From a phage, in sequence record PZ445429.1: a stretch of 64,000 nt of DNA; one strand, written 5' to 3'. Under the pieces are notes generated by a model. That model had not been told where the DNA came from, made no database searches, and saw only the letters and a program-made list of their open reading frames with translations. Both the position numbers and the translations under genes were made by a program. This document shows positions 1-64,000 of this stretch, one piece after another; position 1 is the first letter of the stretch, and every line of letters starts with the position of its first letter.

Positions 1-122
1 TTAGAATTACGAGACCCCGCAATACTTCCTTTCGCAGCTCTACCTTTAGCTACTCTACGAGTAAAATCACCTGTATCTGGATTATACTCGAAAAGTTCTT
101 TGAGCTTATCTTGTGTTATCAT
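1..122 (-). CDS. HNH homing-endonuclease-like protein, N-terminal fragment (runs off window edge)
   Basis: Minus-strand ATG at 120-122 directly after the helicase stop; translation MITQDKLKELFEYNPDTGDFTRRVAKGRAAKGSIAG resembles N-termini of phage HNH/NUMOD-type endonucleases; truncated at position 1. Confidence 0.4.
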   Translation of the reverse strand, partial: MITQDKLKELFEYNPDTGDFTRRVAKGRAAKGSIAGSRNS

Positions 123-123
123 T

Positions 124-1470
124 TTATGCCTTAAATACTTCCTGGGCTAATCTAACTGCTTTCTCCGGAGTCATAGTAATAGTTTTCCACGCATTATTGC
201 GATACACGGCCATACGTCCAGAAGCCTGTCTTAAACCAGTACCTCCTTTCATAATTAAATCTACAACAATCGGATCTAGTTTTCCGTCAACAATACGTTG
301 AACGCGACCTGCTAGCTGTTCTATGAGAGATTCATTATTAATGAGACTTCCCATTATTAAACAAGACAGCTCGTTAAGAGAGATACCTTCTGAGAAGATA
401 CTCTGAGCTGCTGCAAGTACACATGGTCCGCCCTCCGCTACATCTTTCTGGATCCTTAATCGATCATCTAAAGGAGTTGCACCTATAATCTCATGGGTTG
501 TAACACCACGTTGTGCGAGAGCTTCTAGTATTGTTTGAATTAATTCTGTTCTATCACTTACAAAGAGAACCTTATGCCCCATAGACACATATAAATGAGC
601 TAGATTTATAATAGTTTCCCGATATTCAGGATGATTATATACATCGTTAGCCCGTAGTGCCCACGGTACGTTCTGGTTTCCTGATAACTCAACAGGCACG
701 GAGTACCTATGGATTGTGGGTGGAACAGTGTTATTAACAGGTGGGCTAAAGATCTTATATCCAAAGAAATCTTTGAACATAACTTGTAAGCCATCTTTAC
801 GTTTTAACGTGCCTGATAGACCGATCTTGTAGCGAGCACACGAGATCTCTAGGAAATTAGTGAAAGTTGTAGCCACACAGTGGTGAACTTCATCAACTAT
901 AACAGTACCGAACACCTTAGAAAGATTATTCGCATGTTTGTTCACTGTTTGTATATTACTGACCACGATTGGTGGATCAATATTATACTTCCCAGAACCT
1001 ATAATACCAGGCTCGAACCCAAACCATTTACGAACTTCTGCAGCCCACATTTCACGAATGGATGTGTTAGTGCAGATTACCAGAGTTTTCTGACCAAACT
1101 TATACGCAAGAGCTAGAGCTAAGATAGTTTTACCAAATCCAGGCTTACCATTGATAATACAAGTATCATCACACTCTTCATATATAGGAAGCTGATCTTC
1201 TTCACGTAGCTTGAACTGAGGTTCTGGTATTTCTACCGGAGCTAACGTGCGTTTATCAACTAATTCGTATTTTACTCCCTTAGCCTCTAGTAAATCCAGA
1301 CGCGTAACGGGAATCCACTTAATCTCTTTAGCAACAACACCACTATTCTTATACATAATAGGGTATTTACTAGTCATTGTCTCGATGTGATAAGTGGTTT
1401 GTTTACTACAGTAATCCCAGAGTTCATCATCGGGCTTGAAATAGGCTTTATTAGATATAACAACCTTCAT
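124..1470 (-). CDS. SF2 ATP-dependent DNA helicase
   Basis: 448 aa; Walker A GKPGFGKT, DEVHH box, helicase C-terminal motifs. Confidence 0.8.
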   Translation of the reverse strand: MKVVISNKAYFKPDDELWDYCSKQTTYHIETMTSKYPIMYKNSGVVAKEIKWIPVTRLDLLEAKGVKYELVDKRTLAPVEIPEPQFKLREEDQLPIYEECDDTCIINGKPGFGKTILALALAYKFGQKTLVICTNTSIREMWAAEVRKWFGFEPGIIGSGKYNIDPPIVVSNIQTVNKHANNLSKVFGTVIVDEVHHCVATTFTNFLEISCARYKIGLSGTLKRKDGLQVMFKDFFGYKIFSPPVNNTVPPTIHRYSVPVELSGNQNVPWALRANDVYNHPEYRETIINLAHLYVSMGHKVLFVSDRTELIQTILEALAQRGVTTHEIIGATPLDDRLRIQKDVAEGGPCVLAAAQSIFSEGISLNELSCLIMGSLINNESLIEQLAGRVQRIVDGKLDPIVVDLIMKGGTGLRQASGRMAVYRNNAWKTITMTPEKAVRLAQEVFKA

Positions 1471-1964
1471 AATTTTATTCTAAGTCTAGGAATTTCAGGC
1501 TCCTCTTGATGGACTTGGTAAATAACAGGGCTATTATTTACCAGAATATAGCTTATATAAGCTGGAACATAGGATAGTACGAATGGATATGGAACTTTGG
1601 CCACATAACATTGATACTTTCCATTATAAATTCTTGCAGAATGCAGAACTTTAGACGTGATAACATCATAGAACGTAGTTTTCTTCCAATTAATAAGATT
1701 TCCATCAGAATCTATGAACTGGCTACGCTTTGACCCAACTAATTGGGACAACATTGATATTCTACCACGAATAGGATAGAGCTTATAAGGTAATTCTTTC
1801 CGCTTCTCGAATAGGTCTAACCTACGTTGAGAGAATGTGCCAGGCAACTTCCTGTTATCTAGCACATATTTATTATATCTTGTTGTAATTACGGAATAAT
1901 CACCTTCCTGCTCAATTGATACAAACGCCCGTAAAGCATATACGGGCAATTTGAAATCAAGCAC
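1467..1964 (-). CDS. hypothetical protein
   Basis: 165-aa ORF overlapping neighbouring gene ends by 4 and 8 nt inside the replication operon. Confidence 0.5.
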   Translation of the reverse strand: MLDFKLPVYALRAFVSIEQEGDYSVITTRYNKYVLDNRKLPGTFSQRRLDLFEKRKELPYKLYPIRGRISMLSQLVGSKRSQFIDSDGNLINWKKTTFYDVITSKVLHSARIYNGKYQCYVAKVPYPFVLSYVPAYISYILVNNSPVIYQVHQEEPEIPRLRIKL

Positions 1965-4524
1965 CTAAAATCCTTTTCACATTATCCAGATCTTTACATA
2001 CAGCAATAAACTTATCATCCTTGTACTTGCTGTGGTCTGGGTGCTCTTTATCCATTGCAACTAACTTCTTATACTCGAAATCTGCATCGAGTAATACACC
2101 CTTAACATAACGAGTATATTCATCATCATCAATACAAGCGATTGATGGGTGCTGTTTCTTCATCTTACCACAAGAGTAGTCGCGAGAACCACCTTTCTCA
2201 GAATCAGAATCAATACCGATTGGGCAGCCAGGGATACTAATACCACGATCCTTCTGGATGTTACGAATCAGAATCTCGTTATACTGATCGATCAGATCTT
2301 CACGTACAATGGCAACCACGGAGTCGTGAACCAACATGACGATCTTCATCTCTTTTCCTAGACCCAGTGACAGGATTTCTTCATCAGCATCAATAGCACC
2401 TAACAACAGGCTATCAGAAGATGCAGACTGAATGATTGCGTTAAATCCAGAACGGATTTCTTCACCCTGAACACCACGATCTTCGGAATGGATGTTGTGC
2501 AGACGACGCTTACGACCAAAGTGACTATAGATGAATCCAAAGTTCTTGATCTGATCGTGGCACTTATCAATCCAACGCTTAAGCTGAGGGAACTGACCGA
2601 AGTAAGTTTCGATATAGTCCTTAGCATCTGCAACGGTACATTCAACAAACGGTTCGCCTGTCTTAGCAGCCTGTTCCAGAAGAGCTTCGTTAACAGAATG
2701 AGCTACTTTCGCTGGGCCAGAACCATACAGAATACCGAAGGTAATTGCCTTAGCAGCCTGACGCAGAGCTGGGAACAGCTTTTTAACATCACGTGGTTCA
2801 CAGGTCAGTTTAAATACCATGTGTGCGATGTTTGAGTGGAAGTCAGGGTATTTATCCGGCTCATTCTTCATGTTGATAAATACTTGTTGCATGTTTCTGT
2901 CACCAGACAGTACAGCAGCGTAATAAACTTCCGCAGTTGTTAAGTCCCATGCGATTACACGATATCCAGGGGGAGCTACTACACAACCCTTGATAATAGA
3001 TTCATCACGTGGTAACTGTTGCAGGTTTAGCTTACCAGAAGAACTCAGACGACCAGAAGTAGTCATGTGTTCGTGGAAACCGGTACGAATGCAACCATCT
3101 GCATCGATGCTCAGAAGAATCTTCTCAACATAAGTAGAGATCAGCTTAGTCAGCTTACGAATCTCTAGCAGAGTTTTAGCAATCGGGTGCTGAGTAGCCA
3201 GTTCATTCAGAGCTTCTGCATTTGTAGAATCTGCACCTGTATCCGTCAGTTTACCAGTTGGAGTCAAACCAACATAATCAAACAGAAGAACACGGAGTTG
3301 CTTAACAGAGTTCGGGTTAAACGCTTCGTTCTGATTCTTCTCCAGCTGAACGACTTCTGGATAAGTATACAGCTTCTCACGAGCCATATTTAATCGATGT
3401 GTCAACTGATACTGAGCTTCTTTCAAGCGATCAACGGAAATCGGTACACCACGATCTTCAACACGTTGCAGGAATACACAACCAGGCATCAGAACTTCGT
3501 AGTATAGACTGCAAAGCTTTTCGTTCTTCTCAATTTTTGGTAAGAAGAAGTTATGCAGACGCAGAGTAGCATCGGTATCTTTTGCAGCATATGGCCACAT
3601 AATATCAAAAGGAATCAGATCATAGCTGAAATCCTCTTTTTTGATCTTATGTGCCTTGCAATAATCATCCTTGAACTTATCCAGTTCAAAGTCATAATCG
3701 CCCATGTCAGTATACTTCATAGCCAGAGATTTCAAGCCGTGAGTACCACGACGTTCATCAAGAACATAGTGTTGCAACATGGTATCATGAAGTCTACGCT
3801 CTTTATGTGCTTTCTCGAAGGAAAGTCCTAGATGATAGGAGTAAAAGTGCATATCGAACTTCAAGTTATGAAAAACGATCTGATGATTCTTGCTATCCAG
3901 AATTTTCTGGAGATAATGTACAGCTACTTCGGTAATGCTGTCAGAGTCAATATAGACACCCTGATACTCTTGGTGAGACATAGAAACACCAAGAAGATAA
4001 CCATCACGAGCATACAGAGCTGAGGTTTCGGAGTCGAATGCGATAGGTCCGATAACCATATTATACACCATCTTGATGTATTCTTCAGCTTCATCTGGAT
4101 CAGTAATAGGACGATAATCACCAGCTTTTGCAATCTTCTCACGACCATTAATAATGTCATGAATACTTTCAACAGTTGCATCGAAAACTGGTTTCATTTC
4201 AGGTTTAAAGTGTAGCTGAGCTGGACTAATACTTGCAATCCAGTTGGCATAGCCTCCATGCTCTACACGTTTACCAGTATAATCACCGATACCTTTCTTA
4301 CCTGCGAAATACAGGAAAGGTTCAGCACCAACTAGTACAACAAAATCGTAATCGTTCGGATCGAACGGGTTATCTGGAGTTCCGATTGTAATATGCTTTT
4401 TCAGCAAACGGCCAGATAACTTCTCGTTACACATATGGAATACATCAACTTCCTCACCATAAAGCTGGAAGTGTTTATCATAACGAGTGTTATTTAGAGC
4501 TTTATCAACTACTGCAATTTTCAA
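1957..4524 (-). CDS. DNA polymerase, family A, with 3'-5' exonuclease domain
   Basis: 855 aa; exo motif DSETS, pol motif B KAITFGILYG, motif C LVHDS. Confidence 0.9.
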   Translation of the reverse strand: MKIAVVDKALNNTRYDKHFQLYGEEVDVFHMCNEKLSGRLLKKHITIGTPDNPFDPNDYDFVVLVGAEPFLYFAGKKGIGDYTGKRVEHGGYANWIASISPAQLHFKPEMKPVFDATVESIHDIINGREKIAKAGDYRPITDPDEAEEYIKMVYNMVIGPIAFDSETSALYARDGYLLGVSMSHQEYQGVYIDSDSITEVAVHYLQKILDSKNHQIVFHNLKFDMHFYSYHLGLSFEKAHKERRLHDTMLQHYVLDERRGTHGLKSLAMKYTDMGDYDFELDKFKDDYCKAHKIKKEDFSYDLIPFDIMWPYAAKDTDATLRLHNFFLPKIEKNEKLCSLYYEVLMPGCVFLQRVEDRGVPISVDRLKEAQYQLTHRLNMAREKLYTYPEVVQLEKNQNEAFNPNSVKQLRVLLFDYVGLTPTGKLTDTGADSTNAEALNELATQHPIAKTLLEIRKLTKLISTYVEKILLSIDADGCIRTGFHEHMTTSGRLSSSGKLNLQQLPRDESIIKGCVVAPPGYRVIAWDLTTAEVYYAAVLSGDRNMQQVFINMKNEPDKYPDFHSNIAHMVFKLTCEPRDVKKLFPALRQAAKAITFGILYGSGPAKVAHSVNEALLEQAAKTGEPFVECTVADAKDYIETYFGQFPQLKRWIDKCHDQIKNFGFIYSHFGRKRRLHNIHSEDRGVQGEEIRSGFNAIIQSASSDSLLLGAIDADEEILSLGLGKEMKIVMLVHDSVVAIVREDLIDQYNEILIRNIQKDRGISIPGCPIGIDSDSEKGGSRDYSCGKMKKQHPSIACIDDDEYTRYVKGVLLDADFEYKKLVAMDKEHPDHSKYKDDKFIAVCKDLDNVKRILGA

Positions 4525-4586
4525 ATTTAGTCTCCTTTTGGTAAGTAAGTATAACTTCAGTGTTTCTTCTCTAACTTACCAATATA

Positions 4587-5477
4587 TTATACCAAATCTT
4601 TGAGCGATTCGGCAACTAAAATTTCAATACGTTGAGCCAACATATCGATCTCTTCTTTATTTAAGTCACCTGGGTCTTTGCCTTCTGGAAGAAGGAAGTT
4701 ACCAACTACAGGTGTTAAACGTGTTTTTGTACGAATTAGCTTCGCTAGTGCTTGGGCAGCTTTATTACCAGAGGCATCATTATCTAGCAAGATAACAACT
4801 ACTCTTACTCCAGCAATAATGTAAGGACTAAACTTATCCGCAATGTTATCAGATGTAAACTGATGTGTACCAAAGCAGCAAGAAGCATAATCTACACCAT
4901 TGTCTTCTAGATTTAACATATCAAAGATACCTTCAACTAGAACAAGAACTGGTGTATTATATCGTACAGGGAAAATCGGTGGTGAAACTTGTTTTGGTTT
5001 TACTAAGTATTTAGGAGGGGCAGAACTGTTTATAGAACGTCCCAGGAATAGGATATTGCGTCCAACAGCATCTGTTATTGGGAATACAATTCTGCCTTCC
5101 CAGTCTGCTTGATGTTGGAAAGCAAAATATTTCTTCAAGGTCTTAGAACTGATACCTCGGAAATCACCTTCGAAAAGGTAAGCAGATTCAGGAATTGCAA
5201 GATTCGTAGATCCATTCCTAATCTCTGAAATCTTTTTACGTACTTGTGACAATCTTGGGGACTGTCTGTACTGAGTCTCATTAAAATAATGGTAAATGCT
5301 CGGTATTCCTCTACCGAAGCCACAGCTCAAGCAATGCATAATACCTGATTCAGGATCAATACGCAAGCTTGGGTGTTTATCATCATGATCTGGATTGAGA
5401 CAACAGATGAGGATGTCCCCACCTGTGTCTTTGTATTCAATGCCTTTCAGATCAAGTAGTTCTGTTATTCTACTCAT
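4587..5477 (-). CDS. DNA primase (DnaG-like zinc-binding plus Toprim)
   Basis: 296 aa; CCLNPDHDD...HCLSCG zinc motif, Toprim acidic motifs EGIFD and LLDNDASG. Confidence 0.8.
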   Translation of the reverse strand: MSRITELLDLKGIEYKDTGGDILICCLNPDHDDKHPSLRIDPESGIMHCLSCGFGRGIPSIYHYFNETQYRQSPRLSQVRKKISEIRNGSTNLAIPESAYLFEGDFRGISSKTLKKYFAFQHQADWEGRIVFPITDAVGRNILFLGRSINSSAPPKYLVKPKQVSPPIFPVRYNTPVLVLVEGIFDMLNLEDNGVDYASCCFGTHQFTSDNIADKFSPYIIAGVRVVVILLDNDASGNKAAQALAKLIRTKTRLTPVVGNFLLPEGKDPGDLNKEEIDMLAQRIEILVAESLKDLV

Positions 5478-6997
5478 ATATCGCTGGCCTGTTCACCTGT
5501 TGAATTTTCAGCTTTGTCTTTCTTAGCACGTTTAGGTTGAGCTGGTTTATCCTTTTCAATAGGAATAACGAACTCAGCTTCCATTTGCGCAATATCTTCC
5601 ATTGCTAGGTTGGTAGTGTTATCCATTCGCAGAGTTTCCCAGTTCATCTTAGGCATAAACTTCACACTATCAGAGGAACGAGTCTTAACGAAGTCAAACA
5701 TAATAGCACCTTGACCATTATCAGCTTTTGCAGCATTAAGATTAGCAGCCATATCTGCGGAATCAAGAATCCCTTTAGACATACGCGTTCTACCATCTTG
5801 GTCAATCTGGTAAGGAGCAACACCAGCCACGTTATGTTTCTGGCAGATAGATTTGAAAGACGAACTAACGACCATCTGTTCTTTCCAGTCATACATGTCA
5901 ATGGTCTTTGAATCTGGAAGTCTTGTTTGGTTAATATAGTCTAGAAGAGCTACAGTAACCTTATCACCATATTTAGCAACTAGTTTATTTAATTCTACGT
6001 CAACCGTCGTAATAGACAGTTCAGGATCGTAAACGATGATCATAGGAGTGTGAAGCTCATAGCCTTCAAGGAGTTTACTTTCCATATCATAGAAGTCACT
6101 CATTTTAGCCATAGTGTATTGCTTAACGAAGTTATCGAAAAGCTCTTCACCCCCATTAAACATCCTAGCCCTAGTTCTGGCTAATCTCAACAGAGCAGCA
6201 CCTTCAAGAGTGTTATTACGCATTGCTAATGCAGATACTCCAGCTAACATAGCCAGATTACGTCTAAACACTTCGTGCTCTTTCATCTCAATTGAGAAGT
6301 ATGGAGCAATGTCTCCATTCAAATATTGCTGAACCTGTATGTTTGAACAGATAATGGATTTACCAGTACCACGCCAACCACCAAGCAGTAACGTTTCTGT
6401 GCGAGCTAAACCAATTTGAGCGTCGAACTCATTACAAATACCAAGAGCGATCAAGTTCAGTTTGGTATCTTCTTCTCTCTGGAAAATACGCATTGTGTCT
6501 GCGTTGAATACCTTTCCAGTATTCGTTACTTTCTCTTCTAATTTTAAGTGAAGGGAGGCAACTCGGTTGAGAATTTCTCCCTGATCCAGCATTGTTAAAT
6601 CTTGAAGCACGTCTGTTTCTAGAAGTTTCAGGAATAGATCCTGTGTATATTCGGCTTCTAGGACTTCAAGCGCCTGTTCCATGCTCACTTCTGGAATTTG
6701 AGTGTTAGCTAAGACGACAAGAGCTTGAGAAAGGCGGGCGTTCCTATTGGCCTCAAGCATCAGTGCGTCAATGGACGGCATTGCGTTATATTTCTTATAA
6801 TAATTCTGGACGGCTTGGTAAATTGAGGAGAAAGCGTCATTAAAATGATCTTTATGCAGTTTTGAGAATGTTTCCAATGCTATTTGCTTCTGTTCAGAAG
6901 CGAGAAGCATCTTCAACACTACAGCTTGCACGTTAAACAAGGTCATTCTCCTTTGCACGCTTTCGTGCCTTCTAAATGCAAAAAGGGGAAGGAGCAT
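5474..6997 (-). CDS. replicative DNA helicase (DnaB-like)
   Basis: 507 aa; Walker A GGWRGTGKS; 4-nt overlap with primase gene. Confidence 0.75.
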   Translation of the reverse strand: MLLPLFAFRRHESVQRRMTLFNVQAVVLKMLLASEQKQIALETFSKLHKDHFNDAFSSIYQAVQNYYKKYNAMPSIDALMLEANRNARLSQALVVLANTQIPEVSMEQALEVLEAEYTQDLFLKLLETDVLQDLTMLDQGEILNRVASLHLKLEEKVTNTGKVFNADTMRIFQREEDTKLNLIALGICNEFDAQIGLARTETLLLGGWRGTGKSIICSNIQVQQYLNGDIAPYFSIEMKEHEVFRRNLAMLAGVSALAMRNNTLEGAALLRLARTRARMFNGGEELFDNFVKQYTMAKMSDFYDMESKLLEGYELHTPMIIVYDPELSITTVDVELNKLVAKYGDKVTVALLDYINQTRLPDSKTIDMYDWKEQMVVSSSFKSICQKHNVAGVAPYQIDQDGRTRMSKGILDSADMAANLNAAKADNGQGAIMFDFVKTRSSDSVKFMPKMNWETLRMDNTTNLAMEDIAQMEAEFVIPIEKDKPAQPKRAKKDKAENSTGEQASDI

Positions 6998-7010
6998 AGC
7001 CCCCTCCCCT
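6977..7010 (-). terminator. rho-independent terminator (minus strand)
   Basis: Minus strand GGGGAGG...CCTTCCC plus TTTTT after gene ending 7029. Confidence 0.6.
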
Positions 7011-7028
7011 TAGGTTTAATTTACCAGA

Positions 7029-7796
7029 TTATTCAGCAGCCGCAGCTTTTGCATCCAGTTTAGCACGCTTAGCAGCACCATCATAGTCCTTAGCAACCAG
7101 ACCACGACGAGACAGCATAGATTTAACACCGCGCTCAGACTTACCAGTTTTCTCAGCAACTTCTGCAACAGTCATAGAAGCCAGATCCAGACCTTCTAAC
7201 AGATCTTCACGAGTCTTAGCACTTGATGTTTCCTGTACCGGCATAGCAGCGATACGACCTTCACGAAGCAGGCTCAGAGCTTTACCACGGATCTGCTTAA
7301 TATTACGACCGAAGTGAGCAGCGATAGCTTCAATAGTAGCACCAGCAACAACCTGATTAACGAAATCAGTTTCTTCGTCAGGAGTGAAGGAACGAACAGC
7401 AGCAGCTTTTTCAGTTGGCTTAACAGAAGCGGTCATTTCCAGACTCAGGATCTTACCCTGTACCTGCTTAGCACCGAACTGACCACCAGCTACAGCAGCA
7501 GCGATTTCAGCGTAAGTATACTGACCAGCATGAGCGTTCAGGAAATCAACTAGTTCAGCTTCCTGCTCAGGAGTCCACGGGGATTTCTGTACTTCGTTAG
7601 CTTTCTGTACTTCGAAACCTTCTTTACGCAGCTTAGAGCCAACAGAGCGAGCGGTAACGTCTTTGCCAGTCTCGGTAGCCAGTTCAGCAGCGATAGCAGC
7701 TACTTGTTCTTGAGAGATTACAGCAACACCCAGAGCAGTGGCTTTTGCTTTCAGAGACTCGGTTACACCTTCTACGTTCCAGTTCAGTTTAGACAT
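7029..7796 (-). CDS. hypothetical Ala/Glu-rich protein with internal ~45-aa repeats (possible DNA-binding)
   Basis: 255-aa ORF, GC-richer codon usage; repeats TPEQEAELVDFL... and TPDEETDFVNQV...; minus-strand terminator downstream. Confidence 0.5.
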   Translation of the reverse strand: MSKLNWNVEGVTESLKAKATALGVAVISQEQVAAIAAELATETGKDVTARSVGSKLRKEGFEVQKANEVQKSPWTPEQEAELVDFLNAHAGQYTYAEIAAAVAGGQFGAKQVQGKILSLEMTASVKPTEKAAAVRSFTPDEETDFVNQVVAGATIEAIAAHFGRNIKQIRGKALSLLREGRIAAMPVQETSSAKTREDLLEGLDLASMTVAEVAEKTGKSERGVKSMLSRRGLVAKDYDGAAKRAKLDAKAAAAE

Positions 7797-8571
7797 TATT
7801 ATTTTTCTCCAATAGTTCTTTAATCGACAGGATTTCTATCCCATTCGTTTCGGCTTTCTTATAAGATGAGGAAGAACGTTTTGATTCATCCTCACAGATT
7901 AGGTATTTGACGTCTTTGGTAACGGACTTCTTGACCGTATATCCTAGACTTTCTAAATAGTTTGTTGCATCCGTTCGATTTGCAAAGTCTTGCAAAGATC
8001 CGGTAATACAGACCGTGATTCCATTTGGCTGGGCAACTAAATCATCTGTAATGATGATATCAGCTTTAGCACCTCGAATACCAGTTGAGAATTTCCACGG
8101 TAGTTCAATAACATCCTTGCCTTGTGGGGAATTTAGCCAGGTTTTGTAATTTTCTCCAGCCTTGCCGTCAGCCTTCACATCGTGGAAGCTAGTGCAATTT
8201 TGGGACAGTTTCTTTGCTGCAACCTCTCCAATAAGAGGAATTCCTAAAGAACCGAGAACTGAACCAAAGTCAATGTCTCCGCGAACCTTAGTATTTAACT
8301 CGCTAATCAACTTAGCGGCAACCTTGCTACCCACAGCTCCTACCAAATCTTCTTCGGTCAGGTAAAACAGTTCTGAGATCTTAGTCAGCTCCAGCTTCTC
8401 AATAGTTTTCGGGCCAAAGCCCTTTAACTTCATTTTTGTGCAGAAGTTCTCGATTAACTTACTTGATTGCGCTGGACAGTTGGACTTATTCCTACAGAAT
8501 AATTGCCCGTTGACAAGATCTAGCTTAGAACCACAAGAGGGACATTGTGTTGGAATTTCGATTTTCATCAA
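7789..8571 (-). CDS. NAD-dependent DNA ligase, C-terminal part (Zn finger, HhH, BRCT-like)
   Basis: 260 aa; CPSCGSKL...C..C zinc motif, HhH GFGPKTIEKL. Confidence 0.8.
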   Translation of the reverse strand: MMKIEIPTQCPSCGSKLDLVNGQLFCRNKSNCPAQSSKLIENFCTKMKLKGFGPKTIEKLELTKISELFYLTEEDLVGAVGSKVAAKLISELNTKVRGDIDFGSVLGSLGIPLIGEVAAKKLSQNCTSFHDVKADGKAGENYKTWLNSPQGKDVIELPWKFSTGIRGAKADIIITDDLVAQPNGITVCITGSLQDFANRTDATNYLESLGYTVKKSVTKDVKYLICEDESKRSSSSYKKAETNGIEILSIKELLEKNNNV

Positions 8572-8598
8572 ATTTCTTCCTTATCAATTTATATAAAT

Positions 8599-8627
8599 AT
8601 TATAGCAAGTATTTAAGCATTTAGCAA
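8599..8627 (-). promoter_or_regulatory. N25-type promoter in the gap between the two ligase ORFs
   Basis: Minus strand: TTGCTA, 17 bp, TATAAT then TATAAATTGATAAGGAAG before ATG of 7789-8571; a second TTGACA-17-TATACT lies further upstream. Confidence 0.6.
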
Positions 8628-8770
8628 CTACAATTTTAACTAACTTTGCTTACCCTCGCCATAACTTTCTATCCCTCAACTGAATGATAATAGTATATAC
8701 CTAAGCGGCGAAAATGTCAATAACCACTTTATAATTCCGACATGGTAAACGGGTAGCAAAGGGTTACGAA

Positions 8771-9745
8771 TTAGTCGTATACTCGCTCTACTATACAAGG
8801 GATTACACCACCAGCACGAATCACTCGAATCTGGCAACCGATCTCTAAATCGAGAGCGTTAATATAATCAACGTTATTAAGAGTTGCTTTAACGATTGTG
8901 GCATCATCAATAATCACCGGTTCGAAATAACCAACTGGAGTTACTTTACCAGAAGCCCCTACTTGCCATTCAACTTTAACAAGTGTGGTAATTTCGCCTT
9001 CTTCATCCTCTTTAATAGCAAATGCACCACGAGGAAATTTATTAGTCCAACCTTCACGGAAGAATTTGTTGTTATCATTAATACGAACAACTTTACCATC
9101 TGTCGGAATCCATTTAAAGAAGGAACGAACATTAATAACTGTCAAGAAGTTCTCATTCTCTAGCCAAAGCATATCTTTTAAATAGGCTTCTGTAATACCG
9201 ACTGTTTCCGCTGAACACTGGATACCATATGCAACGAAGATTAAACCACCTTCACCAATACGTTGCATGAAATCATCACTATCTTTTAGGTTAATAGCAC
9301 CAGAAGCATAGTTACGTTTGTTCTCTACTTCTTTAGTAATGAGAACTTCACCAGTGATTTGAGTTGGTACTTTTTGGGAAATAGTTTTGGGGATGTTCAG
9401 CATTTTAACATTATGCGTTACATCATTCCCTAGAATACCGTTACCACGAGTTAACGCTTGAACAAACTCACCATTAATATATAATAGAGAAATCGCACAA
9501 CCATCTAACTTATCAGTTTCAACCTGACCAAGTGGGTTGAATGGAGCTTTATCACCACGATCGTAATAGACTTTCTGCAAAGAATACATACGATACAAAT
9601 GAGGGATATCACCTTTCGGTCCGATTTCTTCCTCTAGTGGGAATCTTTTAATCAGACGATCATATTCTTCATCGGAAATAAGACTCATTCCCTGGTAGTA
9701 CGCTTCTTGACAACGTTTAATAAAGTCTTTTACATTATTCATCAT
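8771..9745 (-). CDS. NAD-dependent DNA ligase, N-terminal part (adenylation plus OB fold)
   Basis: 324 aa; adenylation motif TDKLDGCAISLLY (KxDG); OB-like C-terminus. Confidence 0.85.
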   Translation of the reverse strand: MMNNVKDFIKRCQEAYYQGMSLISDEEYDRLIKRFPLEEEIGPKGDIPHLYRMYSLQKVYYDRGDKAPFNPLGQVETDKLDGCAISLLYINGEFVQALTRGNGILGNDVTHNVKMLNIPKTISQKVPTQITGEVLITKEVENKRNYASGAINLKDSDDFMQRIGEGGLIFVAYGIQCSAETVGITEAYLKDMLWLENENFLTVINVRSFFKWIPTDGKVVRINDNNKFFREGWTNKFPRGAFAIKEDEEGEITTLVKVEWQVGASGKVTPVGYFEPVIIDDATIVKATLNNVDYINALDLEIGCQIRVIRAGGVIPCIVERVYD

Positions 9746-9953
9746 CTGCGATTTCCATTTTGAGTTCTTTACTATACTGTGCAGCCATACCAGCTAAATC
9801 AGCAGCTTCTTTCAACCACGCATCTTTGTACGCTTTCTGGTTTGGAGTGCCGATACTATCCTGGTAATTGATTCTTGCTATGGAGAGCAAATTAAGTTTT
9901 GCTTGAATCTTTGGAAGTGTTATTGTCATTGCCATAATTGATCCTCTCATCAA
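9735..9953 (-). CDS. hypothetical protein
   Basis: 72-aa ORF directly downstream of a minus-strand N25-type promoter. Confidence 0.4.
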   Translation of the reverse strand: MMRGSIMAMTITLPKIQAKLNLLSIARINYQDSIGTPNQKAYKDAWLKEAADLAGMAAQYSKELKMEIADDE

Positions 9954-9964
9954 TTTATATAAAT

Positions 9965-9993
9965 ATTATATATGAAAACTGAGTCGAAAGCAA
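9965..9993 (-). promoter_or_regulatory. N25-type promoter (minus strand)
   Basis: Minus strand: TTGCTT, 17 bp, TATAAT then TATAAATTGATGAGAGGATC before ATG at 9953. Confidence 0.65.
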
Positions 9994-10000
9994 GTACATT

Positions 10001-10035
10001 TATAAAGAAAAAGCCAAGAACTAGACATTCTTGGC
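10001..10035 (-). terminator. rho-independent terminator (minus strand)
   Basis: GCCAAGA...TCTTGGC hairpin with U-tract on minus strand after gene ending 10021. Confidence 0.6.
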
Positions 10036-10329
10036 TTTGAGTTCTTCAGCTCGTTTCTGTACTTCATGCAAGACCTCTGATTCACTGAGGATTTGCGTAA
10101 AAGCGTAGAATAGCTGTGATGTAGTTTCTAGGGTATAAGGAAAAGAGAAGCCGGATTTCGTTGGAAACCACTCTCCAGTAATATCTTGGAGCCAGTAACG
10201 AATTCCCATGTATAGATTCCCACGAAATTCAGATACGGTTAGTCTTACTTGTTCCCCCTCCTTCTCCCAAAGCATGATGGACTGGTCGTCAACGTGTCCT
10301 TCATAGTTTTGATTTACCTGATCGCTCAT
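10021..10329 (-). CDS. hypothetical protein
   Basis: 102-aa ORF followed by a minus-strand terminator hairpin. Confidence 0.5.
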   Translation of the reverse strand: MSDQVNQNYEGHVDDQSIMLWEKEGEQVRLTVSEFRGNLYMGIRYWLQDITGEWFPTKSGFSFPYTLETTSQLFYAFTQILSESEVLHEVQKRAEELKAKNV

Positions 10330-10379
10330 TTACATATCCCAAATACACAAAAAGCCCCATATAGGGGCTAATTGGTTTC

Positions 10380-10676
10380 TTATCGGCCTACTGGAGAAGC
10401 ACGATCTAACTCTGACTGGAGGCTCGTCACACGGCGAACTTTCGCAACAGGAATGAAACGGAAGCTATCATTAGTACGAGAGAAAACGAGGATTTCATCT
10501 TCTTTCGGCTTACGGATGCGCTCACGTTTAATACGCTCAGCCAGGTATTTATCCTGAGCTGGATCAAATTCCATCGTACCCTGAAGGTACGTGGTTCCTT
10601 TCTGACGAAGTTTTTCGTAATGAAGATAAAACTCACCAAATTTTTCGCATTGAGCAATAATTTCAGCTTTATTCAT
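10380..10676 (-). CDS. hypothetical protein
   Basis: 98-aa ORF. Confidence 0.5.
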   Translation of the reverse strand: MNKAEIIAQCEKFGEFYLHYEKLRQKGTTYLQGTMEFDPAQDKYLAERIKRERIRKPKEDEILVFSRTNDSFRFIPVAKVRRVTSLQSELDRASPVGR

Positions 10677-10712
10677 AACTGTATTCCTTGTGTTGGTGGA
10701 TTTATCTAAGAA

Positions 10713-11123
10713 TTACTTAGTGATAGCTCGGATAGCTTCTGCCAGATGAGCAGCTGCTTTACCGGTCAGCTTGTCGATGATTGCGTCGTCCAGGAAGTCC
10801 GGGGCTAAGCCAGCATCAGAGAATGCAGAGCGAAGATCGGAGTGAGCCTGAGCTTTGGAAGTACGAGAACCACCAGAAGCTTTTTCTCCAGTAGATGCGC
10901 TTGATTTAGAAGTAGAGCCAGCAGCTTTCTTGATATACAGACCTGCTTTGGTCAGCTTCATACGGAAACCGTTCGGAGTTACACCATTTTCCTGAGCAAT
11001 TTCGCTAACAATTTCCATGCTAACGCCCGGACGCTCATCTTCTGGGAATTGCTCCATACGAGCAACGTAGTCGGAAGACATTTTTTCGAACAGTTCATCA
11101 GTCCACTGAGTTGGAGTAGTCAT
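10713..11123 (-). CDS. hypothetical protein sharing a repeat module with the 7029-7796 product
   Basis: 136-aa ORF, GC-richer codons. Confidence 0.5.
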   Translation of the reverse strand: MTTPTQWTDELFEKMSSDYVARMEQFPEDERPGVSMEIVSEIAQENGVTPNGFRMKLTKAGLYIKKAAGSTSKSSASTGEKASGGSRTSKAQAHSDLRSAFSDAGLAPDFLDDAIIDKLTGKAAAHLAEAIRAITK

Positions 11124-11230
11124 ATTTTTCGATTTCCTTAATTAAGAATTAAACAGAATAGTTCTTTCAAACTATGAGAATATTATATCAAGAATTACAG
11201 GATTAAGCAACTGAAATTTTTCAGTAACTG

Positions 11231-11485
11231 CTACACATCTAGTTCAACGATCTCCCAATCGTCGGCCAGAGCTTCGTCTAGAGTTAGCTCAGTGGTTTTC
11301 CACGATGCATCGTCTAGCGTGAGTTTAGTACGCCCATCTTTAGACCACCACCAAGTAAATTCTATAATGTCGTTATTATCAACATCTACTTTGATGATAG
11401 TGGTAGAATAAGTATTATTTTCCCAGCTATCTCGCTGGAGATATTTTACGTCTCCAGCTTTTAACAGATCAGTTAGTTTACTCAC
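11231..11485 (-). CDS. hypothetical protein
   Basis: 84-aa ORF. Confidence 0.45.
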   Translation of the reverse strand: MSKLTDLLKAGDVKYLQRDSWENNTYSTTIIKVDVDNNDIIEFTWWWSKDGRTKLTLDDASWKTTELTLDEALADDWEIVELDV

Positions 11486-12182
11486 GGCGTTTTCCTTTCT
11501 CTTTATCGAGTTTCAGTGCAGCTTTAACAGCTTCATTAACCAACGTGATAACTTCTTCACGGCTCCATTTAAAGCCAAGAGCTTTAACATCAACTCCCAG
11601 CTTTTCCAGATGTTTAACAGAAGCTAATTCGTAGTGCATATAGTGAACGTTCTGTTGTTTACCTTCTGATAACAACCAAACACGATAGCAACCAACTGGG
11701 TTAGTCATTGCTTTCTTGATTTCACCAATACACTGATAGCCAGGAACCCAAACAAGTTCACCAACTTCAAATTCCTCTGCCATTGCATCATCAGGAATCA
11801 ATGGAGGATTCAATGGATCAACAATATCATTTAAACGAAGCAGAGCACCGTAACGTTCTAGAACAGATTTAATCATCGCTACAGAACGATAATTACGATC
11901 AGCGATTTCTTCAAAAGAATCACCAGAAAGATACTGTTCAATTACGTTTGCAAGCTCAACACCTTCAATCAGTGTTCCGCGCTTCTTCTTTTTCATTTCC
12001 GCAACTTGAACCTGACGATCTCTCCATTCCTCGATCATTCGTTCCATAGTTGGGTTAGAAGAAACGCCGAGCATTTCACATGCTGCTTTCTTAGTACCAC
12101 CATTCTCTAGATGTTCAATAACCTTTTTAAAGGTTTCATCAGGGATTTCATGGATAAGTTTCTTTCTACGAGAACCAGCCAT
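11478..12182 (-). CDS. putative HTH DNA-binding protein
   Basis: 234 aa; HTH-like segment GGTKKAACEMLGVSSNPTMERMIEEW. Confidence 0.5.
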   Translation of the reverse strand: MAGSRRKKLIHEIPDETFKKVIEHLENGGTKKAACEMLGVSSNPTMERMIEEWRDRQVQVAEMKKKKRGTLIEGVELANVIEQYLSGDSFEEIADRNYRSVAMIKSVLERYGALLRLNDIVDPLNPPLIPDDAMAEEFEVGELVWVPGYQCIGEIKKAMTNPVGCYRVWLLSEGKQQNVHYMHYELASVKHLEKLGVDVKALGFKWSREEVITLVNEAVKAALKLDKEKGKRRE

Positions 12183-12250
12183 ATTTAAACTCCTCTCTCA
12201 AATTTATGAATCTATTATACAGAAAAATTTTTCTGAAAGCAAATAAATTT

Positions 12251-12484
12251 TTACGATTCTTTGAGCAAAGAAGCAAGTTCAGCATAGACTTTATCTAACT
12301 CAAAGCCAATGCGAAGAGACACACGAGTCTTCCGTTGTTTAAGTAACCATATGGAGACGTTAGGGATGCCAGCGAGACGAGGTGGTACAACCCTACATAG
12401 TTTCTCCGCAGTATCGTAAACAGAAGTTTTACGTTCTTTTACGGGAAACTTCCTTGTTTCCCACTTTTTATTCTTCGCTGTCAT
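12251..12484 (-). CDS. small hypothetical protein
   Basis: Internal ATG (MTAKNKK...) of track ORF 12251-12535; overlaps the end of the upstream large gene. Confidence 0.3.
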   Translation of the reverse strand: MTAKNKKWETRKFPVKERKTSVYDTAEKLCRVVPPRLAGIPNVSIWLLKQRKTRVSLRIGFELDKVYAELASLLKES

Positions 12485-15380
12485 TTCTAGCCCCCAATTC
12501 AGCAAGAGCTTCCTCATGCATCTGACGTTCTTCATCTGTCATAAACTTAACTGGAATCGGCATACATTCGATCTTACAGTAAGTTCTGTACCAGTCCACA
12601 ATCTTTTCCGTATCCAGATCTTTACCGATACCCATCATGCCAAGATACATACGAGCATATTTTGGGTTAGCGCTCTGACCTGTCTTAAGGAAGAAATCCT
12701 TCTTCTTATTCTTAAGAGCTTCGATAAACGGTTTGATTGTTACGTTTGAACACTTTTTAATATCTTCCCAGAACATGTCGTGCATCTTATGGAAGAATGC
12801 AGCTCTATCGTTTGGTTTATCCTTAATATACTGTTCAACGTGTTCCACTATTACATCTTTAATAGAATCCAGATGATAATAGCGAACCAGAAGTAACTTG
12901 GCTTCATAGGCATCTGCATGACGTGGTGCGCAATATTCAGGAGTTGAGTGCAAAATAGCTTTGATTCGCTCTTCTATATACTCTTTGCCTGCACCTTCGA
13001 TAGTTCCCCAGCTTTCGCTGAAAATATCGATAGTTGCACCCTGATCAAGCAGATAATAACGCAAAGTACTAGTATAGTTTCTAGATTCCAGCTCACGACG
13101 ACGTGCGTACAGTTGTTGGGCTAACTCAATCCAACCTTCGTCAATATTATATTGCTCGGAACCCGCAGAAAATCCACTCGTAGATTTATCAATAAAATAA
13201 TAAATGTTCTGAGCACCACGGTCGCGCCTGATTGCTTGGAAACGCATGTTTGGCGCTTGGTTTGAGGTTCTAGTGATTACGAATACGTTATCAAAATAGT
13301 TAAAGTCAACACCACTAGTTACAGATGGACTACATAACAAACAATCAATCTGTTGATCAATTAGCTCATTAGTTGTATAATCCAGAATACGTCGGATATC
13401 TATATCAGACGTAGAGTTTGAGTGAATTTCTTTAACCAACGCACCAGTATTACGACGTAACGCCATTCCCTTTTCATTCAGTTCATCTGGTCCACAGTCA
13501 GATACTAGGATTGACTTCTCACCCATCTCTAGAGATGTTTGAAGTGCAACCCAAATACTGGATTCGTCAGGGAATTCATAAGCGTGAGCTTTCGCCAGCA
13601 TTTTACGGTGATGATTATAGAATGCAACTGGTTTATCAAAATCAATCAAAGAACCATAGGCTTCAATCGTTTCTGCACTGATATCACCATCAGATAAGAT
13701 AACAGTTTTAGCAGTAATAAGGATATCACGAAGAACCTGAATACATTCACGACGGTTTTTAACAACCGGAGCGAATAACAGATCATTCATTACTGCGTCA
13801 CATTCATCAATAAAGATCGTATCAATCTGACCCACAAAGCTCTTGAACTTATGGATAGAGTGAATAGTTGAAGACATACGATCAATAGCACCACGTTTGA
13901 AGTTCAGCATATCAACTGACTTATCATACTGGCCAGCACCGAATTTCTTCGCGTTAGAAGATACAAGTGCCCTAGTATTTGTGATTGCAATAAAGTTTCC
14001 TGGAAGAACACCTGCATCTAGCCACTTAGTTACTGCTGTAGTTTTACCCGTACCAAGACTTGCCTTAACAAATGTTAAATGTCCTTTTGGGGGTACAATG
14101 TTAATTTTCAGGTACGGAACTTCTGGTGGAGAATCTGTGTCTAGACGTTTTAATGGTACACCTTTTAAGTTTGGTGGAATCTCACGTTTGGAGTTATTTA
14201 CAAAGGCTTTGAGAGCCTGCTTACGACCATTATTAAAGTAATCTTGAATATTACGACTATTATCTTTAGTCGCAATATACTCAGATAAAGCTGGTTTAAT
14301 CTCACGTTCTAACCACGTAAAGTCAACACCATCTTCTAACGCTCTGTGATAAAGTTTTGGGATAATACGCAGGTACACTCCATCCTCAGCTTCTTCTAGT
14401 TCGCTGATGGTTTCTTCCACTTTATCAGATGCAGCCTTCTTGCCTTTAATTTGATCAAGTAAGGAGTAGAACTCTTCTTTAAACTCACCTCTAGTTGTTT
14501 CAAAGTCAACTAGGTTATTAGGTAGATTCACCTTCGAACCCTTAACATATACAAGACGTGGTTTATTCTCCGCTTTAAACGGATCGACTATATCATCATC
14601 AAATAAGGGATCTGCGAAATAGTGAAGCTGAACAGAAGAATAATAAGCTAAGTCAGCAATATCAAAACCATACTTTTGCTTACTACTGTCATTGATAGAT
14701 GTAAATAAGAACTTTAACTGTCCCTGCGTTACCTTGACATTAGATTCTAGCATTAAGTGCATTCGGATACCTGGTTTTAATCCAGCCGAAGACGATGCAT
14801 GGGCAATAAACCCTGCATCAAGAGGAAACATATCCTCACTAATACTATTCAACATCTTAATAATATGACGTGCCATGCCAACAAGATTAAACTTGTCATA
14901 GCCACCAGTATCTACAATACCATCCACGTCCATAGCAATAATATGACTAGGATTGGATACATTAAAGTTTCCTCTGGTACGACGCACATTATCTTTTGGA
15001 GCTAAACATTTACCACGAATAGCTACAATATGCGGGTCTTTGGTAAGACGACGCATGATAGGTAACATTTCAGCAAGGTTTTGCGGGTCAAGTTCTTCAA
15101 GTACATCAAATTTGAAGGGCATGGAAGCTGGTTTACCTTCTGGATGCTCTTTAGAGAATCGCTTTGCAAAGGTGTAATCTTCCACTTTGATCTCTTTCCA
15201 GATGCCAGTGGCTTTATCTCTGGAAAATCCTGCGTGACCTTGTAGGATTGAGAACACAACAATACTCCTATGTTGGTTATTCGGATATCTTTCTTTAGGA
15301 CTATTCAAAAGAATAGAACAACTATTACTACCATTTACACAAACATTAATCATCATCAAGCAGTATGAATAAGTTATCAT
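12468..15380 (-). CDS. large P-loop NTPase, probable replication initiator/origin-binding helicase-like protein
   Basis: ~970-aa ORF; Walker A LGTGKTT, Walker B IFIDECD; true start may be the downstream GTG near 15257 preceded by AGGAG. Confidence 0.7.
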   Translation of the reverse strand: MITYSYCLMMINVCVNGSNSCSILLNSPKERYPNNQHRSIVVFSILQGHAGFSRDKATGIWKEIKVEDYTFAKRFSKEHPEGKPASMPFKFDVLEELDPQNLAEMLPIMRRLTKDPHIVAIRGKCLAPKDNVRRTRGNFNVSNPSHIIAMDVDGIVDTGGYDKFNLVGMARHIIKMLNSISEDMFPLDAGFIAHASSSAGLKPGIRMHLMLESNVKVTQGQLKFLFTSINDSSKQKYGFDIADLAYYSSVQLHYFADPLFDDDIVDPFKAENKPRLVYVKGSKVNLPNNLVDFETTRGEFKEEFYSLLDQIKGKKAASDKVEETISELEEAEDGVYLRIIPKLYHRALEDGVDFTWLEREIKPALSEYIATKDNSRNIQDYFNNGRKQALKAFVNNSKREIPPNLKGVPLKRLDTDSPPEVPYLKINIVPPKGHLTFVKASLGTGKTTAVTKWLDAGVLPGNFIAITNTRALVSSNAKKFGAGQYDKSVDMLNFKRGAIDRMSSTIHSIHKFKSFVGQIDTIFIDECDAVMNDLLFAPVVKNRRECIQVLRDILITAKTVILSDGDISAETIEAYGSLIDFDKPVAFYNHHRKMLAKAHAYEFPDESSIWVALQTSLEMGEKSILVSDCGPDELNEKGMALRRNTGALVKEIHSNSTSDIDIRRILDYTTNELIDQQIDCLLCSPSVTSGVDFNYFDNVFVITRTSNQAPNMRFQAIRRDRGAQNIYYFIDKSTSGFSAGSEQYNIDEGWIELAQQLYARRRELESRNYTSTLRYYLLDQGATIDIFSESWGTIEGAGKEYIEERIKAILHSTPEYCAPRHADAYEAKLLLVRYYHLDSIKDVIVEHVEQYIKDKPNDRAAFFHKMHDMFWEDIKKCSNVTIKPFIEALKNKKKDFFLKTGQSANPKYARMYLGMMGIGKDLDTEKIVDWYRTYCKIECMPIPVKFMTDEERQMHEEALAELGARNDSEE

Positions 15381-15753
15381 ACCTCAGTGCTGCGCTCTCT
15401 TAACTCTTATCCAGATCAGAACCTAGGTCATTGGCCGCTAAGCCGATTCTGATTGCCCTCACTATCCTATTGGTAGGTGGCTACTGGACGTGTCACCATT
15501 CGCTGCTCTTTTCGTTCGCACCCCCATATAAAACTCTGCCTATATAACGAGCTAAATATGCACGGTTTGGATTTACCTTTCCGAATTCAGGGTACGCAGA
15601 TCACTTAATTGATAATTAACTAATGCAGTATAAACACTAGTAATAGTTAAAACAACCCTTAATGGGGCAGCCTAACTGTTCCGTATTGCGGATTGTAAAC
15701 AAGAAAAATTAGCAAAATCAATTTTTACTAATGTCTCTCAATTCAATATAAAT

Positions 15754-15782
15754 ATTATATCAAGATTTTGAGCATCCTGCAA
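15754..15782 (-). promoter_or_regulatory. promoter-like element upstream of the ~970-aa gene
   Basis: Minus strand: TTGCAG, 17 bp, TATAAT; ~370-nt untranslated region before the ATG at 15380. Confidence 0.45.
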
Positions 15783-15820
15783 GTAAAATTTTTCCGAAGG
15801 TGCTATCAGTGTCTTTGAGC

Positions 15821-15850
15821 ACAGAGAAAACCGAGCCAAAATGACTCGGT
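15821..15850 (-). terminator. terminator-like hairpin (minus strand)
   Basis: ACCGAG...CTCGGT hairpin followed on minus strand by TTTTCTCTG. Confidence 0.5.
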
Positions 15851-15873
15851 AATCAGGATTGGACTAATGAAAA

Positions 15874-16269
15874 TCAATCATCATTTAGGCCTGGAACATA
15901 GATCCCAATGCGATTTAATTTACCTTTAGCTTCTTCGAGAATATCTTCGGTGTACTCCCAAATATCATCTTCTACTTGCAAAAGATAAGGGGATTCACCA
16001 GTTTCGGGGTCACGTGTAATGGCTAAGCCACGTGGATGGAATATAGAGAAGTTGAGGGCAACAATCAAGCCCATACTGGACAATTCATTCCAGTCAGCTT
16101 CCCAACCATCATCTTCATCTTCGTCCACAAAGACACCTACACTAGGGTCTGTTACAGAAGTAAACGGAAATGTTACACTAACCTTGTCAACCCCCAACCA
16201 ACGTGCAAGGAGCCCTTCAGCACGCTCTACCAAACTAGGATCTATCTGACGCCAAAATACTTGTTCCAT
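15874..16269 (-). CDS. hypothetical protein, tandem paralog A
   Basis: 131 aa; shares W.EL..MGL..ALN...F.P...GE.P...V...W.Y..E...KL.R.G.Y.PGL pattern with the next ORF. Confidence 0.5.
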   Translation of the reverse strand: MEQVFWRQIDPSLVERAEGLLARWLGVDKVSVTFPFTSVTDPSVGVFVDEDEDDGWEADWNELSSMGLIVALNFSIFHPRGLAITRDPETGESPYLLQVEDDIWEYTEDILEEAKGKLNRIGIYVPGLNDD

Positions 16270-16278
16270 TCTGCCTCC

Positions 16279-16707
16279 TTAAGCAGTTAAACCTGGGATC
16301 ATATACCCTAAACGACGAAGTTTCTGAATCCCCTCATTTACTTCTTCGGGCGAATATGACCAGCCCTCACGTTCATTTACCTGGAAAGCAGGAGCTTCAC
16401 CAGTGCGATAGTTTACAATAAGACGGTGATTTGCAGGCATAAACAGCTTATGGTTCAAGGCAAAAACCAGACCCATTTCATCGAGTTCTTTCCAGTCTAC
16501 AATTTCTTCTACTCCCTCACCTAAATCCACGCTAACTCCAATACATGGAGCTTCCTCTAGTGGGCCTTTAAAGGATAGGAAGATATCGTTATTCTCACAC
16601 CAAATCTTAAGCAGATTGATGGTTTCATTATACATACCATTAGGGAGAGAACGCCAGAAGTTGAGGAGCATAGGGTTTACCTCTTTCATGAAAAGATTAT
16701 CGAACAT
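16279..16707 (-). CDS. hypothetical protein, tandem paralog B
   Basis: 142 aa; paralog of 15874-16269. Confidence 0.5.
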   Translation of the reverse strand: MFDNLFMKEVNPMLLNFWRSLPNGMYNETINLLKIWCENNDIFLSFKGPLEEAPCIGVSVDLGEGVEEIVDWKELDEMGLVFALNHKLFMPANHRLIVNYRTGEAPAFQVNEREGWSYSPEEVNEGIQKLRRLGYMIPGLTA

Positions 16708-16709
16708 AT

Positions 16710-17249
16710 TTACACCTTAAGTTTCTGAAGAGCCTTACACATTTCAAGATCTGGACTAAACTCCAGCATATAGCTGATAGCATTTAAATCTTGAAGGTTT
16801 ATTCCAGTCCTGCCATTTACAATAACAGTAGGGAATTGGTACATCATAGCACCAGCATCATCTAGGACACACCAATGCTTGAGCTTATATTTTTCGACGA
16901 AACGTAAAACAGAATTACCCCGAGATAAACCACCTCCAGTAAAATCTGTTGTACCAAGGAAACGATCGATCAAACCGAGTCCGGTCATAATCTGAACGTT
17001 CTCCATTTCATTTCGTACAGAAAACCATGAAGAGACCCCAACAATCATTATTGGGGAGGGTTTAAGAAAGTTCTGAAAAGCCTGGAGTAATGGCTTATAA
17101 ACCCAATCACTGCCAAAGAACAGCTTTTCACTGTCTGGAGCATGATGGTGAGAGATGCTCGAATTGAGCACCCCATCAATATCCAGGAAAATCACAGGAG
17201 TATTACTTATTTCCACTAGTAGCATCCCACGTCCAGACTTTAACTTCAT
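16710..17249 (-). CDS. HAD-superfamily phosphatase-like protein
   Basis: 179 aa; HAD motif I VIFLDIDGVLN; start codon uncertain. Confidence 0.5.
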   Translation of the reverse strand: MKLKSGRGMLLVEISNTPVIFLDIDGVLNSSISHHHAPDSEKLFFGSDWVYKPLLQAFQNFLKPSPIMIVGVSSWFSVRNEMENVQIMTGLGLIDRFLGTTDFTGGGLSRGNSVLRFVEKYKLKHWCVLDDAGAMMYQFPTVIVNGRTGINLQDLNAISYMLEFSPDLEMCKALQKLKV

Positions 17250-17391
17250 CAGTAAAAGGAACCGGAACCTTCAATTCACCTTTACCCCACATAACAGATA
17301 GGAACAGAGAATAAATGGTAATCATACCGATTAGGTTGACAAACCATACTAGACCTTTCCAGATACCCTTAAAAATCTTCTTCACCATATT
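17203..17391 (-). CDS. small membrane protein
   Basis: Internal ATG preceded by AGGGAG; hydrophobic segment LIGMITIYSLFLSVMWG. Confidence 0.45.
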   Translation of the reverse strand, partial: NMVKKIFKGIWKGLVWFVNLIGMITIYSLFLSVMWGKGELKVPVPFTDEVKVWTWDATSGNK

Positions 17392-17551
17392 CTCCCTCCT
17401 TAATAAGGAACTCTTTCCATTCTGCTGTATCCTCATAGATAACGCAGAAATCATCACTCTTCCATGAGAAGTCATCGGTAGCAAATTCGAAACGGTAGCA
17501 CCAACTACCGTCCGGCCATACTAAAAGATCACACATGCTCTTGCGGTGCAT
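17369..17551 (-). CDS. hypothetical small protein
   Basis: 60-aa ORF overlapping both neighbours; weak. Confidence 0.3.
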   Translation of the reverse strand: MHRKSMCDLLVWPDGSWCYRFEFATDDFSWKSDDFCVIYEDTAEWKEFLIKEGEYGEEDF

Positions 17552-18380
17552 AAATAGTTCCTTCCATAAAGGCTTCTACTTGACCAATGAAATGCTTGTT
17601 ACCAAAAACTTCGGCAGCTCCAGCACGCCATACAGTAACACCACGTTTCTCATACTCAAGCTGTTCATCATAACGAACTTGAGGATTAACAACCATCATC
17701 TTAGTTCCACGACATACAGCAGGAAATAATTCCCAGTTGAAGTTGATAACTTGGTTGCTACAACCCACCACAATAACCATGTCATTGCTAGTAAGAGTAT
17801 CAAACAGGTTGATTTGACCCATGTACCACGGAGCCGTCTCACCAAAGAATGTTACGTTTGGTTTTACCCATTCGTAATCCTCAGGGGCAATCGCAGTATA
17901 CCCAACATCTTCGATGATTTGGTTGCGACCCTGACGATAGATCACCTCTTTCAAGTACCCGTGAGCGTGAATGATTTCATCACGAGGGATACCAGCACGT
18001 TCCAGAAGGTCATCAACGTTAGTAGTGAAGTTCTTCACGCTATCCGCACCATAACGCTGGAACCATTCTGCAATTCGCAGATGGGCAATGTTAGGCTCAA
18101 CAGTCTGTAATTCCTGACGACGCATGTTGTAGAACTCATGAGTCTTGAGATATAGATCGTTACCATCTTCATCAATGCCAGGGAAACGAGCACTGAAGTA
18201 GTTAGGATCATCTTCACCACAGAAGCGACGGAAGCCAGCTTCAAAGTTAGGCAAGCTACATACTTCCTCTAGATCGTACTCATCCCACAAGGATTTCCCA
18301 CTAGCAGTATCAGTACGGAATGCACGGATACCACTATCAACACTTAAACCAGCACCACTAACAACGATTAGTCTACGCAT
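17529..18380 (-). CDS. Sir2-family NAD-dependent protein (no canonical zinc ribbon seen)
   Basis: 283 aa; GAGLSVDSGIRAFR, TTNVDDLLERAG, HAHG, FFGE, VVGCS motifs; no CxxC...CxxC module. Confidence 0.75.
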   Translation of the reverse strand: MRRLIVVSGAGLSVDSGIRAFRTDTASGKSLWDEYDLEEVCSLPNFEAGFRRFCGEDDPNYFSARFPGIDEDGNDLYLKTHEFYNMRRQELQTVEPNIAHLRIAEWFQRYGADSVKNFTTNVDDLLERAGIPRDEIIHAHGYLKEVIYRQGRNQIIEDVGYTAIAPEDYEWVKPNVTFFGETAPWYMGQINLFDTLTSNDMVIVVGCSNQVINFNWELFPAVCRGTKMMVVNPQVRYDEQLEYEKRGVTVWRAGAAEVFGNKHFIGQVEAFMEGTIYAPQEHV

Positions 18381-18574
18381 TATACGATTCCTTGCTTGAA
18401 TCCTTCGATGATATTTTGGAGCAGAATTGCTTCTTCTGGGCGAACCTTCTCTTGCTTAATAAGCATATCCAAACCAGCAATACAGGTAGCTACTCCAGCA
18501 TTATACCCAGCATTCCACTGCTCCATGAGCATATTTTCTAAATTACTTTTTAGATTCTGATTCAAGAAGTCCAT
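18380..18574 (-). CDS. hypothetical small protein
   Basis: Internal ATG (MDFLNQ...) preceded by GGAGG. Confidence 0.4.
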   Translation of the reverse strand: MDFLNQNLKSNLENMLMEQWNAGYNAGVATCIAGLDMLIKQEKVRPEEAILLQNIIEGFKQGIV

Positions 18575-18746
18575 AAAGTTTTTCCTCCAATTCCATAATA
18601 CGATTTTCGTAAGAAGCACGCAGCTTCTCGATGGACAAAGCACGAACTGTAACTTCATCTGAATTGATCGCTAGCTGAGCTAGATCTTCTGTTTCCATAC
18701 GTCCGTTGTAAATTAAGCGATATTTGAGATGTTTTACGTTTTTCAT
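18543..18746 (-). CDS. hypothetical small protein
   Basis: 67-aa ORF, coiled-coil-like. Confidence 0.35.
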   Translation of the reverse strand: MKNVKHLKYRLIYNGRMETEDLAQLAINSDEVTVRALSIEKLRASYENRIMELEEKLYGLLESESKK

Positions 18747-18755
18747 TCTTGTTCC

Positions 18756-19037
18756 TTAGTTCTGTACTGTAAACTCATTCTTATCACAGTGAGCATAATA
18801 ATACCCATACATACGATAAATTTTCACAGCCTTAGTAGACCCCTTCGATTCTTCATAATCGATCCAGAGCCACTTGTCTTTACCTACATAATGTACCCGA
18901 AACTTCTTAACTTTCTTATCATTCCATGTTGCAACAACACGACGATAATCAAATCCGCCCAACCAATCTAGAGCCTTACGTTCTTCACTAGGCTCTCCAA
19001 GATGGGAAACATCTACTTTAGGAAGCAATTCGCTCAT
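18756..19037 (-). CDS. hypothetical protein
   Basis: 93-aa ORF. Confidence 0.5.
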   Translation of the reverse strand: MSELLPKVDVSHLGEPSEERKALDWLGGFDYRRVVATWNDKKVKKFRVHYVGKDKWLWIDYEESKGSTKAVKIYRMYGYYYAHCDKNEFTVQN

Positions 19038-19135
19038 AGCTTTCTCCTCTCAAATTTATAAATCAATTATACATAAGTTTTAGCTAGAAAGCAAATAAAA
19101 TAAAAGCCAGGTCGACTAGCAACCTGGCTGATTCA

Positions 19136-21010
19136 TTATTTAGCGCGAATGTCCTGATGTTTCACTCGACCCATAACCTCATGTTGTTTACCTGGGTTAA
19201 ACGGACGAGCACCTGGATTTCCAAGATAGCCACAAACTCGACGAGTTACCTCAAGAGTCTCAGGATCATGGTTGCCACAAATAGGGCATTTGAAACCATC
19301 CTCAGAAGCTATAGTTTCACCCAAGAACCCACATTCCCCACAAGAGTCTACTGGAGTATTAATACCGAAGTAATGAACTTTACTTGCAGCATAGTTAATA
19401 ACCCATTCCAGTGCATCAGGGAATCGTTTCATATCCGGTAATTCCACATAGGAAATGCACCCACCAGAAGCAATAGGAGTAAAGTTAGACTCATAATCAA
19501 ACTTCACATTTGGAGCAACCTTACGTTCTACATCAAGGTGATGGGAATTAGTGTAATATCCTTTAGCCAGAATATCTTCATGCTCTGGGAAATACTCACG
19601 GTCTAGGCGACAGAAGCGATCACATAGAGATTCAGATGGTGTAGCATACAGACTATACCCTAATTGAGTCTCTTCCTTCTTCTGATCAGCACGATCACGC
19701 ATGTATTGTAGCACACGTTGAACGAACTTGATACAAGACTCAGACATTGTATCTACATCTTTACCAAACATGAGTTGCAACATTTCGTGGCAGCCAATAT
19801 ATCCTAGGGATACAGAAGCACGCTTGTAGAAATGATCAAATACATATTCATCTGGCCCCAGACGTAATCCAAAGGCTCCTGACATATAGAGGATGGGCGC
19901 AGCTTTAGCTTGAATGTATTTTAAGCGATCAACTCTCCACTCCAATGCTTTTAACGCGGTATCCACACGCAGCTCAAGCAGATCGAAGAATAGATCAATA
20001 TTTCCTTCCGCTTCGATAGCGATTCGAGGAAGGTTTACGGAAACAACGCCTAAGTTGTTACGACCAGAAGTTTCACCATCTTCCGCAGCAGCCAGGAATG
20101 AACGACAGCCCATAGAGACTTTGTAGCCCCCCGTAACTTCTACAACCTTATCATAACTGATGTAGTCAGGATACATACGTTCAGCAGTACATTTCATAGC
20201 TAACTTCTTGATATCATAGTTAACATCACCAGGTTTCATGTTTACGCCCTCACGCAAAACAAATACCAGTTTAGGGAAGATAGCTGTACGTTTATTGATA
20301 CCCAAACCATCCATACGTACTTCTAGTATTGCTTTCTGTACAAGACGTGCTTCCCAAGAAGTTCCTAGACCAAAACCAAAGGTAATAAACGGACTTTGAC
20401 CATTAGAGTTGAACATCGTATTGATTTCATACTCCAGGCCCTGACAGGCATCGTAAACTTCTTTCTCAGTCATTTCCGTAGCCATTACAGATGCTTTAGC
20501 TTCATCCTTAGTCCAGCGCTTTGCAAACGCATGATTCTTATCATAAGACTTACGAACATAAGGAGCCAATACTTCATCTAATCGGTCCACAGAAGTACCC
20601 CCATATTGATGTGAACTAACCTGAGTGATAATCTGAGCTGTGATAGCAGCCGCAGTAGTAATAGAGTTTGGTGTACTGATTTCAGCATTACCAACCTTCA
20701 TACCATTCTTCAACATATCTTCCAAAGCAACCAGGCAACAGTTAGTCATACCTAACGCAGCGTAATCAGCATCATGGAAGTGAATATCACCAATCATGTG
20801 AGCATTTCGAATCTGGATTGGCATTTCTTCCAGAATCAGATATTTACTCAATTCCCCTGCAAGCATATCCCTTTGTGTAGGGAAACGTTCTGAGGGCTTA
20901 TTGGCATTATTAAACAGCAGCTCTTCATCTGCTGAACCTTCGATAATTTCTTTGCAGTTTCGAATCAAGGACTGCATTCCTTTATACTTTAGTTCTTCAT
21001 TGCGATTCAT
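19136..21010 (-). CDS. nrdD: anaerobic ribonucleoside-triphosphate reductase (class III)
   Basis: 624 aa; C-terminal zinc ribbon CGECGF...CPICG followed by glycyl-radical motif RRVCGYLG. Confidence 0.9.
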   Translation of the reverse strand: MNRNEELKYKGMQSLIRNCKEIIEGSADEELLFNNANKPSERFPTQRDMLAGELSKYLILEEMPIQIRNAHMIGDIHFHDADYAALGMTNCCLVALEDMLKNGMKVGNAEISTPNSITTAAAITAQIITQVSSHQYGGTSVDRLDEVLAPYVRKSYDKNHAFAKRWTKDEAKASVMATEMTEKEVYDACQGLEYEINTMFNSNGQSPFITFGFGLGTSWEARLVQKAILEVRMDGLGINKRTAIFPKLVFVLREGVNMKPGDVNYDIKKLAMKCTAERMYPDYISYDKVVEVTGGYKVSMGCRSFLAAAEDGETSGRNNLGVVSVNLPRIAIEAEGNIDLFFDLLELRVDTALKALEWRVDRLKYIQAKAAPILYMSGAFGLRLGPDEYVFDHFYKRASVSLGYIGCHEMLQLMFGKDVDTMSESCIKFVQRVLQYMRDRADQKKEETQLGYSLYATPSESLCDRFCRLDREYFPEHEDILAKGYYTNSHHLDVERKVAPNVKFDYESNFTPIASGGCISYVELPDMKRFPDALEWVINYAASKVHYFGINTPVDSCGECGFLGETIASEDGFKCPICGNHDPETLEVTRRVCGYLGNPGARPFNPGKQHEVMGRVKHQDIRAK

Positions 21011-21039
21011 TATACCCTCCTTCTCTAACTAAGACTACT

Positions 21040-21069
21040 ATTATAACTCATTCGAAGGCGGATGTCAAC
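21040..21069 (-). promoter_or_regulatory. consensus sigma70 promoter for nrdD
   Basis: Minus strand: TTGACA, 18 bp, TATAAT. Confidence 0.6.
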
Positions 21070-21260
21070 AATATTTTACTATAAAGTTCTGTAACATGAT
21101 CTGAGTCAAAAAATTTTATTTGCCAACCTCTACTAAAAATAGTATAATCACGCATCCGTGTACGCGATATAAAATGATTATCTAGTACCATACATCTCCC
21201 AATAAAAGCAAGCAAATTTTTTATTTAAATGCAATATCATAGGCTTATTTAAAATTGTAG

Positions 21261-21289
21261 TTGCTTTCTCCCGTATATATTGGTATAAT
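21261..21289 (+). promoter_or_regulatory. sigma70-like promoter upstream of phoH
   Basis: -35 TTGCTT, 17 bp, -10 TATAAT. Confidence 0.6.
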
Positions 21290-21362
21290 ATATTTGTAAG
21301 TTGATAAACAAGATCTTTTTGTTGATCCTCTGTTAGCGAAGTACACTATAGGAGTGTTATTT

Positions 21363-22115
21363 ATGGGAAAAGCACGTCAAAAAAGAGAGAACCGCAATGG
21401 TTCAAGAAAGCGTGGCAACAAGTATGAGAGTAACGTAATTCAAGCAGATTTCTCTGGTGATTACGCCAATCCAGTTGCTAAATCCCTAGTTGGTAAAAAC
21501 CGTGAGCAAAAATCATATATCAATATGATCAAGAACAACACAGTGACTGTGGGTATTGGTGAACCAGGTACTGGTAAAACCTTTATTCCGTCCGTTCTTG
21601 CAGCTCAGGAACTCGTAGACATTCACTCAGATATTGAGCAAGTGATCCTCGTGCGTCCGAACGAACCTCTAGGTAAATCTCTTGGTATGCTCCCAGGTGA
21701 TCTGGCAGAAAAGCTAGAGCCTTGGTTGGAACCAATAGCCGATGGCATGAAATGGGCAATCGGTGATCACGCCTACAAAGGATATGTCGAACGTCAGAAA
21801 ATTAAATTCCTGGCTATCGAACATGCCCGTGGCCGAACTTTCAACAACTCCTATGTAATTGTCGATGAAGCTCAGAATATCTCCGTTGAAGCAATGATCT
21901 GTCTTTTGACCCGTGTAGGACAAGATTGTCGTTTAATTATCTGTGGAGATATAGCTCAGAAAGACATCAAGGGTGATTCAGGTCTAGCACTTCTTATGGA
22001 AGTCTATGAGAAGTACGAAAACTCTCCTTTCTCTATGATCGAACTGATCGACAACGTTCGCTCACCAGAGTCTAAAGCATTCTACGATATCTTTAAGGAT
22101 ATGGGGAAGGTGTAA
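21363..22115 (+). CDS. phoH: PhoH-like ATPase
   Basis: Walker A GEPGTGKT, Walker B VIVDEAQN; ATG 21363 preceded by AGGAG (track start is an upstream GTG). Confidence 0.85.
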   Translation: MGKARQKRENRNGSRKRGNKYESNVIQADFSGDYANPVAKSLVGKNREQKSYINMIKNNTVTVGIGEPGTGKTFIPSVLAAQELVDIHSDIEQVILVRPNEPLGKSLGMLPGDLAEKLEPWLEPIADGMKWAIGDHAYKGYVERQKIKFLAIEHARGRTFNNSYVIVDEAQNISVEAMICLLTRVGQDCRLIICGDIAQKDIKGDSGLALLMEVYEKYENSPFSMIELIDNVRSPESKAFYDIFKDMGKV

Positions 22116-22116
22116 T

Positions 22117-22359
22117 ATGGGAAACGTCGTACATCTGCACCGCAAAACTAAGATCCACCGTACTTCATTGAGTGCTGCTAATATGATTACACGTAAGGAA
22201 GGGGAAGAAAGTCCTAAGACTACCCTAGCGTGGAAAATTGTAGCCTCTAATCCAAATCGGCCTTTCAACTATAATGAACTGAGTACTTCTATAGACATTC
22301 TTATGGCTAAGGAAATACGACAGAAACTAACTGATATGACCGATAAACTTAAATGGTAA
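22117..22359 (+). CDS. hypothetical protein
   Basis: 80-aa ORF; terminator hairpin downstream. Confidence 0.4.
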   Translation: MGNVVHLHRKTKIHRTSLSAANMITRKEGEESPKTTLAWKIVASNPNRPFNYNELSTSIDILMAKEIRQKLTDMTDKLKW

Positions 22360-22366
22360 GACAGAC

Positions 22367-22399
22367 GAGCCTGGGTATGAAAATATCCGGGCTCTTTTT
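22367..22399 (+). terminator. rho-independent terminator
   Basis: Hairpin GAGCCT...GGGCTC followed by TTTTT. Confidence 0.6.
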
Positions 22400-22482
22400 A
22401 TCTGTAAAATTGTACTTGCTAAATGACTGAGAATAAAGTAAACTATTTCCTAAATCCTGATAACTACAAAAAGGAAAGCCAA

Positions 22483-24813
22483 ATGAGCCATCGCATCGAA
22501 AAAGTAATTAAACGTGACGGTACTGTTCAGGACTTTGCTCCTGAAAAACTCAATGATTGGGCTGCATGGGCATGTAAAGATACTGACGTAAGTTGGTCTG
22601 CCGTAGTTATGGCTGCCCTGAAAAATCTACCCAAAGGTGTTGTAGATTCCGATACACTCCAAGATGTGTTAATTAAAGCTGCTGAAGGTCTTATCAAAGA
22701 CAATCCAGCATATGATACTGTAGCAAAGGAATTACGTCTTGCGCAGATGCGTAAACGCCTCTATGATTCCTTCGAACCACCTTCTCTACGTTTCTTCCAC
22801 GATCATATGGTTCGTGTCGGCGCTTGGGAAGACATGAGTGCATGGATTAGCGATGATCAGTTTGACGCTCTGAACCAAGTTATTGATCATGATCGCGATC
22901 GTTTATTCACCAGTGGTGGACTGAAACAGTTCTTCGACAAGTATTCCCGTCGTAATATTGCAACTGGTGAAATTTATGAAACCCCGCAGTTTGCCTACAT
23001 GGGTATGGCAATGGCGATGCTATCTCAACCTAACTGGACAATTCTCGATGCAATCGACCTCTACAACGCAATGTCACTCCATAAAATCAACGTGCCGACT
23101 CCACCTCTCGTGGGTCTTAGGAGCAGCGACCGCGGTTTTGCTTCTTGTTGTCTTGTTGATAGTACTGATACCCTCGATTCAATCGACACAGCCGAGCACA
23201 TCGTCTTCAAAATGGTCGCAGCCAGAGCGGGAATCGGGTATCATCTTGAAAGCCGATCAATTGCTGATCCGGTGCGAAATGGGGCATTCCCGCATTCCGG
23301 AAAACTGCCATATTATCGACACATTGACCGATCAGTAAAAGCTAACACTCAGCAAACCCGTGGTGGTTCTGCTACTGTGTCTTACCCATACTTCGATCCT
23401 GAAATCATTCAGTTGATGCAGGTTAAGCAGCAACGTGCTACAGACGAGAATAAAATCGATAAGATGGATTACTCTCTGAGCTTTAACAACCTTCTGTTAA
23501 AACGTTACCTGAAAAATGAAGATATTACGCTAATGTCCTACTTCTACGCACCAGAAGTTCATGAAGCGTTTTATGGCGAAGATGAGGCTAAGTTTGAAGA
23601 AATCTACGTGGCAGCGGAGAAACGTGTGGCATCTCTTACAAAGATCGACCACGAAGGAAAAACAATTCCAGCAGCTCCTAGAATCTCTGCAAAAGAAATC
23701 CTAGATACTTGGTTACGTATCCGTATGGAAACAGGGCGTATGTATGCTCATCACATTGGTGAATCTAACCGTCATGGTAACTTCCTTGACCCGATTCGTA
23801 TGACCAACCTTTGTGTTGAAATTACTCAGCCAACCCGTCCATTCCATCACATTACGGAGCTGTATAAGACCCAAGATCAGTTAGACGATATGCGTCCAGA
23901 AGATATTGGTGAAGTATCTCTGTGTAACTTAGGTGGTGTTGTACTAGGTCGTATGGAATCTCTGGCTGAATGGGAGAAAACTTGCTACATTCTTCTGAAA
24001 TTCGTTGATACAATCATCGAGATTCAGGATTACCCATTCCCAACTATGGAGTACACGGCTAAGAAACGTCGTAACGTTGGTATTGGTCTGATGAACGCAG
24101 CAGGTGCAATGGCAGCAGAAGGTTTGGCTTACGAAGGTGTTGAAGCCCGTAACTGGATTCACCGTGAAGCTGAAAAGCTGTCCTACTTCCTACATAAAGC
24201 CTCTGTACGTCTGGCTAAAGAACAAGGTGCATGTGACTGGTTTAATCGTACTAAGCCTTCGCAAGGAACTCTGGTAATCGACACGTACAAGAAAACTGTT
24301 GATGAACTGGTAACTGTAGGTCTAGAAATGGATTGGGAATCTCTGCGTGCAGATATTCTGAAATATGGTATGCGCAACTCTGTTCTGACTGCTCAGATGC
24401 CAGGTGAAAGTTCCTCTGTACTGCTAGGTGTTACTAACTCTATCGAACCGCCCCGTAAGATCGTATCTATCAAGGGTAGTGCAGTGAATAAAGTAATTGC
24501 AATTGCTCCAGGTGCAACTGATTGGGATACATTAATGAGCTATAAACTGGCTTATGATGTAGATCGTATCGAGTGGATCAAATGGGTAGCAACCATGCAG
24601 AAATTCTTCAGCCAGTCTATCAGTACGAATATGTACTATGACTACACCAAGTTCGAGAATGAAATCATTCCCGGCCCAGTAGTAGTTCGTGACTTTATGA
24701 CTGCTGTTAAGTACGGTTGGAAAACTTGGTACTACGCTAACTTCAACACTGAAAATGGTGGTGGAGCTGGTGAAGAAGCAGCAGGTTGTGCATCAGGTGG
24801 TTGTAACCTATAA
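22483..24813 (+). CDS. nrdA: ribonucleoside-diphosphate reductase large subunit (class Ia) with ATP-cone
   Basis: ~776 aa from ATG 22483 (RBS AAGGAAAG); ATP-cone VIKRDGT; terminator downstream. Confidence 0.9.
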   Translation: MSHRIEKVIKRDGTVQDFAPEKLNDWAAWACKDTDVSWSAVVMAALKNLPKGVVDSDTLQDVLIKAAEGLIKDNPAYDTVAKELRLAQMRKRLYDSFEPPSLRFFHDHMVRVGAWEDMSAWISDDQFDALNQVIDHDRDRLFTSGGLKQFFDKYSRRNIATGEIYETPQFAYMGMAMAMLSQPNWTILDAIDLYNAMSLHKINVPTPPLVGLRSSDRGFASCCLVDSTDTLDSIDTAEHIVFKMVAARAGIGYHLESRSIADPVRNGAFPHSGKLPYYRHIDRSVKANTQQTRGGSATVSYPYFDPEIIQLMQVKQQRATDENKIDKMDYSLSFNNLLLKRYLKNEDITLMSYFYAPEVHEAFYGEDEAKFEEIYVAAEKRVASLTKIDHEGKTIPAAPRISAKEILDTWLRIRMETGRMYAHHIGESNRHGNFLDPIRMTNLCVEITQPTRPFHHITELYKTQDQLDDMRPEDIGEVSLCNLGGVVLGRMESLAEWEKTCYILLKFVDTIIEIQDYPFPTMEYTAKKRRNVGIGLMNAAGAMAAEGLAYEGVEARNWIHREAEKLSYFLHKASVRLAKEQGACDWFNRTKPSQGTLVIDTYKKTVDELVTVGLEMDWESLRADILKYGMRNSVLTAQMPGESSSVLLGVTNSIEPPRKIVSIKGSAVNKVIAIAPGATDWDTLMSYKLAYDVDRIEWIKWVATMQKFFSQSISTNMYYDYTKFENEIIPGPVVVRDFMTAVKYGWKTWYYANFNTENGGGAGEEAAGCASGGCNL

Positions 24814-24822
24814 TAAAAACAA

Positions 24823-24850
24823 GGAGATCTTCGGGTCTCCTTTTTTCTTT
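24823..24850 (+). terminator. rho-independent terminator after nrdA
   Basis: GGAGATC-TTCG-GGTCTCC plus TTTTTTCTTT. Confidence 0.75.
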
Positions 24851-24860
24851 GAAATTTTAC

Positions 24861-24889
24861 TTGCTAATCGCTACCAGATTTGCTATAAT
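24861..24889 (+). promoter_or_regulatory. promoter upstream of HNH gene
   Basis: TTGCTA, 17 bp, TATAAT. Confidence 0.6.
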
Positions 24890-24913
24890 ATCTCTATATT
24901 AAGGAGATATACT

Positions 24914-25432
24914 GTGAAACCTCAACTAACAAAAGAATTTCTAGAGAAATATCTAGAACTCAGAGAAGATACTCTCTATTGGAAGCCAAGAGAGACTAAT
25001 AAAGGTGGATTTAATACTAGATTTGCTGGAAAACCTGTAGGAGCCGTCAATGGAAATGGCTACCTATGCTTCCGACTTAACGTGGAAGGTTATAGATGGG
25101 AATTAAGAAATCATGTAGTAATCTTCTGTCTCTATTATGGATATTACCCAACTAAGACAGTAGACCATAAAGATACAAATAAACTTAATAACCATCCTTT
25201 AAATCTACGAGAATCAACCGATGCTGGTAATGCCCAAAATAGGGGAGCCGGTAAAAACAATACCCATGGACATAAAAACCTAGAGCCTCTTAGTTCAGGA
25301 AACTGGAGGGTTAGGATAACACACAACGGTACTGTTTACAGATCTTCCGCAATGCCTCTAGAAAAAGCTCTAGAACATAGAGATATTAAACTTAAAGAAT
25401 TTCATGGCGAATACGCTAATAATGGAGAATAA
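24914..25432 (+). CDS. HNH homing endonuclease (free-standing, between nrdA and nrdB)
   Basis: GTG start after RBS TAAGGAGAT; HNH core DHKDTNKLNNHPLNLRESTDAGNAQN; own promoter at 24861-24889; paralog of 34849-35331. Confidence 0.7.
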   Translation: MKPQLTKEFLEKYLELREDTLYWKPRETNKGGFNTRFAGKPVGAVNGNGYLCFRLNVEGYRWELRNHVVIFCLYYGYYPTKTVDHKDTNKLNNHPLNLRESTDAGNAQNRGAGKNNTHGHKNLEPLSSGNWRVRITHNGTVYRSSAMPLEKALEHRDIKLKEFHGEYANNGE

Positions 25433-25435
25433 TTA

Positions 25436-26581
25436 ATGACAACCTTACTAAATCTGAACTGGAATCCTGATTCTGAAGAGCTATTTCTCGGAGATGCCCT
25501 GGGAGTAGCAGACTATGTTCGTGTTGCTCATCCAGAGCTAGAACGACTCGCACTATTACAGAGGAGCCAGTTTTGGACTGAAACTGAAATCAGTCTAGAA
25601 AGTGACAAAAAGCAATGGCCTAATCTTCCAAGAGAAATACAAGAAATCACTCTGCTGAACTTAGCTTGGCAGGTTCAAACAGATTCTTTCATTAGCCGTG
25701 CTCCTGAAGCAGCTATTATGCCGCTTGTAAGCCGTCCTGAATTGGAGGGTATGCTCAAGCAGTGGAGCTACTTCGAAGATCTGCACAGCCGTGCGTATAG
25801 TAATATTATTCGTAACGTTCTGACTGATCCAGCAGAATTTATTGATTCTGTAACTAAAAACCAAGAAGCATTTGCACGTATCGCAGATTCTGTTGAACTG
25901 TTTGATGAATTGTATCTGTTAGGTCAGTATTTCCTTGCAGTACGTGATCATCGTGGTGATAATACTTATCCAGAAACTGAGTTCCCTGAAGTTAAACGTG
26001 AAACTCAGGCTAAGCTGTTAGATGCTTACTTTGCAATCTACGGTCTGGAAGCAATGCAGTTCTACGCATCCTTTGCATGTACCTTTGCTCTAGCAGAGAA
26101 CGATATTCTGCAAGGTATTGCTAAGAACCTGCAATTAATCGCTAAAGATGAAGCTCTACATACTCAAATGTCTAAAGCTATCATCCAGATTATGTTTCAG
26201 CAATTTGATAAAGATCTGGTAGATGAAGCATTAGCTAAAGCACCAACACAACTCCTAAAAACTCTGAAAACTGAGATTGAATGGGGTCATTTTATCTTTA
26301 AAGGCCGTAGTCTGATTGGTTTGAACGCAGAACTGCTTGAAGAATACCTTTACTTTGTAGGACGTAACGCATTTATGCACATTGGTGTAGAATGGCCAAG
26401 CCACTTACCTGTAATTACTAAGAACCCTATTCCGTGGATCATGAACTGGTTGGATACTACATCTTTACAACCTGCTCCGCAAGAGATTCAGATTGGCGCA
26501 GCATATCGTGTAGGTCAAGTCACAGAAACATCTATGGATACTCTGAAAGATCTTGGCAACGAATTTGAGGGTATGTTCTAA
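25436..26581 (+). CDS. nrdB: ribonucleoside-diphosphate reductase small subunit
   Basis: 381 aa; ferritin-like di-iron subunit pattern. Confidence 0.9.
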   Translation: MTTLLNLNWNPDSEELFLGDALGVADYVRVAHPELERLALLQRSQFWTETEISLESDKKQWPNLPREIQEITLLNLAWQVQTDSFISRAPEAAIMPLVSRPELEGMLKQWSYFEDLHSRAYSNIIRNVLTDPAEFIDSVTKNQEAFARIADSVELFDELYLLGQYFLAVRDHRGDNTYPETEFPEVKRETQAKLLDAYFAIYGLEAMQFYASFACTFALAENDILQGIAKNLQLIAKDEALHTQMSKAIIQIMFQQFDKDLVDEALAKAPTQLLKTLKTEIEWGHFIFKGRSLIGLNAELLEEYLYFVGRNAFMHIGVEWPSHLPVITKNPIPWIMNWLDTTSLQPAPQEIQIGAAYRVGQVTETSMDTLKDLGNEFEGMF

Positions 26582-27111
26582 TGATAGCAGCAATCTATGC
26601 AACTGGGCCGAATGGGGAGTTCGGCCTCAATGGTAAACTCCCTTGGGGTTCTTTCAAAGAAGAACTAGATATCTTCTATGCTACTTTGGATTCTCTAGCA
26701 CCTGACAATATTATTGTAGGAGCAGGAACTTGGTTAGCATTCCCTGAGACTCTGCAAAAAAGAATACTAGGAGATTCTGACCTATTTATTTATGCAAATA
26801 GACCACTACCTAACTCTGTAGGATCAGCCACACGCATAAGTAATATTGGATATAGTCTGCCTGATTTCCTCAAGGAAGAAGTAACTGTAGTATTAGGAGG
26901 AGCAACTCTGCTTCTTGAAATGTACGTCAATAATCATCTAGATATGGCGTATGTATCTACTATTACTTCAGCCACACCATTATCTGCTGATGTACATCTG
27001 CATCATCATATTACTTTAACTAATTCAATGGCAACTAGAATGGACTATGTGGCAGGACAGAATGCAGATAAAACGCTTTCATTCTTACAAGAATTGGTGA
27101 TATTTAAATGA
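26581..27111 (+). CDS. dihydrofolate reductase
   Basis: 176 aa; N-terminus [22 protein letters not shown]; start overlaps nrdB stop. Confidence 0.8.
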
Positions 27112-27962
27112 AGCAATATATTGAAACTGGAAAACGTATTCTTGAAGAGGGTGTATGGGTAACGAATCCTAGAACAGGGGTTCGTTGCCTAACCATTATT
27201 GATGCAGACTTTACCTTTAACGTAGGAGCAGGAGAACTGCCGCTAGTAACTACTCGTAAAGCATTTGCTAAACAAGCAATAATGGAAATGATCGGATATC
27301 TCCGTGGGTACGACTCAGCAGCACAATTCCGCGCTATTGGTGTTAATACATGGAATGCTAATGCAAATGAAAATATTGCCTGGCTAGGTAATCCATTCCG
27401 TAAAGGCGAGGATGATATGGGACGAGTCTATGGTGTTCAAGGACGTCATTGGACTAATTCTGATGGTATGGTATTTGATCAGTTAGCCAAAGTCTATCAT
27501 AATTTGAAAAGAGGGATTGACGATCGTGGAGAAATTTTAACTTTTTGGAACCCTGGGGAATTTCGTAAAGGATGCCTACGTCCGTGTATGCATACCCATC
27601 AATTCTCTATTTTAGGTGATACACTATACCTAAACTCTTTCCAGAGGTCTAATGATTTCTTGCTGGGCCAAGTATTTAATATGGTGCAATGCTATGCACT
27701 TCTAGCTATTATGGCACAGATTACAGGTCTTAAGCCAGGTATTGCTCGTCAAAAGATTATTAATCTTCATATCTATGAAGATCAGTATAATGTTCTGATG
27801 GAGCACAAGCAATTCGATCGTGAACCTTTTGCACCTCCTACTTTAGAAATCAATCCAAATATTAGAACTTTGGATGATGTATTAACGTGGGTAAGTAAGG
27901 ATGATTTTACTGTTCGTGGCTATGAACACCATCCTGCTATTGCATATCCATTTACGGTGTAA
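27108..27962 (+). CDS. thyA: thymidylate synthase
   Basis: 284 aa; TYMS-like motifs [23 protein letters not shown] and CMHTHQF. Confidence 0.9.
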
Positions 27963-27965
27963 CAT

Positions 27966-28319
27966 ATGTTAATTATACTATTATTTGTCATATTCTTTCT
28001 AAAACATTTTATGGCCGATTATCCACTCCAAACACCATATATGCTAAGAAAGACGCATAAAATAGGGTGGAAACTTCCATTATTAACCCATTCGCTAGTA
28101 CATGCTGGATTAACATTTGCAATTCTAATCCTATTCACATCACCAGGAATGTCTATAGCTTTAGCTATTATGGAATTAATTCTACACTTTATTATAGATT
28201 ATTGGAAAGCACAACGCTGTAAATACGCTATAAGCGATGCTAAGTTTTGGATAGCTTTAGGATTTGATCAGTTACTGCATTATCTGACATACGCCCTAAT
28301 AATCTTGATTATAATCTAA
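27966..28319 (+). CDS. small integral membrane protein
   Basis: 117 aa, multiple hydrophobic segments; terminator hairpin follows. Confidence 0.5.
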   Translation: MLIILLFVIFFLKHFMADYPLQTPYMLRKTHKIGWKLPLLTHSLVHAGLTFAILILFTSPGMSIALAIMELILHFIIDYWKAQRCKYAISDAKFWIALGFDQLLHYLTYALIILIII

Positions 28320-28324
28320 TTCAA

Positions 28325-28350
28325 ATAGCCCTTCGGGGCTATTATATTTA
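28325..28350 (+). terminator. terminator hairpin
   Basis: ATAGCCC-TTCG-GGGCTAT plus TATATTT. Confidence 0.6.
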
Positions 28351-28358
28351 AATTTCAT

Positions 28359-28387
28359 TTGCTTACTGAGTGAAATTCAAATATAAT
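28359..28387 (+). promoter_or_regulatory. N25-type early promoter
   Basis: TTGCTT, 17 bp, TATAAT. Confidence 0.65.
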
Positions 28388-28417
28388 ATACTTCTAATTT
28401 GACAGAAGGATTTAATA

Positions 28418-28996
28418 ATGACAGCCATAGTAGCATTTAAATATAAAGATAAAGTATACTTAGCTGGTGATCGTATGGGTTCTAATGGCTATACGAAACT
28501 GCTGGTTAAAAATCCGAAAGTATTCAAAATCTCTGATGATTTGTACTTCGGATACACTAGTTCCTTCTACATGGGACAATTACTAGAGCATAGCTTTACT
28601 GTACCACCACGTTTAGCAGATATTTCTGATGATAAATATTTATATACGGAAATAGTACCTAAATTACGTGATATGTTTAACCAGAAAGATTTTGGCGAAA
28701 AGAAAAATGAAAAATATGCTGAACCTAATCTGGGACAATTTATTATGCTCTACAAAGGAAGAATCTTTATTTTCCAATCTAATGCTTCTATTCTAGAAGT
28801 TGAATATGCCGGTGTAGGCTGTGGAGGAGAAGATGTACTTTCCAGTATTCGTACAGGTTTAGCTATTGCGGATTGTCGAGCCACAGATTTAGATGTAGAT
28901 GATATATTTGAAATCATTGATCTGGCTTTTACGCATTGTGCAGATTATATGTGTGGTGTATCTTCTCAACATGATGTTTTAGTAATTGGAGAATAA
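28418..28996 (+). CDS. HslV/proteasome-beta-like Ntn-hydrolase
   Basis: 192 aa; Thr right after Met (MTAIVAFKYKDKVYLAGDR), GVGCGGEDV glycine motif. Confidence 0.5.
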   Translation: MTAIVAFKYKDKVYLAGDRMGSNGYTKLLVKNPKVFKISDDLYFGYTSSFYMGQLLEHSFTVPPRLADISDDKYLYTEIVPKLRDMFNQKDFGEKKNEKYAEPNLGQFIMLYKGRIFIFQSNASILEVEYAGVGCGGEDVLSSIRTGLAIADCRATDLDVDDIFEIIDLAFTHCADYMCGVSSQHDVLVIGE

Positions 28997-28998
28997 AT

Positions 28999-29268
28999 AT
29001 GTCTATTCTTTTATCTGCTTTAGAAGCAAAACAAAATACTATTGCTAGCATTAAAAAGGAAGTAATTGACCTAGAATCACTTATTGCCGTAGAGATTGAC
29101 AAAGCTATTAAAGATAAAGAATTTAATTGTCACATCCAGGGATTAACTGAATACTCAGAAAACGCTAGAAATAGCGTCATGCAAAAACTTAGCAAACTAG
29201 GTTATGTTGTAGAAGCTAAGTATGAACAGCGTGAAGGTTTTTGGCTTGAAATTGATTGGAGCAAATAA
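28999..29268 (+). CDS. hypothetical protein
   Basis: 89-aa ORF; stop overlaps RNase H start (TAATG). Confidence 0.45.
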   Translation: MSILLSALEAKQNTIASIKKEVIDLESLIAVEIDKAIKDKEFNCHIQGLTEYSENARNSVMQKLSKLGYVVEAKYEQREGFWLEIDWSK

Positions 29269-29744
29269 TGTCGGTTTTCCACATATATACAGATGGTGCA
29301 TGTAAAGGCAATCCTGGTTTAGGTGCGTGGGGATTCGTTGTCTATAATGATAATGATGATCGTATTGGCTCTAAATCTGGCTTCAGCCCTAAAACTACTA
29401 ATAACGAAATGGAACTTACTGCAATTGTAGAAGTTCTTCGTTGGTCTACTAAGAAAGATAATCGTCCAGTAATTATCTACACTGATTCTGCTTACTGCAA
29501 AAATGGTATGGAAAGCTGGATGTGGTCTTGGCAGAAGAAAGGCTGGAAGAAGGGAGATGGTGAAACTCCTCTTAATCTAGAACTCTGGCAAGAAGCATTT
29601 AAACTAACTCAACAGTATATTAACTTCCATGATACCAATCCAACCTTTGTTAAGGTTAAAGGTCACTCAGGTATTCGTGGTAATGAAGAAGTTGATGCTC
29701 TATGCAATACTGTAATTACTGAGCAAGAACTTGCTGAGATGTAA
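29268..29744 (+). CDS. rnhA: ribonuclease H
   Basis: FHIYTDGACKGNPG, MELTAIVEVL, IYTDSAY, VKGHSG motifs; ATG 29268 with GGAG upstream. Confidence 0.85.
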   Translation: MSVFHIYTDGACKGNPGLGAWGFVVYNDNDDRIGSKSGFSPKTTNNEMELTAIVEVLRWSTKKDNRPVIIYTDSAYCKNGMESWMWSWQKKGWKKGDGETPLNLELWQEAFKLTQQYINFHDTNPTFVKVKGHSGIRGNEEVDALCNTVITEQELAEM

Positions 29745-29764
29745 TAAATAATTTAAAAATTCAC

Positions 29765-29793
29765 TTGCTTAAAGCCCTCGAATTTAGTATAAT
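29765..29793 (+). promoter_or_regulatory. N25-type early promoter
   Basis: TTGCTT, 17 bp, TATAAT. Confidence 0.65.
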
Positions 29794-29820
29794 ATTCGTA
29801 TTGAAAGTGAGGAGGGCTTT

Positions 29821-30099
29821 ATGCGAATTTACAACTCAAATTCATTAGGATTTAAACCTTTGAGAAAACGCGCACAATCTCCGCGTCAGATCAGAAAGGC
29901 AAATATTGGTGAGCCAGAAACTAGGCTTCCACCACCTCCGGAGCAGCGTCTAGTTTATCTAGATGAAGAATTAGCCGAAAGGGAACGCAAAGCTCAAGAA
30001 GAAATTGAGCGCAAGAAACTGTGTACTGCTCCTGCATATAACAAGGGTGGTTATCAGTACGTTTCCAGTGAGGAACAAGCTAAGATGATCGGCAGATAA
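29821..30099 (+). CDS. hypothetical basic protein
   Basis: 92-aa ORF directly after an N25-type promoter. Confidence 0.5.
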   Translation: MRIYNSNSLGFKPLRKRAQSPRQIRKANIGEPETRLPPPPEQRLVYLDEELAERERKAQEEIERKKLCTAPAYNKGGYQYVSSEEQAKMIGR

Positions 30100-30115
30100 T
30101 TTTTAAAAAATTCAT

Positions 30116-30144
30116 TTGCTAAACGCTTCAAAATTTCGTATAAT
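30116..30144 (+). promoter_or_regulatory. N25-type early promoter
   Basis: AAAAATTCATTTGCTAAA...TATAAT then CATAAATTGATCA. Confidence 0.7.
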
Positions 30145-30182
30145 ATATCTCATAAATTGATCAACAAAAAGGAAAACAAATA

Positions 30183-30698
30183 ATGGCTAAGCAGAAAAAC
30201 GCAAAAACTCAGGCAGCTCCGGCAGTTAAAACTTTCGCTCAGACCGAAGCCAATCGTAAGGCTCGTCTGGAACGTCATCTGCGTAAGCATCCTACTGATG
30301 CTCAGGCTCAGACTGCCCTGAAGTCTGCGGCTCCGGTTCGCCAGAAGCCGAAGGCCAAGAACTCTACTCGCGCAACTGCTAAGCAGGTTGTGTTCATCAA
30401 GGGTGAAGGTCATAAGTCTGTACCGGTAACTCTGAGCTTTAACGGCGGTGCTGAGATGTTCGCCCGCAACGGTATGGCTCTGAAAGACTACGAAAAAGCA
30501 GTCAATCAGAAGCGTAAGCCAATGGCTGACGTAATGCGTGAATCCCGTGGACAGTTTGGCTCCGTTAAACCGAATATTTTCGGTGTAGAGTATAGCCGTG
30601 ACAACGTTCGCGCTCTGTGCTACGGTATCGGTATTAAGTTTACTGGTGCTTCTGATCGTAAATCCGCTAAACCTACTCGTAAGCGTAAAGCGAAGTAA
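30183..30698 (+). CDS. hypothetical highly basic Lys/Ala-rich protein
   Basis: 171 aa; strong promoter and RBS AAAGGAAAAC; E. coli-like codon usage; hairpin downstream. Confidence 0.6.
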   Translation: MAKQKNAKTQAAPAVKTFAQTEANRKARLERHLRKHPTDAQAQTALKSAAPVRQKPKAKNSTRATAKQVVFIKGEGHKSVPVTLSFNGGAEMFARNGMALKDYEKAVNQKRKPMADVMRESRGQFGSVKPNIFGVEYSRDNVRALCYGIGIKFTGASDRKSAKPTRKRKAK

Positions 30699-30705
30699 TG
30701 ATTGA

Positions 30706-30721
30706 TGGGGCGAAAGCCCCA
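30706..30721 (+). other. GC hairpin with GAAA loop (no U-tract)
   Basis: TGGGGC-GAAA-GCCCCA directly after the 30183-30698 stop. Confidence 0.4.
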
Positions 30722-30759
30722 TATACTAACTCTTTCTCTGACTAATTAAGGATATTTTT

Positions 30760-30975
30760 ATGTTCTCTAAGAAACCACGTTCCGTTACTGAAATCGTTGC
30801 TTCCTTTACCACTATTACTGATGAACTTCAAGCTCGTATTGAAGCTGACCAGAAAACTGCTGCTGATATTCAGAAACAGCAGGAAGAACTCGCTCTGAAA
30901 CTGGCTGAAACCAATAAGAGTGAAAAATCTGCTCAAACTATTAAGGAAAATATCCTTAAACTGCTGGGCAAGTAA
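30760..30975 (+). CDS. hypothetical coiled-coil protein
   Basis: 71-aa ORF flanked by two GC hairpins with GAAA loops. Confidence 0.5.
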   Translation: MFSKKPRSVTEIVASFTTITDELQARIEADQKTAADIQKQQEELALKLAETNKSEKSAQTIKENILKLLGK

Positions 30976-30983
30976 TTTAAATC

Positions 30984-31008
30984 AGGGGGCGAAAGCCCCT
31001 CTTATTTG
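30984..31008 (+). terminator. hairpin terminator/attenuator
   Basis: GGGGGC-GAAA-GCCCCT then CTTATTTGG. Confidence 0.5.
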
Positions 31009-31016
31009 GAGAAACT

Positions 31017-31229
31017 ATGCGTAACTTCGTTGCAAAGAATGATTTTAACCGTGCTAGCACTCACAAGTCTGCTAGAGACTACACTCGTCTTTCTAAACAT
31101 GAGCTTCTAGAAGAAATCATGGAAGAAAACTGGGATGTTAGTGAAAATGGAACAGACCTGTTTGAAGAAGAGGAACTTCCTCTGAAAGACCCCAAACAGT
31201 GGGAGTCTATTAAAGAGACAGCTCTTTAA
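31017..31229 (+). CDS. hypothetical acidic protein
   Basis: 70-aa ORF. Confidence 0.5.
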   Translation: MRNFVAKNDFNRASTHKSARDYTRLSKHELLEEIMEENWDVSENGTDLFEEEELPLKDPKQWESIKETAL

Positions 31230-31259
31230 TAGTTTTCTACAACAATAAAGGACATAATT

Positions 31260-31961
31260 ATGAAATTCAAGCCCTTTGGTATGCTGGACATTGAATCTCT
31301 AGGTACTCCAGGAAATTGCGGTACTACTCATATTGCAATGCCTTCTTTCGCTTTTGTAGCGATGCACGGAATTGATAAAGATCCTGATCTGGTATTCGTT
31401 ACTCTAGACGTTCAAGATCAGCTTAATGCGGGTGCTAAGGTAACTGCCTCTACTATTGCATTCTGGATGGATCAAGCTAAAAACAGTCCATCTGCGCTCC
31501 ATATTATGGAGGCTCTAAATGGTCGTAATCCTAAACTGATTGCCTTCCGTGATGGTAAGCATCACTGCACTAATGACGTAGGCTCTAATTATGCTGCCTT
31601 CTCTATGGCTCAGAACATTATGGAATTGTCTCTAGGAGATAATGCTCTGTATTACGGCAATGGCCCAGAGTTTGATATGACAATCTACTCTGCAAATACG
31701 TTCCATGCCGGAACCCATGAAGAAATAGTTCCGTGGAAATTCTGGAACTTAGGTAACGTTCGATCTTTCCGTAATCAGTGGATGCAAGCTGGTTATAGCT
31801 ATAAAGATCTAGAAGCCGAAGGTGCTAGCTGGGCAAAAGCTAAAATGGAAAAGATGGACACCATTCGTTATGGAATCTATCCTGTGAAGCATGATCCAGC
31901 ATTCGATGCTTTAGTTGAAAGTTATTGTGTAGCCGTCATGATCGAAAAAATCAAAATTTGA
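31260..31961 (+). CDS. DEDD-type 3'-5' exonuclease-like protein
   Basis: 233 aa; Exo I-like LDIESLG, Exo III-like YPVKHDPAFDALVESY. Confidence 0.45.
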   Translation: MKFKPFGMLDIESLGTPGNCGTTHIAMPSFAFVAMHGIDKDPDLVFVTLDVQDQLNAGAKVTASTIAFWMDQAKNSPSALHIMEALNGRNPKLIAFRDGKHHCTNDVGSNYAAFSMAQNIMELSLGDNALYYGNGPEFDMTIYSANTFHAGTHEEIVPWKFWNLGNVRSFRNQWMQAGYSYKDLEAEGASWAKAKMEKMDTIRYGIYPVKHDPAFDALVESYCVAVMIEKIKI

Positions 31962-31962
31962 T

Positions 31963-31991
31963 TTGCTTTCAGCTCCAAAATTCTGTATAAT
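31963..31991 (+). promoter_or_regulatory. N25-type early promoter
   Basis: TTGCTT, 17 bp, TATAAT then TTCATAAATTTGAGAG. Confidence 0.7.
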
Positions 31992-32031
31992 ATATTCATA
32001 AATTTGAGAGAACAACAAAAGGAAAACAATT

Positions 32032-32214
32032 ATGCCAGTATCTAAAAACGTCCGTAAAAATGGTAAAGTAGCAAAACGTAACCTGGGTCTGCGTCGTATG
32101 GCTGAACGTCAGTCCGGCATCCAGAAAATCTTTAACGTACTGAATCGCGCCAATCCGAATATTGATAACAGTTCTGATACTGTTCTGCGCACTCTGCTCG
32201 CAATCGGTCTGTAA
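32032..32214 (+). CDS. hypothetical small basic protein
   Basis: 60-aa ORF, promoter plus RBS AAAGGAAAAC. Confidence 0.5.
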   Translation: MPVSKNVRKNGKVAKRNLGLRRMAERQSGIQKIFNVLNRANPNIDNSSDTVLRTLLAIGL

Positions 32215-32268
32215 TAGACCGTTTTTAAAACAAATTCAAATCTCAAACTTCATATAAGGAAGCAAATA

Positions 32269-32907
32269 ATGACTACTCGTATCTCTAAAACTCGTGCTCT
32301 GGCAACTATCAAGTCTCTGGAAGCTAAAATCCGTAAAGCTACTGAACAACAGCTTTTGATTGCTGTTGGTGAAGGTAAAGACAAGAATCAAGTTGTCGTT
32401 GGTGCTGCAATCGAAGTAGATGCTCTGTCTACTCGTATTAAAACTGATTTCCAGTCTCTGCTGGATATGATGACCCAGCGTGATCATCTGAAAGCAGCGC
32501 TGATCAAGAGCAATGCTGAAACTGTTGTAGAGATCGGTTCCCGCTCTATGACTGTTGCGGAAGCAATCGAAGCTAAGCGTTCTATGGAACTCAAAGCTCA
32601 GTTGCTGGCTAACATGCGTAAGCAGTTCCATGCTGCTACTGTTAAGTTTAACACTCAAAAGGCTCAGTTTGATGCCAAGTATGAGCGTTTGCAGGATACC
32701 ATGGCTACCCGTGACAAGAAGACTTCCGAGGATGAAGTTAAGATGCAGCTTAACCTGCTGGAACTCAAGAACACTCCGTTCCTGATCGATCCGCTGGAGC
32801 TGGAAAAGCTGATCAAGCAACACGACGAAGAGTACCAGGACTTTGCAACCAACGTTGACTTTGTTCTGTCTGAGTCCAACGCCTCTACTTTTATCGAAGT
32901 AGAGTAA
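32269..32907 (+). CDS. hypothetical protein
   Basis: 212-aa ORF, E. coli-like codon usage, RBS AAGGAAG. Confidence 0.6.
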   Translation: MTTRISKTRALATIKSLEAKIRKATEQQLLIAVGEGKDKNQVVVGAAIEVDALSTRIKTDFQSLLDMMTQRDHLKAALIKSNAETVVEIGSRSMTVAEAIEAKRSMELKAQLLANMRKQFHAATVKFNTQKAQFDAKYERLQDTMATRDKKTSEDEVKMQLNLLELKNTPFLIDPLELEKLIKQHDEEYQDFATNVDFVLSESNASTFIEVE

Positions 32908-33291
32908 TAATTTAAAAGACTAGTAAATCGGTAGACGAAAGCCCAAGCATCTTACCTCGCAGCAGCGGTTGAAATACGAGGTTAAATAAGACCGCTGACC
33001 ATACTATAAAGTATAATCTATTGGAGATTATGTTTATTACATCAGACATTTAATCTGACACGTAAAAACAAAAGGTCGTTGGTAGTACCAACACAACTTC
33101 AAAGATCAACGCTCAAGTATGAAAGCTGAAAAGTTAAAAGCACTCAAACTTCTAACCTTCTAAAGCTAAAAGATGCAAAGTATTCGTTGATGATTCAAAC
33201 CCTAGATCAAAGGTACATGGCTCATAAGATATGGCCTGTGGCGCCTCTAGGCTGTTTATCGGTTTACTAGTCTCTCAATTTAAAAATGTAT

Positions 33292-33320
33292 TTGCTAATT
33301 AGTTTAGTTTTCTGTATAAT
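33292..33320 (+). promoter_or_regulatory. N25-type early promoter
   Basis: TTGCTA, 17 bp, TATAAT then AAATTGATGAGA. Confidence 0.7.
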
Positions 33321-33350
33321 ATATTTTTAAATTGATGAGACGAGGCTATT

Positions 33351-33668
33351 ATGATTTTTCATATTCTGATTGATGATGTGCGTAACCTTCATGGAATGGA
33401 CATTATCATTCGAACCCCCGAAGCCGCTGTTGAGTTTCTGAATAAAACCGATACCACCGGACATTTCATTTATATGGATAACGATCTGGCTGTAGATGGT
33501 ATGGAAGGTTATCAAATTCTTCGATTACTCCTAGAATTTGGTCAGAGACCCAAGAAAGTGGTACTAGTAACCTCGAACCCAGTAGCTAAAGAGACCATGC
33601 GTAATGATCTCTTAGACGAAGGGTATCAAGAAAGCCCTAATCGTATTGAGTACGATTGGCCGGAGTAA
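33351..33668 (+). CDS. stand-alone CheY-like receiver-domain protein
   Basis: 105 aa; HILIDDV, FIYMDNDLAVDGMEGYQILRLL, VVLVTS mirror receiver-domain motifs. Confidence 0.45.
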   Translation: MIFHILIDDVRNLHGMDIIIRTPEAAVEFLNKTDTTGHFIYMDNDLAVDGMEGYQILRLLLEFGQRPKKVVLVTSNPVAKETMRNDLLDEGYQESPNRIEYDWPE

Positions 33669-33673
33669 ATAAA

Positions 33674-34123
33674 ATGAAGGCAGCTTTGCTTTTAATAGCT
33701 GCCCTAACCTATAGCTTCAATAGTCATGCGACCTACGACTCAAAGCAGATTGATTGCATTGCAAAAAATATCTACTTCGAAGCACGAGGTGAGGGCACTA
33801 AAGGAATGATCGCAGTTGCACAGGTTACTAAAAACCGTGTTAACTCTGGTACTTTTCCTGATTCTTACTGTAAAGTAGTATATCAGTCTAACCAGTTCTC
33901 TTGGGTGGCCAAGAGACCAAAAGTTGATAAAACCGATGAGGCTTGGCAAGTTGCTAAGAATTTAGCTAGAGTGATATACTACGTTGATTTACCACAAGAT
34001 CCAACACATGGAGCGTTATACTTCCATAGTGGTAAAGATAAACCGTACTGGACAAAGAAGTTTAAGAAAACAACGAAGATTCAAGGCCATACGTTCTACA
34101 AGCCTGTGGTTAAGAAAACTTAA
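33674..34123 (+). CDS. SleB-like cell-wall hydrolase with signal peptide
   Basis: ATG 33674; signal peptide MKAALLLIAALTYSFNSHA; hydrolase-like core. Confidence 0.65.
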   Translation: MKAALLLIAALTYSFNSHATYDSKQIDCIAKNIYFEARGEGTKGMIAVAQVTKNRVNSGTFPDSYCKVVYQSNQFSWVAKRPKVDKTDEAWQVAKNLARVIYYVDLPQDPTHGALYFHSGKDKPYWTKKFKKTTKIQGHTFYKPVVKKT

Positions 34124-34131
34124 AAATTCGA

Positions 34132-34160
34132 TTGCTTAAAGCCTTAAATTTCTGTATAAT
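34132..34160 (+). promoter_or_regulatory. N25-type early promoter
   Basis: TTGCTT, 17 bp, TATAAT then CATAAATTAATGAGAGG. Confidence 0.7.
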
Positions 34161-34191
34161 ACTTTCATAAATTAATGAGAGGAAGCGAAAT

Positions 34192-34362
34192 ATGAAATCA
34201 GTTGTAATTATTGGTGTTAATACTCGTGGTATCCGTACTACGAAAACAGTTAAAACTACTAACGTTGCTGAAATTACTACAAACCCTAAGAAGTTTGATT
34301 TCGCCAAAGTCTCAGCAGTTATGACAGAACAATCTTTTAACCAAGCACTGGGAATTAAATAA
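34192..34362 (+). CDS. small hypothetical protein (56 aa)
   Basis: Below track cutoff; N25-type promoter upstream, RBS GAGAGGAAG; stop overlaps next ATG. Confidence 0.4.
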   Translation: MKSVVIIGVNTRGIRTTKTVKTTNVAEITTNPKKFDFAKVSAVMTEQSFNQALGIK

Positions 34363-34805
34363 TGGAAGAGAATATTCTAGATGTTTTGCGTAGGGCTTTG
34401 CAGGAATCTAAGGTTGATGGTTCTGATAAAGAAGTAGCTAAAAGCTACCAGACCATAATCGGAGATCTTCAGCGTGTTGATAAAGACTTCATTACTTCTG
34501 AACAGTTTGTATCTTATCTAAAAGCTCAACTGAAAAGCATTAATCAGACGAAAGCTAAACTTCACGGTCAAGACCTCGATAATTATAGCTTGCAGTCTGC
34601 TCAGTATGAATATATACTGAACAAATGGTTACAGCAGTATTTGCCTCCTCAGCTATCTGATTCTGAGATTCGCAAATACTTTGCAGAATTAGTTAAGTTG
34701 AACCCTGGGATTACAAAAGGTATGCTGATGAAAGCGATTAAGGAAGAGTTTCCTGGTCGTTACGACGGTGGCATTGCTGCTCAGGTTGCTGGCGAATTTA
34801 ATTAA
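34362..34805 (+). CDS. GatB/YqeY-domain protein
   Basis: 147 aa with YqeY-like composition. Confidence 0.6.
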   Translation: MEENILDVLRRALQESKVDGSDKEVAKSYQTIIGDLQRVDKDFITSEQFVSYLKAQLKSINQTKAKLHGQDLDNYSLQSAQYEYILNKWLQQYLPPQLSDSEIRKYFAELVKLNPGITKGMLMKAIKEEFPGRYDGGIAAQVAGEFN

Positions 34806-34813
34806 AAATTGAT

Positions 34814-34842
34814 TTGCTAAACGCCTCAAAATTCTGTATAAT
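34814..34842 (+). promoter_or_regulatory. N25-type promoter abutting the HNH start codon
   Basis: TTGCTA, 17 bp, TATAAT; ATG 6 nt downstream. Confidence 0.6.
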
Positions 34843-34848
34843 AGATTC

Positions 34849-35331
34849 ATGAAAAGGAAAGAATACCCTACTAAAGAAATACTTGAAAAATATTTTGTAG
34901 CTGATCCTGATAATGGGATACTATATAGGAAAACAAAGAAAGGTTTGAAAGAGTGTTGTGCCAATAATAAGAAATCACATCCAGATGTGGGATTTCAGGG
35001 CGACACCTATCAACTGCATGTCTTATTATTTATTATGTACTATGGATATAGGCCTGAAGAAGTAGATCATAAGGATACTAATCCTAGAAATAATAGGAAA
35101 AATAATCTAAGGGACGCCTCTAGATCGCAAAATAATGCGAATAGAAACCAACAATGCAATAATACTTCTGGGTACAAAGGAGTAAGTTGGGAAGGCTCTT
35201 CCTGGAGATACCAAGTAAGACATGAAGGAAAAAATTACAGTAAAAGAGGGTTTAAAACTGCGGAAGAGGCTTTCGAGGCCTCTAAGATATTAAGAGAATC
35301 CTTACATAAAGAATTTACTAACTTTGGTTAG
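34849..35331 (+). CDS. HNH homing endonuclease
   Basis: 160 aa; HNH core VDHKDTNPRNNRKNNLRDASRSQNNANR; paralog of 24914-25432; ATG 6 nt after promoter -10. Confidence 0.7.
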   Translation: MKRKEYPTKEILEKYFVADPDNGILYRKTKKGLKECCANNKKSHPDVGFQGDTYQLHVLLFIMYYGYRPEEVDHKDTNPRNNRKNNLRDASRSQNNANRNQQCNNTSGYKGVSWEGSSWRYQVRHEGKNYSKRGFKTAEEAFEASKILRESLHKEFTNFG

Positions 35332-35959
35332 TAATAGTGGGGTGCCGAAACCACTTATGTAACAACACTGCCGTCCTAGTATAATAGGTATTATTAGGGC
35401 TTCACCGCCTGAAGATGTGGGTTCGAGTCCCACGGTCGGAAAGAGTTGGATAACTGGTGCTTCTAATGGCGAAGCAATCGCAGGCAGTTGCGCACTGCCA
35501 AAACCACGCGGTAGTTGGTTCCAGGCTAACCAACCACTCTTGAAAAGTATATACTATGGTTTTGCTTGTTCAAGAAGCTTCGCATCGAAAATCGGAGGTG
35601 CGATTTTATCCGACCGCGTGGAGGACGTCTCTCCGTTAAGTGACGAAAAGTGGGACGATTCAGGTAGAGCTGGATATGGAACACCTATACATATGCGGAG
35701 TGCGCACAAAGCATATTGCGGTGGTACTAAACGAAATTAGGAGTCATGACCTGCACAAGTTTAGTATGTCATAACCGATGTACATTCAGTACAAAAACCA
35801 CTGAAGCTAAGATAGATAGTCACCTTGACTTAAACTGGAAGATATTGTCTGACGGAAGGGCTGCAGAGCTTAATCTGAGGGGGCTGACCCTACCTACCGT
35901 CGGGTATCTTTAAGAGCTTTTATAAGAGTTCTTAAAAATACCTAACAAAAGGAATCAAT
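35332..35959 (+). ncRNA. ORF-poor GC-rich structured region downstream of an HNH gene
   Basis: ~630 nt; perfect T-arm-like hairpin GTGGG-TTCGAGT-CCCAC at 35417-35433 without matching acceptor; only a doubtful GTG-start ORF. Confidence 0.3.
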
Positions 35960-36469
35960 ATGAATCTAGGAACAACTTGTATCTTTGATCATCAAGAAAT
36001 GTGTTGCCCTCGTATTCTGCATATAGCACACTTCTCCGAACGATTGACGCTTGATCAAGCTCGTGAGAAAATGAGTGAGATTACAGGATACAATCTTCGA
36101 GAAGGTGAATACTTTAGCGTAGCTTTGGATTATATCGACAATACTCGTCTTTATCACTTAGTTCAGCTTGGTGAAGAAACTGAGGAAGTAAAAATGGCGA
36201 AAGATACATTACGTCGTTATCGCCCTCAGATTCTAGAGCGTACACTTCGTGGAGAGCCTAGTGATTACTTCTATATGCGTTGCTATGACGCAGATGCTAC
36301 TCAATATGTTAATCTAAATCGCTTCTATCATGATGTGAATGATTTTCTGGACAAGAAATATGATGAATTAATCATAGCATCCAAAGCACAACGTGCCGCT
36401 AGAAATGCTGAAAAGGCTGCTAAAGAAGCTGTAGAAAGCCAAACTAAATTGAACGAAATCATTAAGTAA
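35960..36469 (+). CDS. hypothetical protein
   Basis: 169-aa ORF with RBS AAAAGGAATC. Confidence 0.5.
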   Translation: MNLGTTCIFDHQEMCCPRILHIAHFSERLTLDQAREKMSEITGYNLREGEYFSVALDYIDNTRLYHLVQLGEETEEVKMAKDTLRRYRPQILERTLRGEPSDYFYMRCYDADATQYVNLNRFYHDVNDFLDKKYDELIIASKAQRAARNAEKAAKEAVESQTKLNEIIK

Positions 36470-36477
36470 TCAACTTT

Positions 36478-36552
36478 CGGGGTGTAGTCTAAAGGAGAGG
36501 CAGGAGTCTTCTAAATTCCTTTATGCAGGTTCGAATCCTGTCACCTCGGCCA
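36478..36552 (+). tRNA. tRNA-Arg (anticodon TCT)
   Basis: Hand-folded cloverleaf: acceptor CGGGGTG/CACCTCG, T-loop TTCGAAT, anticodon loop CTTCTAA, CCA encoded. Confidence 0.7.
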
Positions 36553-36585
36553 ATTTTATTAACTGTAATTAAACAAAGGAAATAT

Positions 36586-37530
36586 ATGTTTACTAAAAAC
36601 ACTAAAGAACTGACTTCTGAGCAAAAAGTAATTCGCACTATCAAACGTTGGGGTGTTGGTGCTGTATTTGGTCTTGGCGCTATTATTCTGGCTCTCAATT
36701 CCTACACAGTTGTTCAGGATGGTACTGTTAAGACTCAAACCTTCCTGGGTAAAGTTAGCCCGAACCCTGTACTGCCCGGCTTCCATATTGTTAACCCATT
36801 TGCTTCTTTTGATACTTTTAGTACGAAAGATATTTCTATGAAACTGGATAAACTTCAGGTTCCTAGCCAGGATAAGTTTAAGTCTACTGTTGACATTACC
36901 GTTATGTTGCAGTTTGATGGTGCTAAAGCTCCTATGAACCGTGTTAACGCAGGTACTCAGGATCAGGCTCTGAACAAGTACGTTGAAGAGAAGATGCTAT
37001 CTACGATTCGTGAGTTTGGTAAGTCTGTACCAAAAGCACAAGATCTGTTCGACGCTAAGATTCAGGCTCAACTGCAAACTGCTATTCAGCAAGAAGTAGA
37101 AGAGTATGCGCGTCCTTATGGTTACACCGTTAAGCAAGTATTCCTTCAGGATATTACTCTGCCACCGGTAATCATGGAACAGGTACAGAACACCAAAGTT
37201 CGTGAAGAACAAGTTAACGCTGCAAAAGCTGAACTGGCTCGTGTTGAACAAGAAGCACAGCAGAAAGTTAAGCAAGCTGAGGCAGATCGTTCCGCTCGTG
37301 AAAACATGGCAGTAGCTAACGAACGTGACGCAGATGCTAAACTGTACGCAGCTAAGAAAGAAGCTGAAGCTAACGCCGCTCTGCAACGTACCATTACTCC
37401 TGAAATGATTCGTTGGAAGCAGCTGGAAGTTGAAATGCTTCGTGCTGAAAAATACCAAGGTGGTGTACCGCAGACTGTTGTTGGTACTGGCTATGATGGT
37501 CAAATGATCATGGATATGCGTAACAAGTAA
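36586..37530 (+). CDS. SPFH/band-7 domain membrane protein
   Basis: ATG 36586; N-terminal TM WGVGAVFGLGAIILAL, SPFH core, Ala/Glu/Gln-rich coiled-coil tail; two terminator hairpins follow. Confidence 0.75.
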   Translation: MFTKNTKELTSEQKVIRTIKRWGVGAVFGLGAIILALNSYTVVQDGTVKTQTFLGKVSPNPVLPGFHIVNPFASFDTFSTKDISMKLDKLQVPSQDKFKSTVDITVMLQFDGAKAPMNRVNAGTQDQALNKYVEEKMLSTIREFGKSVPKAQDLFDAKIQAQLQTAIQQEVEEYARPYGYTVKQVFLQDITLPPVIMEQVQNTKVREEQVNAAKAELARVEQEAQQKVKQAEADRSARENMAVANERDADAKLYAAKKEAEANAALQRTITPEMIRWKQLEVEMLRAEKYQGGVPQTVVGTGYDGQMIMDMRNK

Positions 37531-37555
37531 TAGTTACACGTAATCTTCGAACCAA

Positions 37556-37590
37556 GCCCGCGTTTCCTCCGAGAGCGCGGGCTTTTCTGT
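37556..37590 (+). terminator. rho-independent terminator after SPFH gene
   Basis: GCCCGCG...CGCGGGC plus TTTTCTGT. Confidence 0.75.
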
Positions 37591-37600
37591 ATTTAAGACA

Positions 37601-37640
37601 AAAGAAAAGCCCCTTACCTTTCGGCAGGGGCTTTGTTTTT
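37601..37640. terminator. bidirectional terminator at a convergent gene junction
   Basis: AGCCCCT...AGGGGCT hairpin with T-runs on both strands. Confidence 0.65.
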
Positions 37641-37847
37641 GGTTTAGAACCATATACTCTTGTTACAGCAACCACCCATACGGGAGACCAATCTTGACTG
37701 AAAATCTACTCTAGGGGGCAGGATAAGAGTAGGCTTAAAGGCAAACGGATTGAACACCGGTATTTGCGTAAACATTGCTGGAGAGCAACAACGTGCTACA
37801 GGCATTGGGCAGCATGACGTAGGTTTTCTACAACACATATAAACTCC

Positions 37848-38267
37848 TTAGGATTTCTCCCCATTTTGCGCTTTTGCAACTTGACTTTGACAGAAACTGT
37901 TAAACTTACCCATAAGTGATACAAGTTGCTTTCCATCCTCTGTTTTAGCGAAGTCTTCGAAAAGGGCTAGAACAGCCTGTCCTTCCGCAGATACCTGCGG
38001 TTGTTGGGTTTGTTGAGTCATCTGCTGCTGTGGTTGCATTTGCTGAGGCATCATCTGCTGAGGCATCATTTGTTGCATTTGCATTTGCGGCTGCATTTGC
38101 ATCTGGTTGATGTTTCCCTGCGGGTTTTGCAGGGAATTTTGCATTTGCTGTGCTTCTGCCAATCTCTGTTGCAACTGTTGTAAGTAGGGGTTATCAAGCC
38201 CCGGAACGGGCTGCTGGGAGCCCATACTTTGATTAAATCCGTTGTTCACAAAACCATATTTACTCAT
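37848..38267 (-). CDS. Gln/Met-rich low-complexity protein
   Basis: 139 aa, QMQMQPQMQMQQMMPQQ repeats; opposite strand to flanking genes; terminator downstream. Confidence 0.5.
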   Translation of the reverse strand: MSKYGFVNNGFNQSMGSQQPVPGLDNPYLQQLQQRLAEAQQMQNSLQNPQGNINQMQMQPQMQMQQMMPQQMMPQQMQPQQQMTQQTQQPQVSAEGQAVLALFEDFAKTEDGKQLVSLMGKFNSFCQSQVAKAQNGEKS

Positions 38268-38289
38268 GATGGGCTCCTCCCCTTAATTA

Positions 38290-39285
38290 TTAAGCCGGCA
38301 GTTTAGCCTGCAGACCAGCCAGAGTCTGAGTGATAGCACCAAGACTTACAGCGATTTGGTTGATTACCTGACCGTTAGCACCACTACCCTGAGCGATAGC
38401 TTCACGCAGACGGCATTCGTTCAGTTCGTCCTGAATACGCGCAGTAGTTACACCAGCGATTGCAGACTGAAGTTCACAGCAGCATTCAGCGATCTGACGT
38501 TCCAGAGCGTTCTGGTTAGCACAAGCCTGAGCAGCTACAGCAGCGAACTGGTTGTTAGTCTGGATAGACTGAGCAAACATGATCTGAGCGGTATCGAACT
38601 TGTCTTGAGCACGTGCGATCTGGTTAGCAGCGAAAGCTTGATCCATCTGGCGAGAAAGATCGAACTGACCCTGAATAACGTTACGAGTTTCCTGACAGAT
38701 CTGGTTGGACAGGTTAGCACCAGTACCGTAGATCGTAGTCAGAAGCTGTTGAGTACTAGCAGCTTGAGCAGCTCCTACACCATTTACTGCACTCAGAACA
38801 GCACCAGTACCCTGATTAGCTTCAGTACGAGTAGTGTTGATTGCAGCTAGAATACTTGCAGTATCCTGGTTAGAAAGGATCGCGTCCACAGCAGTTCCCT
38901 CAGCGGCAACACCAGCACCGCGGCCAAAACCACCGAAACCACCGAATCCACCTGTTAATAGAGCACCGATTAAGATAGCTCCGAATAGACCCATACCTTC
39001 ACCACCGAAAGCACCGTTAGCAACTGCTGGGTAACCACCCATTAGGCCAGGGAAGCCACTAGTGAATACGTTTACTGGTTCTTGCATTTTATGTTTTCCA
39101 TGTTTATGACAATGTTCATCATCGTCATCTTCTTCATCATCTTCATCGTGTTCACGATGTTCTTTTTCGTAGGCTTTGACCTTCTCCCACTTTTTCTTGT
39201 CTGATTCTTCGTGACGACGCAGTTCTGCTGCTACGCCAGCGACCGTATCAGGACTCTTAGCTACTTCTTCTGTCATTTTTGACAC
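38290..39285 (-). CDS. glycine-zipper membrane protein with acidic/His-rich N-terminus and Gln/Ala-rich tail
   Basis: 331 aa; EHDEDDEEDDDDEHCHKHGKHK, GAILIGALLTGGFGGFGGFG, Q/A-rich C-terminus. Confidence 0.55.
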   Translation of the reverse strand: MSKMTEEVAKSPDTVAGVAAELRRHEESDKKKWEKVKAYEKEHREHDEDDEEDDDDEHCHKHGKHKMQEPVNVFTSGFPGLMGGYPAVANGAFGGEGMGLFGAILIGALLTGGFGGFGGFGRGAGVAAEGTAVDAILSNQDTASILAAINTTRTEANQGTGAVLSAVNGVGAAQAASTQQLLTTIYGTGANLSNQICQETRNVIQGQFDLSRQMDQAFAANQIARAQDKFDTAQIMFAQSIQTNNQFAAVAAQACANQNALERQIAECCCELQSAIAGVTTARIQDELNECRLREAIAQGSGANGQVINQIAVSLGAITQTLAGLQAKLPA

Positions 39286-39482
39286 CTCCTAGTATATAGA
39301 AAATGTGTGTCTCTTTGATCACTCATCCATAACATATACTTTACACTACCCCAGCGAAAATGTCAAGGGGTCTTTAAAAATTGCCCCCGGATTTTTAGTG
39401 GGGTAACAATTTCTGGACCTCACCACTCACCTGCTACCCTTAAGTGCCCTGCGATTTTCCACTAAAAAGTTTAAAAATTCGA

Positions 39483-39511
39483 TTGCTTGAATGCTAAATT
39501 CTCTATATAAT
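39483..39511 (+). promoter_or_regulatory. N25-type early promoter (nadR-like operon)
   Basis: TTGCTT, 17 bp, TATAAT then TATAAATTTGAGAGAGG. Confidence 0.7.
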
Positions 39512-39541
39512 ATATTTATAAATTTGAGAGAGGAATCAAAT

Positions 39542-40597
39542 ATGATTAAGACTGGTCTAGTAATTGGTAAGTTCGCACCATTAACGCGTGGTCATATTAA
39601 CCTAATAAACACAGCAGCAACTATGTGTGAACGAGTTATTGTTGTAGTTAGTCATGATAATCGTTGGCTGGATAAGCAGAACACACGTGATCAGGAAGTA
39701 TTACAGTTAAAGAATCGACTTCGTTGGTTAGAACAAACTTACGCGGATATTGAGCACATTTCGGTAGAGTACATTATTGAAGATGATATTCCTGAATATC
39801 CGAATGGTTGGCCGGAATATGCTAGAATCCTTAATGAAAATTACGGACATTTGCCTGAGATCACCATTTTCTCTAGCGAACTAGACTATGATGCAGAATA
39901 TAAGAAATATCTGCCGAAGTTTGGTCATTATATTGTAGATTCTGATCGGACTCGTGTTCCAATCTCAGCTACAATGATTCGTAATGATCTTATGAAGTAT
40001 TGGGAGTTTCTTCCTAGCGTAGTTCGTAAAGATTACGTGCGTAAGGTTGTAATCATTGGGACTGAAAGCTCGGGAAAGACTACTTTAACAAAATACCTTG
40101 CGAAGCTATACAACACTTCGTGGGTAGAAGAATATGGCCGAACGTATTGTGAAGTTGATCTAGTTGGTAACGAAAATCTACTTACCAGTGAAGATTATAG
40201 TAAAATTGCGTTCAGACACAAAGAGCTAGAGTTTGAAGCAGAACGTACTGCAAATAAGATCATGTTTGTGGATACAAATGCTTTTATTACTGAGTTCTAC
40301 CACAGACTTTATGAACATCGTAAGAATCCTGTGGTTACAGCAATTGCAAAAGAAGAACATTACGATTTAGTAATTGTTCTAGCGCCTACTGTTAAGTGGG
40401 TAGATGATGGTTTACGTATTAACTCCGATCGTTCAATTACTTCTGAACTGTTCGAGCAGATGAAGAAAGAATTTCCAAATCAGTTCCCTGAAGGGCGTAC
40501 TGTTTACATCGACTCCCCGGACTACAAAGTTCGTATGGACGAAGCAGTAAACGCAGTAGACTGGCTGATTCATCACTTTAACGTTGGAGAGTTTTAA
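39542..40597 (+). CDS. nadR: NadR-like bifunctional NMN adenylyltransferase / ribosylnicotinamide kinase (no HTH domain)
   Basis: ATG 39542; GKFAPLTRGH motif, C-terminal Walker A GTESSGKTT. Confidence 0.8.
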   Translation: MIKTGLVIGKFAPLTRGHINLINTAATMCERVIVVVSHDNRWLDKQNTRDQEVLQLKNRLRWLEQTYADIEHISVEYIIEDDIPEYPNGWPEYARILNENYGHLPEITIFSSELDYDAEYKKYLPKFGHYIVDSDRTRVPISATMIRNDLMKYWEFLPSVVRKDYVRKVVIIGTESSGKTTLTKYLAKLYNTSWVEEYGRTYCEVDLVGNENLLTSEDYSKIAFRHKELEFEAERTANKIMFVDTNAFITEFYHRLYEHRKNPVVTAIAKEEHYDLVIVLAPTVKWVDDGLRINSDRSITSELFEQMKKEFPNQFPEGRTVYIDSPDYKVRMDEAVNAVDWLIHHFNVGEF

Positions 40598-40598
40598 T

Positions 40599-41276
40599 AT
40601 GACTAACTATCTTGTAAATGACTTTAAAAACTGGAAACCTTTGGAATATCTGTGGCTGTTTATAGCAGTCGCCTTTATTAGTTTAGCAAACTATAATGGT
40701 ACAGCTCTAGATTGGGCTACTGCAATAACCAATGTGGTTTGTGTTATTCTGGTTGCAAAAGGACGTGTTTCCAACTATATTTGGGGCTTAGTGGGTGTTC
40801 TTACATACGGTATTACAGCTTTAAACGCAGATCTTTATGGTAATGCTGCACTAAACCTGCTATACTACGTTCCTATGCAGTTTTATGGAATGTACTTATG
40901 GCATAAAAATAAGCCAAGTAATCTGCCAGATGTTCCAACTAAGGTTCTGAATAAAGCCCAAGCTCTGCTGACTCTAGGGATTCTAGCAGTAGCTACTTTA
41001 GGTTACGGCAGCTTCCTTGCTACTACCGCTGATCCATTCCCAATGCTTGACGCATTTACTGCGGTTGGTAGTGTGATTGCTATGTGGCTTATGGTCAAAC
41101 AATATGCTGAACAATGGCTGATTTGGATTGTTATTAACATTGGTACTGTGTACATTTGGCTTGTAACTGCTCAATCTACAGGTGCATCTTACGCAATCCT
41201 AGCAATGTGGCTAGTATTCTTAGGCAACTCTATTCTTGGAGCTTATAAAGGATACTTTGTACGCGTTAACAAATAA
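40599..41276 (+). CDS. pnuC: PnuC-like nicotinamide riboside transporter
   Basis: ATG 40599; polytopic membrane protein with SNYIWGL motif; adjacent to nadR-like gene. Confidence 0.7.
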   Translation: MTNYLVNDFKNWKPLEYLWLFIAVAFISLANYNGTALDWATAITNVVCVILVAKGRVSNYIWGLVGVLTYGITALNADLYGNAALNLLYYVPMQFYGMYLWHKNKPSNLPDVPTKVLNKAQALLTLGILAVATLGYGSFLATTADPFPMLDAFTAVGSVIAMWLMVKQYAEQWLIWIVINIGTVYIWLVTAQSTGASYAILAMWLVFLGNSILGAYKGYFVRVNK

Positions 41277-41283
41277 AGTAGTT

Positions 41284-41310
41284 ATAGCCCTCTAAGCGAG
41301 GGCTATTATA
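41284..41310 (+). terminator. terminator-like hairpin after pnuC
   Basis: AGCCCTC-TAAGC-GAGGGCT then ATTATA; weak U-tract. Confidence 0.45.
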
Positions 41311-41323
41311 CAGAAATTTTCAC

Positions 41324-41352
41324 TTGCTTAATATAGAAAATTTCTGTATAAT
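41324..41352 (+). promoter_or_regulatory. N25-type early promoter
   Basis: TTGCTT, 17 bp, TATAAT then ATAAATTCGAGAGAGAGAGG. Confidence 0.7.
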
Positions 41353-41386
41353 ATATTTATAAATTCGAGAGAGAGAGGAATCAAAC

Positions 41387-41683
41387 ATGAAACGCATTGT
41401 ACTTGCATTGACTCTAGTATCTACTTCTGTATTTGCTGCTCCGCAACAGGAACTTTGTCAAGTTCAGGTTTGTAATAAGTTAGAACGATTTACTTTGGAT
41501 ATTTGGTCACACATTAAAGATAATATGGGTGAACAGTGTTTTGATATTGTTCTGCCAAAAGAGCAGGCTGTTCCTGGTGCTGTTCTTAGCTCAGAGTCAC
41601 GTTGGTGGCAGGGTTCTTCTATCAACCCAACTAAGAAGTCAGTGACACGTATCAAACAGGTATATCAGTGCAATGTTCAGTAA
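41387..41683 (+). CDS. secreted small protein
   Basis: 98 aa, signal peptide MKRIVLALTLVSTSVFA. Confidence 0.5.
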   Translation: MKRIVLALTLVSTSVFAAPQQELCQVQVCNKLERFTLDIWSHIKDNMGEQCFDIVLPKEQAVPGAVLSSESRWWQGSSINPTKKSVTRIKQVYQCNVQ

Positions 41684-41691
41684 AATTTCAC

Positions 41692-41720
41692 TTGCTTAAT
41701 GCCGAAATTTTCTGTATAAT
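41692..41720 (+). promoter_or_regulatory. N25-type promoter driving tRNA-Ser/tRNA-CAT
   Basis: TTGCTT, 17 bp, TATAAT; tRNA begins ~15 nt downstream. Confidence 0.7.
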
Positions 41721-41734
41721 ATATTCATAAATTT

Positions 41735-41828
41735 GGAAGATTAACCCTAAAGGTAAGGGAGCTGTTTGCTAAACAGCCAGTAACTGTGGATACACGGTGT
41801 GCCAGTTCGAATCTGGCATCTTCCTCCA
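41735..41828 (+). tRNA. tRNA-Ser (GCT), type II
   Basis: Acceptor GGAAGAT/ATCTTCC, T-arm GCCAG-TTCGAAT-CTGGC, loop TTGCTAA, long variable arm, CCA. Confidence 0.75.
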
Positions 41829-41833
41829 AATTT

Positions 41834-41911
41834 GGTTCTCAAGCTCATTTGGTATGAGCCGTCGCCTCATAAGCGAAAGGTAGGTAGGTTCGAATCCTCC
41901 GGGAGCCACCA
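41834..41911 (+). tRNA. tRNA with CAT anticodon (Met or Ile2)
   Basis: Acceptor GGTTCTC/GGGAGCC, D-stem GCTC/GAGC, loop CTCATAA, CCA. Confidence 0.65.
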
Positions 41912-41928
41912 ATTAATTAGGAGACTAT

Positions 41929-42114
41929 ATGTCTAGATTCTACGAAATGAAGAAAGCATTAGAAGAATGTCGGTGTAAGGACTGTCATGGTGGTGGTAGG
42001 CAGGATGATGCAGAACCTGGGGATATTTTCTGTAGAGAATGGGAATGTCCTACATGTAAAGGTACTGGTATCAACCCTGAATATGCAATTTGTCTAGACA
42101 TTGAGCGAGGCTAA
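41929..42114 (+). CDS. small zinc-ribbon protein
   Basis: 61 aa; CRCKDCHGG...CPTCKG. Confidence 0.45.
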   Translation: MSRFYEMKKALEECRCKDCHGGGRQDDAEPGDIFCREWECPTCKGTGINPEYAICLDIERG

Positions 42115-42454
42115 GATGGATATTTTTACTACTCCGGCAATAAACCTTTTAGGTGTTGGCTTGTTCCAAGCTACGGTGTATCGTACTGATGATTCTACTG
42201 ATGTGGTAACGTTCATCGTACCTGAGTTCTTCCTAGAAAAGTTCTTTGAAGAGTTTGAGCAGTTCCGTGAAGAACACAATGCTCATTCCGATATGGAAGA
42301 TCTAGCAGCTATGTTCCCTGTGGTTTACGGCTATATCTTTGAAGGTAATGGCCTAGATCTTAATAAATCTGAACTCGTTGAACTTAACTGGGGCATCAAT
42401 TTTGAAGTTGGCTCTCCATTTCCTCGATATTTCCAGGGTTTAGAGATTCGATAA
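42101..42454 (+). CDS. hypothetical protein
   Basis: 117-aa ORF; stop 8 nt before a tRNA. Confidence 0.5.
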   Translation: MSEAKMDIFTTPAINLLGVGLFQATVYRTDDSTDVVTFIVPEFFLEKFFEEFEQFREEHNAHSDMEDLAAMFPVVYGYIFEGNGLDLNKSELVELNWGINFEVGSPFPRYFQGLEIR

Positions 42455-42462
42455 GATTACAT

Positions 42463-42539
42463 GGGGGTGTAATCGAATTGGCATAGGTACTGGACTTAAA
42501 ATTCAGGTTTTGTGGGTTCGAATCCCACCACCCCTACCA
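42463..42539 (+). tRNA. tRNA with TAA anticodon (Leu-type) but class-I short variable arm
   Basis: Acceptor GGGGGTG/CACCCCT, T-arm GTGGG-TTCGAAT-CCCAC, loop CTTAAAA, 5-nt variable region, A73, CCA. Confidence 0.6.
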
Positions 42540-42690
42540 AATTAAGGAAATAAAATGAAAGCTAGTAAGAAAGCACTACGTAAATTTATGTACTGTCGTT
42601 TTCATAGCATCAAGACTTCAACTAATGGTACGACTTATGATCGCTATGATCCTAAGTTTGGCTTACATTCTAAATAACTGGAGAAAACAA

Positions 42691-42897
42691 ATGGCTAATC
42701 CTGAAATTACGGCACAGCGCTTTATGCTAAAAGGTATTATTGCTGAAGCAGGCGTGACACAAGAAGTGGAAGATTTCCATAAGCAGTTCCTAAATATTCT
42801 CACTCAAGCCAAAGAGCTAGGAGAGAAAGAACATGGCGCGGCTATTATGGCAATCACATTGGTTGGGCTTGATCTGGCAGAAGAATCAGGAGTTTAA
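42691..42897 (+). CDS. hypothetical small protein
   Basis: ATG 42691 preceded by GGAGAAAAC. Confidence 0.45.
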   Translation: MANPEITAQRFMLKGIIAEAGVTQEVEDFHKQFLNILTQAKELGEKEHGAAIMAITLVGLDLAEESGV

Positions 42898-42927
42898 CTC
42901 CTCCAAGCAGAAATTTTAAAAATGTAC

Positions 42928-42957
42928 TTGCCTTTTGCTTTAAATTTCTGGTATAAT
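42928..42957 (+). promoter_or_regulatory. N25-type early promoter
   Basis: TTGCCT, 18 bp, TATAAT then TATAAATTGATGAAGGAG. Confidence 0.6.
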
Positions 42958-42987
42958 AGTTATATAAATTGATGAAGGAGTTAACGA

Positions 42988-43263
42988 ATGCAAAATCGTG
43001 TTATAGCAACTGGTATTGAAAGTGCAATCTGTAAATCCTGGGAAGGCTGGGAAGGTGAGATTGAATGGCTTTATTTCTACGATGTAGAACTTCTGCCGGA
43101 AGTTAAAGCTAAATGTGTTGAAGCTGGCATGGCTCCAGATGCAAAAGCTGATATTGATATTTCAATGTCTGAACTTAAAGGTCGTGTAATTACTGTTAGT
43201 GATGAGGGCGAAGAAGTTTTCGAACTTCCATTCTCCTTAACTGTCACTCCTAAGTTCGATTAA
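42988..43263 (+). CDS. hypothetical protein
   Basis: 91-aa ORF, promoter plus RBS GAAGGAG. Confidence 0.5.
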   Translation: MQNRVIATGIESAICKSWEGWEGEIEWLYFYDVELLPEVKAKCVEAGMAPDAKADIDISMSELKGRVITVSDEGEEVFELPFSLTVTPKFD

Positions 43264-43299
43264 CTAATACAGCACTTAGCAAGTTCTTTAAAATTTGAC

Positions 43300-43328
43300 T
43301 TGCTCAGTGCCTTAAAACTTGATATAAT
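43300..43328 (+). promoter_or_regulatory. promoter driving tRNA-Tyr/Glu/Trp/Phe cluster
   Basis: TTGCTC, 17 bp, TATAAT; ~120-nt leader before first tRNA. Confidence 0.6.
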
Positions 43329-43453
43329 AGTTATCTAATTTGGAAAACATATCTGAATGAGAAGTAACTAAGCGAGTTGCTTTTAGGGGTAAAGTCAGGA
43401 TTTCCTGAAATATTCCACTTTGAGTTTAACCGACTTACTTTTCATTCAAATAT

Positions 43454-43534
43454 GGGGGATTGGCTCAGTGGCGACGGCGCCTGGCTGTAGACCGGGTATA
43501 TCACGCGGAGGTTCGAGTCCTCCATCCCCCACCA
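43454..43534 (+). tRNA. tRNA-Tyr (GTA)
   Basis: Acceptor GGGGGAT/ATCCCCC, T-arm GGAGG-TTCGAGT-CCTCC, loop CTGTAGA, 10-nt variable arm, CCA. Confidence 0.7.
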
Positions 43535-43542
43535 AAATTAAT

Positions 43543-43617
43543 GCACCTATCGTCTAATGGTTAGGACATCAGGATTTCAATCTGAGAATCGGAGTTCAAT
43601 TCTCCGTGGGTGTGCCA
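43543..43617 (+). tRNA. tRNA-Glu (TTC)
   Basis: Acceptor GCACCTA/TGGGTGT, D-stem GTCT/GGAC, loop ATTTCAA, T-loop TTCAATT, CCA. Confidence 0.7.
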
Positions 43618-43626
43618 ATTAATAAT

Positions 43627-43697
43627 TGGGGTACGCATAGGTTGCTAGTGGGCCTCCAAAACCCATGAAAAGGTTTCGAATACCTTTACCCCTGCCA
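43627..43697 (+). tRNA. tRNA-Trp-like (CCA), irregular D-arm
   Basis: T-arm AAGGT-TTCGAAT-ACCTT, 3' TACCCCT-G-CCA, loop CTCCAAA; short, U1-U72 mismatch; may be degenerate. Confidence 0.45.
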
Positions 43698-43703
43698 ATA
43701 TTT

Positions 43704-43778
43704 GCACCTTTAGCTGAGATGGATTAGCGCTTGCCTGAAGAGCTTGAGAGGTTGGATCGTTACCAACGGGGTGCACCA
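43704..43778 (+). tRNA. tRNA-Phe-like (GAA)
   Basis: Acceptor GCACCTT/GGGGTGC, D-stem GCTG/TAGC, loop CTGAAGA; two U-U mismatches in anticodon stem, non-canonical T-loop ATCGTTA. Confidence 0.5.
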
Positions 43779-43795
43779 ATTTGAAGGAGATGCTG

Positions 43796-44068
43796 ATGCA
43801 TCCTGAAAACTTCTTTATTTACTGTGCGGATAAGTCATTAAAACGCAGAATTAATAAAGTCTATCATTATCGTGCCAGTCAACAGCCTTATGTTTATGCT
43901 TTTGACGGAGATCACATCCCACTAGAACAATTGGCATGTGATTACATGGTATTGAAGAACTTTGACGAGACAAAGATCTCAAGCGTTCATAATCGACAGA
44001 ACCCGTTAACGTGGAAATATAAGAAGAAAAAGAAAGGCATCATATTTCTGAAAAATGTAGTTGCTTAA
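43796..44068 (+). CDS. hypothetical protein
   Basis: ATG 43796 six nt after AGGAG. Confidence 0.45.
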   Translation: MHPENFFIYCADKSLKRRINKVYHYRASQQPYVYAFDGDHIPLEQLACDYMVLKNFDETKISSVHNRQNPLTWKYKKKKKGIIFLKNVVA

Positions 44069-44089
44069 CCACTTAAAGTTCTGTATAAT
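44061..44089 (+). promoter_or_regulatory. N25-type early promoter
   Basis: TTGCTT (inside preceding ORF 3' end), 17 bp, TATAAT. Confidence 0.6.
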
Positions 44090-44118
44090 TATTACATAAG
44101 TTGAACTGGAGAAGCAAC

Positions 44119-44343
44119 ATGACAGAACAAGAATTGAAAGAACGTAAGCTGGTAATGCTTCGCTTACTAAACATTTTCTCTGGTATGGATGGTGGTATTG
44201 ACTTCATTCAACTACGCACTTTTGTAGAAGAAGCAGAAGGCGAGGCTATCACTAGGATTCTTAAACATATGGGTTTGTTACTAGATGCTGCTAATGTGGC
44301 TACTCAATATAAACTCAAAGATTTACCAGAGCGTGTTAAATGA
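44119..44343 (+). CDS. hypothetical protein
   Basis: ATG 44119 after RBS GGAGAAG. Confidence 0.5.
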   Translation: MTEQELKERKLVMLRLLNIFSGMDGGIDFIQLRTFVEEAEGEAITRILKHMGLLLDAANVATQYKLKDLPERVK

Positions 44344-44531
44344 AAATGTTAGTTAAATTTAAGTGTTGTGGTTCTGAACATATTTTCACTCGTTATAGAG
44401 AGTTTAAGATGTGTGAGTGTGGTAAGTCAGGCTATGATGCTGGAGATGGCTTTTATGCTAGATCTTTAGGACATTCTAAAGATCTAGAGTTTACTAATCT
44501 CGAAAAGCAAGATAAATCGACCGTTGGCTGA
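44340..44531 (+). CDS. small Cys-rich zinc-ribbon-like protein
   Basis: 63 aa, KCCGSEH...CECG; 3' end overlaps tRNA start by 14 nt. Confidence 0.45.
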   Translation: MKMLVKFKCCGSEHIFTRYREFKMCECGKSGYDAGDGFYARSLGHSKDLEFTNLEKQDKSTVG

Positions 44532-44593
44532 ATGGCTTAGGCGGAGGCCTGCAAAACCTCCTTATGTGAGTTCGAATCTCATGCGGTCGTCCA
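44518..44593 (+). tRNA. tRNA-Cys (GCA)
   Basis: Acceptor CGACCGT/GCGGTCG, T-loop TTCGAAT, loop CTGCAAA, CCA. Confidence 0.65.
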
Positions 44594-44599
44594 AATTTA

Positions 44600-44685
44600 G
44601 GGCCGTTGGCTGAATGGTTTAAGCGCCGGACTGTTAATCCGTATCCGCAAGGATAAAGTAGGTTCGACTCCTACACGGCCCGCCA
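44600..44685 (+). tRNA. tRNA-Asn-type (GTT) with unusually long variable region
   Basis: Acceptor GGGCCGT/ACGGCCC, anticodon arm CCGGA-CTGTTAA-TCCGT, 15-nt variable region with GCAA-loop hairpin, G73, CCA. Confidence 0.6.
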
Positions 44686-44712
44686 ATTTCATTAACAACT
44701 GAGGAAATAGAT

Positions 44713-44898
44713 ATGACAACTCGTGCAATTGCTCGACTAGAAGCTGATCGTGATAATCTGATTAATAATATTAAGGTTCGTGGTAATATTATTAAGGCTC
44801 TGAAAGCTGAACTTCTTGAAGAACTTCAAGGTCAAGTAGAGCGTCGTGAAGCTCTAAAAGAGGTTGAGGAAGCTATCGAAAAACTCAAGGCTGAATAA
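44713..44898 (+). CDS. hypothetical coiled-coil protein
   Basis: 61-aa ORF with RBS GAGGAAATAG. Confidence 0.45.
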   Translation: MTTRAIARLEADRDNLINNIKVRGNIIKALKAELLEELQGQVERREALKEVEEAIEKLKAE

Positions 44899-44901
44899 AT
44901 T

Positions 44902-45483
44902 ATGCACGGAATATCCTTACCCATTCCAGGGTTTGAGGAGTACTTAGTAAGTTTGGATGGGTTAGTATTTAGTATCAAATCAAACAAAATACTAACCCCA
45001 ATAACCAGTAATTACGGATACTTATCTATACGTCTCCATAAAAATGGTCAACAGAGAAATACCGGTGTACATAGGATTTTAGCATGTGCATTTAAGAAAT
45101 TACCAAGTCTAGACTCTGAACTAGAAGTTGACCATATTAACACAGACATTACTTATTGGGGTCTTAATAACTTACAAGTGCTCACAAAAGAGCAGCATCT
45201 AGAAAAGACTTTAAAAGACAAAGGATTTAGTAAACTAAACCATGATAATTGTTGTAAGGATTGTGGTAAAGCTATTTCTTTAAAAGCTGAAAAATGTCAG
45301 GAGTGCTCTTCACATAAACCAAAAGATATCTCTATAACTAAAGAAATAATCGAGGTTACAGTAAGAGAGCTAGGCTGGTCAGGTGCAGGGAGAAAGTTAA
45401 GTTATTCAGATAATGGGTTGCGTAAAAGATACACTTCTTTAGGAGGCAATCCTAAAGAACTTAAAAAGTTAAAGGTACTATAG
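44902..45483 (+). CDS. HNH homing endonuclease inside the tRNA cluster
   Basis: 193 aa; HNH core EVDHINTD...NNLQVLTKEQH plus zinc ribbon CCKDCG...CQEC; stop overlaps tRNA start. Confidence 0.7.
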   Translation: MHGISLPIPGFEEYLVSLDGLVFSIKSNKILTPITSNYGYLSIRLHKNGQQRNTGVHRILACAFKKLPSLDSELEVDHINTDITYWGLNNLQVLTKEQHLEKTLKDKGFSKLNHDNCCKDCGKAISLKAEKCQECSSHKPKDISITKEIIEVTVRELGWSGAGRKLSYSDNGLRKRYTSLGGNPKELKKLKVL

Positions 45484-45548
45484 TCTAACGGTTAGGATAC
45501 TCCCCTGTCACGGGAGAGGTAGGGTTTCGATTACCCTTAGTACCGCCA
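45474..45548 (+). tRNA. tRNA-Asp (GTC)
   Basis: Acceptor GGTACTA/TAGTACC, anticodon arm CTCCC-CTGTCAC-GGGAG, T-arm AGGGT-TTCGATT-ACCCT, CCA. Confidence 0.8.
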
Positions 45549-45554
45549 AATTAT

Positions 45555-45631
45555 ACATCCATAGCTCAATTGGTTAGAGCTACCGCCTCTTAAGCGGTAG
45601 GTTCTAGGTTCAAGTCCTAGTGGGTGTACCA
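45555..45631 (+). tRNA. tRNA-Lys (CTT)
   Basis: Acceptor ACATCCA/TGGGTGT, D-stem GCTC/GAGC, anticodon arm ACCGC-CTCTTAA-GCGGT, CCA. Confidence 0.8.
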
Positions 45632-45844
45632 AACATCAGAGCAGCGTGATGTACTGCAAAGACCCAAAGTCCGGGGTGGACTTCTTGATTCAAAGGAGCA
45701 GGCATTAATTATCATTCTAGCGTGGTGGAGAGGGGACACCAGCTTGCCGAGGGTAGAAGCTCGTTCGATTCGAGTGAAAGAATGGTTCTCGTAAATCCGC
45801 ACAAGTGATAGTAGGTTCAAGTCCTACCTAGATTGACTCATTAT
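45632..45844 (+). ncRNA. ORF-free tRNA-like region (candidate stable RNA or degenerate tRNA genes)
   Basis: 213 nt between two tRNAs; two T-arm-like hairpins (GCTCG-TTCGATT-CGAGT near 45757; GTAGG-TTCAAGT-CCTAC at 45811-45827) without a matching 5' acceptor strand. Confidence 0.3.
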
Positions 45845-45915
45845 GCGTTCGTAGTTAAAAGGTATAATTTTTGGTTGCCAACCAGAAGTTGAGGGTTCGA
45901 TTCCCTCCGACCGCA
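45845..45915 (+). tRNA. tRNA-Gly (GCC), no encoded CCA
   Basis: Acceptor GCGTTCG/CGACCGC (one mismatch), loop TTGCCAA, T-arm GAGGG-TTCGATT-CCCTC; 3' end ...A-CAA. Confidence 0.55.
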
Positions 45916-46173
45916 CAAAATCTTTGTAGGTCGCGTCACTTATAGTGGGACTACAGGGTAAACAAGGCGATGAGTTTCCGGCCGGTTCTAGTCGCTGAAA
46001 ATCCTCCCGACCAGGTAGGTGTAGGTAAACGAAAGTTTACTTATTGAGTAGGTTCCGATAGATCGGCGGGTCTATTCTGGCGTTTAAGAGAAGTCTCGCA
46101 AACTTCTTTGTCAGCCGTGGGGCTTGAACCCTCCAGGTGGCCTACGCAATAAGTAAATTTATTAAAAATTCAT
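45916..46173 (+). ncRNA. ORF-free structured region (candidate small RNA)
   Basis: ~255 nt, GC-richer than surroundings, hairpins such as GTAAAC-GAAA-GTTTAC; no ORF of 60 aa or more. Confidence 0.25.
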
Positions 46174-46202
46174 TTGCTATTTTGCTTAATTCTCTGTATA
46201 AT
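46174..46202 (+). promoter_or_regulatory. N25-type early promoter
   Basis: AAAAATTCATTTGCTAT...TATAAT. Confidence 0.7.
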
Positions 46203-46234
46203 ATATCTTATAAAGTGTTGAGAAGGAAAGCAAA

Positions 46235-46432
46235 ATGAAAAAAGTTATGTTACTATCTGTATTCTTACTCACTGGTTGCTTTAAATTTGATTCAACCATT
46301 AACAAGGAGTATGAATTTGCAAAAAATTTCTGTGGTGGAGAGAGTAAAATACAAAACTTCAGTATACACTCTACAATTCCTAGTACCATTTACTGCATAG
46401 ATGGACGGAATATTAATATTCCACCACAATAA
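46235..46432 (+). CDS. small lipoprotein
   Basis: 65 aa; lipobox LLTGC. Confidence 0.55.
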   Translation: MKKVMLLSVFLLTGCFKFDSTINKEYEFAKNFCGGESKIQNFSIHSTIPSTIYCIDGRNINIPPQ

Positions 46433-46441
46433 AAGAATATT

Positions 46442-46518
46442 CTCCGATTAGCTCAATTGGCTAGAGTACACCGTTTGGGGCGGTGGGGTTGAAGGTTCGA
46501 GTCCTTCATTGGAGACCA
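46442..46518 (+). tRNA. tRNA-Pro (TGG)
   Basis: Acceptor CTCCGAT/ATTGGAG, anticodon arm CACCG-TTTGGGG-CGGTG, T-arm GAAGG-TTCGAGT-CCTTC, CCA. Confidence 0.8.
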
Positions 46519-46524
46519 AACAAT

Positions 46525-46602
46525 TGCGGGTTAGATCTTTGGTAGAGATCGCTAGTCTCATAAGCTAGAAAGAGGTAGGTTCGATTCCTACACCCGCTTC
46601 CA
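46525..46602 (+). tRNA. tRNA with CAT anticodon (Met or Ile2), U1-U72 mismatch
   Basis: Acceptor TGCGGGT/ACCCGCT, D-stem GATC/GATC, anticodon arm CTAGT-CTCATAA-GCTAG, CCA. Confidence 0.65.
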
Positions 46603-46623
46603 ATTTAATAGAAGGATTTCGAA

Positions 46624-46788
46624 ATGAAATTATTTCGTTTAAAAGTAAGTGATCTACGTTCTAGCAAAGATCGTAAGAAGTATCCACTAGCCCATTACGG
46701 TAAAGATGAAAACGAAGTGATGGCGGAATTTGGTATTAATCATCCTTACTTAAAAGTCTACTCTATTAAAGAAGTCTATGCTAATTAA
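46624..46788 (+). CDS. small hypothetical protein (54 aa)
   Basis: Below track cutoff; RBS AAGGA; overlaps next gene start. Confidence 0.35.
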   Translation: MKLFRLKVSDLRSSKDRKKYPLAHYGKDENEVMAEFGINHPYLKVYSIKEVYAN

Positions 46789-47251
46789 TAAAGTTTTAGC
46801 TGCCTTAAACCTTCCTGATAACTTCATTATAGATGATAAGCTCATAAGAGCTTATATGAGCAAATATAACGAAATTTCGGGTAAAGAAGGTAAGTTAAAA
46901 ACTTCAGAGTTTAGATTCTGTTATCGAATGGCAGCCTTAAATCTCTTAAAGTATAAAAGGGAGCATAAAATACCTATAACGGAAGGTTTTGTATATGTAA
47001 TTGGTAATCCAGCATGGCCAGGCATGTATAAAATAGGTATGACTATAGATGTGAATGAGAGGTTAGCAAGTTATCAAACTTATTCACCTAATAGAGACTA
47101 CAAGCTATACCATTTCAGATTTTCGTCGGATAAAAGACGTACAGAGAAAGAATTACATAATCTTCTTAAAGATTATAGAGTATCTGGAGAATGGTTTGAA
47201 GTACCTGTACTAGATGCTTTTAAATTATTAGTAGAAAAATTGGATTGCTAG
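46778..47251 (+). CDS. T5orf172/GIY-YIG-like domain protein (putative endonuclease)
   Basis: 157 aa; GFVYVIGNPAWPGMYKIGMTIDVNERL; stop overlaps tRNA. Confidence 0.65.
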   Translation: MLINKVLAALNLPDNFIIDDKLIRAYMSKYNEISGKEGKLKTSEFRFCYRMAALNLLKYKREHKIPITEGFVYVIGNPAWPGMYKIGMTIDVNERLASYQTYSPNRDYKLYHFRFSSDKRRTEKELHNLLKDYRVSGEWFEVPVLDAFKLLVEKLDC

Positions 47252-47319
47252 CTCAACTGGATAAGAGTAGCGGACCTTTAATCCGTCAGTTCTGGGTTCG
47301 AATCCCAGGCAATCCACCA
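47242..47319 (+). tRNA. tRNA-Lys (TTT)
   Basis: Acceptor GGATTGC/GCAATCC, loop CCTTTAA, T-arm CTGGG-TTCGAAT-CCCAG, CCA; 5' end overlaps upstream stop codon. Confidence 0.7.
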
Positions 47320-47323
47320 AATT

Positions 47324-47397
47324 GCTCGGTTAGTTTAATGGGAGAACCCCGTCTTTACACGGCGGTTGCGATAGTTCGATTCTATCACCGAGTACCA
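47324..47397 (+). tRNA. tRNA-Val (TAC)
   Basis: Acceptor GCTCGGT/ACCGAGT, anticodon arm CCGTC-TTTACAC-GGCGG, CCA. Confidence 0.8.
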
Positions 47398-47422
47398 ATT
47401 AACTCAAAATAAGGAATTGCAA

Positions 47423-47776
47423 ATGCAATTATCAAGCAAGGTTCAAGGCTATTTCGGGCATGTAACAATGGAGTTCGCTATCTCTAAAGGTTGGGACTTC
47501 GAACAAGATCTAGCTGAGTTCTACAAAGATATTGATCTGAACGTACCATACATGGGACTCTCCACTGGTCAAGAGATCACAGAAGGCGATGTGTTCAAGG
47601 CAAGTCAAGGTGAGGTAACACCTAGTTTTGCCAAGTTCTGGTTAGGTATCACACTGAAAGAAGATGCACCAGAGGATGGTGTGGTTATGCAGAGTATGCA
47701 CTCTGGAAGCTCTGATTACCTTTTCGTTAGTGACGTTAAGGAAATACAAGAAATCGCTAAAAATGTACTTGCTTGA
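47423..47776 (+). CDS. hypothetical protein
   Basis: ATG 47423 six nt after AAGGAA. Confidence 0.5.
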   Translation: MQLSSKVQGYFGHVTMEFAISKGWDFEQDLAEFYKDIDLNVPYMGLSTGQEITEGDVFKASQGEVTPSFAKFWLGITLKEDAPEDGVVMQSMHSGSSDYLFVSDVKEIQEIAKNVLA

Positions 47777-47797
47777 TGCTTAATTTCTTGTTATAAT
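47769..47797 (+). promoter_or_regulatory. N25-type promoter driving a noncoding leader and tRNA-Ala cluster
   Basis: TTGCTT, 17 bp, TATAAT then TATAAATTGATGAGGAG. Confidence 0.7.
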
Positions 47798-48037
47798 ATT
47801 TATATAAATTGATGAGGAGAAATCCTCATCAAAGTTCACTAAGGTATTAGCTCGACCCAGGACTGGCTGCCAAAAAGCACGATCCCTACGACTCGGGAGA
47901 AGTTCTAGATTAGTCCACTAGATTCAGCGGCAACTGAATAGTGTATCGGGTTTGTGAAGAGCGGTTATCCTCTACTGGCTAATGTCTGAGGGTAATACGC
48001 ACACCGAGCTAATAGCCTTAGTAAACTTAAAGATTTT
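47798..48037 (+). ncRNA. promoter-driven 240-nt leader upstream of tRNA-Ala (candidate small RNA or processed spacer)
   Basis: N25-type promoter at 47769-47797, then hairpin TGATGAGGA-GAAAT-CCTCATCA and 220 nt without an ORF. Confidence 0.3.
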
Positions 48038-48111
48038 GGGGATATAGTTTAATGGTAGAACATCTGCTTTGCACGCAGAAGACGAGGGTTCAACTCCCTC
48101 TTTCTCCACCA
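48038..48111 (+). tRNA. tRNA-Ala (TGC)
   Basis: Acceptor GGGGATA with G3-U70, anticodon arm TCTGC-TTTGCAC-GCAGA, CCA. Confidence 0.75.
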
Positions 48112-48117
48112 AAATTC

Positions 48118-48193
48118 GGGGTCATAGGTTATTTGGTTAAACTTACTGCCTTGCAAGCAGTGGAACTCAGTTCAATTCTGAGTGACTCCACCA
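48118..48193 (+). tRNA. tRNA-Ala-like (TGC), second copy with different body
   Basis: Acceptor GGGGTCA/TGACTCC with G3-U70, anticodon arm ACTGC-CTTGCAA-GCAGT, CCA. Confidence 0.6.
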
Positions 48194-48200
48194 AACAAAT

Positions 48201-48281
48201 GGGGATGTGGCGAAATTGGCAGACGCGCTAGATTTAGGTTCTAGTCTTCGGGTGTGGGTTCGAGTCCCTCCATCCCTACCA
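48201..48281 (+). tRNA. tRNA-Leu (TAG), type II
   Basis: Acceptor GGGGATG/CATCCCT, D-arm TGGCGAAATTGGCAGACGCG, anticodon arm CTAGA-TTTAGGT-TCTAG, extended variable arm, CCA. Confidence 0.75.
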
Positions 48282-48455
48282 AACATTGGATTAACTCATG
48301 ATGAAAACTCCTATAACTGATATCTGGTTAGCTGTTAATACATTAACTAAAGAGTATGTGTTTATAGAGTATGGTCAGAGGTATGACCAAAAGATGTATA
48401 ATCTCATACTTCCAGTATCCGCTAATGAAGTTTATGATTTAATCCTGAGATCTAC

Positions 48456-48547
48456 GGAAGAGCAAATCGATAGGTGACGAAAACCGCTTGGAAAGTGGCT
48501 GACTTGTTAAAGCAGGCTTGAGAGTTCGAATCTCTCTTCTTCCGCCA
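48456..48547 (+). tRNA. tRNA-Ser (GGA), type II
   Basis: Acceptor GGAAGAG/TTCTTCC, loop TTGGAAA, ~20-nt variable arm, T-arm GAGAG-TTCGAAT-CTCTC, CCA. Confidence 0.6.
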
Positions 48548-48554
48548 AACAACT

Positions 48555-48644
48555 GGAAGGTAGGACATAGTGGTATGTAACAGGTCTTGAAAACCTGCCC
48601 GCTGTAGCGATATGGTGATGGTTCGACTCCATTACCTTCCTCCA
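48555..48644 (+). tRNA. tRNA-Ser (TGA), type II
   Basis: Acceptor GGAAGGT/ACCTTCC, anticodon arm CAGGT-CTTGAAA-ACCTG, long variable arm with CGC/GCG stem, CCA. Confidence 0.75.
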
Positions 48645-48660
48645 ACTAATAAGGAAAAAT

Positions 48661-48996
48661 ATGAGTAGTTATACTAAAATGTATATTGCAGTACTAGATG
48701 AAGCACCCGATTATATGGTACCAACTCTAGTTGCTCACTCTGTTTTAAACGCTCATATTAAGTTTCAGGATGACCCTAGGTATGGGGATTGGCTTGATAA
48801 TTCTTTTAAGAAAGTAATTCTTAGGGTTAATAAAAAAGAATTTAAAAAGATCATATCTACCCTAGAGTGTTACGTAGGTTTTGAGCGCACTATCTGTAAT
48901 GCAGAACCTAGCTGTTTAGTAGTTATGCCTATGAGTTCTGTTGATATGCCAAATGTTTTAAAATTTGCTAGACTTTGGAAACCTAAAGATGTTTAG
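48661..48996 (+). CDS. hypothetical protein
   Basis: 111-aa ORF with RBS AAGGAAAAAT. Confidence 0.5.
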   Translation: MSSYTKMYIAVLDEAPDYMVPTLVAHSVLNAHIKFQDDPRYGDWLDNSFKKVILRVNKKEFKKIISTLECYVGFERTICNAEPSCLVVMPMSSVDMPNVLKFARLWKPKDV

Positions 48997-49384
48997 CAAC
49001 TAGTATTCTTGAAGTATGCCGGAATCGGTAGACGGGGCTTCCTAAAGGGCGTAAGGGGAACATCCACTCCTCATAAGATACCCGAAAACGAGGCTGAGAT
49101 AAATGGTCTATCTCATGAAGGTTCAAGTCCTTCTGCTTCTTGATATTCAATGGCTCAAAGTGTAACGGTGCTATTTGATGTTCTTAGTAAGACTTTCCCG
49201 ACATGCGTTCGGGAGTAAGCTGCTAAGGCTAGAGTAGAAGAGTTTCGGAGAGCCGCCACAATTGAGTATTACTAGAGAGCATTCGCAAGAAAGAATCAGG
49301 AGAAAGACCTGTGCGCAGAATGACTAACTTTGGTACCTTAGACGGCCAAATGGAGGACTGATCATCCCCTAATAGTATTCAATT
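48997..49384 (+). ncRNA. ORF-free tRNA-like region
   Basis: ~390 nt; tRNA D-arm-like GAATCGGTAGACG at 49022-49034 and T-arm GAAGG-TTCAAGT-CCTTC at 49117-49133 but no canonical cloverleaf. Confidence 0.3.
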
Positions 49385-49461
49385 GTGGCTATATCATAAT
49401 TGGTTAATGATCCTGATTGTGAATCAGGCCTATGTGGATTCGAATTCCACTAGCCACCCCA
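49385..49461 (+). tRNA. tRNA-His (GTG)
   Basis: Acceptor GTGGCTA/TAGCCAC, anticodon arm CCTGA-TTGTGAA-TCAGG, C73, CCA. Confidence 0.8.
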
Positions 49462-49467
49462 AATATT

Positions 49468-49542
49468 GCGTCCTTATTTCAACGGAAAGAATGTAAAGCT
49501 ACGAACTTTACGATCGGGGTTCGATTCCCTGAGGATGCACCA
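49468..49542 (+). tRNA. tRNA-Arg (ACG)
   Basis: Acceptor GCGTCCT/AGGATGC, anticodon arm TAAAG-CTACGAA-CTTTA, CCA. Confidence 0.75.
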
Positions 49543-49566
49543 ATTAACTTAAACAGGAAATAAAAT

Positions 49567-49767
49567 ATGGCTGATTTCTGCAAAGAATGCTCTATTGATA
49601 TGTGGGGAAGAGATACTGGTGATCTTTCTGGTCTGATTACAGAAGCCGAAGTTAAAGAAGGCTATGGTGCCGTTGTAATCTGTGAAGGTTGTGGCATTAT
49701 CCGTGTTGATCATAATGGTAAACGTCTAGAAGAGCCTGATCCAATCGCCACGGTTTCTGTAGAATAA
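49567..49767 (+). CDS. small Cys-rich protein
   Basis: 66 aa; CKEC...CEGCG. Confidence 0.45.
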   Translation: MADFCKECSIDMWGRDTGDLSGLITEAEVKEGYGAVVICEGCGIIRVDHNGKRLEEPDPIATVSVE

Positions 49768-49775
49768 AAAATTAT

Positions 49776-49851
49776 TGGAGTGTAGCTCAACTGGCAGAGC
49801 GACGGTTTCTGACACCGTAGGTTTCTAGTTCGATCCTAGACATTCCAGCCA
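49776..49851 (+). tRNA. tRNA-Gln (CTG)
   Basis: Acceptor TGGAGTG/CATTCCA (U1-A72), anticodon arm ACGGT-TTCTGAC-ACCGT, G73, CCA. Confidence 0.75.
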
Positions 49852-49857
49852 AACAAT

Positions 49858-49935
49858 TGGGGATTAGCTTAGCTTGGCCTAAAGCTTCGGCCTTTGAAGT
49901 CGAGATCATTGGTTCAAATCCAATATCCCCTGCCA
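49858..49935 (+). tRNA. tRNA-Gln (TTG)
   Basis: Acceptor TGGGGAT/ATCCCCT (U1-U72), anticodon arm TCGGC-CTTTGAA-GTCGA, G73, CCA. Confidence 0.7.
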
Positions 49936-49943
49936 AACAATAA

Positions 49944-50019
49944 GCGGTTAAGCACACGGGTTGTGCCGCAGGCCTTCCAAGCCCCGCTGAGTAGGGTTCG
50001 ATTCCCTCTAGCCGCTCCA
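49944..50019 (+). tRNA. tRNA-Gly-like (TCC), weak anticodon stem
   Basis: Acceptor GCGGTTA/TAGCCGC, loop CTTCCAA, T-loop TTCGATT, U73, CCA; only 3 bp in anticodon stem. Confidence 0.5.
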
Positions 50020-50036
50020 ACTTTAAGGAAACATTT

Positions 50037-50258
50037 ATGCACGTTTTTGAGTTTCGTGATAAAAGTAACAATAAACGAGTTATTGTTATTGGAGAAACAT
50101 ACCTAGCATACGAACAAACTGACGGCTCTGTTATCTTGAATGATGAGAAAGCAAATTTTAGCTTTTATCCAGAAGAACCTTATGAAGAGTTTCGTACTAA
50201 GTTTCTTTTACCAGACTGGCTAGCAGTAGCCGAGCAACTAGAATCCGAAGATGGCTGA
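50037..50258 (+). CDS. hypothetical protein
   Basis: 73-aa ORF with RBS AAGGAAAC. Confidence 0.45.
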   Translation: MHVFEFRDKSNNKRVIVIGETYLAYEQTDGSVILNDEKANFSFYPEEPYEEFRTKFLLPDWLAVAEQLESEDG

Positions 50259-50415
50259 TAACCTGAAACTAAAGGTTGACAAACAAAAGAAACGTGTAGA
50301 GATTGAGCTTGGTGACGAACGCCTAGCACTATCCTTCGAGTTTCTTCAGCAGTTGGCGATGACAGTAATGTCTGATAAGTCTCCTGTATTTGAAAAAGAA
50401 ATCCCGTTGAAATGA
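50251..50415 (+). CDS. small hypothetical protein (54 aa)
   Basis: Below track cutoff; overlaps previous stop; weak. Confidence 0.3.
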   Translation: MADNLKLKVDKQKKRVEIELGDERLALSFEFLQQLAMTVMSDKSPVFEKEIPLK

Positions 50416-50425
50416 CGGGTTTATT

Positions 50426-50500
50426 GCTCCTAAAGCATTGCTGGCGATGCAGTTGCCTTGTAAGCATCTGAACTGGGTTCGACTCCTGGTGGGAGCACCA
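50426..50500 (+). tRNA. tRNA-Thr (TGT)
   Basis: Acceptor GCTCCTA/TGGGAGC, D-stem GCAT/ATGC, loop CTTGTAA, CCA. Confidence 0.7.
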
Positions 50501-50515
50501 AATTTAAAAATTCAT

Positions 50516-50544
50516 TTGCCTTCTCTCTTATTTCTTGTTATAAT
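50516..50544 (+). promoter_or_regulatory. N25-type early promoter
   Basis: TTGCCT, 17 bp, TATAAT then TATAAATTAATGAGAGGG. Confidence 0.7.
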
Positions 50545-50574
50545 ATTTATATAAATTAATGAGAGGGAAACCAA

Positions 50575-50868
50575 ATGAAACGTTATCTTTCTGTCGTATT
50601 CCAAACGGGTGGTCAACGCTATACTTACGAATTTCCTGAGTCTTGGAAAATTAAAGAAGGTGATCAAGTTGTTGTATTAACACCTCGTGAAGGCTTCAAA
50701 GTAGTAACGGTTAAACAAGTCTTTCCAAAAGATCACGAACCATCTAAGTCTATTCAGTACAAGATGATTCACGGTCTGGTACGAAAAGTACCTAGAACAG
50801 AAGTCGAAGTAGATAAAACTGGGGAAGCTAAATACCAGTATACTTCTTACTTGGATGAAATGATGTAA
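50575..50868 (+). CDS. hypothetical protein
   Basis: 97-aa ORF, promoter plus RBS GAGAGGGAAACC. Confidence 0.5.
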   Translation: MKRYLSVVFQTGGQRYTYEFPESWKIKEGDQVVVLTPREGFKVVTVKQVFPKDHEPSKSIQYKMIHGLVRKVPRTEVEVDKTGEAKYQYTSYLDEMM

Positions 50869-50869
50869 T

Positions 50870-50945
50870 GCTCTGATAGTTCAACAGGTTAGAACAGGCG
50901 ACCGATAATCGTCAAATCTTGGTTCGATCCCAAGTCGGAGTACCA
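50870..50945 (+). tRNA. tRNA-Ile (GAT)
   Basis: Acceptor GCTCTGA/TCGGAGT, anticodon arm GGCGA-CCGATAA-TCGTC, T-arm CTTGG-TTCGATC-CCAAG, CCA. Confidence 0.7.
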
Positions 50946-50951
50946 AATTAT

Positions 50952-51027
50952 AGTTAGTTGGCAGAGTGGTTATGCACCTCCTTCATACGGAGCGACTACA
51001 GTGGTTCAACTCCACTACTAACTACCA
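50952..51027 (+). tRNA. tRNA with CAT anticodon (third copy)
   Basis: Acceptor AGTTAGT/ACTAACT, loop TTCATAC, T-arm AGTGG-TTCAACT-CCACT, CCA. Confidence 0.55.
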
Positions 51028-51210
51028 AAGATAAGATCAGGCCTTTGTGCCAGATCTCTGTGTTTATTAAACTGAATGGGACTATCAATCCACAAGCCGG
51101 ACTACGAGCGATTATCGGGTATTCACTTAATAAACAGCCTGCCTCCCAGTTTTTATCTTGCTTCTGGGTTAACAAAAAGCTGAGCCAAATTCTAACATCA
51201 GGGAGATCTA

Positions 51211-51579
51211 ATGAAAGCATATCAAAGTCTTAAGTCTGGCGTAATTAACCTTGTTCATGATAACCAGATCATTCAGCTATATTCTAAAGATGGTGAACTT
51301 AAACAAAAGGTTCTAGTTGAAGATCTAGAGGATATCACACCTCATTTTGACCCTGAGGCCTTCCGCATTGTAGATGTAGAAGTGGTTCCTCAAGTCGAGG
51401 GTGGTCAGCACCTAAATGTCAATGTGTTAAGCCGTGATCAGCTTTTGGATGCACAGAAACATCCTGAAAAATATCCTCAGTTGACCATCCGTGTCTCTGG
51501 CTATGCTGTTCGATTTAACGCATTGACGCGTGAACAACAGAACGACGTTATTAGTCGTACATTTACTCAGGCGATATAA
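51211..51579 (+). CDS. GrcA/YfiD-like autonomous glycyl-radical cofactor protein
   Basis: 122 aa; C-terminus [12 protein letters not shown]...[37 protein letters not shown] matches the glycyl-radical spare-part domain (RVSGY). Confidence 0.75.
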
Positions 51580-51660
51580 TGGGGTTTGGATACGATTTCT
51601 CCCAGCTACGCAAGGTAGTCGAGCAAACTCCATTTATCTCCCAAGTTTTAGGAGAAATGT

Positions 51661-51960
51661 GTGGATCGAGCATTAAGACGCCATCACCGGCAACGTGTGA
51701 AAAACAATCGCAAGAAGTATTGGACAGTCTTCCCACACGAAGAAAGTCCTAAGCGGTTAGGCATTATCACTACCACTCCTTGCATCTGTTCTTGTTGGAT
51801 GTGTGGGAATCCTCGCAAATACTATAAGAATAGTAAAGCAGGCATGAAAATCTCGGAGATTAAAAAGATGGATGCAATGATTATGGGCATCACCTTTACA
51901 GGTGGTATCTCTGATGAATTCGACGGTTTTGTAAATCAGGATATTGTCGAAATTATCTAA
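51661..51960 (+). CDS. hypothetical Cys-containing protein
   Basis: GTG start after AGGAGAAATG; terminator downstream. Confidence 0.4.
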   Translation: MDRALRRHHRQRVKNNRKKYWTVFPHEESPKRLGIITTTPCICSCWMCGNPRKYYKNSKAGMKISEIKKMDAMIMGITFTGGISDEFDGFVNQDIVEII

Positions 51961-51971
51961 TTAATAATAAA

Positions 51972-52006
51972 CCCCAGCTATTGAATAAGTAGTCTGGGGT
52001 TTTCTT
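51972..52006 (+). terminator. rho-independent terminator
   Basis: CCCCAG...CTGGGG plus TTTTCTT. Confidence 0.7.
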
Positions 52007-52024
52007 GTATATAGGATTTTCGAA

Positions 52025-52210
52025 ATGAAAATTTTTAAAGTGAACTATAGCGGCCTGTGGTTAGGTGGTACAGCTATTGTTGTTGCGGAAACTGCAGAAG
52101 AAGCAATCGAACTGGCTAGAAATCATAGAAGTTCTATAGAATTCGAGAATGTGACAGTAGAAGAACTCCCTAGCAGTGGGGTAGTATACAACGACAACGG
52201 AGATTACTAA
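52025..52210 (+). CDS. hypothetical small protein
   Basis: 61-aa ORF. Confidence 0.4.
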   Translation: MKIFKVNYSGLWLGGTAIVVAETAEEAIELARNHRSSIEFENVTVEELPSSGVVYNDNGDY

Positions 52211-52268
52211 TGTTATATTTTGAAGTTCGTCCACATTAAGTTAATTTAAAAGACTTAATGGAGGTAAT

Positions 52269-52664
52269 ATGAGCCGTACATATCGTAAACAATCTGGTGA
52301 TCGTCACTGGCGTGATGCACATCGTTCTACTTATAATTTTCATAGCACTAATATCCGTATTCCGTATATCTACACGGATAGGGATGGTAAGCAGTGGAAA
52401 TATTATCAAGTTCGATCCAATGAAGCATGGGCTAAAACTTGGGATGAAATTGAGAAGGAGATTCAGGAAAATATCATTCGTAACGAGAAGAAAGATGGGC
52501 ACTGGTGGGATTCTATTAGTAGAAGTGTTAAGTGGCATTCTAACAAAATGGTTCGTCAGGGAAACCGTCGTGAACTTCACCGTGTGATGAAAGATCCAGA
52601 AAATTACGACTATAATCGTGATCATGACCTGCGTAAGCGTGGGTTATGGTGGGTTTATGACTAA
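52269..52664 (+). CDS. hypothetical basic Trp-rich protein
   Basis: 131-aa ORF with RBS ATGGAGGTAAT. Confidence 0.5.
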   Translation: MSRTYRKQSGDRHWRDAHRSTYNFHSTNIRIPYIYTDRDGKQWKYYQVRSNEAWAKTWDEIEKEIQENIIRNEKKDGHWWDSISRSVKWHSNKMVRQGNRRELHRVMKDPENYDYNRDHDLRKRGLWWVYD

Positions 52665-52681
52665 TTTCATAAATAATTCAT

Positions 52682-52710
52682 TTGCTAAAACCCTCTCCTT
52701 TTGATATAAT
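52682..52710 (+). promoter_or_regulatory. N25-type early promoter
   Basis: TTGCTA, 17 bp, TATAAT then TATAAATTGATGAGAGGG. Confidence 0.7.
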
Positions 52711-52740
52711 ATTTATATAAATTGATGAGAGGGCTTTGAA

Positions 52741-53013
52741 ATGAAAGAAGCAGAAATTAATGAAATGGCTAGAATATTCATCGTTTCCTATATGCAAGGC
52801 AGTTGCAATAGTTTATTCGAGTCTGCTATAGTATTTCAGGAAATGTTAGCCGAGAAAGGCGTACATATGGAAGATACTGAAATTGAAGATCTTCTAATGG
52901 AAACTTGTAGTAGTGCTGAAGTCTTCCAGTGTGGTAACTGTAATTGGTGGTGTCCAGAGCATGATCGTTCTGAAGAAGGTTCCTACTGTTCCGATTGTGA
53001 AGGAGAAGAATAA
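52741..53013 (+). CDS. small zinc-binding-like protein
   Basis: 90 aa; CGNCNWWCPEHD...CSDCEG. Confidence 0.45.
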   Translation: MKEAEINEMARIFIVSYMQGSCNSLFESAIVFQEMLAEKGVHMEDTEIEDLLMETCSSAEVFQCGNCNWWCPEHDRSEEGSYCSDCEGEE

Positions 53014-53312
53014 TGAATAAGTTTATTATTGCTCTAGTAATTTCAGCAGTTAGTTTCGGTTCTCTGGCATCTACCAAAGTTTCTATGAAAAATGGTAATG
53101 TTAAAGTTCAGCAGAATGGCATTACCACCGAATATGGTAAAGTACGTGATGTAAAAGAACGTAATGGCAAAGTAGAAATATATACTAATAAAAACTTCTC
53201 TACTCCGGCTGTTACTATTAGTAAACGTGGTGAAATCACTACTCAACGTACTAATAGTTCTGATTCTTTTACTTGCCGTTATGACTGCGGCTTTGAAGGT
53301 GAAGATGAGTAA
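53013..53312 (+). CDS. secreted small protein
   Basis: 99 aa; signal peptide MNKFIIALVISAVSFGSLAS. Confidence 0.5.
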   Translation: MNKFIIALVISAVSFGSLASTKVSMKNGNVKVQQNGITTEYGKVRDVKERNGKVEIYTNKNFSTPAVTISKRGEITTQRTNSSDSFTCRYDCGFEGEDE

Positions 53313-53724
53313 TTTAGACCCTAGAATTAAACATGCAGTTGAAGAAATCCAAGATCAAATCGATGAGGATTTCACTGTTTGGTCAAGATTTGGTAATGGT
53401 GAAGGTTGTCAGCTTTATAGCATGAAAATGGGTATCTCGATTGAACTTAGTATCAATCCCGAGGGTAACGTAGAAGCCCAACCCATGTTCAGTGTTCCAG
53501 GCTTCTCTGGATTTGTTATGGGCATGAAACTATGTCTACCAAATAAACATCTTTACCGTGTTATCTGTCAGCTAGAAACAATTAAACATTTCTTGCCAGA
53601 AGATAACATTAATGACTACTATCATGAAGTTGTAGCAGCTTACATGATGAAAGAACGCAAACGTCGGAGAGCAGAACGTGAAAGAGCTAAATCTCAACAG
53701 TCTAGTACAGATTCCAGCAACTGA
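53305..53724 (+). CDS. hypothetical protein
   Basis: ATG 53305 overlapping previous stop (ATGAGTAA). Confidence 0.45.
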   Translation: MSNLDPRIKHAVEEIQDQIDEDFTVWSRFGNGEGCQLYSMKMGISIELSINPEGNVEAQPMFSVPGFSGFVMGMKLCLPNKHLYRVICQLETIKHFLPEDNINDYYHEVVAAYMMKERKRRRAERERAKSQQSSTDSSN

Positions 53725-53970
53725 TGCTGTACTAGACTTCCTCAAGCAGGAACATATTAAGTTCTGGACTAACTATGCAGAACAGTACGAAGAAACTTCT
53801 AGTGCAATAACATTCGCGGATAAACGAATAGCTGAGTATACAGATCCTAGAGTTAAAAATGGTATGATTACCTTACCACTTTGGGATGTAATGGAAAAGT
53901 TTGGTAAAGATTTGTGCCCAGGTTGTATACCATTGTTTGTTACTATTCTAATTGACGAAAAGGATCTTAA

Positions 53971-54255
53971 ATGATTATCTCTCCATTTGCTTTGTGGTTT
54001 GTTATTGGTGCAGTTGTCGCGATTTACAGTCTGATTGATGATCTGTATATCTCTAAAAATAAAGATGTTATTCTTTATGTTATAAACAAATATCGTCCGC
54101 CAGAATTAGCAGAATTTGACGATGAAAAGATGTTCAAATTCATTATGTCAGGTATGCTTATTATGGACACCTTATTCGGGCCAGTAGCTACTTATTTCTT
54201 CTTCCGTAAAACTCGTAAGATGAAAAAGTTCCGTGCTGAAATGCAGAGCAAGTAA
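53971..54255 (+). CDS. small membrane protein
   Basis: 94 aa, two hydrophobic segments. Confidence 0.45.
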   Translation: MIISPFALWFVIGAVVAIYSLIDDLYISKNKDVILYVINKYRPPELAEFDDEKMFKFIMSGMLIMDTLFGPVATYFFFRKTRKMKKFRAEMQSK

Positions 54256-54371
54256 AGAACTCGCGTAGGACCGAGTTGCGTCACCTGCAACTGTTACGGA
54301 TAAGGGAGTCGTGCCCCTTAGTGCGGTAAGTGGTGAGTTGGTCGCTGACCTCAACTTTAACTGGAGATATC

Positions 54372-54719
54372 ATGAGCTTTATTTTATTCATTGTAGCAGC
54401 ATGGTTTATTATTGGTTTAGGCTATGCTATTGCAGTTATTCGTCATCTGGATGAATATTCTGCTGAATGGTTTATTAAGTACCTACGTTTAGACGATCAA
54501 GAACACGAGTTCGACAGTGCTGAGGAAAGACAGGCTGTCCAGTCAATGACTCCCAAAGAATGCTTGCTTTACATGCGTGTAATTGGTTTCTTTGGACTGT
54601 TGGTAGCGGGGCCGCTAGGTCTTACTATTGCTCCCTACAAAGAAGTTGTTGACGACATTAAACTATGGAGAACCGCTGGATCGCTACGTCGTGCTAGAGA
54701 ATTAAGTAAACAAGAGTGA
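54372..54719 (+). CDS. small membrane protein
   Basis: ATG 54372 after GGAGAT; terminator downstream. Confidence 0.45.
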   Translation: MSFILFIVAAWFIIGLGYAIAVIRHLDEYSAEWFIKYLRLDDQEHEFDSAEERQAVQSMTPKECLLYMRVIGFFGLLVAGPLGLTIAPYKEVVDDIKLWRTAGSLRRARELSKQE

Positions 54720-54755
54720 TGATAATCACCTCCTAGCAAGAATAATAATGACAAA

Positions 54756-54789
54756 GCCCAGCCTGCAATTTTGCGACTGGGCTATTTTT
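54756..54789 (+). terminator. rho-independent terminator
   Basis: GCCCAG...CTGGGC plus ATTTTT. Confidence 0.7.
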
Positions 54790-54804
54790 GTAATAAAATT
54801 TCAG

Positions 54805-54833
54805 TTGCTCAGATGCCACAAGTATTGTATAAT
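54805..54833 (+). promoter_or_regulatory. sigma70-like promoter
   Basis: TTGCTC, 17 bp, TATAAT. Confidence 0.6.
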
Positions 54834-54864
54834 ATGTTTATAGATTGAGGCAAAAGGATAATTT

Positions 54865-55563
54865 ATGAGAATCATTTCAAAGTTCAATGATGTATACGAT
54901 TTGCAGAATAGTTTATTTGATCCAGATCGTGTCTGGGAGCGTAAAACTGAAGAGCTGCTGGTAAAAGTAACTGACGATGTAGAAAAGAATATCGTTCATA
55001 ATCGTCAGGTGTTTCGTGAGGGTTCCTTATCCTTCCGTGGTGATTTCGAATACTCAGTAAATCCGCTATTTATTGCAGGTGAAGTTTACTGGTTACATGA
55101 GCTGTCCTGCTGGCATCCGGCATTCAGTTTCAAAACGTTCAACATCGATGCTGTATTTGATAAAATGGAAGAAATGGGATTACATGCCCGTTCTTACTTA
55201 CTAGATAAGAATCGTGGTGATGTTCGTGAAACCATGCGAGATATGTTGGTTGAAGCAAAACCTAAAGCAGAACGTATCTTATCTGAACTGCGCGTACCAA
55301 TTGCGTATGTGAAAGGTATTAAGAAGAACGATAACGATGATGTTCGTAACTTCGTAATTCAGACAAACATTCGTTTCCACCAGTCAGATATTCCGTGGCA
55401 GGAAATTGAAAGTAACTTATACCGTTTACACCAAGTTCTCGAACAGTATATCTTCGGTGTATTAGGAACTGGTGAGCCTGATATGATTACCGTATCAGAT
55501 AAAGACAGGTTAGCAGCACATGGATTTGATACAAAAACTTCTTTCAGGAATATGGCAAGGTAA
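54865..55563 (+). CDS. hypothetical protein
   Basis: 232-aa ORF after promoter and RBS AAAAGGATAAT. Confidence 0.5.
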   Translation: MRIISKFNDVYDLQNSLFDPDRVWERKTEELLVKVTDDVEKNIVHNRQVFREGSLSFRGDFEYSVNPLFIAGEVYWLHELSCWHPAFSFKTFNIDAVFDKMEEMGLHARSYLLDKNRGDVRETMRDMLVEAKPKAERILSELRVPIAYVKGIKKNDNDDVRNFVIQTNIRFHQSDIPWQEIESNLYRLHQVLEQYIFGVLGTGEPDMITVSDKDRLAAHGFDTKTSFRNMAR

Positions 55564-55969
55564 GTGGTATATCCTGGGAGCTGGTCTTGCGATAGGTATC
55601 GGATTCGGTGCTTATCATTTAGTAAATAAGGTTGAAACTTTAGCGGGAGATCTTGCAGTTGCGACTAAAAAGATCTCCACTCTAGAGACTTCTCTTAATA
55701 AAGTGAAAACTGAGAGTGAACTTCGTGAGACTCGAATGAATCAGTATTTCACAATGAATAATGTTTCGCAAGCAGATCTAGACAAAAAGATTAAGCAGTT
55801 AGATAAAGCTCTTAGTCGTCAAGATGTTATCGCTGCAAAGCCTGGATTGGTAACATTAATTGCTAAAAAGCAGAATAAAGAGTTCGAGGAAAGATTAGCA
55901 TGTTTAACTGGAAACTTGGAGTACTGCTCGCAGCCGCAATCACAATCACAGGCTGTGCAGAAGAAATAA
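55520..55969 (+). CDS. inner-membrane spanin-like protein (TM plus coiled coil)
   Basis: 149 aa; N-terminal TM WYILGAGLAIGIGFGAY; 3' end overlaps next lipoprotein ORF. Confidence 0.4.
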   Translation: MDLIQKLLSGIWQGKWYILGAGLAIGIGFGAYHLVNKVETLAGDLAVATKKISTLETSLNKVKTESELRETRMNQYFTMNNVSQADLDKKIKQLDKALSRQDVIAAKPGLVTLIAKKQNKEFEERLACLTGNLEYCSQPQSQSQAVQKK

Positions 55970-56253
55970 AACCAGAGCCATCTCATGAGTTAAAGCAAGC
56001 TCATGTTGACTGGCCTAAAGGACTTCAGCCGTGTAGCTTTGATTTCAAATTCGAAAAGAAATTAGCTACAAATGGTGAAGATGGCGTAGTAGTTGTTGTA
56101 CCTTACAAAGATTGGAATGCAAAAGCAAAATGCGAGGAAGCAGTTTACTCTTACATTTCACGACTGACCGGTATGGTTTGCTTCTATCGTCAAGATTTAC
56201 AAGAAAAACGTTGCTTAGTTTACTATCCACCCATTACAAATAGGAAAGATTAA
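55900..56253 (+). CDS. outer-membrane spanin-like lipoprotein
   Basis: 117 aa; lipobox LLAAAITITGC; start embedded in preceding ORF. Confidence 0.45.
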   Translation: MFNWKLGVLLAAAITITGCAEEIKPEPSHELKQAHVDWPKGLQPCSFDFKFEKKLATNGEDGVVVVVPYKDWNAKAKCEEAVYSYISRLTGMVCFYRQDLQEKRCLVYYPPITNRKD

Positions 56254-57005
56254 TGTCAGTATTAGTCGGTTTACATGGTGAGGCTGGTGCGGGAAAAGAT
56301 ACCGTTGCAGAATTAATGATTGACTGGTGTAATGACACGTTCCCAACGTGTTTATCCCGTCGTTACAGTTTTGCTAAACCCGTTTACGAACTTGCATCCG
56401 TAATCCTCGGGGTAACTCCAGAGTTTCTGGGAGAGCGCAGGGGAAAAGAGATTGACCAATGGTTTACGGTCACACAATCTCAATTGGAGCGAGCTAGAGA
56501 CGTATGGTTTAAGTATGGTATCGATAAGTTTGAGGACTTCTCGTACGTTTGGCCGATTTTTGAAGGAAAATACCTTGATCCTCAGCAGTTAATTGGGCAA
56601 GCTGATGATGCGCTGTATAGCGTGTTTATCTCCCCAAGAAAAATGCTACAGCTTGTAGGTACTGAGTTAGGAAGGCAGCTGGTGCATGAACGCATTTGGC
56701 TCATAATTCTGGAGCAATCCATCGATAAAGACGACCCAGACGTCGCAATCGTTACCGATGTGCGTTTCCCCAATGAGGGAGAGCTAATCATGGAAACCAA
56801 TACTCTAGATATGGATTCCATGCTTATTAAGGTTGAATCTGGTATTACTAATAAGTATCGCATCGAGACAGATCATCCGTCTGAAAGCGGTATTCCTGAA
56901 AAATACATTTCTCATAAATTTGAGAATACCTTCAACGGACTTGATGCACTTCGTACCGATGTGTACCACTTCTGTGACTTAGAGCTAGAACCACTAGTTG
57001 GATAA
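56253..57005 (+). CDS. deoxynucleoside monophosphate kinase-like P-loop protein
   Basis: 250 aa; P-loop GLHGEAGAGKDT. Confidence 0.55.
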   Translation: MSVLVGLHGEAGAGKDTVAELMIDWCNDTFPTCLSRRYSFAKPVYELASVILGVTPEFLGERRGKEIDQWFTVTQSQLERARDVWFKYGIDKFEDFSYVWPIFEGKYLDPQQLIGQADDALYSVFISPRKMLQLVGTELGRQLVHERIWLIILEQSIDKDDPDVAIVTDVRFPNEGELIMETNTLDMDSMLIKVESGITNKYRIETDHPSESGIPEKYISHKFENTFNGLDALRTDVYHFCDLELEPLVG

Positions 57006-57017
57006 TTAAGGATCACT

Positions 57018-57617
57018 ATGACTAATAAGAAAGAAGAAAAGACTAACCTGTTTCACACTGTTCGCCAATCTAACGAATATACCTTTTTCTTTGATGAAGA
57101 ATTAGGCTCACCGGATGAGTATCGTGACCTATCCATGATACTGATGCAGGCTGGTGAAGATGATGAAATTAATCTGATGATTAATGGGCCTGGTGGTTAC
57201 GTTGATACTGCTGCACAACTATCTAACTTAATCGCTAACTGTCGTGGAACGGTTATTGGACACCTGCTCGGTCCTAGTGCTTCTGCTTACTGCACAATCT
57301 TCCTGTCTTGCCACGGTTGGGTTGTACATCCACATGCTACGCTTATGGGGCATACGTTCTCTGGCGGATTCTGTGAGAAAGGTCAAGAAATCAAGAAAGC
57401 CTATGAATCTTACAACCAGTTTGTAGAAGATATGATGCTAGATGTTTACTTCCCGTTCTTCTCTATTGACGAGATCGAGGACATGGTAAAAGAGAATAAG
57501 AATATCTACCTCAACAGCAAAGAAATCAATAAGCGTATTGAAATTTTGGCGAATTATCGCAAAGAGCAATATAGTAAAGCTCAAGCTCCGCATCCAGAAG
57601 AACATGGAGAAGTGTAA
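57018..57617 (+). CDS. ClpP-like serine protease
   Basis: 199 aa; INGPGGYV, GPSASAYC, VVHPH align with ClpP motifs; terminator downstream. Confidence 0.5.
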   Translation: MTNKKEEKTNLFHTVRQSNEYTFFFDEELGSPDEYRDLSMILMQAGEDDEINLMINGPGGYVDTAAQLSNLIANCRGTVIGHLLGPSASAYCTIFLSCHGWVVHPHATLMGHTFSGGFCEKGQEIKKAYESYNQFVEDMMLDVYFPFFSIDEIEDMVKENKNIYLNSKEINKRIEILANYRKEQYSKAQAPHPEEHGEV

Positions 57618-57627
57618 GTAGTTTTAA

Positions 57628-57658
57628 GCCAGAGTTTAACGACTCTGGCTTTTCTTTT
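57628..57658 (+). terminator. rho-independent terminator after ClpP-like gene
   Basis: GCCAGAG...CTCTGGC plus TTTTCTTTT. Confidence 0.75.
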
Positions 57659-57720
57659 GCCTAAAATTCTTCTTGACAACGACAAAAAATTGTGCTCCAG
57701 AAGTGATCTTTAAAAACACA

Positions 57721-57749
57721 TTGTAATTTTCCTCTAGAATTAGTATAAT
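57721..57749 (+). promoter_or_regulatory. sigma70-like promoter upstream of holin/endolysin pair
   Basis: TTGTAA, 17 bp, TATAAT; TTGACA also at 57673. Confidence 0.5.
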
Positions 57750-57773
57750 GGTAATGGTTAGAGGAGGTTACAA

Positions 57774-58430
57774 GTGGAAAAGTTTCTACAACTATTAACG
57801 GTACTGCTCCAAGAAGCGAAAGATCCAGCTTCGCTACTAAAACGTCTGCTAACTATCTTAGTTGCTGTCATTATTTTCTTGTTTGTAAGTAACACTAGCG
57901 AGGTGATGTCATTTTTAAAGACTTTCTCCACGTCTGCGGTTTTACAGGATGTTCAAACCCAAAGGATAGATAACTTTCCTAATGTAGCACGAGAAAAGAG
58001 CATGGTTCTTTTCTCTCAGACGGGTGCGGATGCTGTTTTTGTAGTCAAGTATAAACCCGATGCTATAAACGATTATTCGAACATTATTGCATGGGAAAGC
58101 AATGCGCAATTGGATAGGGCTGACTTGGCCGATAAAGCAGTAAACAAGACGTCTGAACTTTATAGACGTCACCTGGAAGGCTTTAACTATGCTTCGGATT
58201 TAAGTGTAAAAGTAAATAAATATATGGGGTCAAATATACCCGCGTTTAAGAACGTTACTTTTAATTACGTCTACACTTGTCCGTATTTCAACCTAAATAA
58301 TATCTATGCTGGATACATAGGTATTGCCTGGAAGGATAAACCCGTAGATACAGCTGACTCGGAACAATTTAATGAGTACTTAACAAAGCTTTGCTCACCG
58401 CAGCAAAGATCATTAGGTAGATCTATATGA
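57774..58430 (+). CDS. putative holin / membrane lysis protein
   Basis: GTG start after GAGGAGG; TM LLTILVAVIIFLFV; immediately upstream of endolysin. Confidence 0.4.
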   Translation: MEKFLQLLTVLLQEAKDPASLLKRLLTILVAVIIFLFVSNTSEVMSFLKTFSTSAVLQDVQTQRIDNFPNVAREKSMVLFSQTGADAVFVVKYKPDAINDYSNIIAWESNAQLDRADLADKAVNKTSELYRRHLEGFNYASDLSVKVNKYMGSNIPAFKNVTFNYVYTCPYFNLNNIYAGYIGIAWKDKPVDTADSEQFNEYLTKLCSPQQRSLGRSI

Positions 58431-58840
58431 GTTTTAAATTTGGTAAAAATAGCGAAAAACAATTAGCAACTGTTAAGCCCGAGCTACAGAAGGTAGCTCG
58501 TAGGGCTTTAGAATTATCTCCATATGATTTCACAATCGTACAGGGTATTCGTACAGTAGCACAAAGTGCCCAAAACATTGCTAATGGTACTTCATTTTTG
58601 AAAGACCCTAGCAAGAGTAAGCATGTAACTGGAGACGCTATCGATTTTGCACCATATATTAATGGAAAGATTGATTGGAAAGATCTGGAAGCATTTTGGG
58701 CTGTTAAGAAGGCTTTTGAACAAGCCGGTAAGGAACTTGGTGTCAAACTTCGTTTTGGTGCCGACTGGAATAGTTCTGGTGATTATCATGATGAGATCGA
58801 TCGTGGTACTTACGACGGTGGTCACGTAGAATTAGTCTGA
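58427..58840 (+). CDS. endolysin, L-alanyl-D-glutamate peptidase-like
   Basis: 137 aa; recognised by resemblance to the T5 endolysin; sits in a holin-endolysin pair; terminator downstream. Confidence 0.65.
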   Translation: MSFKFGKNSEKQLATVKPELQKVARRALELSPYDFTIVQGIRTVAQSAQNIANGTSFLKDPSKSKHVTGDAIDFAPYINGKIDWKDLEAFWAVKKAFEQAGKELGVKLRFGADWNSSGDYHDEIDRGTYDGGHVELV

Positions 58841-58851
58841 TAATAAATCAA

Positions 58852-58873
58852 GGCGGGGTAATTCCCGCCTTTT
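58852..58873 (+). terminator. rho-independent terminator after endolysin
   Basis: GGCGGG-GTAATT-CCCGCC plus TTTT. Confidence 0.7.
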
Positions 58874-58915
58874 AAAGCAAAGGGGGCTTTAAAAACTTAA
58901 TGATAGGAGAAAGCC

Positions 58916-59332
58916 ATGTTTGCAGAACTATTCACCATGATATTACTAGGAATATGGAAAATAAGCCTAGTAATTTTCATCTTAATGATAATTCTCACTG
59001 TTGTCACACTAGTTACCCAAAATGATACATTAAAGAAAGTCGTTCATGGGCTAGAGTATATAATTATGGGCACATTCGGCGTTTGCAAATGCAACTGCCA
59101 GAGGAATACGAAATATTGTTGGCTTTGGATGGAGTTAGAGAACTGCATCACAGTAGCCCTGGCTGTCTCATTCGGTATGATTCTTATGGCCCTAACTCTA
59201 GCATTGATACCACTAATGTTAGCTGGGGGAGTCACGGCTTATTTCACCCTTTTCTCCCCTATACTTATGTATTCAATATATCCAATAACTATGTACTTAG
59301 TTAGGAAGAGATTCCCACATCAAGCACACTAA
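58916..59332 (+). CDS. integral membrane protein
   Basis: 138 aa, 3-4 hydrophobic helices. Confidence 0.45.
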   Translation: MFAELFTMILLGIWKISLVIFILMIILTVVTLVTQNDTLKKVVHGLEYIIMGTFGVCKCNCQRNTKYCWLWMELENCITVALAVSFGMILMALTLALIPLMLAGGVTAYFTLFSPILMYSIYPITMYLVRKRFPHQAH

Positions 59333-59345
59333 TATAAAAAAGTAG

Positions 59346-59374
59346 TTGACTTTCCGCTGAAATTTTTATATAAT
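59346..59374 (+). promoter_or_regulatory. N25-type early promoter
   Basis: TTGACT, 17 bp, TATAAT then TATAAATTGAATCAGAGGAG. Confidence 0.7.
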
Positions 59375-59407
59375 ATTTGTATAAATTGAATCAGAGGAGT
59401 TTCACAA

Positions 59408-59818
59408 ATGTCAGATCGTTACTATACTCAGATGGCTAACCATTACAATATGGCTCCGTATGAATTGAACATCGCATTACGTGACCTCGATTCACCAGAG
59501 CGTGCAAAACTTGAGAAAAAGGCGGGAATTCGTATGTCTAGCAAGGGCAAGAAACTTACTCGTATTGACTTAAATACCATGCTAATGGAAGAGCTTGGCG
59601 TGAATATTGAAGGTCAGAAGTTGCCTCTCAATGTTCTTGAAACGATGCTGGATAAAGTCAAAAAGAAAACCTATAAGAAAGTACAAGTACCGGAAGGCAG
59701 GCTAAAAGCCCCTTATCAGGCTGCTGTATCTGAGTGCTTAGGTGCTACCTTAGATCTTAGCACTGCAACTGTTAAAGTGATGAAGGCATTTTTGGAGGCC
59801 ATTAATAAACATGAGTAA
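59408..59818 (+). CDS. hypothetical protein
   Basis: 136-aa ORF after promoter and RBS AGAGGAG. Confidence 0.5.
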   Translation: MSDRYYTQMANHYNMAPYELNIALRDLDSPERAKLEKKAGIRMSSKGKKLTRIDLNTMLMEELGVNIEGQKLPLNVLETMLDKVKKKTYKKVQVPEGRLKAPYQAAVSECLGATLDLSTATVKVMKAFLEAINKHE

Positions 59819-60101
59819 ATTAGTATATCTATTAAAGGGATCTACCTGCAATCCGTGCAAAATGTTCGAGCCTGTATTCGATAAAGTAGTACAGGACTAC
59901 AGTCTAGAAGTTCATAAAGAGACTGATAACACAGAACTTATGCAGAAATTTGGCGTTCGTCAGGTTCCTGTAGTAGTTCTAGCAGATCGTCTCCCTAATG
60001 GTCGTGTGGAAGCCAACCACATTCTGATTGGTCGTCAGCTTCGTAAAGAAACTATGCACGATGCAATCAAAAACTTCCTGGAAGATAATCCAGAAGATTA
60101 A
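59811..60101 (+). CDS. thioredoxin/glutaredoxin-like protein
   Basis: 96 aa; CNPC active-site-like motif in thioredoxin context. Confidence 0.55.
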   Translation: MSKLVYLLKGSTCNPCKMFEPVFDKVVQDYSLEVHKETDNTELMQKFGVRQVPVVVLADRLPNGRVEANHILIGRQLRKETMHDAIKNFLEDNPED

Positions 60102-60108
60102 TAAATCC

Positions 60109-60138
60109 AACCCAGATCTTAGCTGATCTGGGTTTTTA
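60109..60138 (+). terminator. rho-independent terminator
   Basis: AACCCAGATC...GATCTGGGTT plus TTTTT. Confidence 0.75.
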
Positions 60139-60142
60139 TTAC

Positions 60143-60171
60143 TTGCTTTCTGCTAAAAATTTTGATATAAT
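60143..60171 (+). promoter_or_regulatory. N25-type early promoter
   Basis: TTGCTT, 17 bp, TATAAT then TATAAATTGATGAGAGGAG. Confidence 0.7.
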
Positions 60172-60202
60172 ATATGTATAAATTGATGAGAGGAGTATCA
60201 CA

Positions 60203-60583
60203 TTGAATTACGCATATCTTATAATACATAACAACGTGGTCTGTGGTACTCGAGCTGTAGAGATGGGAATCACAGAAGAAAAGTATAACTCTTTGTCTAA
60301 ATCGGAGCAAGAATACTATGTTGAACAGGCTGCTTGGGAATATGCTGAGGCTTATCCCGAAGAACGTGAAGGCCGTGTTACTATTGTTGTTACTTTGGGA
60401 CTGGTGGGCTGTGATACCGAAGTTGATACAGATCTAGAAACACTTGAAGAATGGGAAGAATTGGATATTGCAGAACAAAATGCTATCATCCGTCAATCTT
60501 TCTGGGAAGCAGTAGACTGTCACGTTGTCTTTGAGCCAAATGATACAGAAGCTGAAAAACACACTAATTGGATGACTCGATAA
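60203..60583 (+). CDS. hypothetical acidic protein
   Basis: TTG start after GAGAGGAG. Confidence 0.45.
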   Translation: MNYAYLIIHNNVVCGTRAVEMGITEEKYNSLSKSEQEYYVEQAAWEYAEAYPEEREGRVTIVVTLGLVGCDTEVDTDLETLEEWEELDIAEQNAIIRQSFWEAVDCHVVFEPNDTEAEKHTNWMTR

Positions 60584-61446
60584 TGAAAAAAGAATTTAAC
60601 CTGCACGAAATGTTAGTAGTACCAGACGATGTTAACCTGTTCTTCGTAGGAGATATTCACGGCTGTAATGATATGCTGGAAGGTGCTCTTAAACTAGCAG
60701 GATATAAAGAAAAGCGTGACTATGTTGTCTGTGTTGGCGACTTAATTGACCGTGGCCCGCAGAACTTACAGGTTCTAGCCAAATTCTTATATAACCCACG
60801 CTTCCGCAGCGTTCGTGGCAACCATGATCAGTTTATGATTGCTGGTGACTACGCCAACTGGATGTATAATGGTGGAATGTGGGCAATGAATGATCTAGAT
60901 ACCGATACAATTAAAGGTATCGCAGAAGATATGGCAGTTAAAATGCCAGTATTCATGACTGTACTCCATCGTGGCAAGAAATATGGTGTTGTTCATGGTG
61001 GAATACCATTCCGATATAAAGATGCGGGATTAGATGTACATACACCTAATTGGGACGATATTATTGATCATATCGCTGCAAGTGAAAATGATCCTAATGA
61101 TCATCCTAGTTATTACATTGAGCCATATCTATGGGATCGTGATGTAATTCAGGAAATTGGTTTTCATCTGTCTAAGCAAGGTGCAGAGCACCCCTATTTC
61201 CAGCGTTATGCAGGATTTAAAGATGAACTGACTGTGGAAGTGCCAGAAGTTGAAAGTGTAGATTTCGTATTCCATGGTCACACTGGTGTTCCTTACCCAA
61301 TTCTGTACAAGAACCGTGTTTATCTCGATACTGGCGGTGTTTTCAACGGGCAGTTGACGGTTGCGCAACTTAATGATGAAGCCGGTAAAATCATGACATT
61401 TACCACAGATAAAAATGATAGCTGTGGTATACAGAGGATTCTATAA
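60568..61446 (+). CDS. Ser/Thr protein phosphatase (calcineurin-like metallophosphoesterase)
   Basis: 292 aa; GDIHGC, GDLIDRGP, RGNHD, HGH motifs. Confidence 0.7.
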   Translation: MDDSIMKKEFNLHEMLVVPDDVNLFFVGDIHGCNDMLEGALKLAGYKEKRDYVVCVGDLIDRGPQNLQVLAKFLYNPRFRSVRGNHDQFMIAGDYANWMYNGGMWAMNDLDTDTIKGIAEDMAVKMPVFMTVLHRGKKYGVVHGGIPFRYKDAGLDVHTPNWDDIIDHIAASENDPNDHPSYYIEPYLWDRDVIQEIGFHLSKQGAEHPYFQRYAGFKDELTVEVPEVESVDFVFHGHTGVPYPILYKNRVYLDTGGVFNGQLTVAQLNDEAGKIMTFTTDKNDSCGIQRIL

Positions 61447-61814
61447 TGGAACGTGAAGAACGTTATGTAGTTATAAAGCTATCTGATATTGAGAAAGCCA
61501 TAGAATTAGGGCATATCACTCAAAGTAACTTTACTACTTTGGAGCATATCTTGTCCAAACTATGGTATAGTCGAGCACAACGTGGTAAAGAGGATCTTAA
61601 AACAGTCGTAGTAGAGCATGATTGGCCAGAGTACGAAGAAGTCTGGAAGATGCTAGAGAATCGTGTTGAATTTGAACAAGCACGACAGGAAGAGATTGAC
61701 AAAGGCTACCAAGAAGCGAAAGAGCACCATGAGGTTTATGATGAAATATTCAAACTTCGTGGTATTAGTAGTTATTATCAGGGTTGGAATAAATATGCGG
61801 AGGAAGTTCTGTAA
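61446..61814 (+). CDS. hypothetical protein
   Basis: 122-aa ORF. Confidence 0.45.
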   Translation: MEREERYVVIKLSDIEKAIELGHITQSNFTTLEHILSKLWYSRAQRGKEDLKTVVVEHDWPEYEEVWKMLENRVEFEQARQEEIDKGYQEAKEHHEVYDEIFKLRGISSYYQGWNKYAEEVL

Positions 61815-62020
61815 TGAAGAGATTACTACTATTATCAGTACTAATACTAGCTGGATGTGATTCCTACGACGATAATGTGAGATTTACTGCAGAAGATACA
61901 AAACACTTATGTGATGTAGCTGGAGGTGAGCTAGATTATTCCAGTATTCAAATTGGACTCACAAAAGGTATATTCTACGATAGTTATACTATTACATCCA
62001 CATGTGTAAGGAATAAATAA
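61814..62020 (+). CDS. small lipoprotein
   Basis: 68 aa; lipobox ILAGC; signal peptide resembles the 46235 lipoprotein. Confidence 0.5.
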   Translation: MKRLLLLSVLILAGCDSYDDNVRFTAEDTKHLCDVAGGELDYSSIQIGLTKGIFYDSYTITSTCVRNK

Positions 62021-62610
62021 TGAAAGTTAAATTCTGGAGTGAACTCCACTTAGACCACCCAGGGATTCTTCGTTTTCGCCCCTGGTTTAAGAACATGAAA
62101 GAGCACGATGAGTATATCCTAGATACTTTGTCCAAGCACATTGGCAAGCGTACAAAACTTGTGCTGCTAGGAGATAGTGCCGTGGGGCGAGAAGGGTTGG
62201 CCAAGTTGAAGTCGGTTATCCACAACGTGCCTAACCAACTAATTATGGGAAACCACGATGCTGAGCGTCAGGGTCTGCATATTAAAGATCTTGTAGACGT
62301 TTATGATGATATTCAGGCTCTAGGTAAGCAAACAGGTGGTGGCAAGAAGTTTTGGCTGTCACATTGTCCATTGCACGAAGCAGAACTTCGTGGTAGGCTA
62401 AACATTCACGGACATGTGCACACTAATTCTGTGCGTGACCCACGTTATATCAACGTCTCTTTTGAGATGAGCAAGACTCCTATTCCTCTAGAGGATATTG
62501 TGTCTGGCAAATTCACAAGCTATGATAAAGTGGTTAACTGCACTACTGGTGAAGTACTCCAAATCGATGAAGATGTGGCAGCGGTATTGAGGGGAGATAT
62601 CAATGTTTGA
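62020..62610 (+). CDS. calcineurin-like metallophosphoesterase (second copy)
   Basis: 196 aa; HLDH, LGDSA, GNHD, HGHVH motifs. Confidence 0.6.
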   Translation: MKVKFWSELHLDHPGILRFRPWFKNMKEHDEYILDTLSKHIGKRTKLVLLGDSAVGREGLAKLKSVIHNVPNQLIMGNHDAERQGLHIKDLVDVYDDIQALGKQTGGGKKFWLSHCPLHEAELRGRLNIHGHVHTNSVRDPRYINVSFEMSKTPIPLEDIVSGKFTSYDKVVNCTTGEVLQIDEDVAAVLRGDINV

Positions 62611-62712
62611 TTTTGATGGCATGGCTCGTGAGATATTTATAGCAATAGGGATAGTAGTTCTTATCTCTTTCTTTATAGGCCTAGGCTTAGGCCTTTTATT
62701 TTAAAACTTCAT

Positions 62713-62741
62713 TTGCTAAAACTCTTAGTTTTCTGTATAAT
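62713..62741 (+). promoter_or_regulatory. N25-type early promoter
   Basis: TTGCTA, 17 bp, TATAAT then TATAAATTGATGAGAAGG. Confidence 0.7.
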
Positions 62742-62771
62742 TACTTTATAAATTGATGAGAAGGAATCAAA

Positions 62772-63203
62772 ATGCAAAAGATTGATAAAGCACTTTTAAT
62801 CGCAACAGCAGATAAGTTTGAGCAAGTTAAATCTACTTTTAAGGCAGTCTTTCAGTCCTATGTTCAAGACAAATCGAACCCGATTTCTGAGCGTTTGATG
62901 ATGTGGGAATGTTTTGCTTGCAATGCTCTGCTAATTTCCGATTATAAGGGAGAAGTATCTGAGGAATTGCATGAGATCTTTATTAATGAGGATACTCCAC
63001 GCTATCAGTTAGTGAACTTCCAAGATCTAGCTGAGCAAGTTATTCCTGATGATCTTTGGGACAAGTATTACGGTGATCCTGAAGAAGATGGTATGGAACC
63101 TGAGAAGTGCATCGAACTGATCTGTAAGGATCATACTGAAATTGCTGAGAAATTTGAGTTAGTATTTGCTTCTGAGTTCTCAGGTTTCGTTAACGATTGG
63201 TAA
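62772..63203 (+). CDS. hypothetical acidic protein
   Basis: 143-aa ORF after promoter and RBS GAAGGAATC. Confidence 0.5.
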   Translation: MQKIDKALLIATADKFEQVKSTFKAVFQSYVQDKSNPISERLMMWECFACNALLISDYKGEVSEELHEIFINEDTPRYQLVNFQDLAEQVIPDDLWDKYYGDPEEDGMEPEKCIELICKDHTEIAEKFELVFASEFSGFVNDW

Positions 63204-63220
63204 GTAAATAAAAAATTCAG

Positions 63221-63249
63221 TTGCTTTTAGCTTTAAAATTCTGTATAAT
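63221..63249 (+). promoter_or_regulatory. N25-type early promoter
   Basis: TTGCTT, 17 bp, TATAAT then CATAAATTAATGAGAGAGG. Confidence 0.7.
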
Positions 63250-63281
63250 AAGTTCATAAATTAATGAGAGAGGAAATTCTA

Positions 63282-63533
63282 ATGGAAAACATGACTAAAA
63301 CTGAAATGGCTAACGTTCTGGCAATTCTCCTCGATATGCAGGGTTTTGAAGGTCAGCTCATGAAGATGTCTATTCCGGCAATGAAAAAGATGTATGATTC
63401 TCTGAACAAGAATGCTATGGCATTCAACCTTGCGAAACAAGAAGCACGTTTTGCGAAAGAGCATCAGGCAACTGCCGAACGTCGTGCAGCATCTTTTGAG
63501 CGTGAAGTTAAGCAACTGAAAGGTAAGAAATAA
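63282..63533 (+). CDS. hypothetical coiled-coil protein
   Basis: ATG 63282 after GAGAGGAA. Confidence 0.45.
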   Translation: MENMTKTEMANVLAILLDMQGFEGQLMKMSIPAMKKMYDSLNKNAMAFNLAKQEARFAKEHQATAERRAASFEREVKQLKGKK

Positions 63534-63931
63534 TGACTAATGGAAAATTCTTACTTGTACTAGGGCTGAATGCCCTAGTCTCCCTAGCTATCACACTCGG
63601 TGTTAGTGACCTCATGCTTAATCAGCATGAGAAGAAAGAAGCTCTTGAACAAGTGTACATTAGCCCGGAAATCAAAGAACAAGCAAAACGTAATAAAATG
63701 CTCGCAGAAGCAAACCTTGTGCTTAATCAAGCAGAGTTTGATATAGCTCTCTCAAAATATTCCGGTGCTGAAGTAAAAGATGCACACGTTATGAAAGACT
63801 TGGAAGAAATAAAGCATCAAATTGAAGAGGCCAAAAGATTTTGTAAATCAATTGACCAATCTTTAGAAAAAATCACGTTTTATAGAACTATAAGCCCATA
63901 TATTGAATGTGGCAACGGAGTATTTAAATGA
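63533..63931 (+). CDS. hypothetical membrane-anchored protein
   Basis: 132 aa; N-terminal hydrophobic segment. Confidence 0.45.
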   Translation: MTNGKFLLVLGLNALVSLAITLGVSDLMLNQHEKKEALEQVYISPEIKEQAKRNKMLAEANLVLNQAEFDIALSKYSGAEVKDAHVMKDLEEIKHQIEEAKRFCKSIDQSLEKITFYRTISPYIECGNGVFK

Positions 63932-64000
63932 TTACAGAAATTTTAATTGGATTGCTGGTTCTCACGACTTTAGCAGCAATTGGCGGAATCATTGGCATTA
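63928..64000 (+). CDS. membrane protein, 5' fragment (runs off window)
   Basis: ATG 63928; MITEILIGLLVLTTLAAIGGIIGI...; truncated. Confidence 0.35.
   Translation, partial: MITEILIGLLVLTTLAAIGGIIGI

What the first reader, a model, noticed from the sequence alone, without database searches (positions are those of the whole stretch)
41735..51027. About 30 tRNA genes with possible redundancy and atypical acceptor ends
Hand folding finds tRNAs for most amino acids. There are three CAT-anticodon genes (41834, 46525, 50952), two Ala-TGC genes with different bodies (48038, 48118; both G3-U70), three Ser, two Gln, two Lys and two Gly. Three genes start with T opposite T at position 72 (43627, 46525, 49858). 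Several have weak stems or non-canonical T-loops (43627, 43704, 49944), suggesting a mix of functional and decaying genes.
Basis: seen in the sequence. Interest (0 to 1): 0.45.

Follow-up and report, generated by a model that had tools for sequence, protein, structure and literature searches.

The report
T5-type phage tRNA gene cluster
This is the well-known tRNA-rich region of a T5-like (Epseptimavirus) phage: 29 tRNA genes for all 20 amino acids, whose odd-looking members are conserved, so the finding is real but ordinary.

Summary
ARAGORN at default settings finds 26 tRNA genes on the + strand in 41735-51027. That makes 29 genes covering all 20 amino acids.

The window is about 94% identical to annotated Epseptimavirus genomes. 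It is syntenic with the curated phage T5 tRNA region, which already annotates the same Trp, Phe and Gly(UCC) genes and names the three CAT genes Ile2, fMet and Met.

"Redundancy" is mostly apparent. Only the two Ala-TGC genes share an anticodon.

"Decay" is not supported for the genes that could be tested:
- Gly-TCC has compensatory changes at 12 of 22 pairs across phages of four host genera, and its T5 orthologue is annotated as a working suppressor.
- Phe has compensatory changes at 8 of 21 pairs.
- The 71-nt Trp gene is at least 95.8% identical in 115 phage genomes.

Published T5 and SP15 work shows such tRNAs replace host tRNAs cut by PARIS and retron Eco7.

Side observations: different tRNA alleles occupy the same slot in different phages, some next to endonuclease ORFs; Lys-UUU and Ile-GAU have C33; several T5 stable-RNA homologues are present.

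Verdict: already known, low interest.

The parts
41692..41720 (+). T5-type early promoter (TTGCTT-N17-TATAAT, A-rich upstream) ahead of Ser-GCT and CAT-a
   Evidence: Regex scan. The T5 record annotates promoter P15b at the syntenic position, overlapping the Ser3(GCU) gene, and P15a further upstream.
41735..41828 (+). tRNA-Ser (GCT), class II, encoded CCA
   Evidence: ARAGORN; Rfam 48.4 bits. Only 66% identical to T5 Ser3(GCU), so a different allele in the same slot.
41834..41911 (+). CAT-anticodon tRNA; orthologue of the gene T5 annotates as tRNA-Ile2(CAU)
   Evidence: ARAGORN; Rfam 40.0 bits. 86% identical to T5 tRNAI2. Lysidine modification not tested.
42463..42539 (+). tRNA-Leu (TAA), 77 nt with a short variable region; absent from T5
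   Evidence: ARAGORN; Rfam 57.4 bits. 100% identical in SUT_E1620 and 1-19.
42928..42957 (+). T5-type early promoter
43300..43328 (+). T5-type early promoter ahead of Tyr-Glu-Trp-Phe
   Evidence: T5 promoter P14a is at the homologous place.
43454..43534 (+). tRNA-Tyr (GTA)
   Evidence: ARAGORN; Rfam 49.9 bits. 65% identical to T5 Tyr, so a different allele. T5 and SP15 tRNA-Tyr counter retron Eco7 (PMC11555353).
43543..43617 (+). tRNA-Glu (TTC), G1.U72
   Evidence: ARAGORN; Rfam 55.6 bits.
43627..43697 (+). tRNA-Trp (CCA), 71 nt, U1.U72, 3-bp D stem, C31.A39 mismatch, G73, CCA
   Evidence: Found only with ARAGORN -ps80; no Rfam hit at E<=5. The unconstrained MFE fold is a cloverleaf. 96% identical to the gene T5 annotates as tRNAW(CCA). 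At least 95.8% identical in 115 phage records.
43704..43778 (+). tRNA-Phe (GAA), two U.U mismatches in the anticodon stem, T-loop ATCGTTA (A54/U58)
   Evidence: Rfam 33.4 bits; ARAGORN -ps80. 91% identical to T5 tRNAF. 8 of 21 pairs compensatory.
44061..44089 (+). T5-type early promoter
44518..44593 (+). tRNA-Cys (GCA)
   Evidence: ARAGORN; Rfam 40.7 bits. 91% identical to T5.
44600..44685 (+). tRNA-Asn (GTT), 86 nt with a long variable arm
   Evidence: ARAGORN; Rfam 58.5 bits; sequence read. T5 Asn was not among its two closest T5 genes.
44902..45483 (+). HNH homing-endonuclease-like ORF (NUMOD4 + HNH_3), overlapping the start of tRNA-Asp
   Evidence: Pfam. Present at the same place in SUT_E1620, absent at that place from 1-19, T5 and EC100. 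Found in 54 phage records.
45474..45548 (+). tRNA-Asp (GTC)
   Evidence: ARAGORN; Rfam 63.1 bits. This allele is at least 95% identical in 67 records.
45555..45631 (+). tRNA-Lys (CTT); absent from T5
   Evidence: ARAGORN; Rfam 69.6 bits.
45713..45837 (+). Homologue of T5 RNA2 ('tRNA-like stable RNA with unknown functions')
   Evidence: 88% identical to T5 rna2.
45845..45916 (+). tRNA-Gly (GCC); the only gene of the 29 without an encoded CCA (tail ACAA); absent from T5
   Evidence: ARAGORN; Rfam 61.1 bits; tail. BF23 also carries a Gly-GCC gene (PMC10644984).
46048..46148 (+). Homologue of T5 RNAIV (stable RNA, function unknown)
   Evidence: 94% identical.
46174..46202 (+). T5-type early promoter
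   Evidence: T5 promoter P13a is at the homologous place.
46442..46518 (+). tRNA-Pro (TGG)
   Evidence: ARAGORN; Rfam 55.4 bits. 100% identical to T5.
46525..46602 (+). CAT-anticodon tRNA; orthologue of T5 initiator tRNA-fMet; U1.U72 mismatch, A11-U24
   Evidence: ARAGORN; Rfam 47.9 bits. 97% identical to T5 tRNAfM.
46778..47251 (+). T5orf172/MUG113-domain ORF (annotated as a putative GIY-YIG nuclease in one relative), overlapping the start of tRNA-Lys(TTT)
   Evidence: Pfam. Syntenic in SUT_E1620 only among the seven loci. Found in 65 phage records; called 'putative GIY-YIG nuclease family protein' in JLBYU43.
47242..47319 (+). tRNA-Lys (TTT) with C33 (loop CCUUUAA); a different allele from T5's
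   Evidence: ARAGORN; Rfam 59.9 bits; loop. At least 99% identical in 76 records, with none between 90 and 95%.
47324..47397 (+). tRNA-Val (TAC)
   Evidence: ARAGORN; Rfam 57.8 bits. 96% identical to T5.
47769..47797 (+). T5-type early promoter
   Evidence: T5 promoter P13b is at the homologous place.
47845..47957 (+). Homologue of T5 RNA2H (stable RNA, function unknown)
   Evidence: 95.6% identical over 113 nt.
48038..48111 (+). tRNA-Ala (TGC) copy 1, G3.U70, U6.U67
   Evidence: ARAGORN; Rfam 72.3 bits; pairs.
48118..48193 (+). tRNA-Ala (TGC) copy 2, G3.U70; 51 of 76 positions identical to copy 1
   Evidence: ARAGORN; Rfam 59.6 bits.
48201..48281 (+). tRNA-Leu (TAG)
   Evidence: ARAGORN; Rfam 53.5 bits.
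48456..48547 (+). tRNA-Ser (GGA), class II
   Evidence: ARAGORN default. Rfam only below gathering score (tRNA-Sec model, 26.5 bits). 72% identical to T5 Ser2.
48555..48644 (+). tRNA-Ser (TGA), class II
   Evidence: ARAGORN; Rfam 29.1 bits. 89% identical to T5 Ser1.
49008..49151 (+). Homologue of T5 RNA1 ('tRNA-like stable RNA'); acceptor-, D- and T-arm-like helices with a large insert
   Evidence: 80.7% identical to T5 rna1. ARAGORN -i reports it as an intron-containing tRNA. Fold.
49152..49258 (+). Homologue of T5 RNAI (stable RNA); closing helix followed by GCCA at the 3' end
   Evidence: 90.7% identical; fold.
49385..49461 (+). tRNA-His (GTG), C73, T at position -1
   Evidence: ARAGORN; Rfam 59.9 bits. 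99% identical to T5. The -1 base was read.
49468..49542 (+). tRNA-Arg (ACG); absent from T5
   Evidence: ARAGORN; Rfam 53.4 bits.
49776..49851 (+). tRNA-Gln (CTG), U1-A72
   Evidence: ARAGORN; Rfam 60.0 bits. T5's Gln2(CUG), flagged a pseudogene there, was not among its two closest T5 genes.
49858..49935 (+). tRNA-Gln (TTG), U1.U72
   Evidence: ARAGORN; Rfam 54.5 bits. 100% identical to T5 Gln1, which T5 annotates as an effective suppressor.
49944..50019 (+). tRNA-Gly (TCC), U73; no nucleotide 9; bulged pyrimidine between 42 and 43; U49.C65
   Evidence: ARAGORN -ps80. Rfam tRNA-Sec model 28.5 bits, below gathering score. 97% identical to T5 Gly1. 12 of 22 pairs compensatory.
50426..50500 (+). 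tRNA-Thr (TGT)
   Evidence: ARAGORN; Rfam 43.5 bits. 93% identical to T5.
50516..50544 (+). T5-type early promoter
   Evidence: T5 promoter P11 is at the homologous place.
50870..50945 (+). tRNA-Ile (GAT) with C33 (loop CCGAUAA), G1.U72
   Evidence: ARAGORN; Rfam 57.0 bits; loop. C33 is conserved in Sugarlandvirus with compensatory stem changes.
50952..51027 (+). CAT-anticodon tRNA; orthologue of T5 elongator tRNA-Met
   Evidence: ARAGORN; Rfam 49.5 bits. 99% identical to T5 tRNAM.
   Evidence: ARAGORN; Rfam 50.5 bits. 99% identical to T5 tRNAR.
35369..35442 (+). tRNA-like element that ARAGORN calls 'SeC(tca)'; lies in the homologue of T5 RNAX; 6-nt loop; no CCA

Best explanation
This is the tRNA-rich region of a T5-like siphovirus (Demerecviridae, Markadamsvirinae, genus Epseptimavirus).

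Anatomy. About 9.3 kb of the early region carries 29 tRNA genes on one strand, mostly in pairs 4-9 nt apart. All but one have an encoded CCA end. They are interspersed with small ORFs, two homing-endonuclease-like ORFs and several stable-RNA genes. At least seven strong T5-type sigma-70 promoter matches lie in the region and would drive them (inferred from consensus and from T5's annotated promoters).

Decoding capacity. Together with Arg-TCT at 36478, the set includes an initiator, Ile2 and elongator Met, and at least one tRNA for every amino acid. By standard wobble rules, allowing U34 to read all four codons of a family box, it could read every sense codon except CGG. CGG is 2% of Arg codons in this window.

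Proposed mechanism. The precursors are processed by host RNase P and 3' exonucleases, charged by host synthetases, and used to keep phage translation going when host tRNAs are limiting or destroyed. Direct experiments exist for relatives only. T5 tRNA-Lys(UUU), Thr(UGU) and Asn(GUU) neutralise the PARIS AriB tRNase. T5 and SP15 tRNA-Tyr neutralise retron Eco7 PtuAB. A second, compatible role is matching supply to the AT-rich codon usage of a 40% GC phage in a roughly 51% GC host.

Shown here: the genes, their homology and synteny with T5, and conservation and covariation of the atypical members.

Inferred: expression, processing, charging and the anti-defence role in this particular phage.
For: Gene calls.

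Source and synteny: 580 phage records match the region. The best is Escherichia phage SUT_E1620 (Epseptimavirus) at 94% identity over 92% of the query, with the same tRNA annotations. The gene order matches the curated T5 record AY543070, including Trp(CCA), Phe(GAA), Gly1(UCC), fMet, Ile2, Met and the stable RNAs.

Promoters: seven TTGC-N17/18-TATAAT sites with shared flanks lie inside the region, at places where T5 annotates promoters.

Constraint on the atypical genes:
- Gly-TCC has 12 of 22 pairs compensatory.
- Phe has 8 of 21 pairs compensatory.
- Trp is at least 95.8% identical in 115 records, against 74-87% background identity to T5.

Codon coverage: CGG is 11 of 626 Arg codons in 51 ORFs.

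Function in relatives: PMC11464382, PMC12409363, PMC11555353, PMC10644984.
Against: Nothing in this window shows expression, processing or aminoacylation.

The T5 record notes that anticodon-swapped Trp, Phe and several other tRNAs did not become amber suppressors. This is expected where the anticodon is an identity element, but it leaves their function unproven.

The region is dispensable in the laboratory. T5 deletion mutants and the natural variant mar004NP2 lack most of it.

This phage's Lys(UUU) allele differs from the T5 allele that was shown to resist AriB. It keeps U39 and C40 of the AriB motif, so resistance cannot be assumed.

Rfam gives no hit for the Trp gene.
Confidence: 0.93

Rival explanations
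1. Codon-usage compensation only. The tRNAs exist to supply codons that an AT-rich phage uses more than its GC-richer host. They have no role against host defences.
For: The window is about 40% GC. Third codon positions are 65% A or T. 12 of the 29 anticodons start with T, which favours A-ending codons. This is the classical view cited in PMC10644984.
Against: The set is nearly complete rather than restricted to codons rare in the host. It includes tRNAs for codons that E. coli decodes well, such as Arg-ACG for CGT, which is 59% of Arg codons here. Experiments on T5 and SP15 show defence neutralisation by individual tRNAs. The two roles are compatible, so the word 'only' is the weak part.
Confidence: 0.15
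2. One reading: the cluster mixes working genes with decaying pseudogenes. The candidates for decay are Trp 43627, Phe 43704 and Gly-TCC 49944.
For: All three fall below ARAGORN's default threshold, and two fall below Rfam's gathering score. They have mismatched stems. T5 notes that Trp and Phe did not become suppressors, and it flags Gln2(CUG) as a pseudogene. The window's copies carry copy-specific weakenings: A28.C42 in Gly, and U7.G66 in Phe.
Against: Covariation supports Gly-TCC and Phe across genera. The mismatches themselves are conserved: U.U twice in seven phages, and the bulged pyrimidine plus U49.C65 in eight. Trp is at least 95.8% identical in 115 records against about 85% background. 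T5 annotates Gly1(UCC) as an effective suppressor. All three keep an encoded CCA and fold into a cloverleaf at minimum free energy.
Confidence: 0.1
3. Some of the atypical tRNAs and tRNA-like RNAs are not decoders. Instead they act as decoys or processing punctuation, for example substrates that soak up tRNA-targeting nucleases, or RNase P sites that release neighbouring mRNAs and tRNAs.
For: Several T5 'stable RNAs with unknown functions', including the tRNA-like RNA1 and RNA2, are conserved here. The element at 35369 keeps tRNA-like T and acceptor arms but has a 6-nt loop and no CCA. The endonuclease ORFs overlap tRNA 5' ends. [quoted passage not shown]
Against: There is no direct evidence. 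Gly-TCC, Phe and Trp keep standard 7-nt anticodon loops with U33, a purine at 37, and CCA ends, as expected of decoders.
Confidence: 0.12

Closest known systems
Phage T5 tRNA gene region (GenBank AY543070, about 28.0-37.3 kb plus tRNA-Arg at 40.8 kb)
   Same: The gene order and orientation relative to flanking genes are the same. There are orthologues at 86-100% identity for Ile2, Trp, Phe, Cys, Pro, fMet, Val, Ser1, His, Gln1, Gly1, Thr, Met and Arg-TCT. The stable RNAs RNA1, RNAI, RNA2, RNAIV, RNA2H and part of RNAX are shared. Both have T5-type promoters and HNH endonuclease ORFs abutting tRNA genes.
   Different: This phage adds Leu-TAA, Lys-CTT, Gly-GCC, Arg-ACG and a second Ala-TGC. At the slots for Ser-GCT, Tyr, Glu, Asn, Asp, Lys-TTT, Ala, Leu-TAG, Ser-GGA, Gln-CTG and Ile-GAT it carries genes that are at most about 74% identical to the T5 gene with the same anticodon. 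Its endonuclease ORFs sit at different places. No homologue of RNAIII or RNA3 was detected.
Tequintavirus and Epseptimavirus tRNA-rich regions (SUT_E1620, SP15, EPS7, bobsandoy and others); the 'TRR' of Azam et al. 2024
   Same: 92-95% nucleotide identity over 81-92% of the region among the top hits. The tRNA genes are annotated in most of these records. Loss of the roughly 8-kb TRR in T5 and SP15 makes the phages sensitive to retron Eco7 (PMC11555353).
   Different: Only in detail. This window combines T5-type alleles (Pro, Gln-TTG, Gly-TCC) with Epseptimavirus-type alleles. SUT_E1620 and 1-19 carry other alleles at those three slots.
Phage T4 tRNA gene cluster with the SegB homing endonuclease
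   Same: A phage tRNA cluster with an embedded homing-endonuclease gene. SegB drives preferential inheritance of the tRNA region in mixed infection (PMC2330249).
   Different: By general knowledge, T4 has only 8 tRNAs plus two stable RNAs and a GIY-YIG SegB. There is no sequence relationship to this cluster, and none was tested here.
Large tRNA arrays of other lytic phages, for example cluster C1 mycobacteriophages
   Same: Near-complete tRNA sets. The anticodon-loop differences from host tRNAs are interpreted as resistance to anticodon nucleases (PMC10264068).
   Different: Unrelated phages and hosts. In those cases the argument rests on computational comparison, whereas for T5 there are experiments.

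Membership tests
T5-like (Markadamsvirinae) tRNA-rich region | Nucleotide homology and synteny with the T5 and EPS7 tRNA region | tested here: met
   94% identity over 92% of the query to SUT_E1620. 580 phage records match. The region is collinear with T5 at 74-95% identity in blocks.
T5-like (Markadamsvirinae) tRNA-rich region | 20 or more same-strand tRNA genes interspersed with small ORFs and homing-endonuclease genes | tested here: met
   29 tRNA genes on the + strand. Small + strand ORFs lie between them. NUMOD4/HNH and T5orf172 ORFs are present.
T5-like (Markadamsvirinae) tRNA-rich region | T5 early promoters driving the tRNA and ORF groups | tested here: met
   Seven consensus sites with conserved flanks inside the region, at places matching promoters annotated in T5. 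Their activity was not tested.
T5-like (Markadamsvirinae) tRNA-rich region | Genes for the T5 stable RNAs (RNA1, RNAI, RNA2, RNAIV, RNA2H) | tested here: met
   81-96% identity to the T5 features. RNAIII and RNA3 were not detected.
T5-like (Markadamsvirinae) tRNA-rich region | tRNAs expressed, processed and charged during infection | not testable with these tools
   Needs tRNA-seq or charging assays. Shown only for T5 and SP15 relatives in the literature.
Canonical tRNA (Rfam RF00005) - gene 43627 (Trp) | Score at or above the gathering threshold of 29 bits | tested here: not met
   No RF00005 hit even at E<=5. Found only with ARAGORN -ps80. It still folds as a cloverleaf and T5 annotates it as tRNAW.
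Canonical tRNA (Rfam RF00005) - gene 43704 (Phe) | Score at or above the gathering threshold of 29 bits | tested here: met
   33.4 bits.
Canonical tRNA (Rfam RF00005) - gene 49944 (Gly-TCC) | Score at or above the gathering threshold, or covariation support for a cloverleaf | tested here: inconclusive
   The only Rfam hit is the tRNA-Sec model at 28.5 bits, below its threshold of 47. Covariation, however, supports all four arms at 12 of 22 pairs.
Bacterial initiator tRNA-fMet - gene 46525 | CAU anticodon and an unpaired 1-72 position | tested here: met
   CAT anticodon and U1.U72. E. coli has C1.A72 (general knowledge).
Bacterial initiator tRNA-fMet - gene 46525 | A11-U24 in the D stem | tested here: met
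   The D stem reads GATC/GATC, which gives A11-U24 (sequence).
Bacterial initiator tRNA-fMet - gene 46525 | Three consecutive G-C pairs at 29-31:39-41 in the anticodon stem | tested here: not met
   The stem is CUAGU/GCUAG. Only 30-40 is G-C; 29-41 is A-U and 31-39 is U.G. It is called the initiator from the T5 annotation, so the family claim rests on that record and on the other features.
tRNA-Ile2 (lysidine-modified CAU) - gene 41834 | C34 converted to lysidine by TilS, and charging by IleRS | not testable with these tools
   Assigned from 86% identity to the gene T5 annotates as tRNAI2. BLAST against 5,426 E. coli genomes gave no match.
tRNA-Ala - genes 48038 and 48118 | G3.U70 wobble pair, the AlaRS identity element | tested here: met
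   Both have G3.T70.
tRNA-Gly - gene 49944 | E. coli GlyRS identity set: U73, G1-C72, C2-G71, G3-C70, C35, C36 (general knowledge, not re-checked in a paper here) | tested here: met
   All six are present in the sequence.
Selenocysteine tRNA - ARAGORN call at 35369 | About 90 nt or more, 8/5 acceptor/T arrangement, long variable arm, 7-nt UCA loop, CCA-compatible 3' end | tested here: not met
   It is 74 nt with no long arm. ARAGORN draws an 8-row acceptor stem with two mismatches and a 5-bp T stem; the other features fail. Comparative data favour a 6-nt loop. The 'anticodon' differs between phages (TCA here, ACT in T5). The 3' tail is AAAG, not CCA.

The most novel reading that the evidence does not exclude
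The unusual features may be products of an arms race with host tRNA-cleaving defences. These features are C33 in Lys-UUU and Ile-GAU, conserved U.U mismatches or a bulge in the anticodon stems of Phe and Gly-UCC, the A54/U58 T-loop, the long-arm Asn and the short-arm Leu. In addition, T5-like phages appear to exchange whole tRNA genes as discrete alleles, some hitch-hiking with adjacent homing-endonuclease-like ORFs (HNH next to this Asp allele, T5orf172 next to the C33 Lys allele). Under this reading the region works as a shuffled library of nuclease-resistant tRNAs.
Probability: 0.3. Interest if true: 0.5.

Novelty: already known. Interest (0 to 1): 0.15.

Why it matters
As a discovery it matters little. 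The cluster is annotated in hundreds of GenBank records and has been studied in T5 for decades.

It remains biologically relevant. Recent work shows that individual T5-type tRNAs decide whether these phages escape PARIS, retron Eco7 and PrrC-like defences. The exact allele content of a therapeutic or biocontrol T5-like phage may therefore affect its host range.

Two practical points follow from this check. First, default tRNA finders miss conserved members: Trp, Phe and Gly-UCC are unannotated under the match in many of the listed records. Second, tRNA content in this group varies by replacement of whole genes rather than by gradual drift.

Tried and rejected
(1) ARAGORN's 'tRNA-SeC(tca)' at 35369 as a selenocysteine or opal-suppressor tRNA. 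Rejected. It is 74 nt with no long arm and no CCA. Homologues in six phages share a 6-nt loop (GTAACT) and give a different 'anticodon'.

(2) ARAGORN -i 'tRNA-Phe(aaa) with intron' at 49010-49141. Rejected as a tRNA gene. It is the homologue of T5 RNA1, a tRNA-like stable RNA.

(3) The other relaxed-threshold ARAGORN calls (-ps80, -ps70). Rejected. They lie inside ORFs, on the - strand, or overlap real tRNAs.

(4) An alternative register for the Phe anticodon arm. The MFE fold gives loop GCCUGAA, which would read CUG. Rejected because the Aeromonas phage homologue has a perfect 5-bp stem in the GAA register.

(5) Rfam E-value search of the ORF-free stretches. Nothing credible; only sub-threshold plastid and tRNA-mirror hits.

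(6) Thermodynamic z-scores for the stable-RNA homologues and the weak tRNAs. Not significant (-1.5 to +0.2) and therefore uninformative.

(7) BLAST of the 41834 CAT tRNA against 5,426 E. coli genomes, to decide Ile2 versus Met by similarity. No match.

(8) The generic promoter scan found no more sites than shuffled sequence (32 found, 38.8 expected). The T5-specific extended consensus was needed.

Because the tRNA set is nearly complete, it cannot separate the hypotheses. Only coverage was computed.

Full report
**What is there.** ARAGORN with default settings reports 28 tRNA genes in the window, all on the + strand. Arg-TCT at 36478 and a 'SeC(tca)' call at 35369 lie upstream of it. Rfam's tRNA model at gathering score also gives 28 hits. 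It adds 43704 (33.4 bits) and loses 48456. A more permissive Rfam run shows 48456 and 49943-50016 only as sub-threshold matches to the tRNA-Sec model, and shows nothing for 43627. That threshold also yields many obvious false calls. These three therefore rest on context: same strand, 6-9 nt from neighbouring tRNAs, encoded CCA, and homology (see below). The count is 29 in the interval. With Arg-TCT, the set covers all 20 amino acids.

All are correct.
- There are three CAT genes.
- The two Ala-TGC genes share only 51 of 76 positions, and both have G3.U70.
- There are three Ser, two Gln, two Lys and two Gly genes.
- U1 lies opposite U72 in 43627, 46525 and 49858.
- The stems of 43627, 43704 and 49944 are weak. 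Only 43704 has a non-canonical T-loop, ATCGTTA.

Further anatomy: 28 of the 29 genes encode CCA. The exception is Gly-GCC, with the tail ACAA. Most genes are in pairs separated by 4-9 nt.

**Where it comes from.** The 9.4-kb region matches 580 phage records. The best is Escherichia phage SUT_E1620 (Demerecviridae, Markadamsvirinae, Epseptimavirus) at 94% identity over 92% of the query. Many Salmonella and Escherichia T5-like phages follow, with the tRNAs already annotated in most of them.

The curated T5 record AY543070 lists the same genes in the same order:
- Ser3(GCU), Ile2(CAU), Tyr, Glu, Trp(CCA), Phe(GAA), Cys, Asn, Asp
- the stable RNAs RNA2 and RNAIV
- Pro, fMet, Lys(UUU), Val, RNA2H, Ala, Leu1, Ser2, Ser1
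- RNA1, RNAI, RNAIII
- His, Gln2 (flagged as a pseudogene), Gln1, Gly1(UCC), Thr, Ile1, Met
- further upstream, Arg and RNAX.

The window's three CAT genes are 86%, 97% and 99% identical to T5's Ile2, initiator fMet and elongator Met. They are the usual trio, not redundant copies. The window also holds homologues of T5 RNA1 (49008-49151), RNAI (49152-49258), RNA2 (45713-45837), RNAIV (46048-46148), RNA2H (47845-47957) and part of RNAX (35328-35548). Seven T5-type promoters (TTGC-N17/18-TATAAT with conserved A-rich upstream and ATATTTATAAATT-like downstream flanks) lie within the region.

**Are the weak genes decaying?** For Gly-TCC, eight homologues were aligned by structure. They come from Escherichia (window, T5, AKFV33), Klebsiella (GlastoCabaret, PWKp9S, and DP of the Vequintavirinae), Aeromonas and Vibrio phages.
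- 12 of 22 base pairs show compensatory double changes.
- The apparent defects are invariant family traits: a single nucleotide between the acceptor and D stems, a bulged pyrimidine between positions 42 and 43, and U49.C65.
- The only non-pair at a variable position is A28.C42 in the window's own copy, where T5 has A-U.
- The T5 orthologue is 97% identical. It is annotated as becoming an 'effective amber suppressor' when its anticodon is replaced, so it is processed, charged and used.
- The sequence carries U73, G1-C72, C2-G71, G3-C70, C35 and C36, the E. coli GlyRS identity set as I recall it.

For Phe, 8 of 21 pairs show compensatory changes. The two U.U mismatches at 28-42 and 29-41 are identical in all seven enterobacterial T5-like phages examined, whereas the Aeromonas phage homologue has Watson-Crick pairs there. 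The odd T-loop ATCGTTA (A54 with U58 in place of T54 with A58) is shared with Klebsiella and Aeromonas phages, while T5 has TTCAATT.

For Trp there is no distant homologue, so there is no covariation to count. However, all 115 matching phage records are at least 95.8% identical, against 74-87% identity between this window and T5 in the surrounding blocks.

All three fold into cloverleaves without constraints. 'Decay' is therefore not supported for Gly-TCC and Phe. For Trp it is unlikely but unproven.

**How it most likely works.** Published experiments on close relatives give the mechanism.
- T5 Lys(UUU), Thr(UGU) and Asn(GUU) together are necessary and sufficient to neutralise PARIS (PMC12409363).
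- The roughly 8-kb 'tRNA-rich region' of T5 and SP15 supplies a strongly expressed tRNA-Tyr that defeats retron Eco7 (PMC11555353).
- T5-like phages are described as encoding an almost complete tRNA set (PMC10644984).

By inference, this phage uses host RNA polymerase at its early promoters, then host RNase P and 3' trimming, then host synthetases. This builds a parallel tRNA pool that keeps translation running when host tRNAs are cleaved or run down. It also fits the phage's own AT-rich codon usage: 40% GC, with 65% A or T at third positions. If U34 can read all four codons of a family box, the set reads every sense codon but CGG, which is 11 of 626 Arg codons in 51 ORFs of the window.

Whether this phage's own alleles resist particular nucleases cannot be said. 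Its Lys(UUU) reads U36-A-A-U39-C40-C41. It thus keeps U39 (T5 has A39) but has C41, and the A41-to-C change was reported to inhibit AriB substantially.

**Things beyond the finding.**

(a) Mosaic alleles. For the same anticodon in the same slot, this phage is 96-100% identical to T5 for Pro, Gln-TTG, Gly-TCC, His, Met, fMet, Trp and Val. It is at most about 74% identical for Ser-GCT, Tyr, Glu, Asn, Asp, Lys-TTT, Ala, Leu-TAG, Ser-GGA, Gln-CTG and Ile-GAT. Its nearest genomic relatives, SUT_E1620 and 1-19, carry other alleles of Pro, Gln-TTG and Gly-TCC. Identity distributions are discontinuous. For Lys-TTT, 76 records are at least 99% identical, 9 are at 95-99%, none are at 90-95%, and 208 are below 90%.

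(b) Endonuclease neighbours. A NUMOD4/HNH ORF (44902-45483) overlaps the start of tRNA-Asp. A T5orf172/MUG113 ORF (46778-47251) overlaps the start of tRNA-Lys(TTT). Both ORFs and both alleles are present together in SUT_E1620. Both are absent from those positions in 1-19, T5 and EC100, which carry other alleles. Record counts are similar: the HNH ORF is in 54 records and the Asp allele at 95% or better is in 67; the T5orf172 ORF is in 65 records and the Lys allele at 95% or better is in 85. This suggests linkage to mobile endonuclease genes. T5's own F-Tfl endonuclease ORFs also lie in its tRNA cluster. The linkage is not proven here.

(c) C33. Lys-TTT and Ile-GAT have C instead of the near-universal U at position 33. 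The Ile C33 is kept in a Klebsiella Sugarlandvirus, with compensatory changes in the adjoining stem.

(d) The 'SeC' call at 35369. This is a tRNA-like element inside the RNAX homologue. Its T arm and a hairpin with a 6-nt loop show covariation, and it has no CCA.

**Verdict.** The object is the well-known T5-type tRNA-rich region, so it is already known and of low interest. The side observations are modest leads, not discoveries.

Noticed in passing
window 35369-35442 (within 35328-35548): ARAGORN's 'tRNA-SeC(tca)' is a tRNA-like element conserved in T5, EC100, mar004NP2, SUT_E1620, 1-19 and a Klebsiella Sugarlandvirus. It lies inside the homologue of T5 'RNAX' (stable RNA, function unknown). 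The T arm and a hairpin covary. The hairpin loop is 6 nt: GTAACT in the six relatives, TTCACC here. There is no CCA end. It is not a decoding tRNA.
   Followed up: partly
window 45713-45837, 46048-46148, 47845-47957, 49008-49151, 49152-49258: These are homologues of the T5 stable RNAs RNA2, RNAIV, RNA2H, RNA1 and RNAI, all annotated 'unknown functions' in T5. Identity to T5 is 81-96%. RNA1 has acceptor-, D- and T-arm-like helices with a large insert. RNAI ends in a closing helix followed by GCCA. There are no Rfam matches, and folding z-scores are unremarkable.
   Followed up: partly
window 45632-45711: An 80-nt ORF-free stretch just after tRNA-Lys(CTT) is 97.5% identical to a stretch in Klebsiella phage GlastoCabaret (Sugarlandvirus), where it sits directly upstream of the Phe tRNA homologue. 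This is much higher than the identity of most tRNAs compared between the two phages. It may be another small RNA, or a recently exchanged segment.
   Followed up: no
window 47242-47319 and 50870-50945: tRNA-Lys(UUU) and tRNA-Ile(GAU) have C at position 33 (loops CCUUUAA and CCGAUAA) instead of the near-universal U33. Both alleles are widespread, at 99% identity or better in 76 and 98 phage records. The Ile C33 is conserved in Sugarlandvirus with compensatory stem changes.
   Followed up: partly
window 44902-45483 and 46778-47251: Two mobile-endonuclease-like ORFs (NUMOD4+HNH, and T5orf172/MUG113) each overlap the 5' end of a tRNA gene (Asp, Lys-UUU). Each co-occurs with a particular tRNA allele in SUT_E1620. 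Phages with other alleles lack the ORF at that position. Record counts for ORF and allele are similar (54 vs 55-67; 65 vs 85).
   Followed up: partly
window 41735-51027 compared with loci L001-L007: tRNA genes in T5-like phages vary by replacement of whole alleles at fixed slots. The identity distributions are discontinuous, for example none between 90 and 95% for Lys-UUU. This window mixes T5-type alleles (Pro, Gln-UUG, Gly-UCC) with Epseptimavirus-type alleles.
   Followed up: partly
window 44600-44685 and 42463-42539: tRNA-Asn(GUU) is 86 nt with a long, stem-forming variable arm like a class II tRNA. Its 5' half resembles the adjacent tRNA-Cys. tRNA-Leu(UAA) is only 77 nt with a 5-nt variable region, like a class I tRNA. 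Both are the opposite of the usual bacterial pattern.
   Followed up: no
window 49384-49385: The tRNA-His gene has T, not G, at position -1, both here and in T5. It keeps C73. The T5 record nevertheless annotates its His tRNA as an effective suppressor after anticodon replacement.
   Followed up: no
window 39491-41276: Just upstream of the tRNA region are ORFs with a cytidylyltransferase-like plus AAA_28 architecture (NadR-like; called ribosylnicotinamide kinase in phage 1-19) and a PnuC-type nicotinamide mononucleotide transporter. Together they form a phage NAD-salvage pair.
   Followed up: no
locus L007 (Escherichia phage vB_Eco_mar004NP2): This natural Tequintavirus (98.7 kb) has only about 8 annotated tRNA genes at this locus, which looks like a large natural deletion of the tRNA-rich region. 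It nevertheless keeps the Phe gene, the fMet gene and the RNAX tRNA-like element.
   Followed up: no

What the first reader, a model, noticed from the sequence alone, without database searches (positions are those of the whole stretch)
42463..42539. Class-I-architecture tRNA carrying a Leu-type TAA anticodon
The hand fold gives a 74-nt body plus CCA with a 5-nt variable region, yet the anticodon loop CTTAAAA reads TAA (Leu UUA/UUG) and the discriminator is A. Bacterial tRNA-Leu is normally type II with a long variable arm. Either the fold or identity is mis-assigned, or the phage carries a noncanonical decoder for the abundant UUA codon.
Basis: seen in the sequence. Interest (0 to 1): 0.5.

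Follow-up and report, generated by a model that had tools for sequence, protein, structure and literature searches.

The report
Phage leucine tRNA lacking long arm
This is a real, strongly conserved leucine tRNA of a T5-like phage that has lost the long extra arm bacterial leucine tRNAs normally carry yet still reads UUA/UUG as leucine, and it belongs to a large, little-discussed class of short leucine tRNAs in phages and mobile tRNA arrays.

Summary
Window 42463-42539 (+) is a 77-nt tRNA gene with anticodon UAA, a 5-nt variable loop (GUUUU), A73 and an encoded CCA. ARAGORN calls it, and Rfam scores it at 57.4 bits.

The window is a T5-like phage, and the gene lies in its roughly 29-gene tRNA cluster. 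The fold is not mis-assigned and the tRNA is not a recoding device.

- **Leucine identity set:** it keeps the published E. coli set: A73, A15-U48, G18G19, A20a, U8-A14 and a canonical T-loop. It also has G1.U72 and G13.A22, as host leuZ does.
- **Scaffold and anticodons:** more than 120 distinct 77-nt relatives carry only Leu anticodons (UAA, UAG, CAA, CAG, GAG, AAG). G13, U48 and A73 are invariant although they were not selected for.
- **Covariation:** 99.1% of cells pair; score 0.94 against 0.24 for shuffles.
- **Codon meaning:** UUA/UUG codons align with Leu codons in T5 orthologs as often as CUN codons do.

About 18% of sampled phage tRNA-Leu(UAA) genes have this short form.

Public records already annotate the gene as tRNA-Leu. 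What appears undescribed is the short architecture as a phage-wide class, and its implied charging by enterobacterial LeuRS. Charging itself is inferred, not shown. Moderate interest.

The parts
42463..42539 (+). Complete tRNA-Leu(UAA) gene, 77 nt, type I (short variable loop), CCA encoded
   Evidence: ARAGORN. Rfam RF00005 at 57.4 bits. 100% identical in most of 339 T5-like phage records.
42463..42469 (+). Acceptor stem 5' strand GGGGGUG (positions 1-7). G1 forms a wobble pair with U72.
   Evidence: Sequence. Pairs 1-7 with 66-72 covary in the family. Host leuZ also has G1.U72.
42472..42488 (+). D-arm: stem A10-U25, U11.G24, C12-G23; G13.A22 mismatch; loop A14 A15 U16 U17 G18 G19 C20 A20a U21
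   Evidence: Infernal alignment. G13 is invariant in 107/107 relatives although not in the search pattern. The design matches E. coli leuZ.
42490..42506 (+). Anticodon arm CUGGA-CUUAAAA-UUCAG. The A36-A37-A38 context is the one the review describes for the TrmL substrates tRNA-Leu(UAA/CAA).
   Evidence: All five pairs covary. TrmL determinants from PMC9976931.
42497..42499 (+). Anticodon UAA (reads UUA, and UUG by wobble)
   Evidence: ARAGORN places the anticodon at position 35 of the gene. Sequence.
42507..42511 (+). Variable loop G44 U45 U46 U47 U48: 5 nt, no hairpin. U48 is the partner of A15 (Levitt pair).
   Evidence: U48 is invariant in 107/107 relatives. The alignment with type II tRNA-Leu shows a clean gap where the variable-arm hairpin sits.
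42512..42528 (+). T-arm GUGGG-UUCGAAU-CCCAC (U54, U55, C56, A58 present)
42529..42535 (+). Acceptor stem 3' strand CACCCCU (positions 66-72)
42536..42536 (+). Discriminator A73, the major Leu identity element in E. coli
   Evidence: A73 is invariant in 107/107 viral relatives, 127/127 bacterial matches and 19/19 of an independent sample.
42537..42539 (+). Genomically encoded 3' CCA
48201..48281 (+). Companion isoacceptor tRNA-Leu(UAG), 81 nt, with a reduced 9-nt variable region UCUUCGGGU. It has the same D-loop design (A13.A22, AAUUGGCAG), U48 and A73.
   Evidence: ARAGORN. Sequences. Alignment A1.

Best explanation
It is a functional phage tRNA-Leu(UAA) whose variable arm has been reduced to the 5-nt loop of a class I tRNA.

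**Proposed mechanism**
- The gene is transcribed with the small ORFs of the T5-like tRNA cluster and processed to a 77-nt tRNA that already carries CCA.
- It is leucylated by the host (Escherichia/Salmonella) LeuRS. That enzyme ignores the anticodon and does not need the long arm. It reads A73 and the D-loop/T-loop/variable-loop hinge (A15-U48, G18G19, A20a, U8-A14), all of which this tRNA keeps.
- It then decodes UUA, and UUG by wobble, as leucine. This supplements a host tRNA pool tuned to CUG, for a 40% G+C phage that uses UUA about twice as often as the host sample.
- Its partner tRNA-Leu(UAG) does the same for CUA, which the phage uses about four times as often.

**Shown:** the gene, the cloverleaf, the covariation, strong purifying selection, the presence of the identity elements, the exclusive association of the scaffold with Leu anticodons, the Leu meaning of UUA/UUG, and the codon bias.

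**Inferred:** expression, anticodon-loop modification, and actual charging by LeuRS.
For: 1. **Bona fide tRNA.**
2. **Cloverleaf supported by covariation.** In 125 distinct 77-nt homologs, 99.1% of cells pair. The covariation score is 0.941, against 0.240 for shuffles and 0.09-0.17 for slid partners.
3. **Purifying selection.** The gene is at least 99% identical in 291 phage records, while the surrounding 2.5 kb is mostly 90-95% identical. In IMG/VR locus L090 the tRNA is 100% identical while the flanks are 67-87% identical.
4. **Identity set present.** The E. coli Leu identity set from PMC9976931 and PMC6614811 is A73, A15-U48, G18G19, A20a, A14, U54-A58 and G18:U55/G19:C56. All are present. 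The gene aligns end to end with E. coli leuZ except for the variable-arm hairpin, and shares G1.U72 and G13..A22 with it.
5. **Scaffold tied to Leu anticodons.** A fixed-length pattern with a free anticodon recovered UAG 75, UAA 32, CAA 22, CAG 7 and GAG 4 from viral contigs, against 2 non-Leu hits that lack G13/U48 or A73. In bacterial assemblies, the sequences with G13, U48 and A73 carry Leu anticodons (including AAG) with one doubtful exception. G13, U48 and A73 were not in the pattern, yet are invariant in 107/107. An identity that ignores the anticodon but needs A73 and no long arm points to LeuRS.
6. **UUA/UUG mean leucine.** 132/146 window UUA codons and 77/82 UUG codons align with Leu codons in T5 orthologs, the same rate as CUN codons and as overall amino-acid identity (90.4%). 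UUA<->CUA exchange is frequent.
7. **Codon usage.** UUA is 21% of Leu codons against 10% in the host sample, and CUA 19% against 4%.
8. **Long arm dispensable in vitro.** E. coli tRNA-Leu variants lacking the long variable arm remain substrates, as summarised in the review.
9. **No phage synthetase found.** No synthetase appears among the window's ORFs of 330 aa or more.
Against: - No aminoacylation or expression data exist for this gene.
- E. coli LeuRS failed to charge the one natural bacterial type I tRNA-Leu that has been tested (S. coelicolor CAA), and that paper describes EcLeuRS as charging only type II. However, that tRNA has the variable loop ACAGC with C48, so it lacks the A15-U48 element.
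- The EcLeuRS C-terminal domain contacts variable-arm nucleotides 47f-47i in the crystal structure, so some loss of affinity is expected.
- Several identity elements (A73, A15-U48, AAUUGG D-loop) also occur in other tRNAs of this phage, for example Lys(CUU). The element list alone is therefore not specific, and the comparative evidence carries the argument.
- Phage T5 itself does without this gene, so it is not essential to the lineage.
- The acceptor-stem covariation is inflated, because I kept only sequences with at least 6 of 7 acceptor pairs. The other three helices were not filtered.
Confidence: 0.85

Rival explanations
1. Noncanonical decoder: the class I body is charged by a synthetase other than LeuRS, so UUA/UUG codons are read, fully or partly, as another amino acid (for example Phe, because A35, A36, G44, U45 and A73 recall tRNA-Phe).
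For: The body has class I architecture and A73, which many synthetases share. A35-A36 overlap the Phe anticodon. ARAGORN did not call a tRNA-Phe in the window.
Against: - UUA/UUG align with Leu codons in T5 orthologs at the same rate as CUN codons. Only 2 of 146 UUA positions align with Phe.
- The same scaffold carries UAG, CAG, GAG, CAA and AAG anticodons, which no anticodon-reading synthetase would accept as one set.
- There is no G3:U70 (excludes AlaRS) and no long arm (excludes SerRS).
- The D-arm matches leuZ.
- A separate tRNA with a GAA anticodon exists at 43704-43778.
Confidence: 0.03
2. Decaying or non-functional tRNA relic: a tRNA-Leu gene that lost its variable arm by deletion and is no longer used.
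For: T5 itself lacks the gene. Phage APCEc03 carries a chimeric, apparently broken copy. The phage cluster contains other odd tRNAs.
Against: - The gene is perfectly conserved in hundreds of genomes whose flanks have diverged.
- All helices are intact, with compensatory changes across more than 120 distinct relatives.
- G13, U48 and A73 are invariant.
- CCA is retained.
- Variable-region lengths are bimodal (5 nt, or 11-18 nt; none from 6 to 10) in an unbiased sample. That fits a discrete functional class, not erosion.
Confidence: 0.04
3. Primarily an anti-defence tRNA: its main role is to replace or decoy for host tRNA-Leu that is attacked during infection, and the missing arm makes it insensitive to factors that dock on the long arm of type II tRNAs. 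Codon supplementation would be secondary.
For: - Phage tRNAs have been proposed to evade tRNA-targeting defences (PMC10264068), and tRNA arrays have been called putative anti-defence systems (PMC12803027).
- A retron HEPN nuclease cleaves tRNA-Leu.
- Short tRNA-Leu genes are concentrated in phage and mobile tRNA arrays.
Against: - No defence factor that recognises the tRNA-Leu arm is known in enterobacteria from anything I could find.
- The retron cut is at U33, not in the arm.
- MenT3 prefers tRNA-Ser over tRNA-Leu.
- Many phages keep type II and type I tRNA-Leu side by side.
- The codon-usage match is enough to explain retention.
- This rival still requires the tRNA to be a working tRNA-Leu.
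Confidence: 0.08

Closest known systems
E. coli tRNA-Leu(UAA), gene leuZ (type II, 87 nt)
   Same: Anticodon UAA with an A36A37A38 loop context, G1.U72, three-pair D-stem with G13..A22, D-loop AAUYGGYAK, A14, A15-U48, G18G19, A20a, canonical T-loop, A73 and CCA (alignment A1).
   Different: leuZ has a 15-nt variable arm with a hairpin, where the phage gene has a 5-nt loop GUUUU. Overall sequence similarity is too low for a blastn hit to any E. coli chromosome.
Streptomyces coelicolor type I tRNA-Leu(CAA) (PMC6614811)
   Same: A natural bacterial-system tRNA-Leu with a 5-nt variable loop that coexists with type II tRNA-Leu and is served by a single LeuRS.
   Different: - Its variable loop is ACAGC with C48; the phage gene has GUUUU with U48.
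- Its anticodon is CAA.
- In that system A73 is not an identity element, and the ScoLeuRS leucine-specific domain is needed.
- E. coli LeuRS does not charge it.
- A second phage type I scaffold (variable loop NMAGU/ACAGC, D-arm GNCC-AAYGGCAG) resembles it more closely than the window's gene does.
Mitochondrial tRNA-Leu(UUR)
   Same: Class I architecture, UAA anticodon, and A73 and A14 as identity elements (mt-leucine section).
   Different: It is served by a dedicated mitochondrial LeuRS and has a loose, mismatch-rich structure. The phage tRNA has fully canonical bacterial D- and T-loops and must use the host's bacterial LeuRS.
Type II tRNA-Leu(UAA) of related phages (Vibrio phage JSF12, 88 nt; Aeromonas phage LAh_8, 84 nt)
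   Same: Same anticodon loop CUUAAAA, the same D-loop family, U48 and A73. They sit in comparable phage tRNA clusters.
   Different: They retain the variable-arm hairpin. In those two phages it is the UAG isoacceptor that has the 77-nt type I form.
Engineered E. coli tRNA-Leu variants lacking the variable arm (Asahara 1998 and Larkin 2002, as summarised in PMC9976931)
   Same: They show that E. coli LeuRS activity survives loss of the long arm as long as A73 and the D/T-loop tertiary pairs are intact. The phage tRNA keeps exactly those features.
   Different: Those are laboratory constructs. This is a natural, selected gene. I could not read the primary papers, so no quantitative comparison is available.

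Membership tests
Canonical tRNA (Rfam RF00005) | Score above the curated threshold with a full-length cloverleaf (7-bp acceptor, D-arm, 5-bp anticodon stem with 7-nt loop, 5-bp T-stem with 7-nt loop) | tested here: met
   57.4 bits against a gathering score of 29, model positions 1-71 of 71. Also called by ARAGORN.
Canonical tRNA (Rfam RF00005) | Helices maintained by compensatory substitutions in homologs | tested here: met
   99.1% of cells paired. 18 of 20 pairs show double changes. Covariation score 0.941 against 0.240 for shuffles.
Bacterial (E. coli-type) tRNA-Leu | Discriminator A73 | tested here: met
   A at 42536. Invariant in all relatives.
Bacterial (E. coli-type) tRNA-Leu | Levitt pair A15-U48 | tested here: met
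   A15 at 42477 and U48 at 42511. U48 is 107/107 although it was not in the search pattern. G15-C48 occurs as a covarying alternative in a second scaffold.
Bacterial (E. coli-type) tRNA-Leu | D-loop design: G18G19 placement, A20a, A14-U8, unpaired 13-22 | tested here: met
   D-loop AAUUGGCAU with G13.A22, against leuZ AAUCGGUAG with G13..A22.
Bacterial (E. coli-type) tRNA-Leu | T-loop U54-A58, U55 and C56 for the D/T-loop tertiary pairs | tested here: met
   T-loop UUCGAAU.
Bacterial (E. coli-type) tRNA-Leu | Long variable arm (type II architecture, more than 10 nt) | tested here: not met
   The variable region is 5 nt, GUUUU. This is a structural hallmark of the family, but the review states it is not an identity determinant for E. 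coli LeuRS.
Bacterial (E. coli-type) tRNA-Leu | Anticodon from the Leu codon boxes, and Leu meaning of the cognate codons | tested here: met
   Anticodon UAA. UUA/UUG align with Leu codons in T5 orthologs, 132/146 and 77/82.
Bacterial (E. coli-type) tRNA-Leu | Aminoacylation with leucine by LeuRS | not testable with these tools
   Needs an in vitro charging assay or charged-tRNA sequencing.
Streptomyces-type type I tRNA-Leu | 5-nt variable loop | tested here: met
   GUUUU, against ACAGC in S. coelicolor.
Streptomyces-type type I tRNA-Leu | Same scaffold (variable loop ACAGC with C48) and recognition independent of A73 | tested here: not met
   The variable loop differs, with U48 in place of C48. 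A73 is invariant across the phage family, which suggests it is used.
Suppressor or recoding tRNA | Anticodon complementary to a stop codon, or cognate sense codons decoded as a non-standard amino acid | tested here: not met
   Anticodon UAA pairs with the sense codons UUA/UUG, not with a stop codon. Codon-level alignment shows Leu.

The most novel reading that the evidence does not exclude
The short arm is not a neutral deletion. It would be the hallmark of a mobile-element lineage of tRNA-Leu, found in phages and horizontally transferred tRNA arrays and making up about a fifth of phage tRNA-Leu(UAA) genes. That lineage would be selected because an armless tRNA-Leu escapes host or competitor factors that dock on the long arm of type II tRNAs, while remaining a substrate of ordinary bacterial LeuRS. 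This would also overturn the published generalisation that E. coli-type LeuRS charges only type II tRNA-Leu.
Probability: 0.15. Interest if true: 0.7.

Novelty: new member of a known kind. Interest (0 to 1): 0.4.

Why it matters
Textbooks and recent primary literature treat the long variable arm as a defining feature of bacterial tRNA-Leu. The one studied exception (Streptomyces) was presented as rare and dependent on a specialised LeuRS, and E. coli LeuRS was described as charging type II only.

Here a short-armed tRNA-Leu is fixed in hundreds of phages of E. coli and Salmonella. The same architecture accounts for about 18% of a sample of phage tRNA-Leu(UAA) genes and is frequent in dense tRNA arrays of bacterial assemblies.

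If these tRNAs are charged by ordinary host LeuRS, as the comparative evidence indicates, they are a natural confirmation of the in vitro identity rules (A73 plus hinge geometry, arm dispensable). They would also be a ready-made minimal scaffold for tRNA engineering.

Practically, annotation pipelines and readers should not treat a class I tRNA with a Leu anticodon in a phage as an error or as evidence of recoding.

Tried and rejected
- **Single-sequence folding** gave a non-cloverleaf minimum-energy structure with an unremarkable z-score. I rejected it as uninformative for a tRNA and replaced it with covariation.
- **blastn of the tRNA against 5,426 E. coli genomes** found only 23-nt T-arm matches on plasmids. 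There is no close host parent gene, so recent capture from the host is not supported.
- **Literature searches** for a description of T5-type or phage type I tRNA-Leu found none.
  - The reviews of noncanonical tRNAs, phage tRNA evasion and tRNA arrays do not mention it.
  - The library lacks the 1980s T5 tRNA papers, and Larkin 2002 could not be opened.
- **Ochre-suppressor reading:** the anticodon is UAA, not UUA, so this was rejected.
- **tRNA-Phe(GAA) derivative:** rejected on the D-arm match to leuZ, the multi-anticodon family, the codon alignment, and a separate GAA tRNA at 43704.
- **The T5 reference as a source of prior experimental notes:** T5 lacks the gene. Its suppressor-test annotations concern other tRNAs only.
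- **A phage-encoded LeuRS:** no synthetase appears among ORFs of 330 aa or more.
- **Promoter/terminator scan around the gene**: fewer matches than in shuffled sequence, so no conclusion was drawn.

Full report
**1. What is there**

ARAGORN reports a tRNA-Leu with anticodon taa at exactly 42463-42539 on the + strand. Rfam's tRNA model matches 42463-42536 at 57.4 bits (threshold 29) over its full length.

Read against the standard numbering, the gene is:
- G1-G7 GGGGGUG, U8 A9;
- D-stem A10 U11 C12 pairing with G23 G24 U25;
- a G13.A22 mismatch;
- D-loop A14 A15 U16 U17 G18 G19 C20 A20a U21, then A26;
- anticodon stem CUGGA/UUCAG with loop CUUAAAA (anticodon UAA, 42497-42499);
- variable loop GUUUU (42507-42511);
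- T-arm GUGGG-UUCGAAU-CCCAC;
- 3' acceptor strand CACCCCU (G1.U72 wobble);
- A73 and an encoded CCA.

The thermodynamic fold of the lone sequence is not a cloverleaf, so I did not rely on it.

**2. Context**

The window is a T5-like phage (Demerecviridae). The 2.5 kb around the gene is 90-96% identical to several hundred Salmonella, Escherichia and Klebsiella phages. The gene lies in a cluster of about 29 tRNA genes interspersed with small ORFs. Public records annotate this gene as tRNA-Leu.

The large ORFs of the window are the usual T5 replication and nucleotide-metabolism genes, and none is a synthetase.

The reference phage T5 does not have this gene. The interval between its tRNA-Ile2(CAU) and tRNA-Tyr holds an HNH endonuclease (hegA) and small ORFs. 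Its only tRNA-Leu is an 85-nt type II UAG species.

**3. Is it a working gene?**

The 77 nt are at least 99% identical in 291 phage records, although the surrounding region is mostly only 90-95% identical. In one IMG/VR contig the tRNA is identical while the flanks are 67-87% identical.

More distant relatives are also 77 nt long but carry the anticodon UAG: Vibrio phage JSF12, Aeromonas phage LAh_8 and Obesumbacterium phage Ob_P. They have different acceptor and anticodon stems.

On an ungapped alignment of 127 such sequences, the cloverleaf has 99.1% of cells paired and 18 of 20 pairs with compensatory changes. The covariation score is 0.941, against 0.240 for shuffles and 0.09-0.17 for slid partners. 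One caveat applies: I kept only sequences with at least 6 of 7 acceptor pairs, which favours helix 1. The other helices were not filtered.

**4. Is it leucine?**

Four independent lines point to Leu.

[quoted passage not shown] It states that neither the anticodon nor the long variable arm is required. The Streptomyces paper adds A14. All of these are present. Aligned with E. coli leuZ, fetched from K-12, the phage gene matches along its whole length except for a clean gap at the variable-arm hairpin. It shares G1.U72 and the unpaired 13-22 position.

(b) *Invariance of unselected positions.* G13, U48 and A73 were not part of my search pattern, yet they are invariant in 107/107 sequences.

(c) *The scaffold follows the amino acid, not the anticodon.* With the anticodon left free, the additional anticodons found in viral contigs were CAA (22), CAG (7) and GAG (4), all Leu. 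Only two non-Leu hits appeared, and both lack G13/U48 or A73. In bacterial assemblies the same holds, now including AAG. The 17 CAU hits belong to a different scaffold with U13/A48. Among synthetases that ignore the anticodon, AlaRS needs G3:U70 and SerRS needs the long arm. Only LeuRS fits.

(d) *Codon meaning.* In 29 ortholog pairs with T5, which lacks the gene, window UUA aligns with a Leu codon at 132/146 positions and UUG at 77/82. That is the same as for CUN codons and for overall amino-acid identity (90.4%), with frequent UUA<->CUA exchange. Recoding is therefore excluded.

**5. What it is for**

The window (40% G+C) uses UUA for 21% of its leucines and CUA for 19%, against 10% and 4% in a 50-kb E. 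coli sample, where CUG is 58%. The phage's two tRNA-Leu genes (UAA and UAG) read exactly the enriched codons, which is the classical codon-supplementation pattern.

The anticodon loop has the C/U32-U33-U34-A35-A36-A37-A38 context that the review describes for the TrmL substrates tRNA-Leu(UAA/CAA). Modification like the host tRNA is therefore plausible but untested.

**6. The open point: charging**

Fan et al. found that E. coli LeuRS did not charge the natural type I tRNA-Leu(CAA) of S. coelicolor, and they describe the E. coli enzyme as charging only type II. That tRNA has the variable loop ACAGC with C48, so it lacks the A15-U48 element that the E. coli enzyme needs. The phage tRNA keeps it.

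The same group also notes that the EcLeuRS C-terminal domain touches variable-arm nucleotides 47f-47i. Some loss of affinity is therefore likely.

I infer charging from conservation and comparative evidence. It has not been shown.

**7. How unusual is it?**

I sampled phage tRNAs only by the anticodon loop CUUAAAA and a standard T-loop. Of 108 distinct tRNA-Leu(UAA) genes, 19 (18%) have a 5-nt variable loop and 89 have 11-18 nt. None has 6-10 nt.

All 19 have A73. Sixteen have U48, and three have C48, at least two of them with G15. Most use a second D-arm design (GNCC-AAYGGCAG-AGNC, variable loop NMAGU) that resembles the Streptomyces loop. Phages therefore carry at least two type I tRNA-Leu scaffolds, and the window's gene belongs to the AAUUGGYAU/RUUYU one.

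In bacterial assemblies the short form sits mostly in dense tRNA arrays: a median of 8 tRNAs per 8 kb, and several loci with more than 20. This is the kind of array described as horizontally mobile (PMC8421152).

Within the T5 group, the UAG isoacceptor comes with 13-nt (T5), 9-nt (this window) and 5-nt (Ob_P) variable regions.

I found no paper that describes short-armed tRNA-Leu in phages. The searchable library is incomplete, however, and omits the older T5 literature.

**8. Verdict**

The worry about mis-assignment is unfounded, and the idea of a noncanonical decoder holds only for architecture.

The gene itself is already annotated in public records, and type I tRNA-Leu is a known kind (mitochondria, Streptomyces). 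I therefore file it as a new member of a known kind.

Two points raise its interest above the ordinary:
- the short form is a common, discrete class in phages and mobile tRNA arrays;
- its presence in phages of E. coli and Salmonella implies that ordinary enterobacterial LeuRS charges a natural type I tRNA-Leu, contrary to a published generalisation.

The idea that arm loss is adaptive, as escape from arm-docking toxins such as MenT3, is unsupported here and remains a low-probability speculation.

Noticed in passing
window 44600-44685 (+): tRNA-Asn(GUU) is 86 nt long, with an apparent 12-nt hairpin AUCCGCAAGGAU in the variable region. That would be a type-II-like Asn tRNA, the reverse oddity of the Leu case. 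T5's own tRNA-Asn is 78 nt (L278 7953-8030).
   Followed up: no
window 43704-43778 (+): A tRNA found only by Rfam (33.4 bits) and missed by ARAGORN. Its anticodon loop CUGAAGA gives GAA (Phe). It has two U.U mismatches in the anticodon stem and an aberrant T-loop AUCGUUA. T5 annotates tRNA-Phe(GAA) at the syntenic position.
   Followed up: partly
window 35369-35442 (+): ARAGORN labels a 74-nt class I tRNA with anticodon UCA as 'tRNA-SeC'. It has no encoded CCA, and its anticodon would read UGA. A similar call exists in Obesumbacterium phage Ob_P (L005 10257-10328).
   Followed up: no
window 48201-48281 (+): tRNA-Leu(UAG) has an intermediate 9-nt variable region UCUUCGGGU (a possible C-UUCG-G mini-hairpin) and a U50.U64 mismatch in the T-stem. 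The same isoacceptor is 85 nt in T5 and 77 nt in Ob_P, JSF12 and LAh_8.
   Followed up: partly
window 43454-43534 (+): tRNA-Tyr(GUA) is only 81 nt (about a 10-nt variable region), against 88 nt in T5. Arm shortening therefore also affects another type II tRNA of this phage.
   Followed up: no
L004 (Escherichia phage APCEc03) about 1293-1370: A chimeric sequence joins the 5' part of the Leu(UAA) type I gene to parts of a Leu(UAG) type I gene. ARAGORN does not call it. It looks like recombination between the two paralogs that deleted the intervening tRNA genes, or an assembly artefact.
   Followed up: partly
L278 (phage T5, NC_005859) 9618-11063: T5 has the HNH endonuclease hegA plus ORFs T5.072-074 where the window phage has the tRNA-Leu(UAA) gene. 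This fits homing-endonuclease-driven turnover of the tRNA cluster. The record's tRNA notes also report amber-suppressor tests for each T5 tRNA.
   Followed up: partly
L233 (Candidatus Uabimicrobium amorphum chromosome) 524-1120; L174 and L200 (Tumebacillus avium chromosome): Bacterial chromosomes also carry short tRNA-Leu genes. Uabimicrobium has a repeat of five 74-nt tRNA-Leu genes (UAG, CAA, UAA, AAG, UAA) interleaved with tRNA-Tyr. Tumebacillus has a 77-nt tRNA-Leu(CAA) inside what look like ordinary housekeeping tRNA arrays.
   Followed up: partly
window 39491-40597 (+): A 368-aa ORF combines a cytidylyltransferase-like domain with an AAA_28 domain. It lies just upstream of the tRNA cluster.
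   Followed up: no
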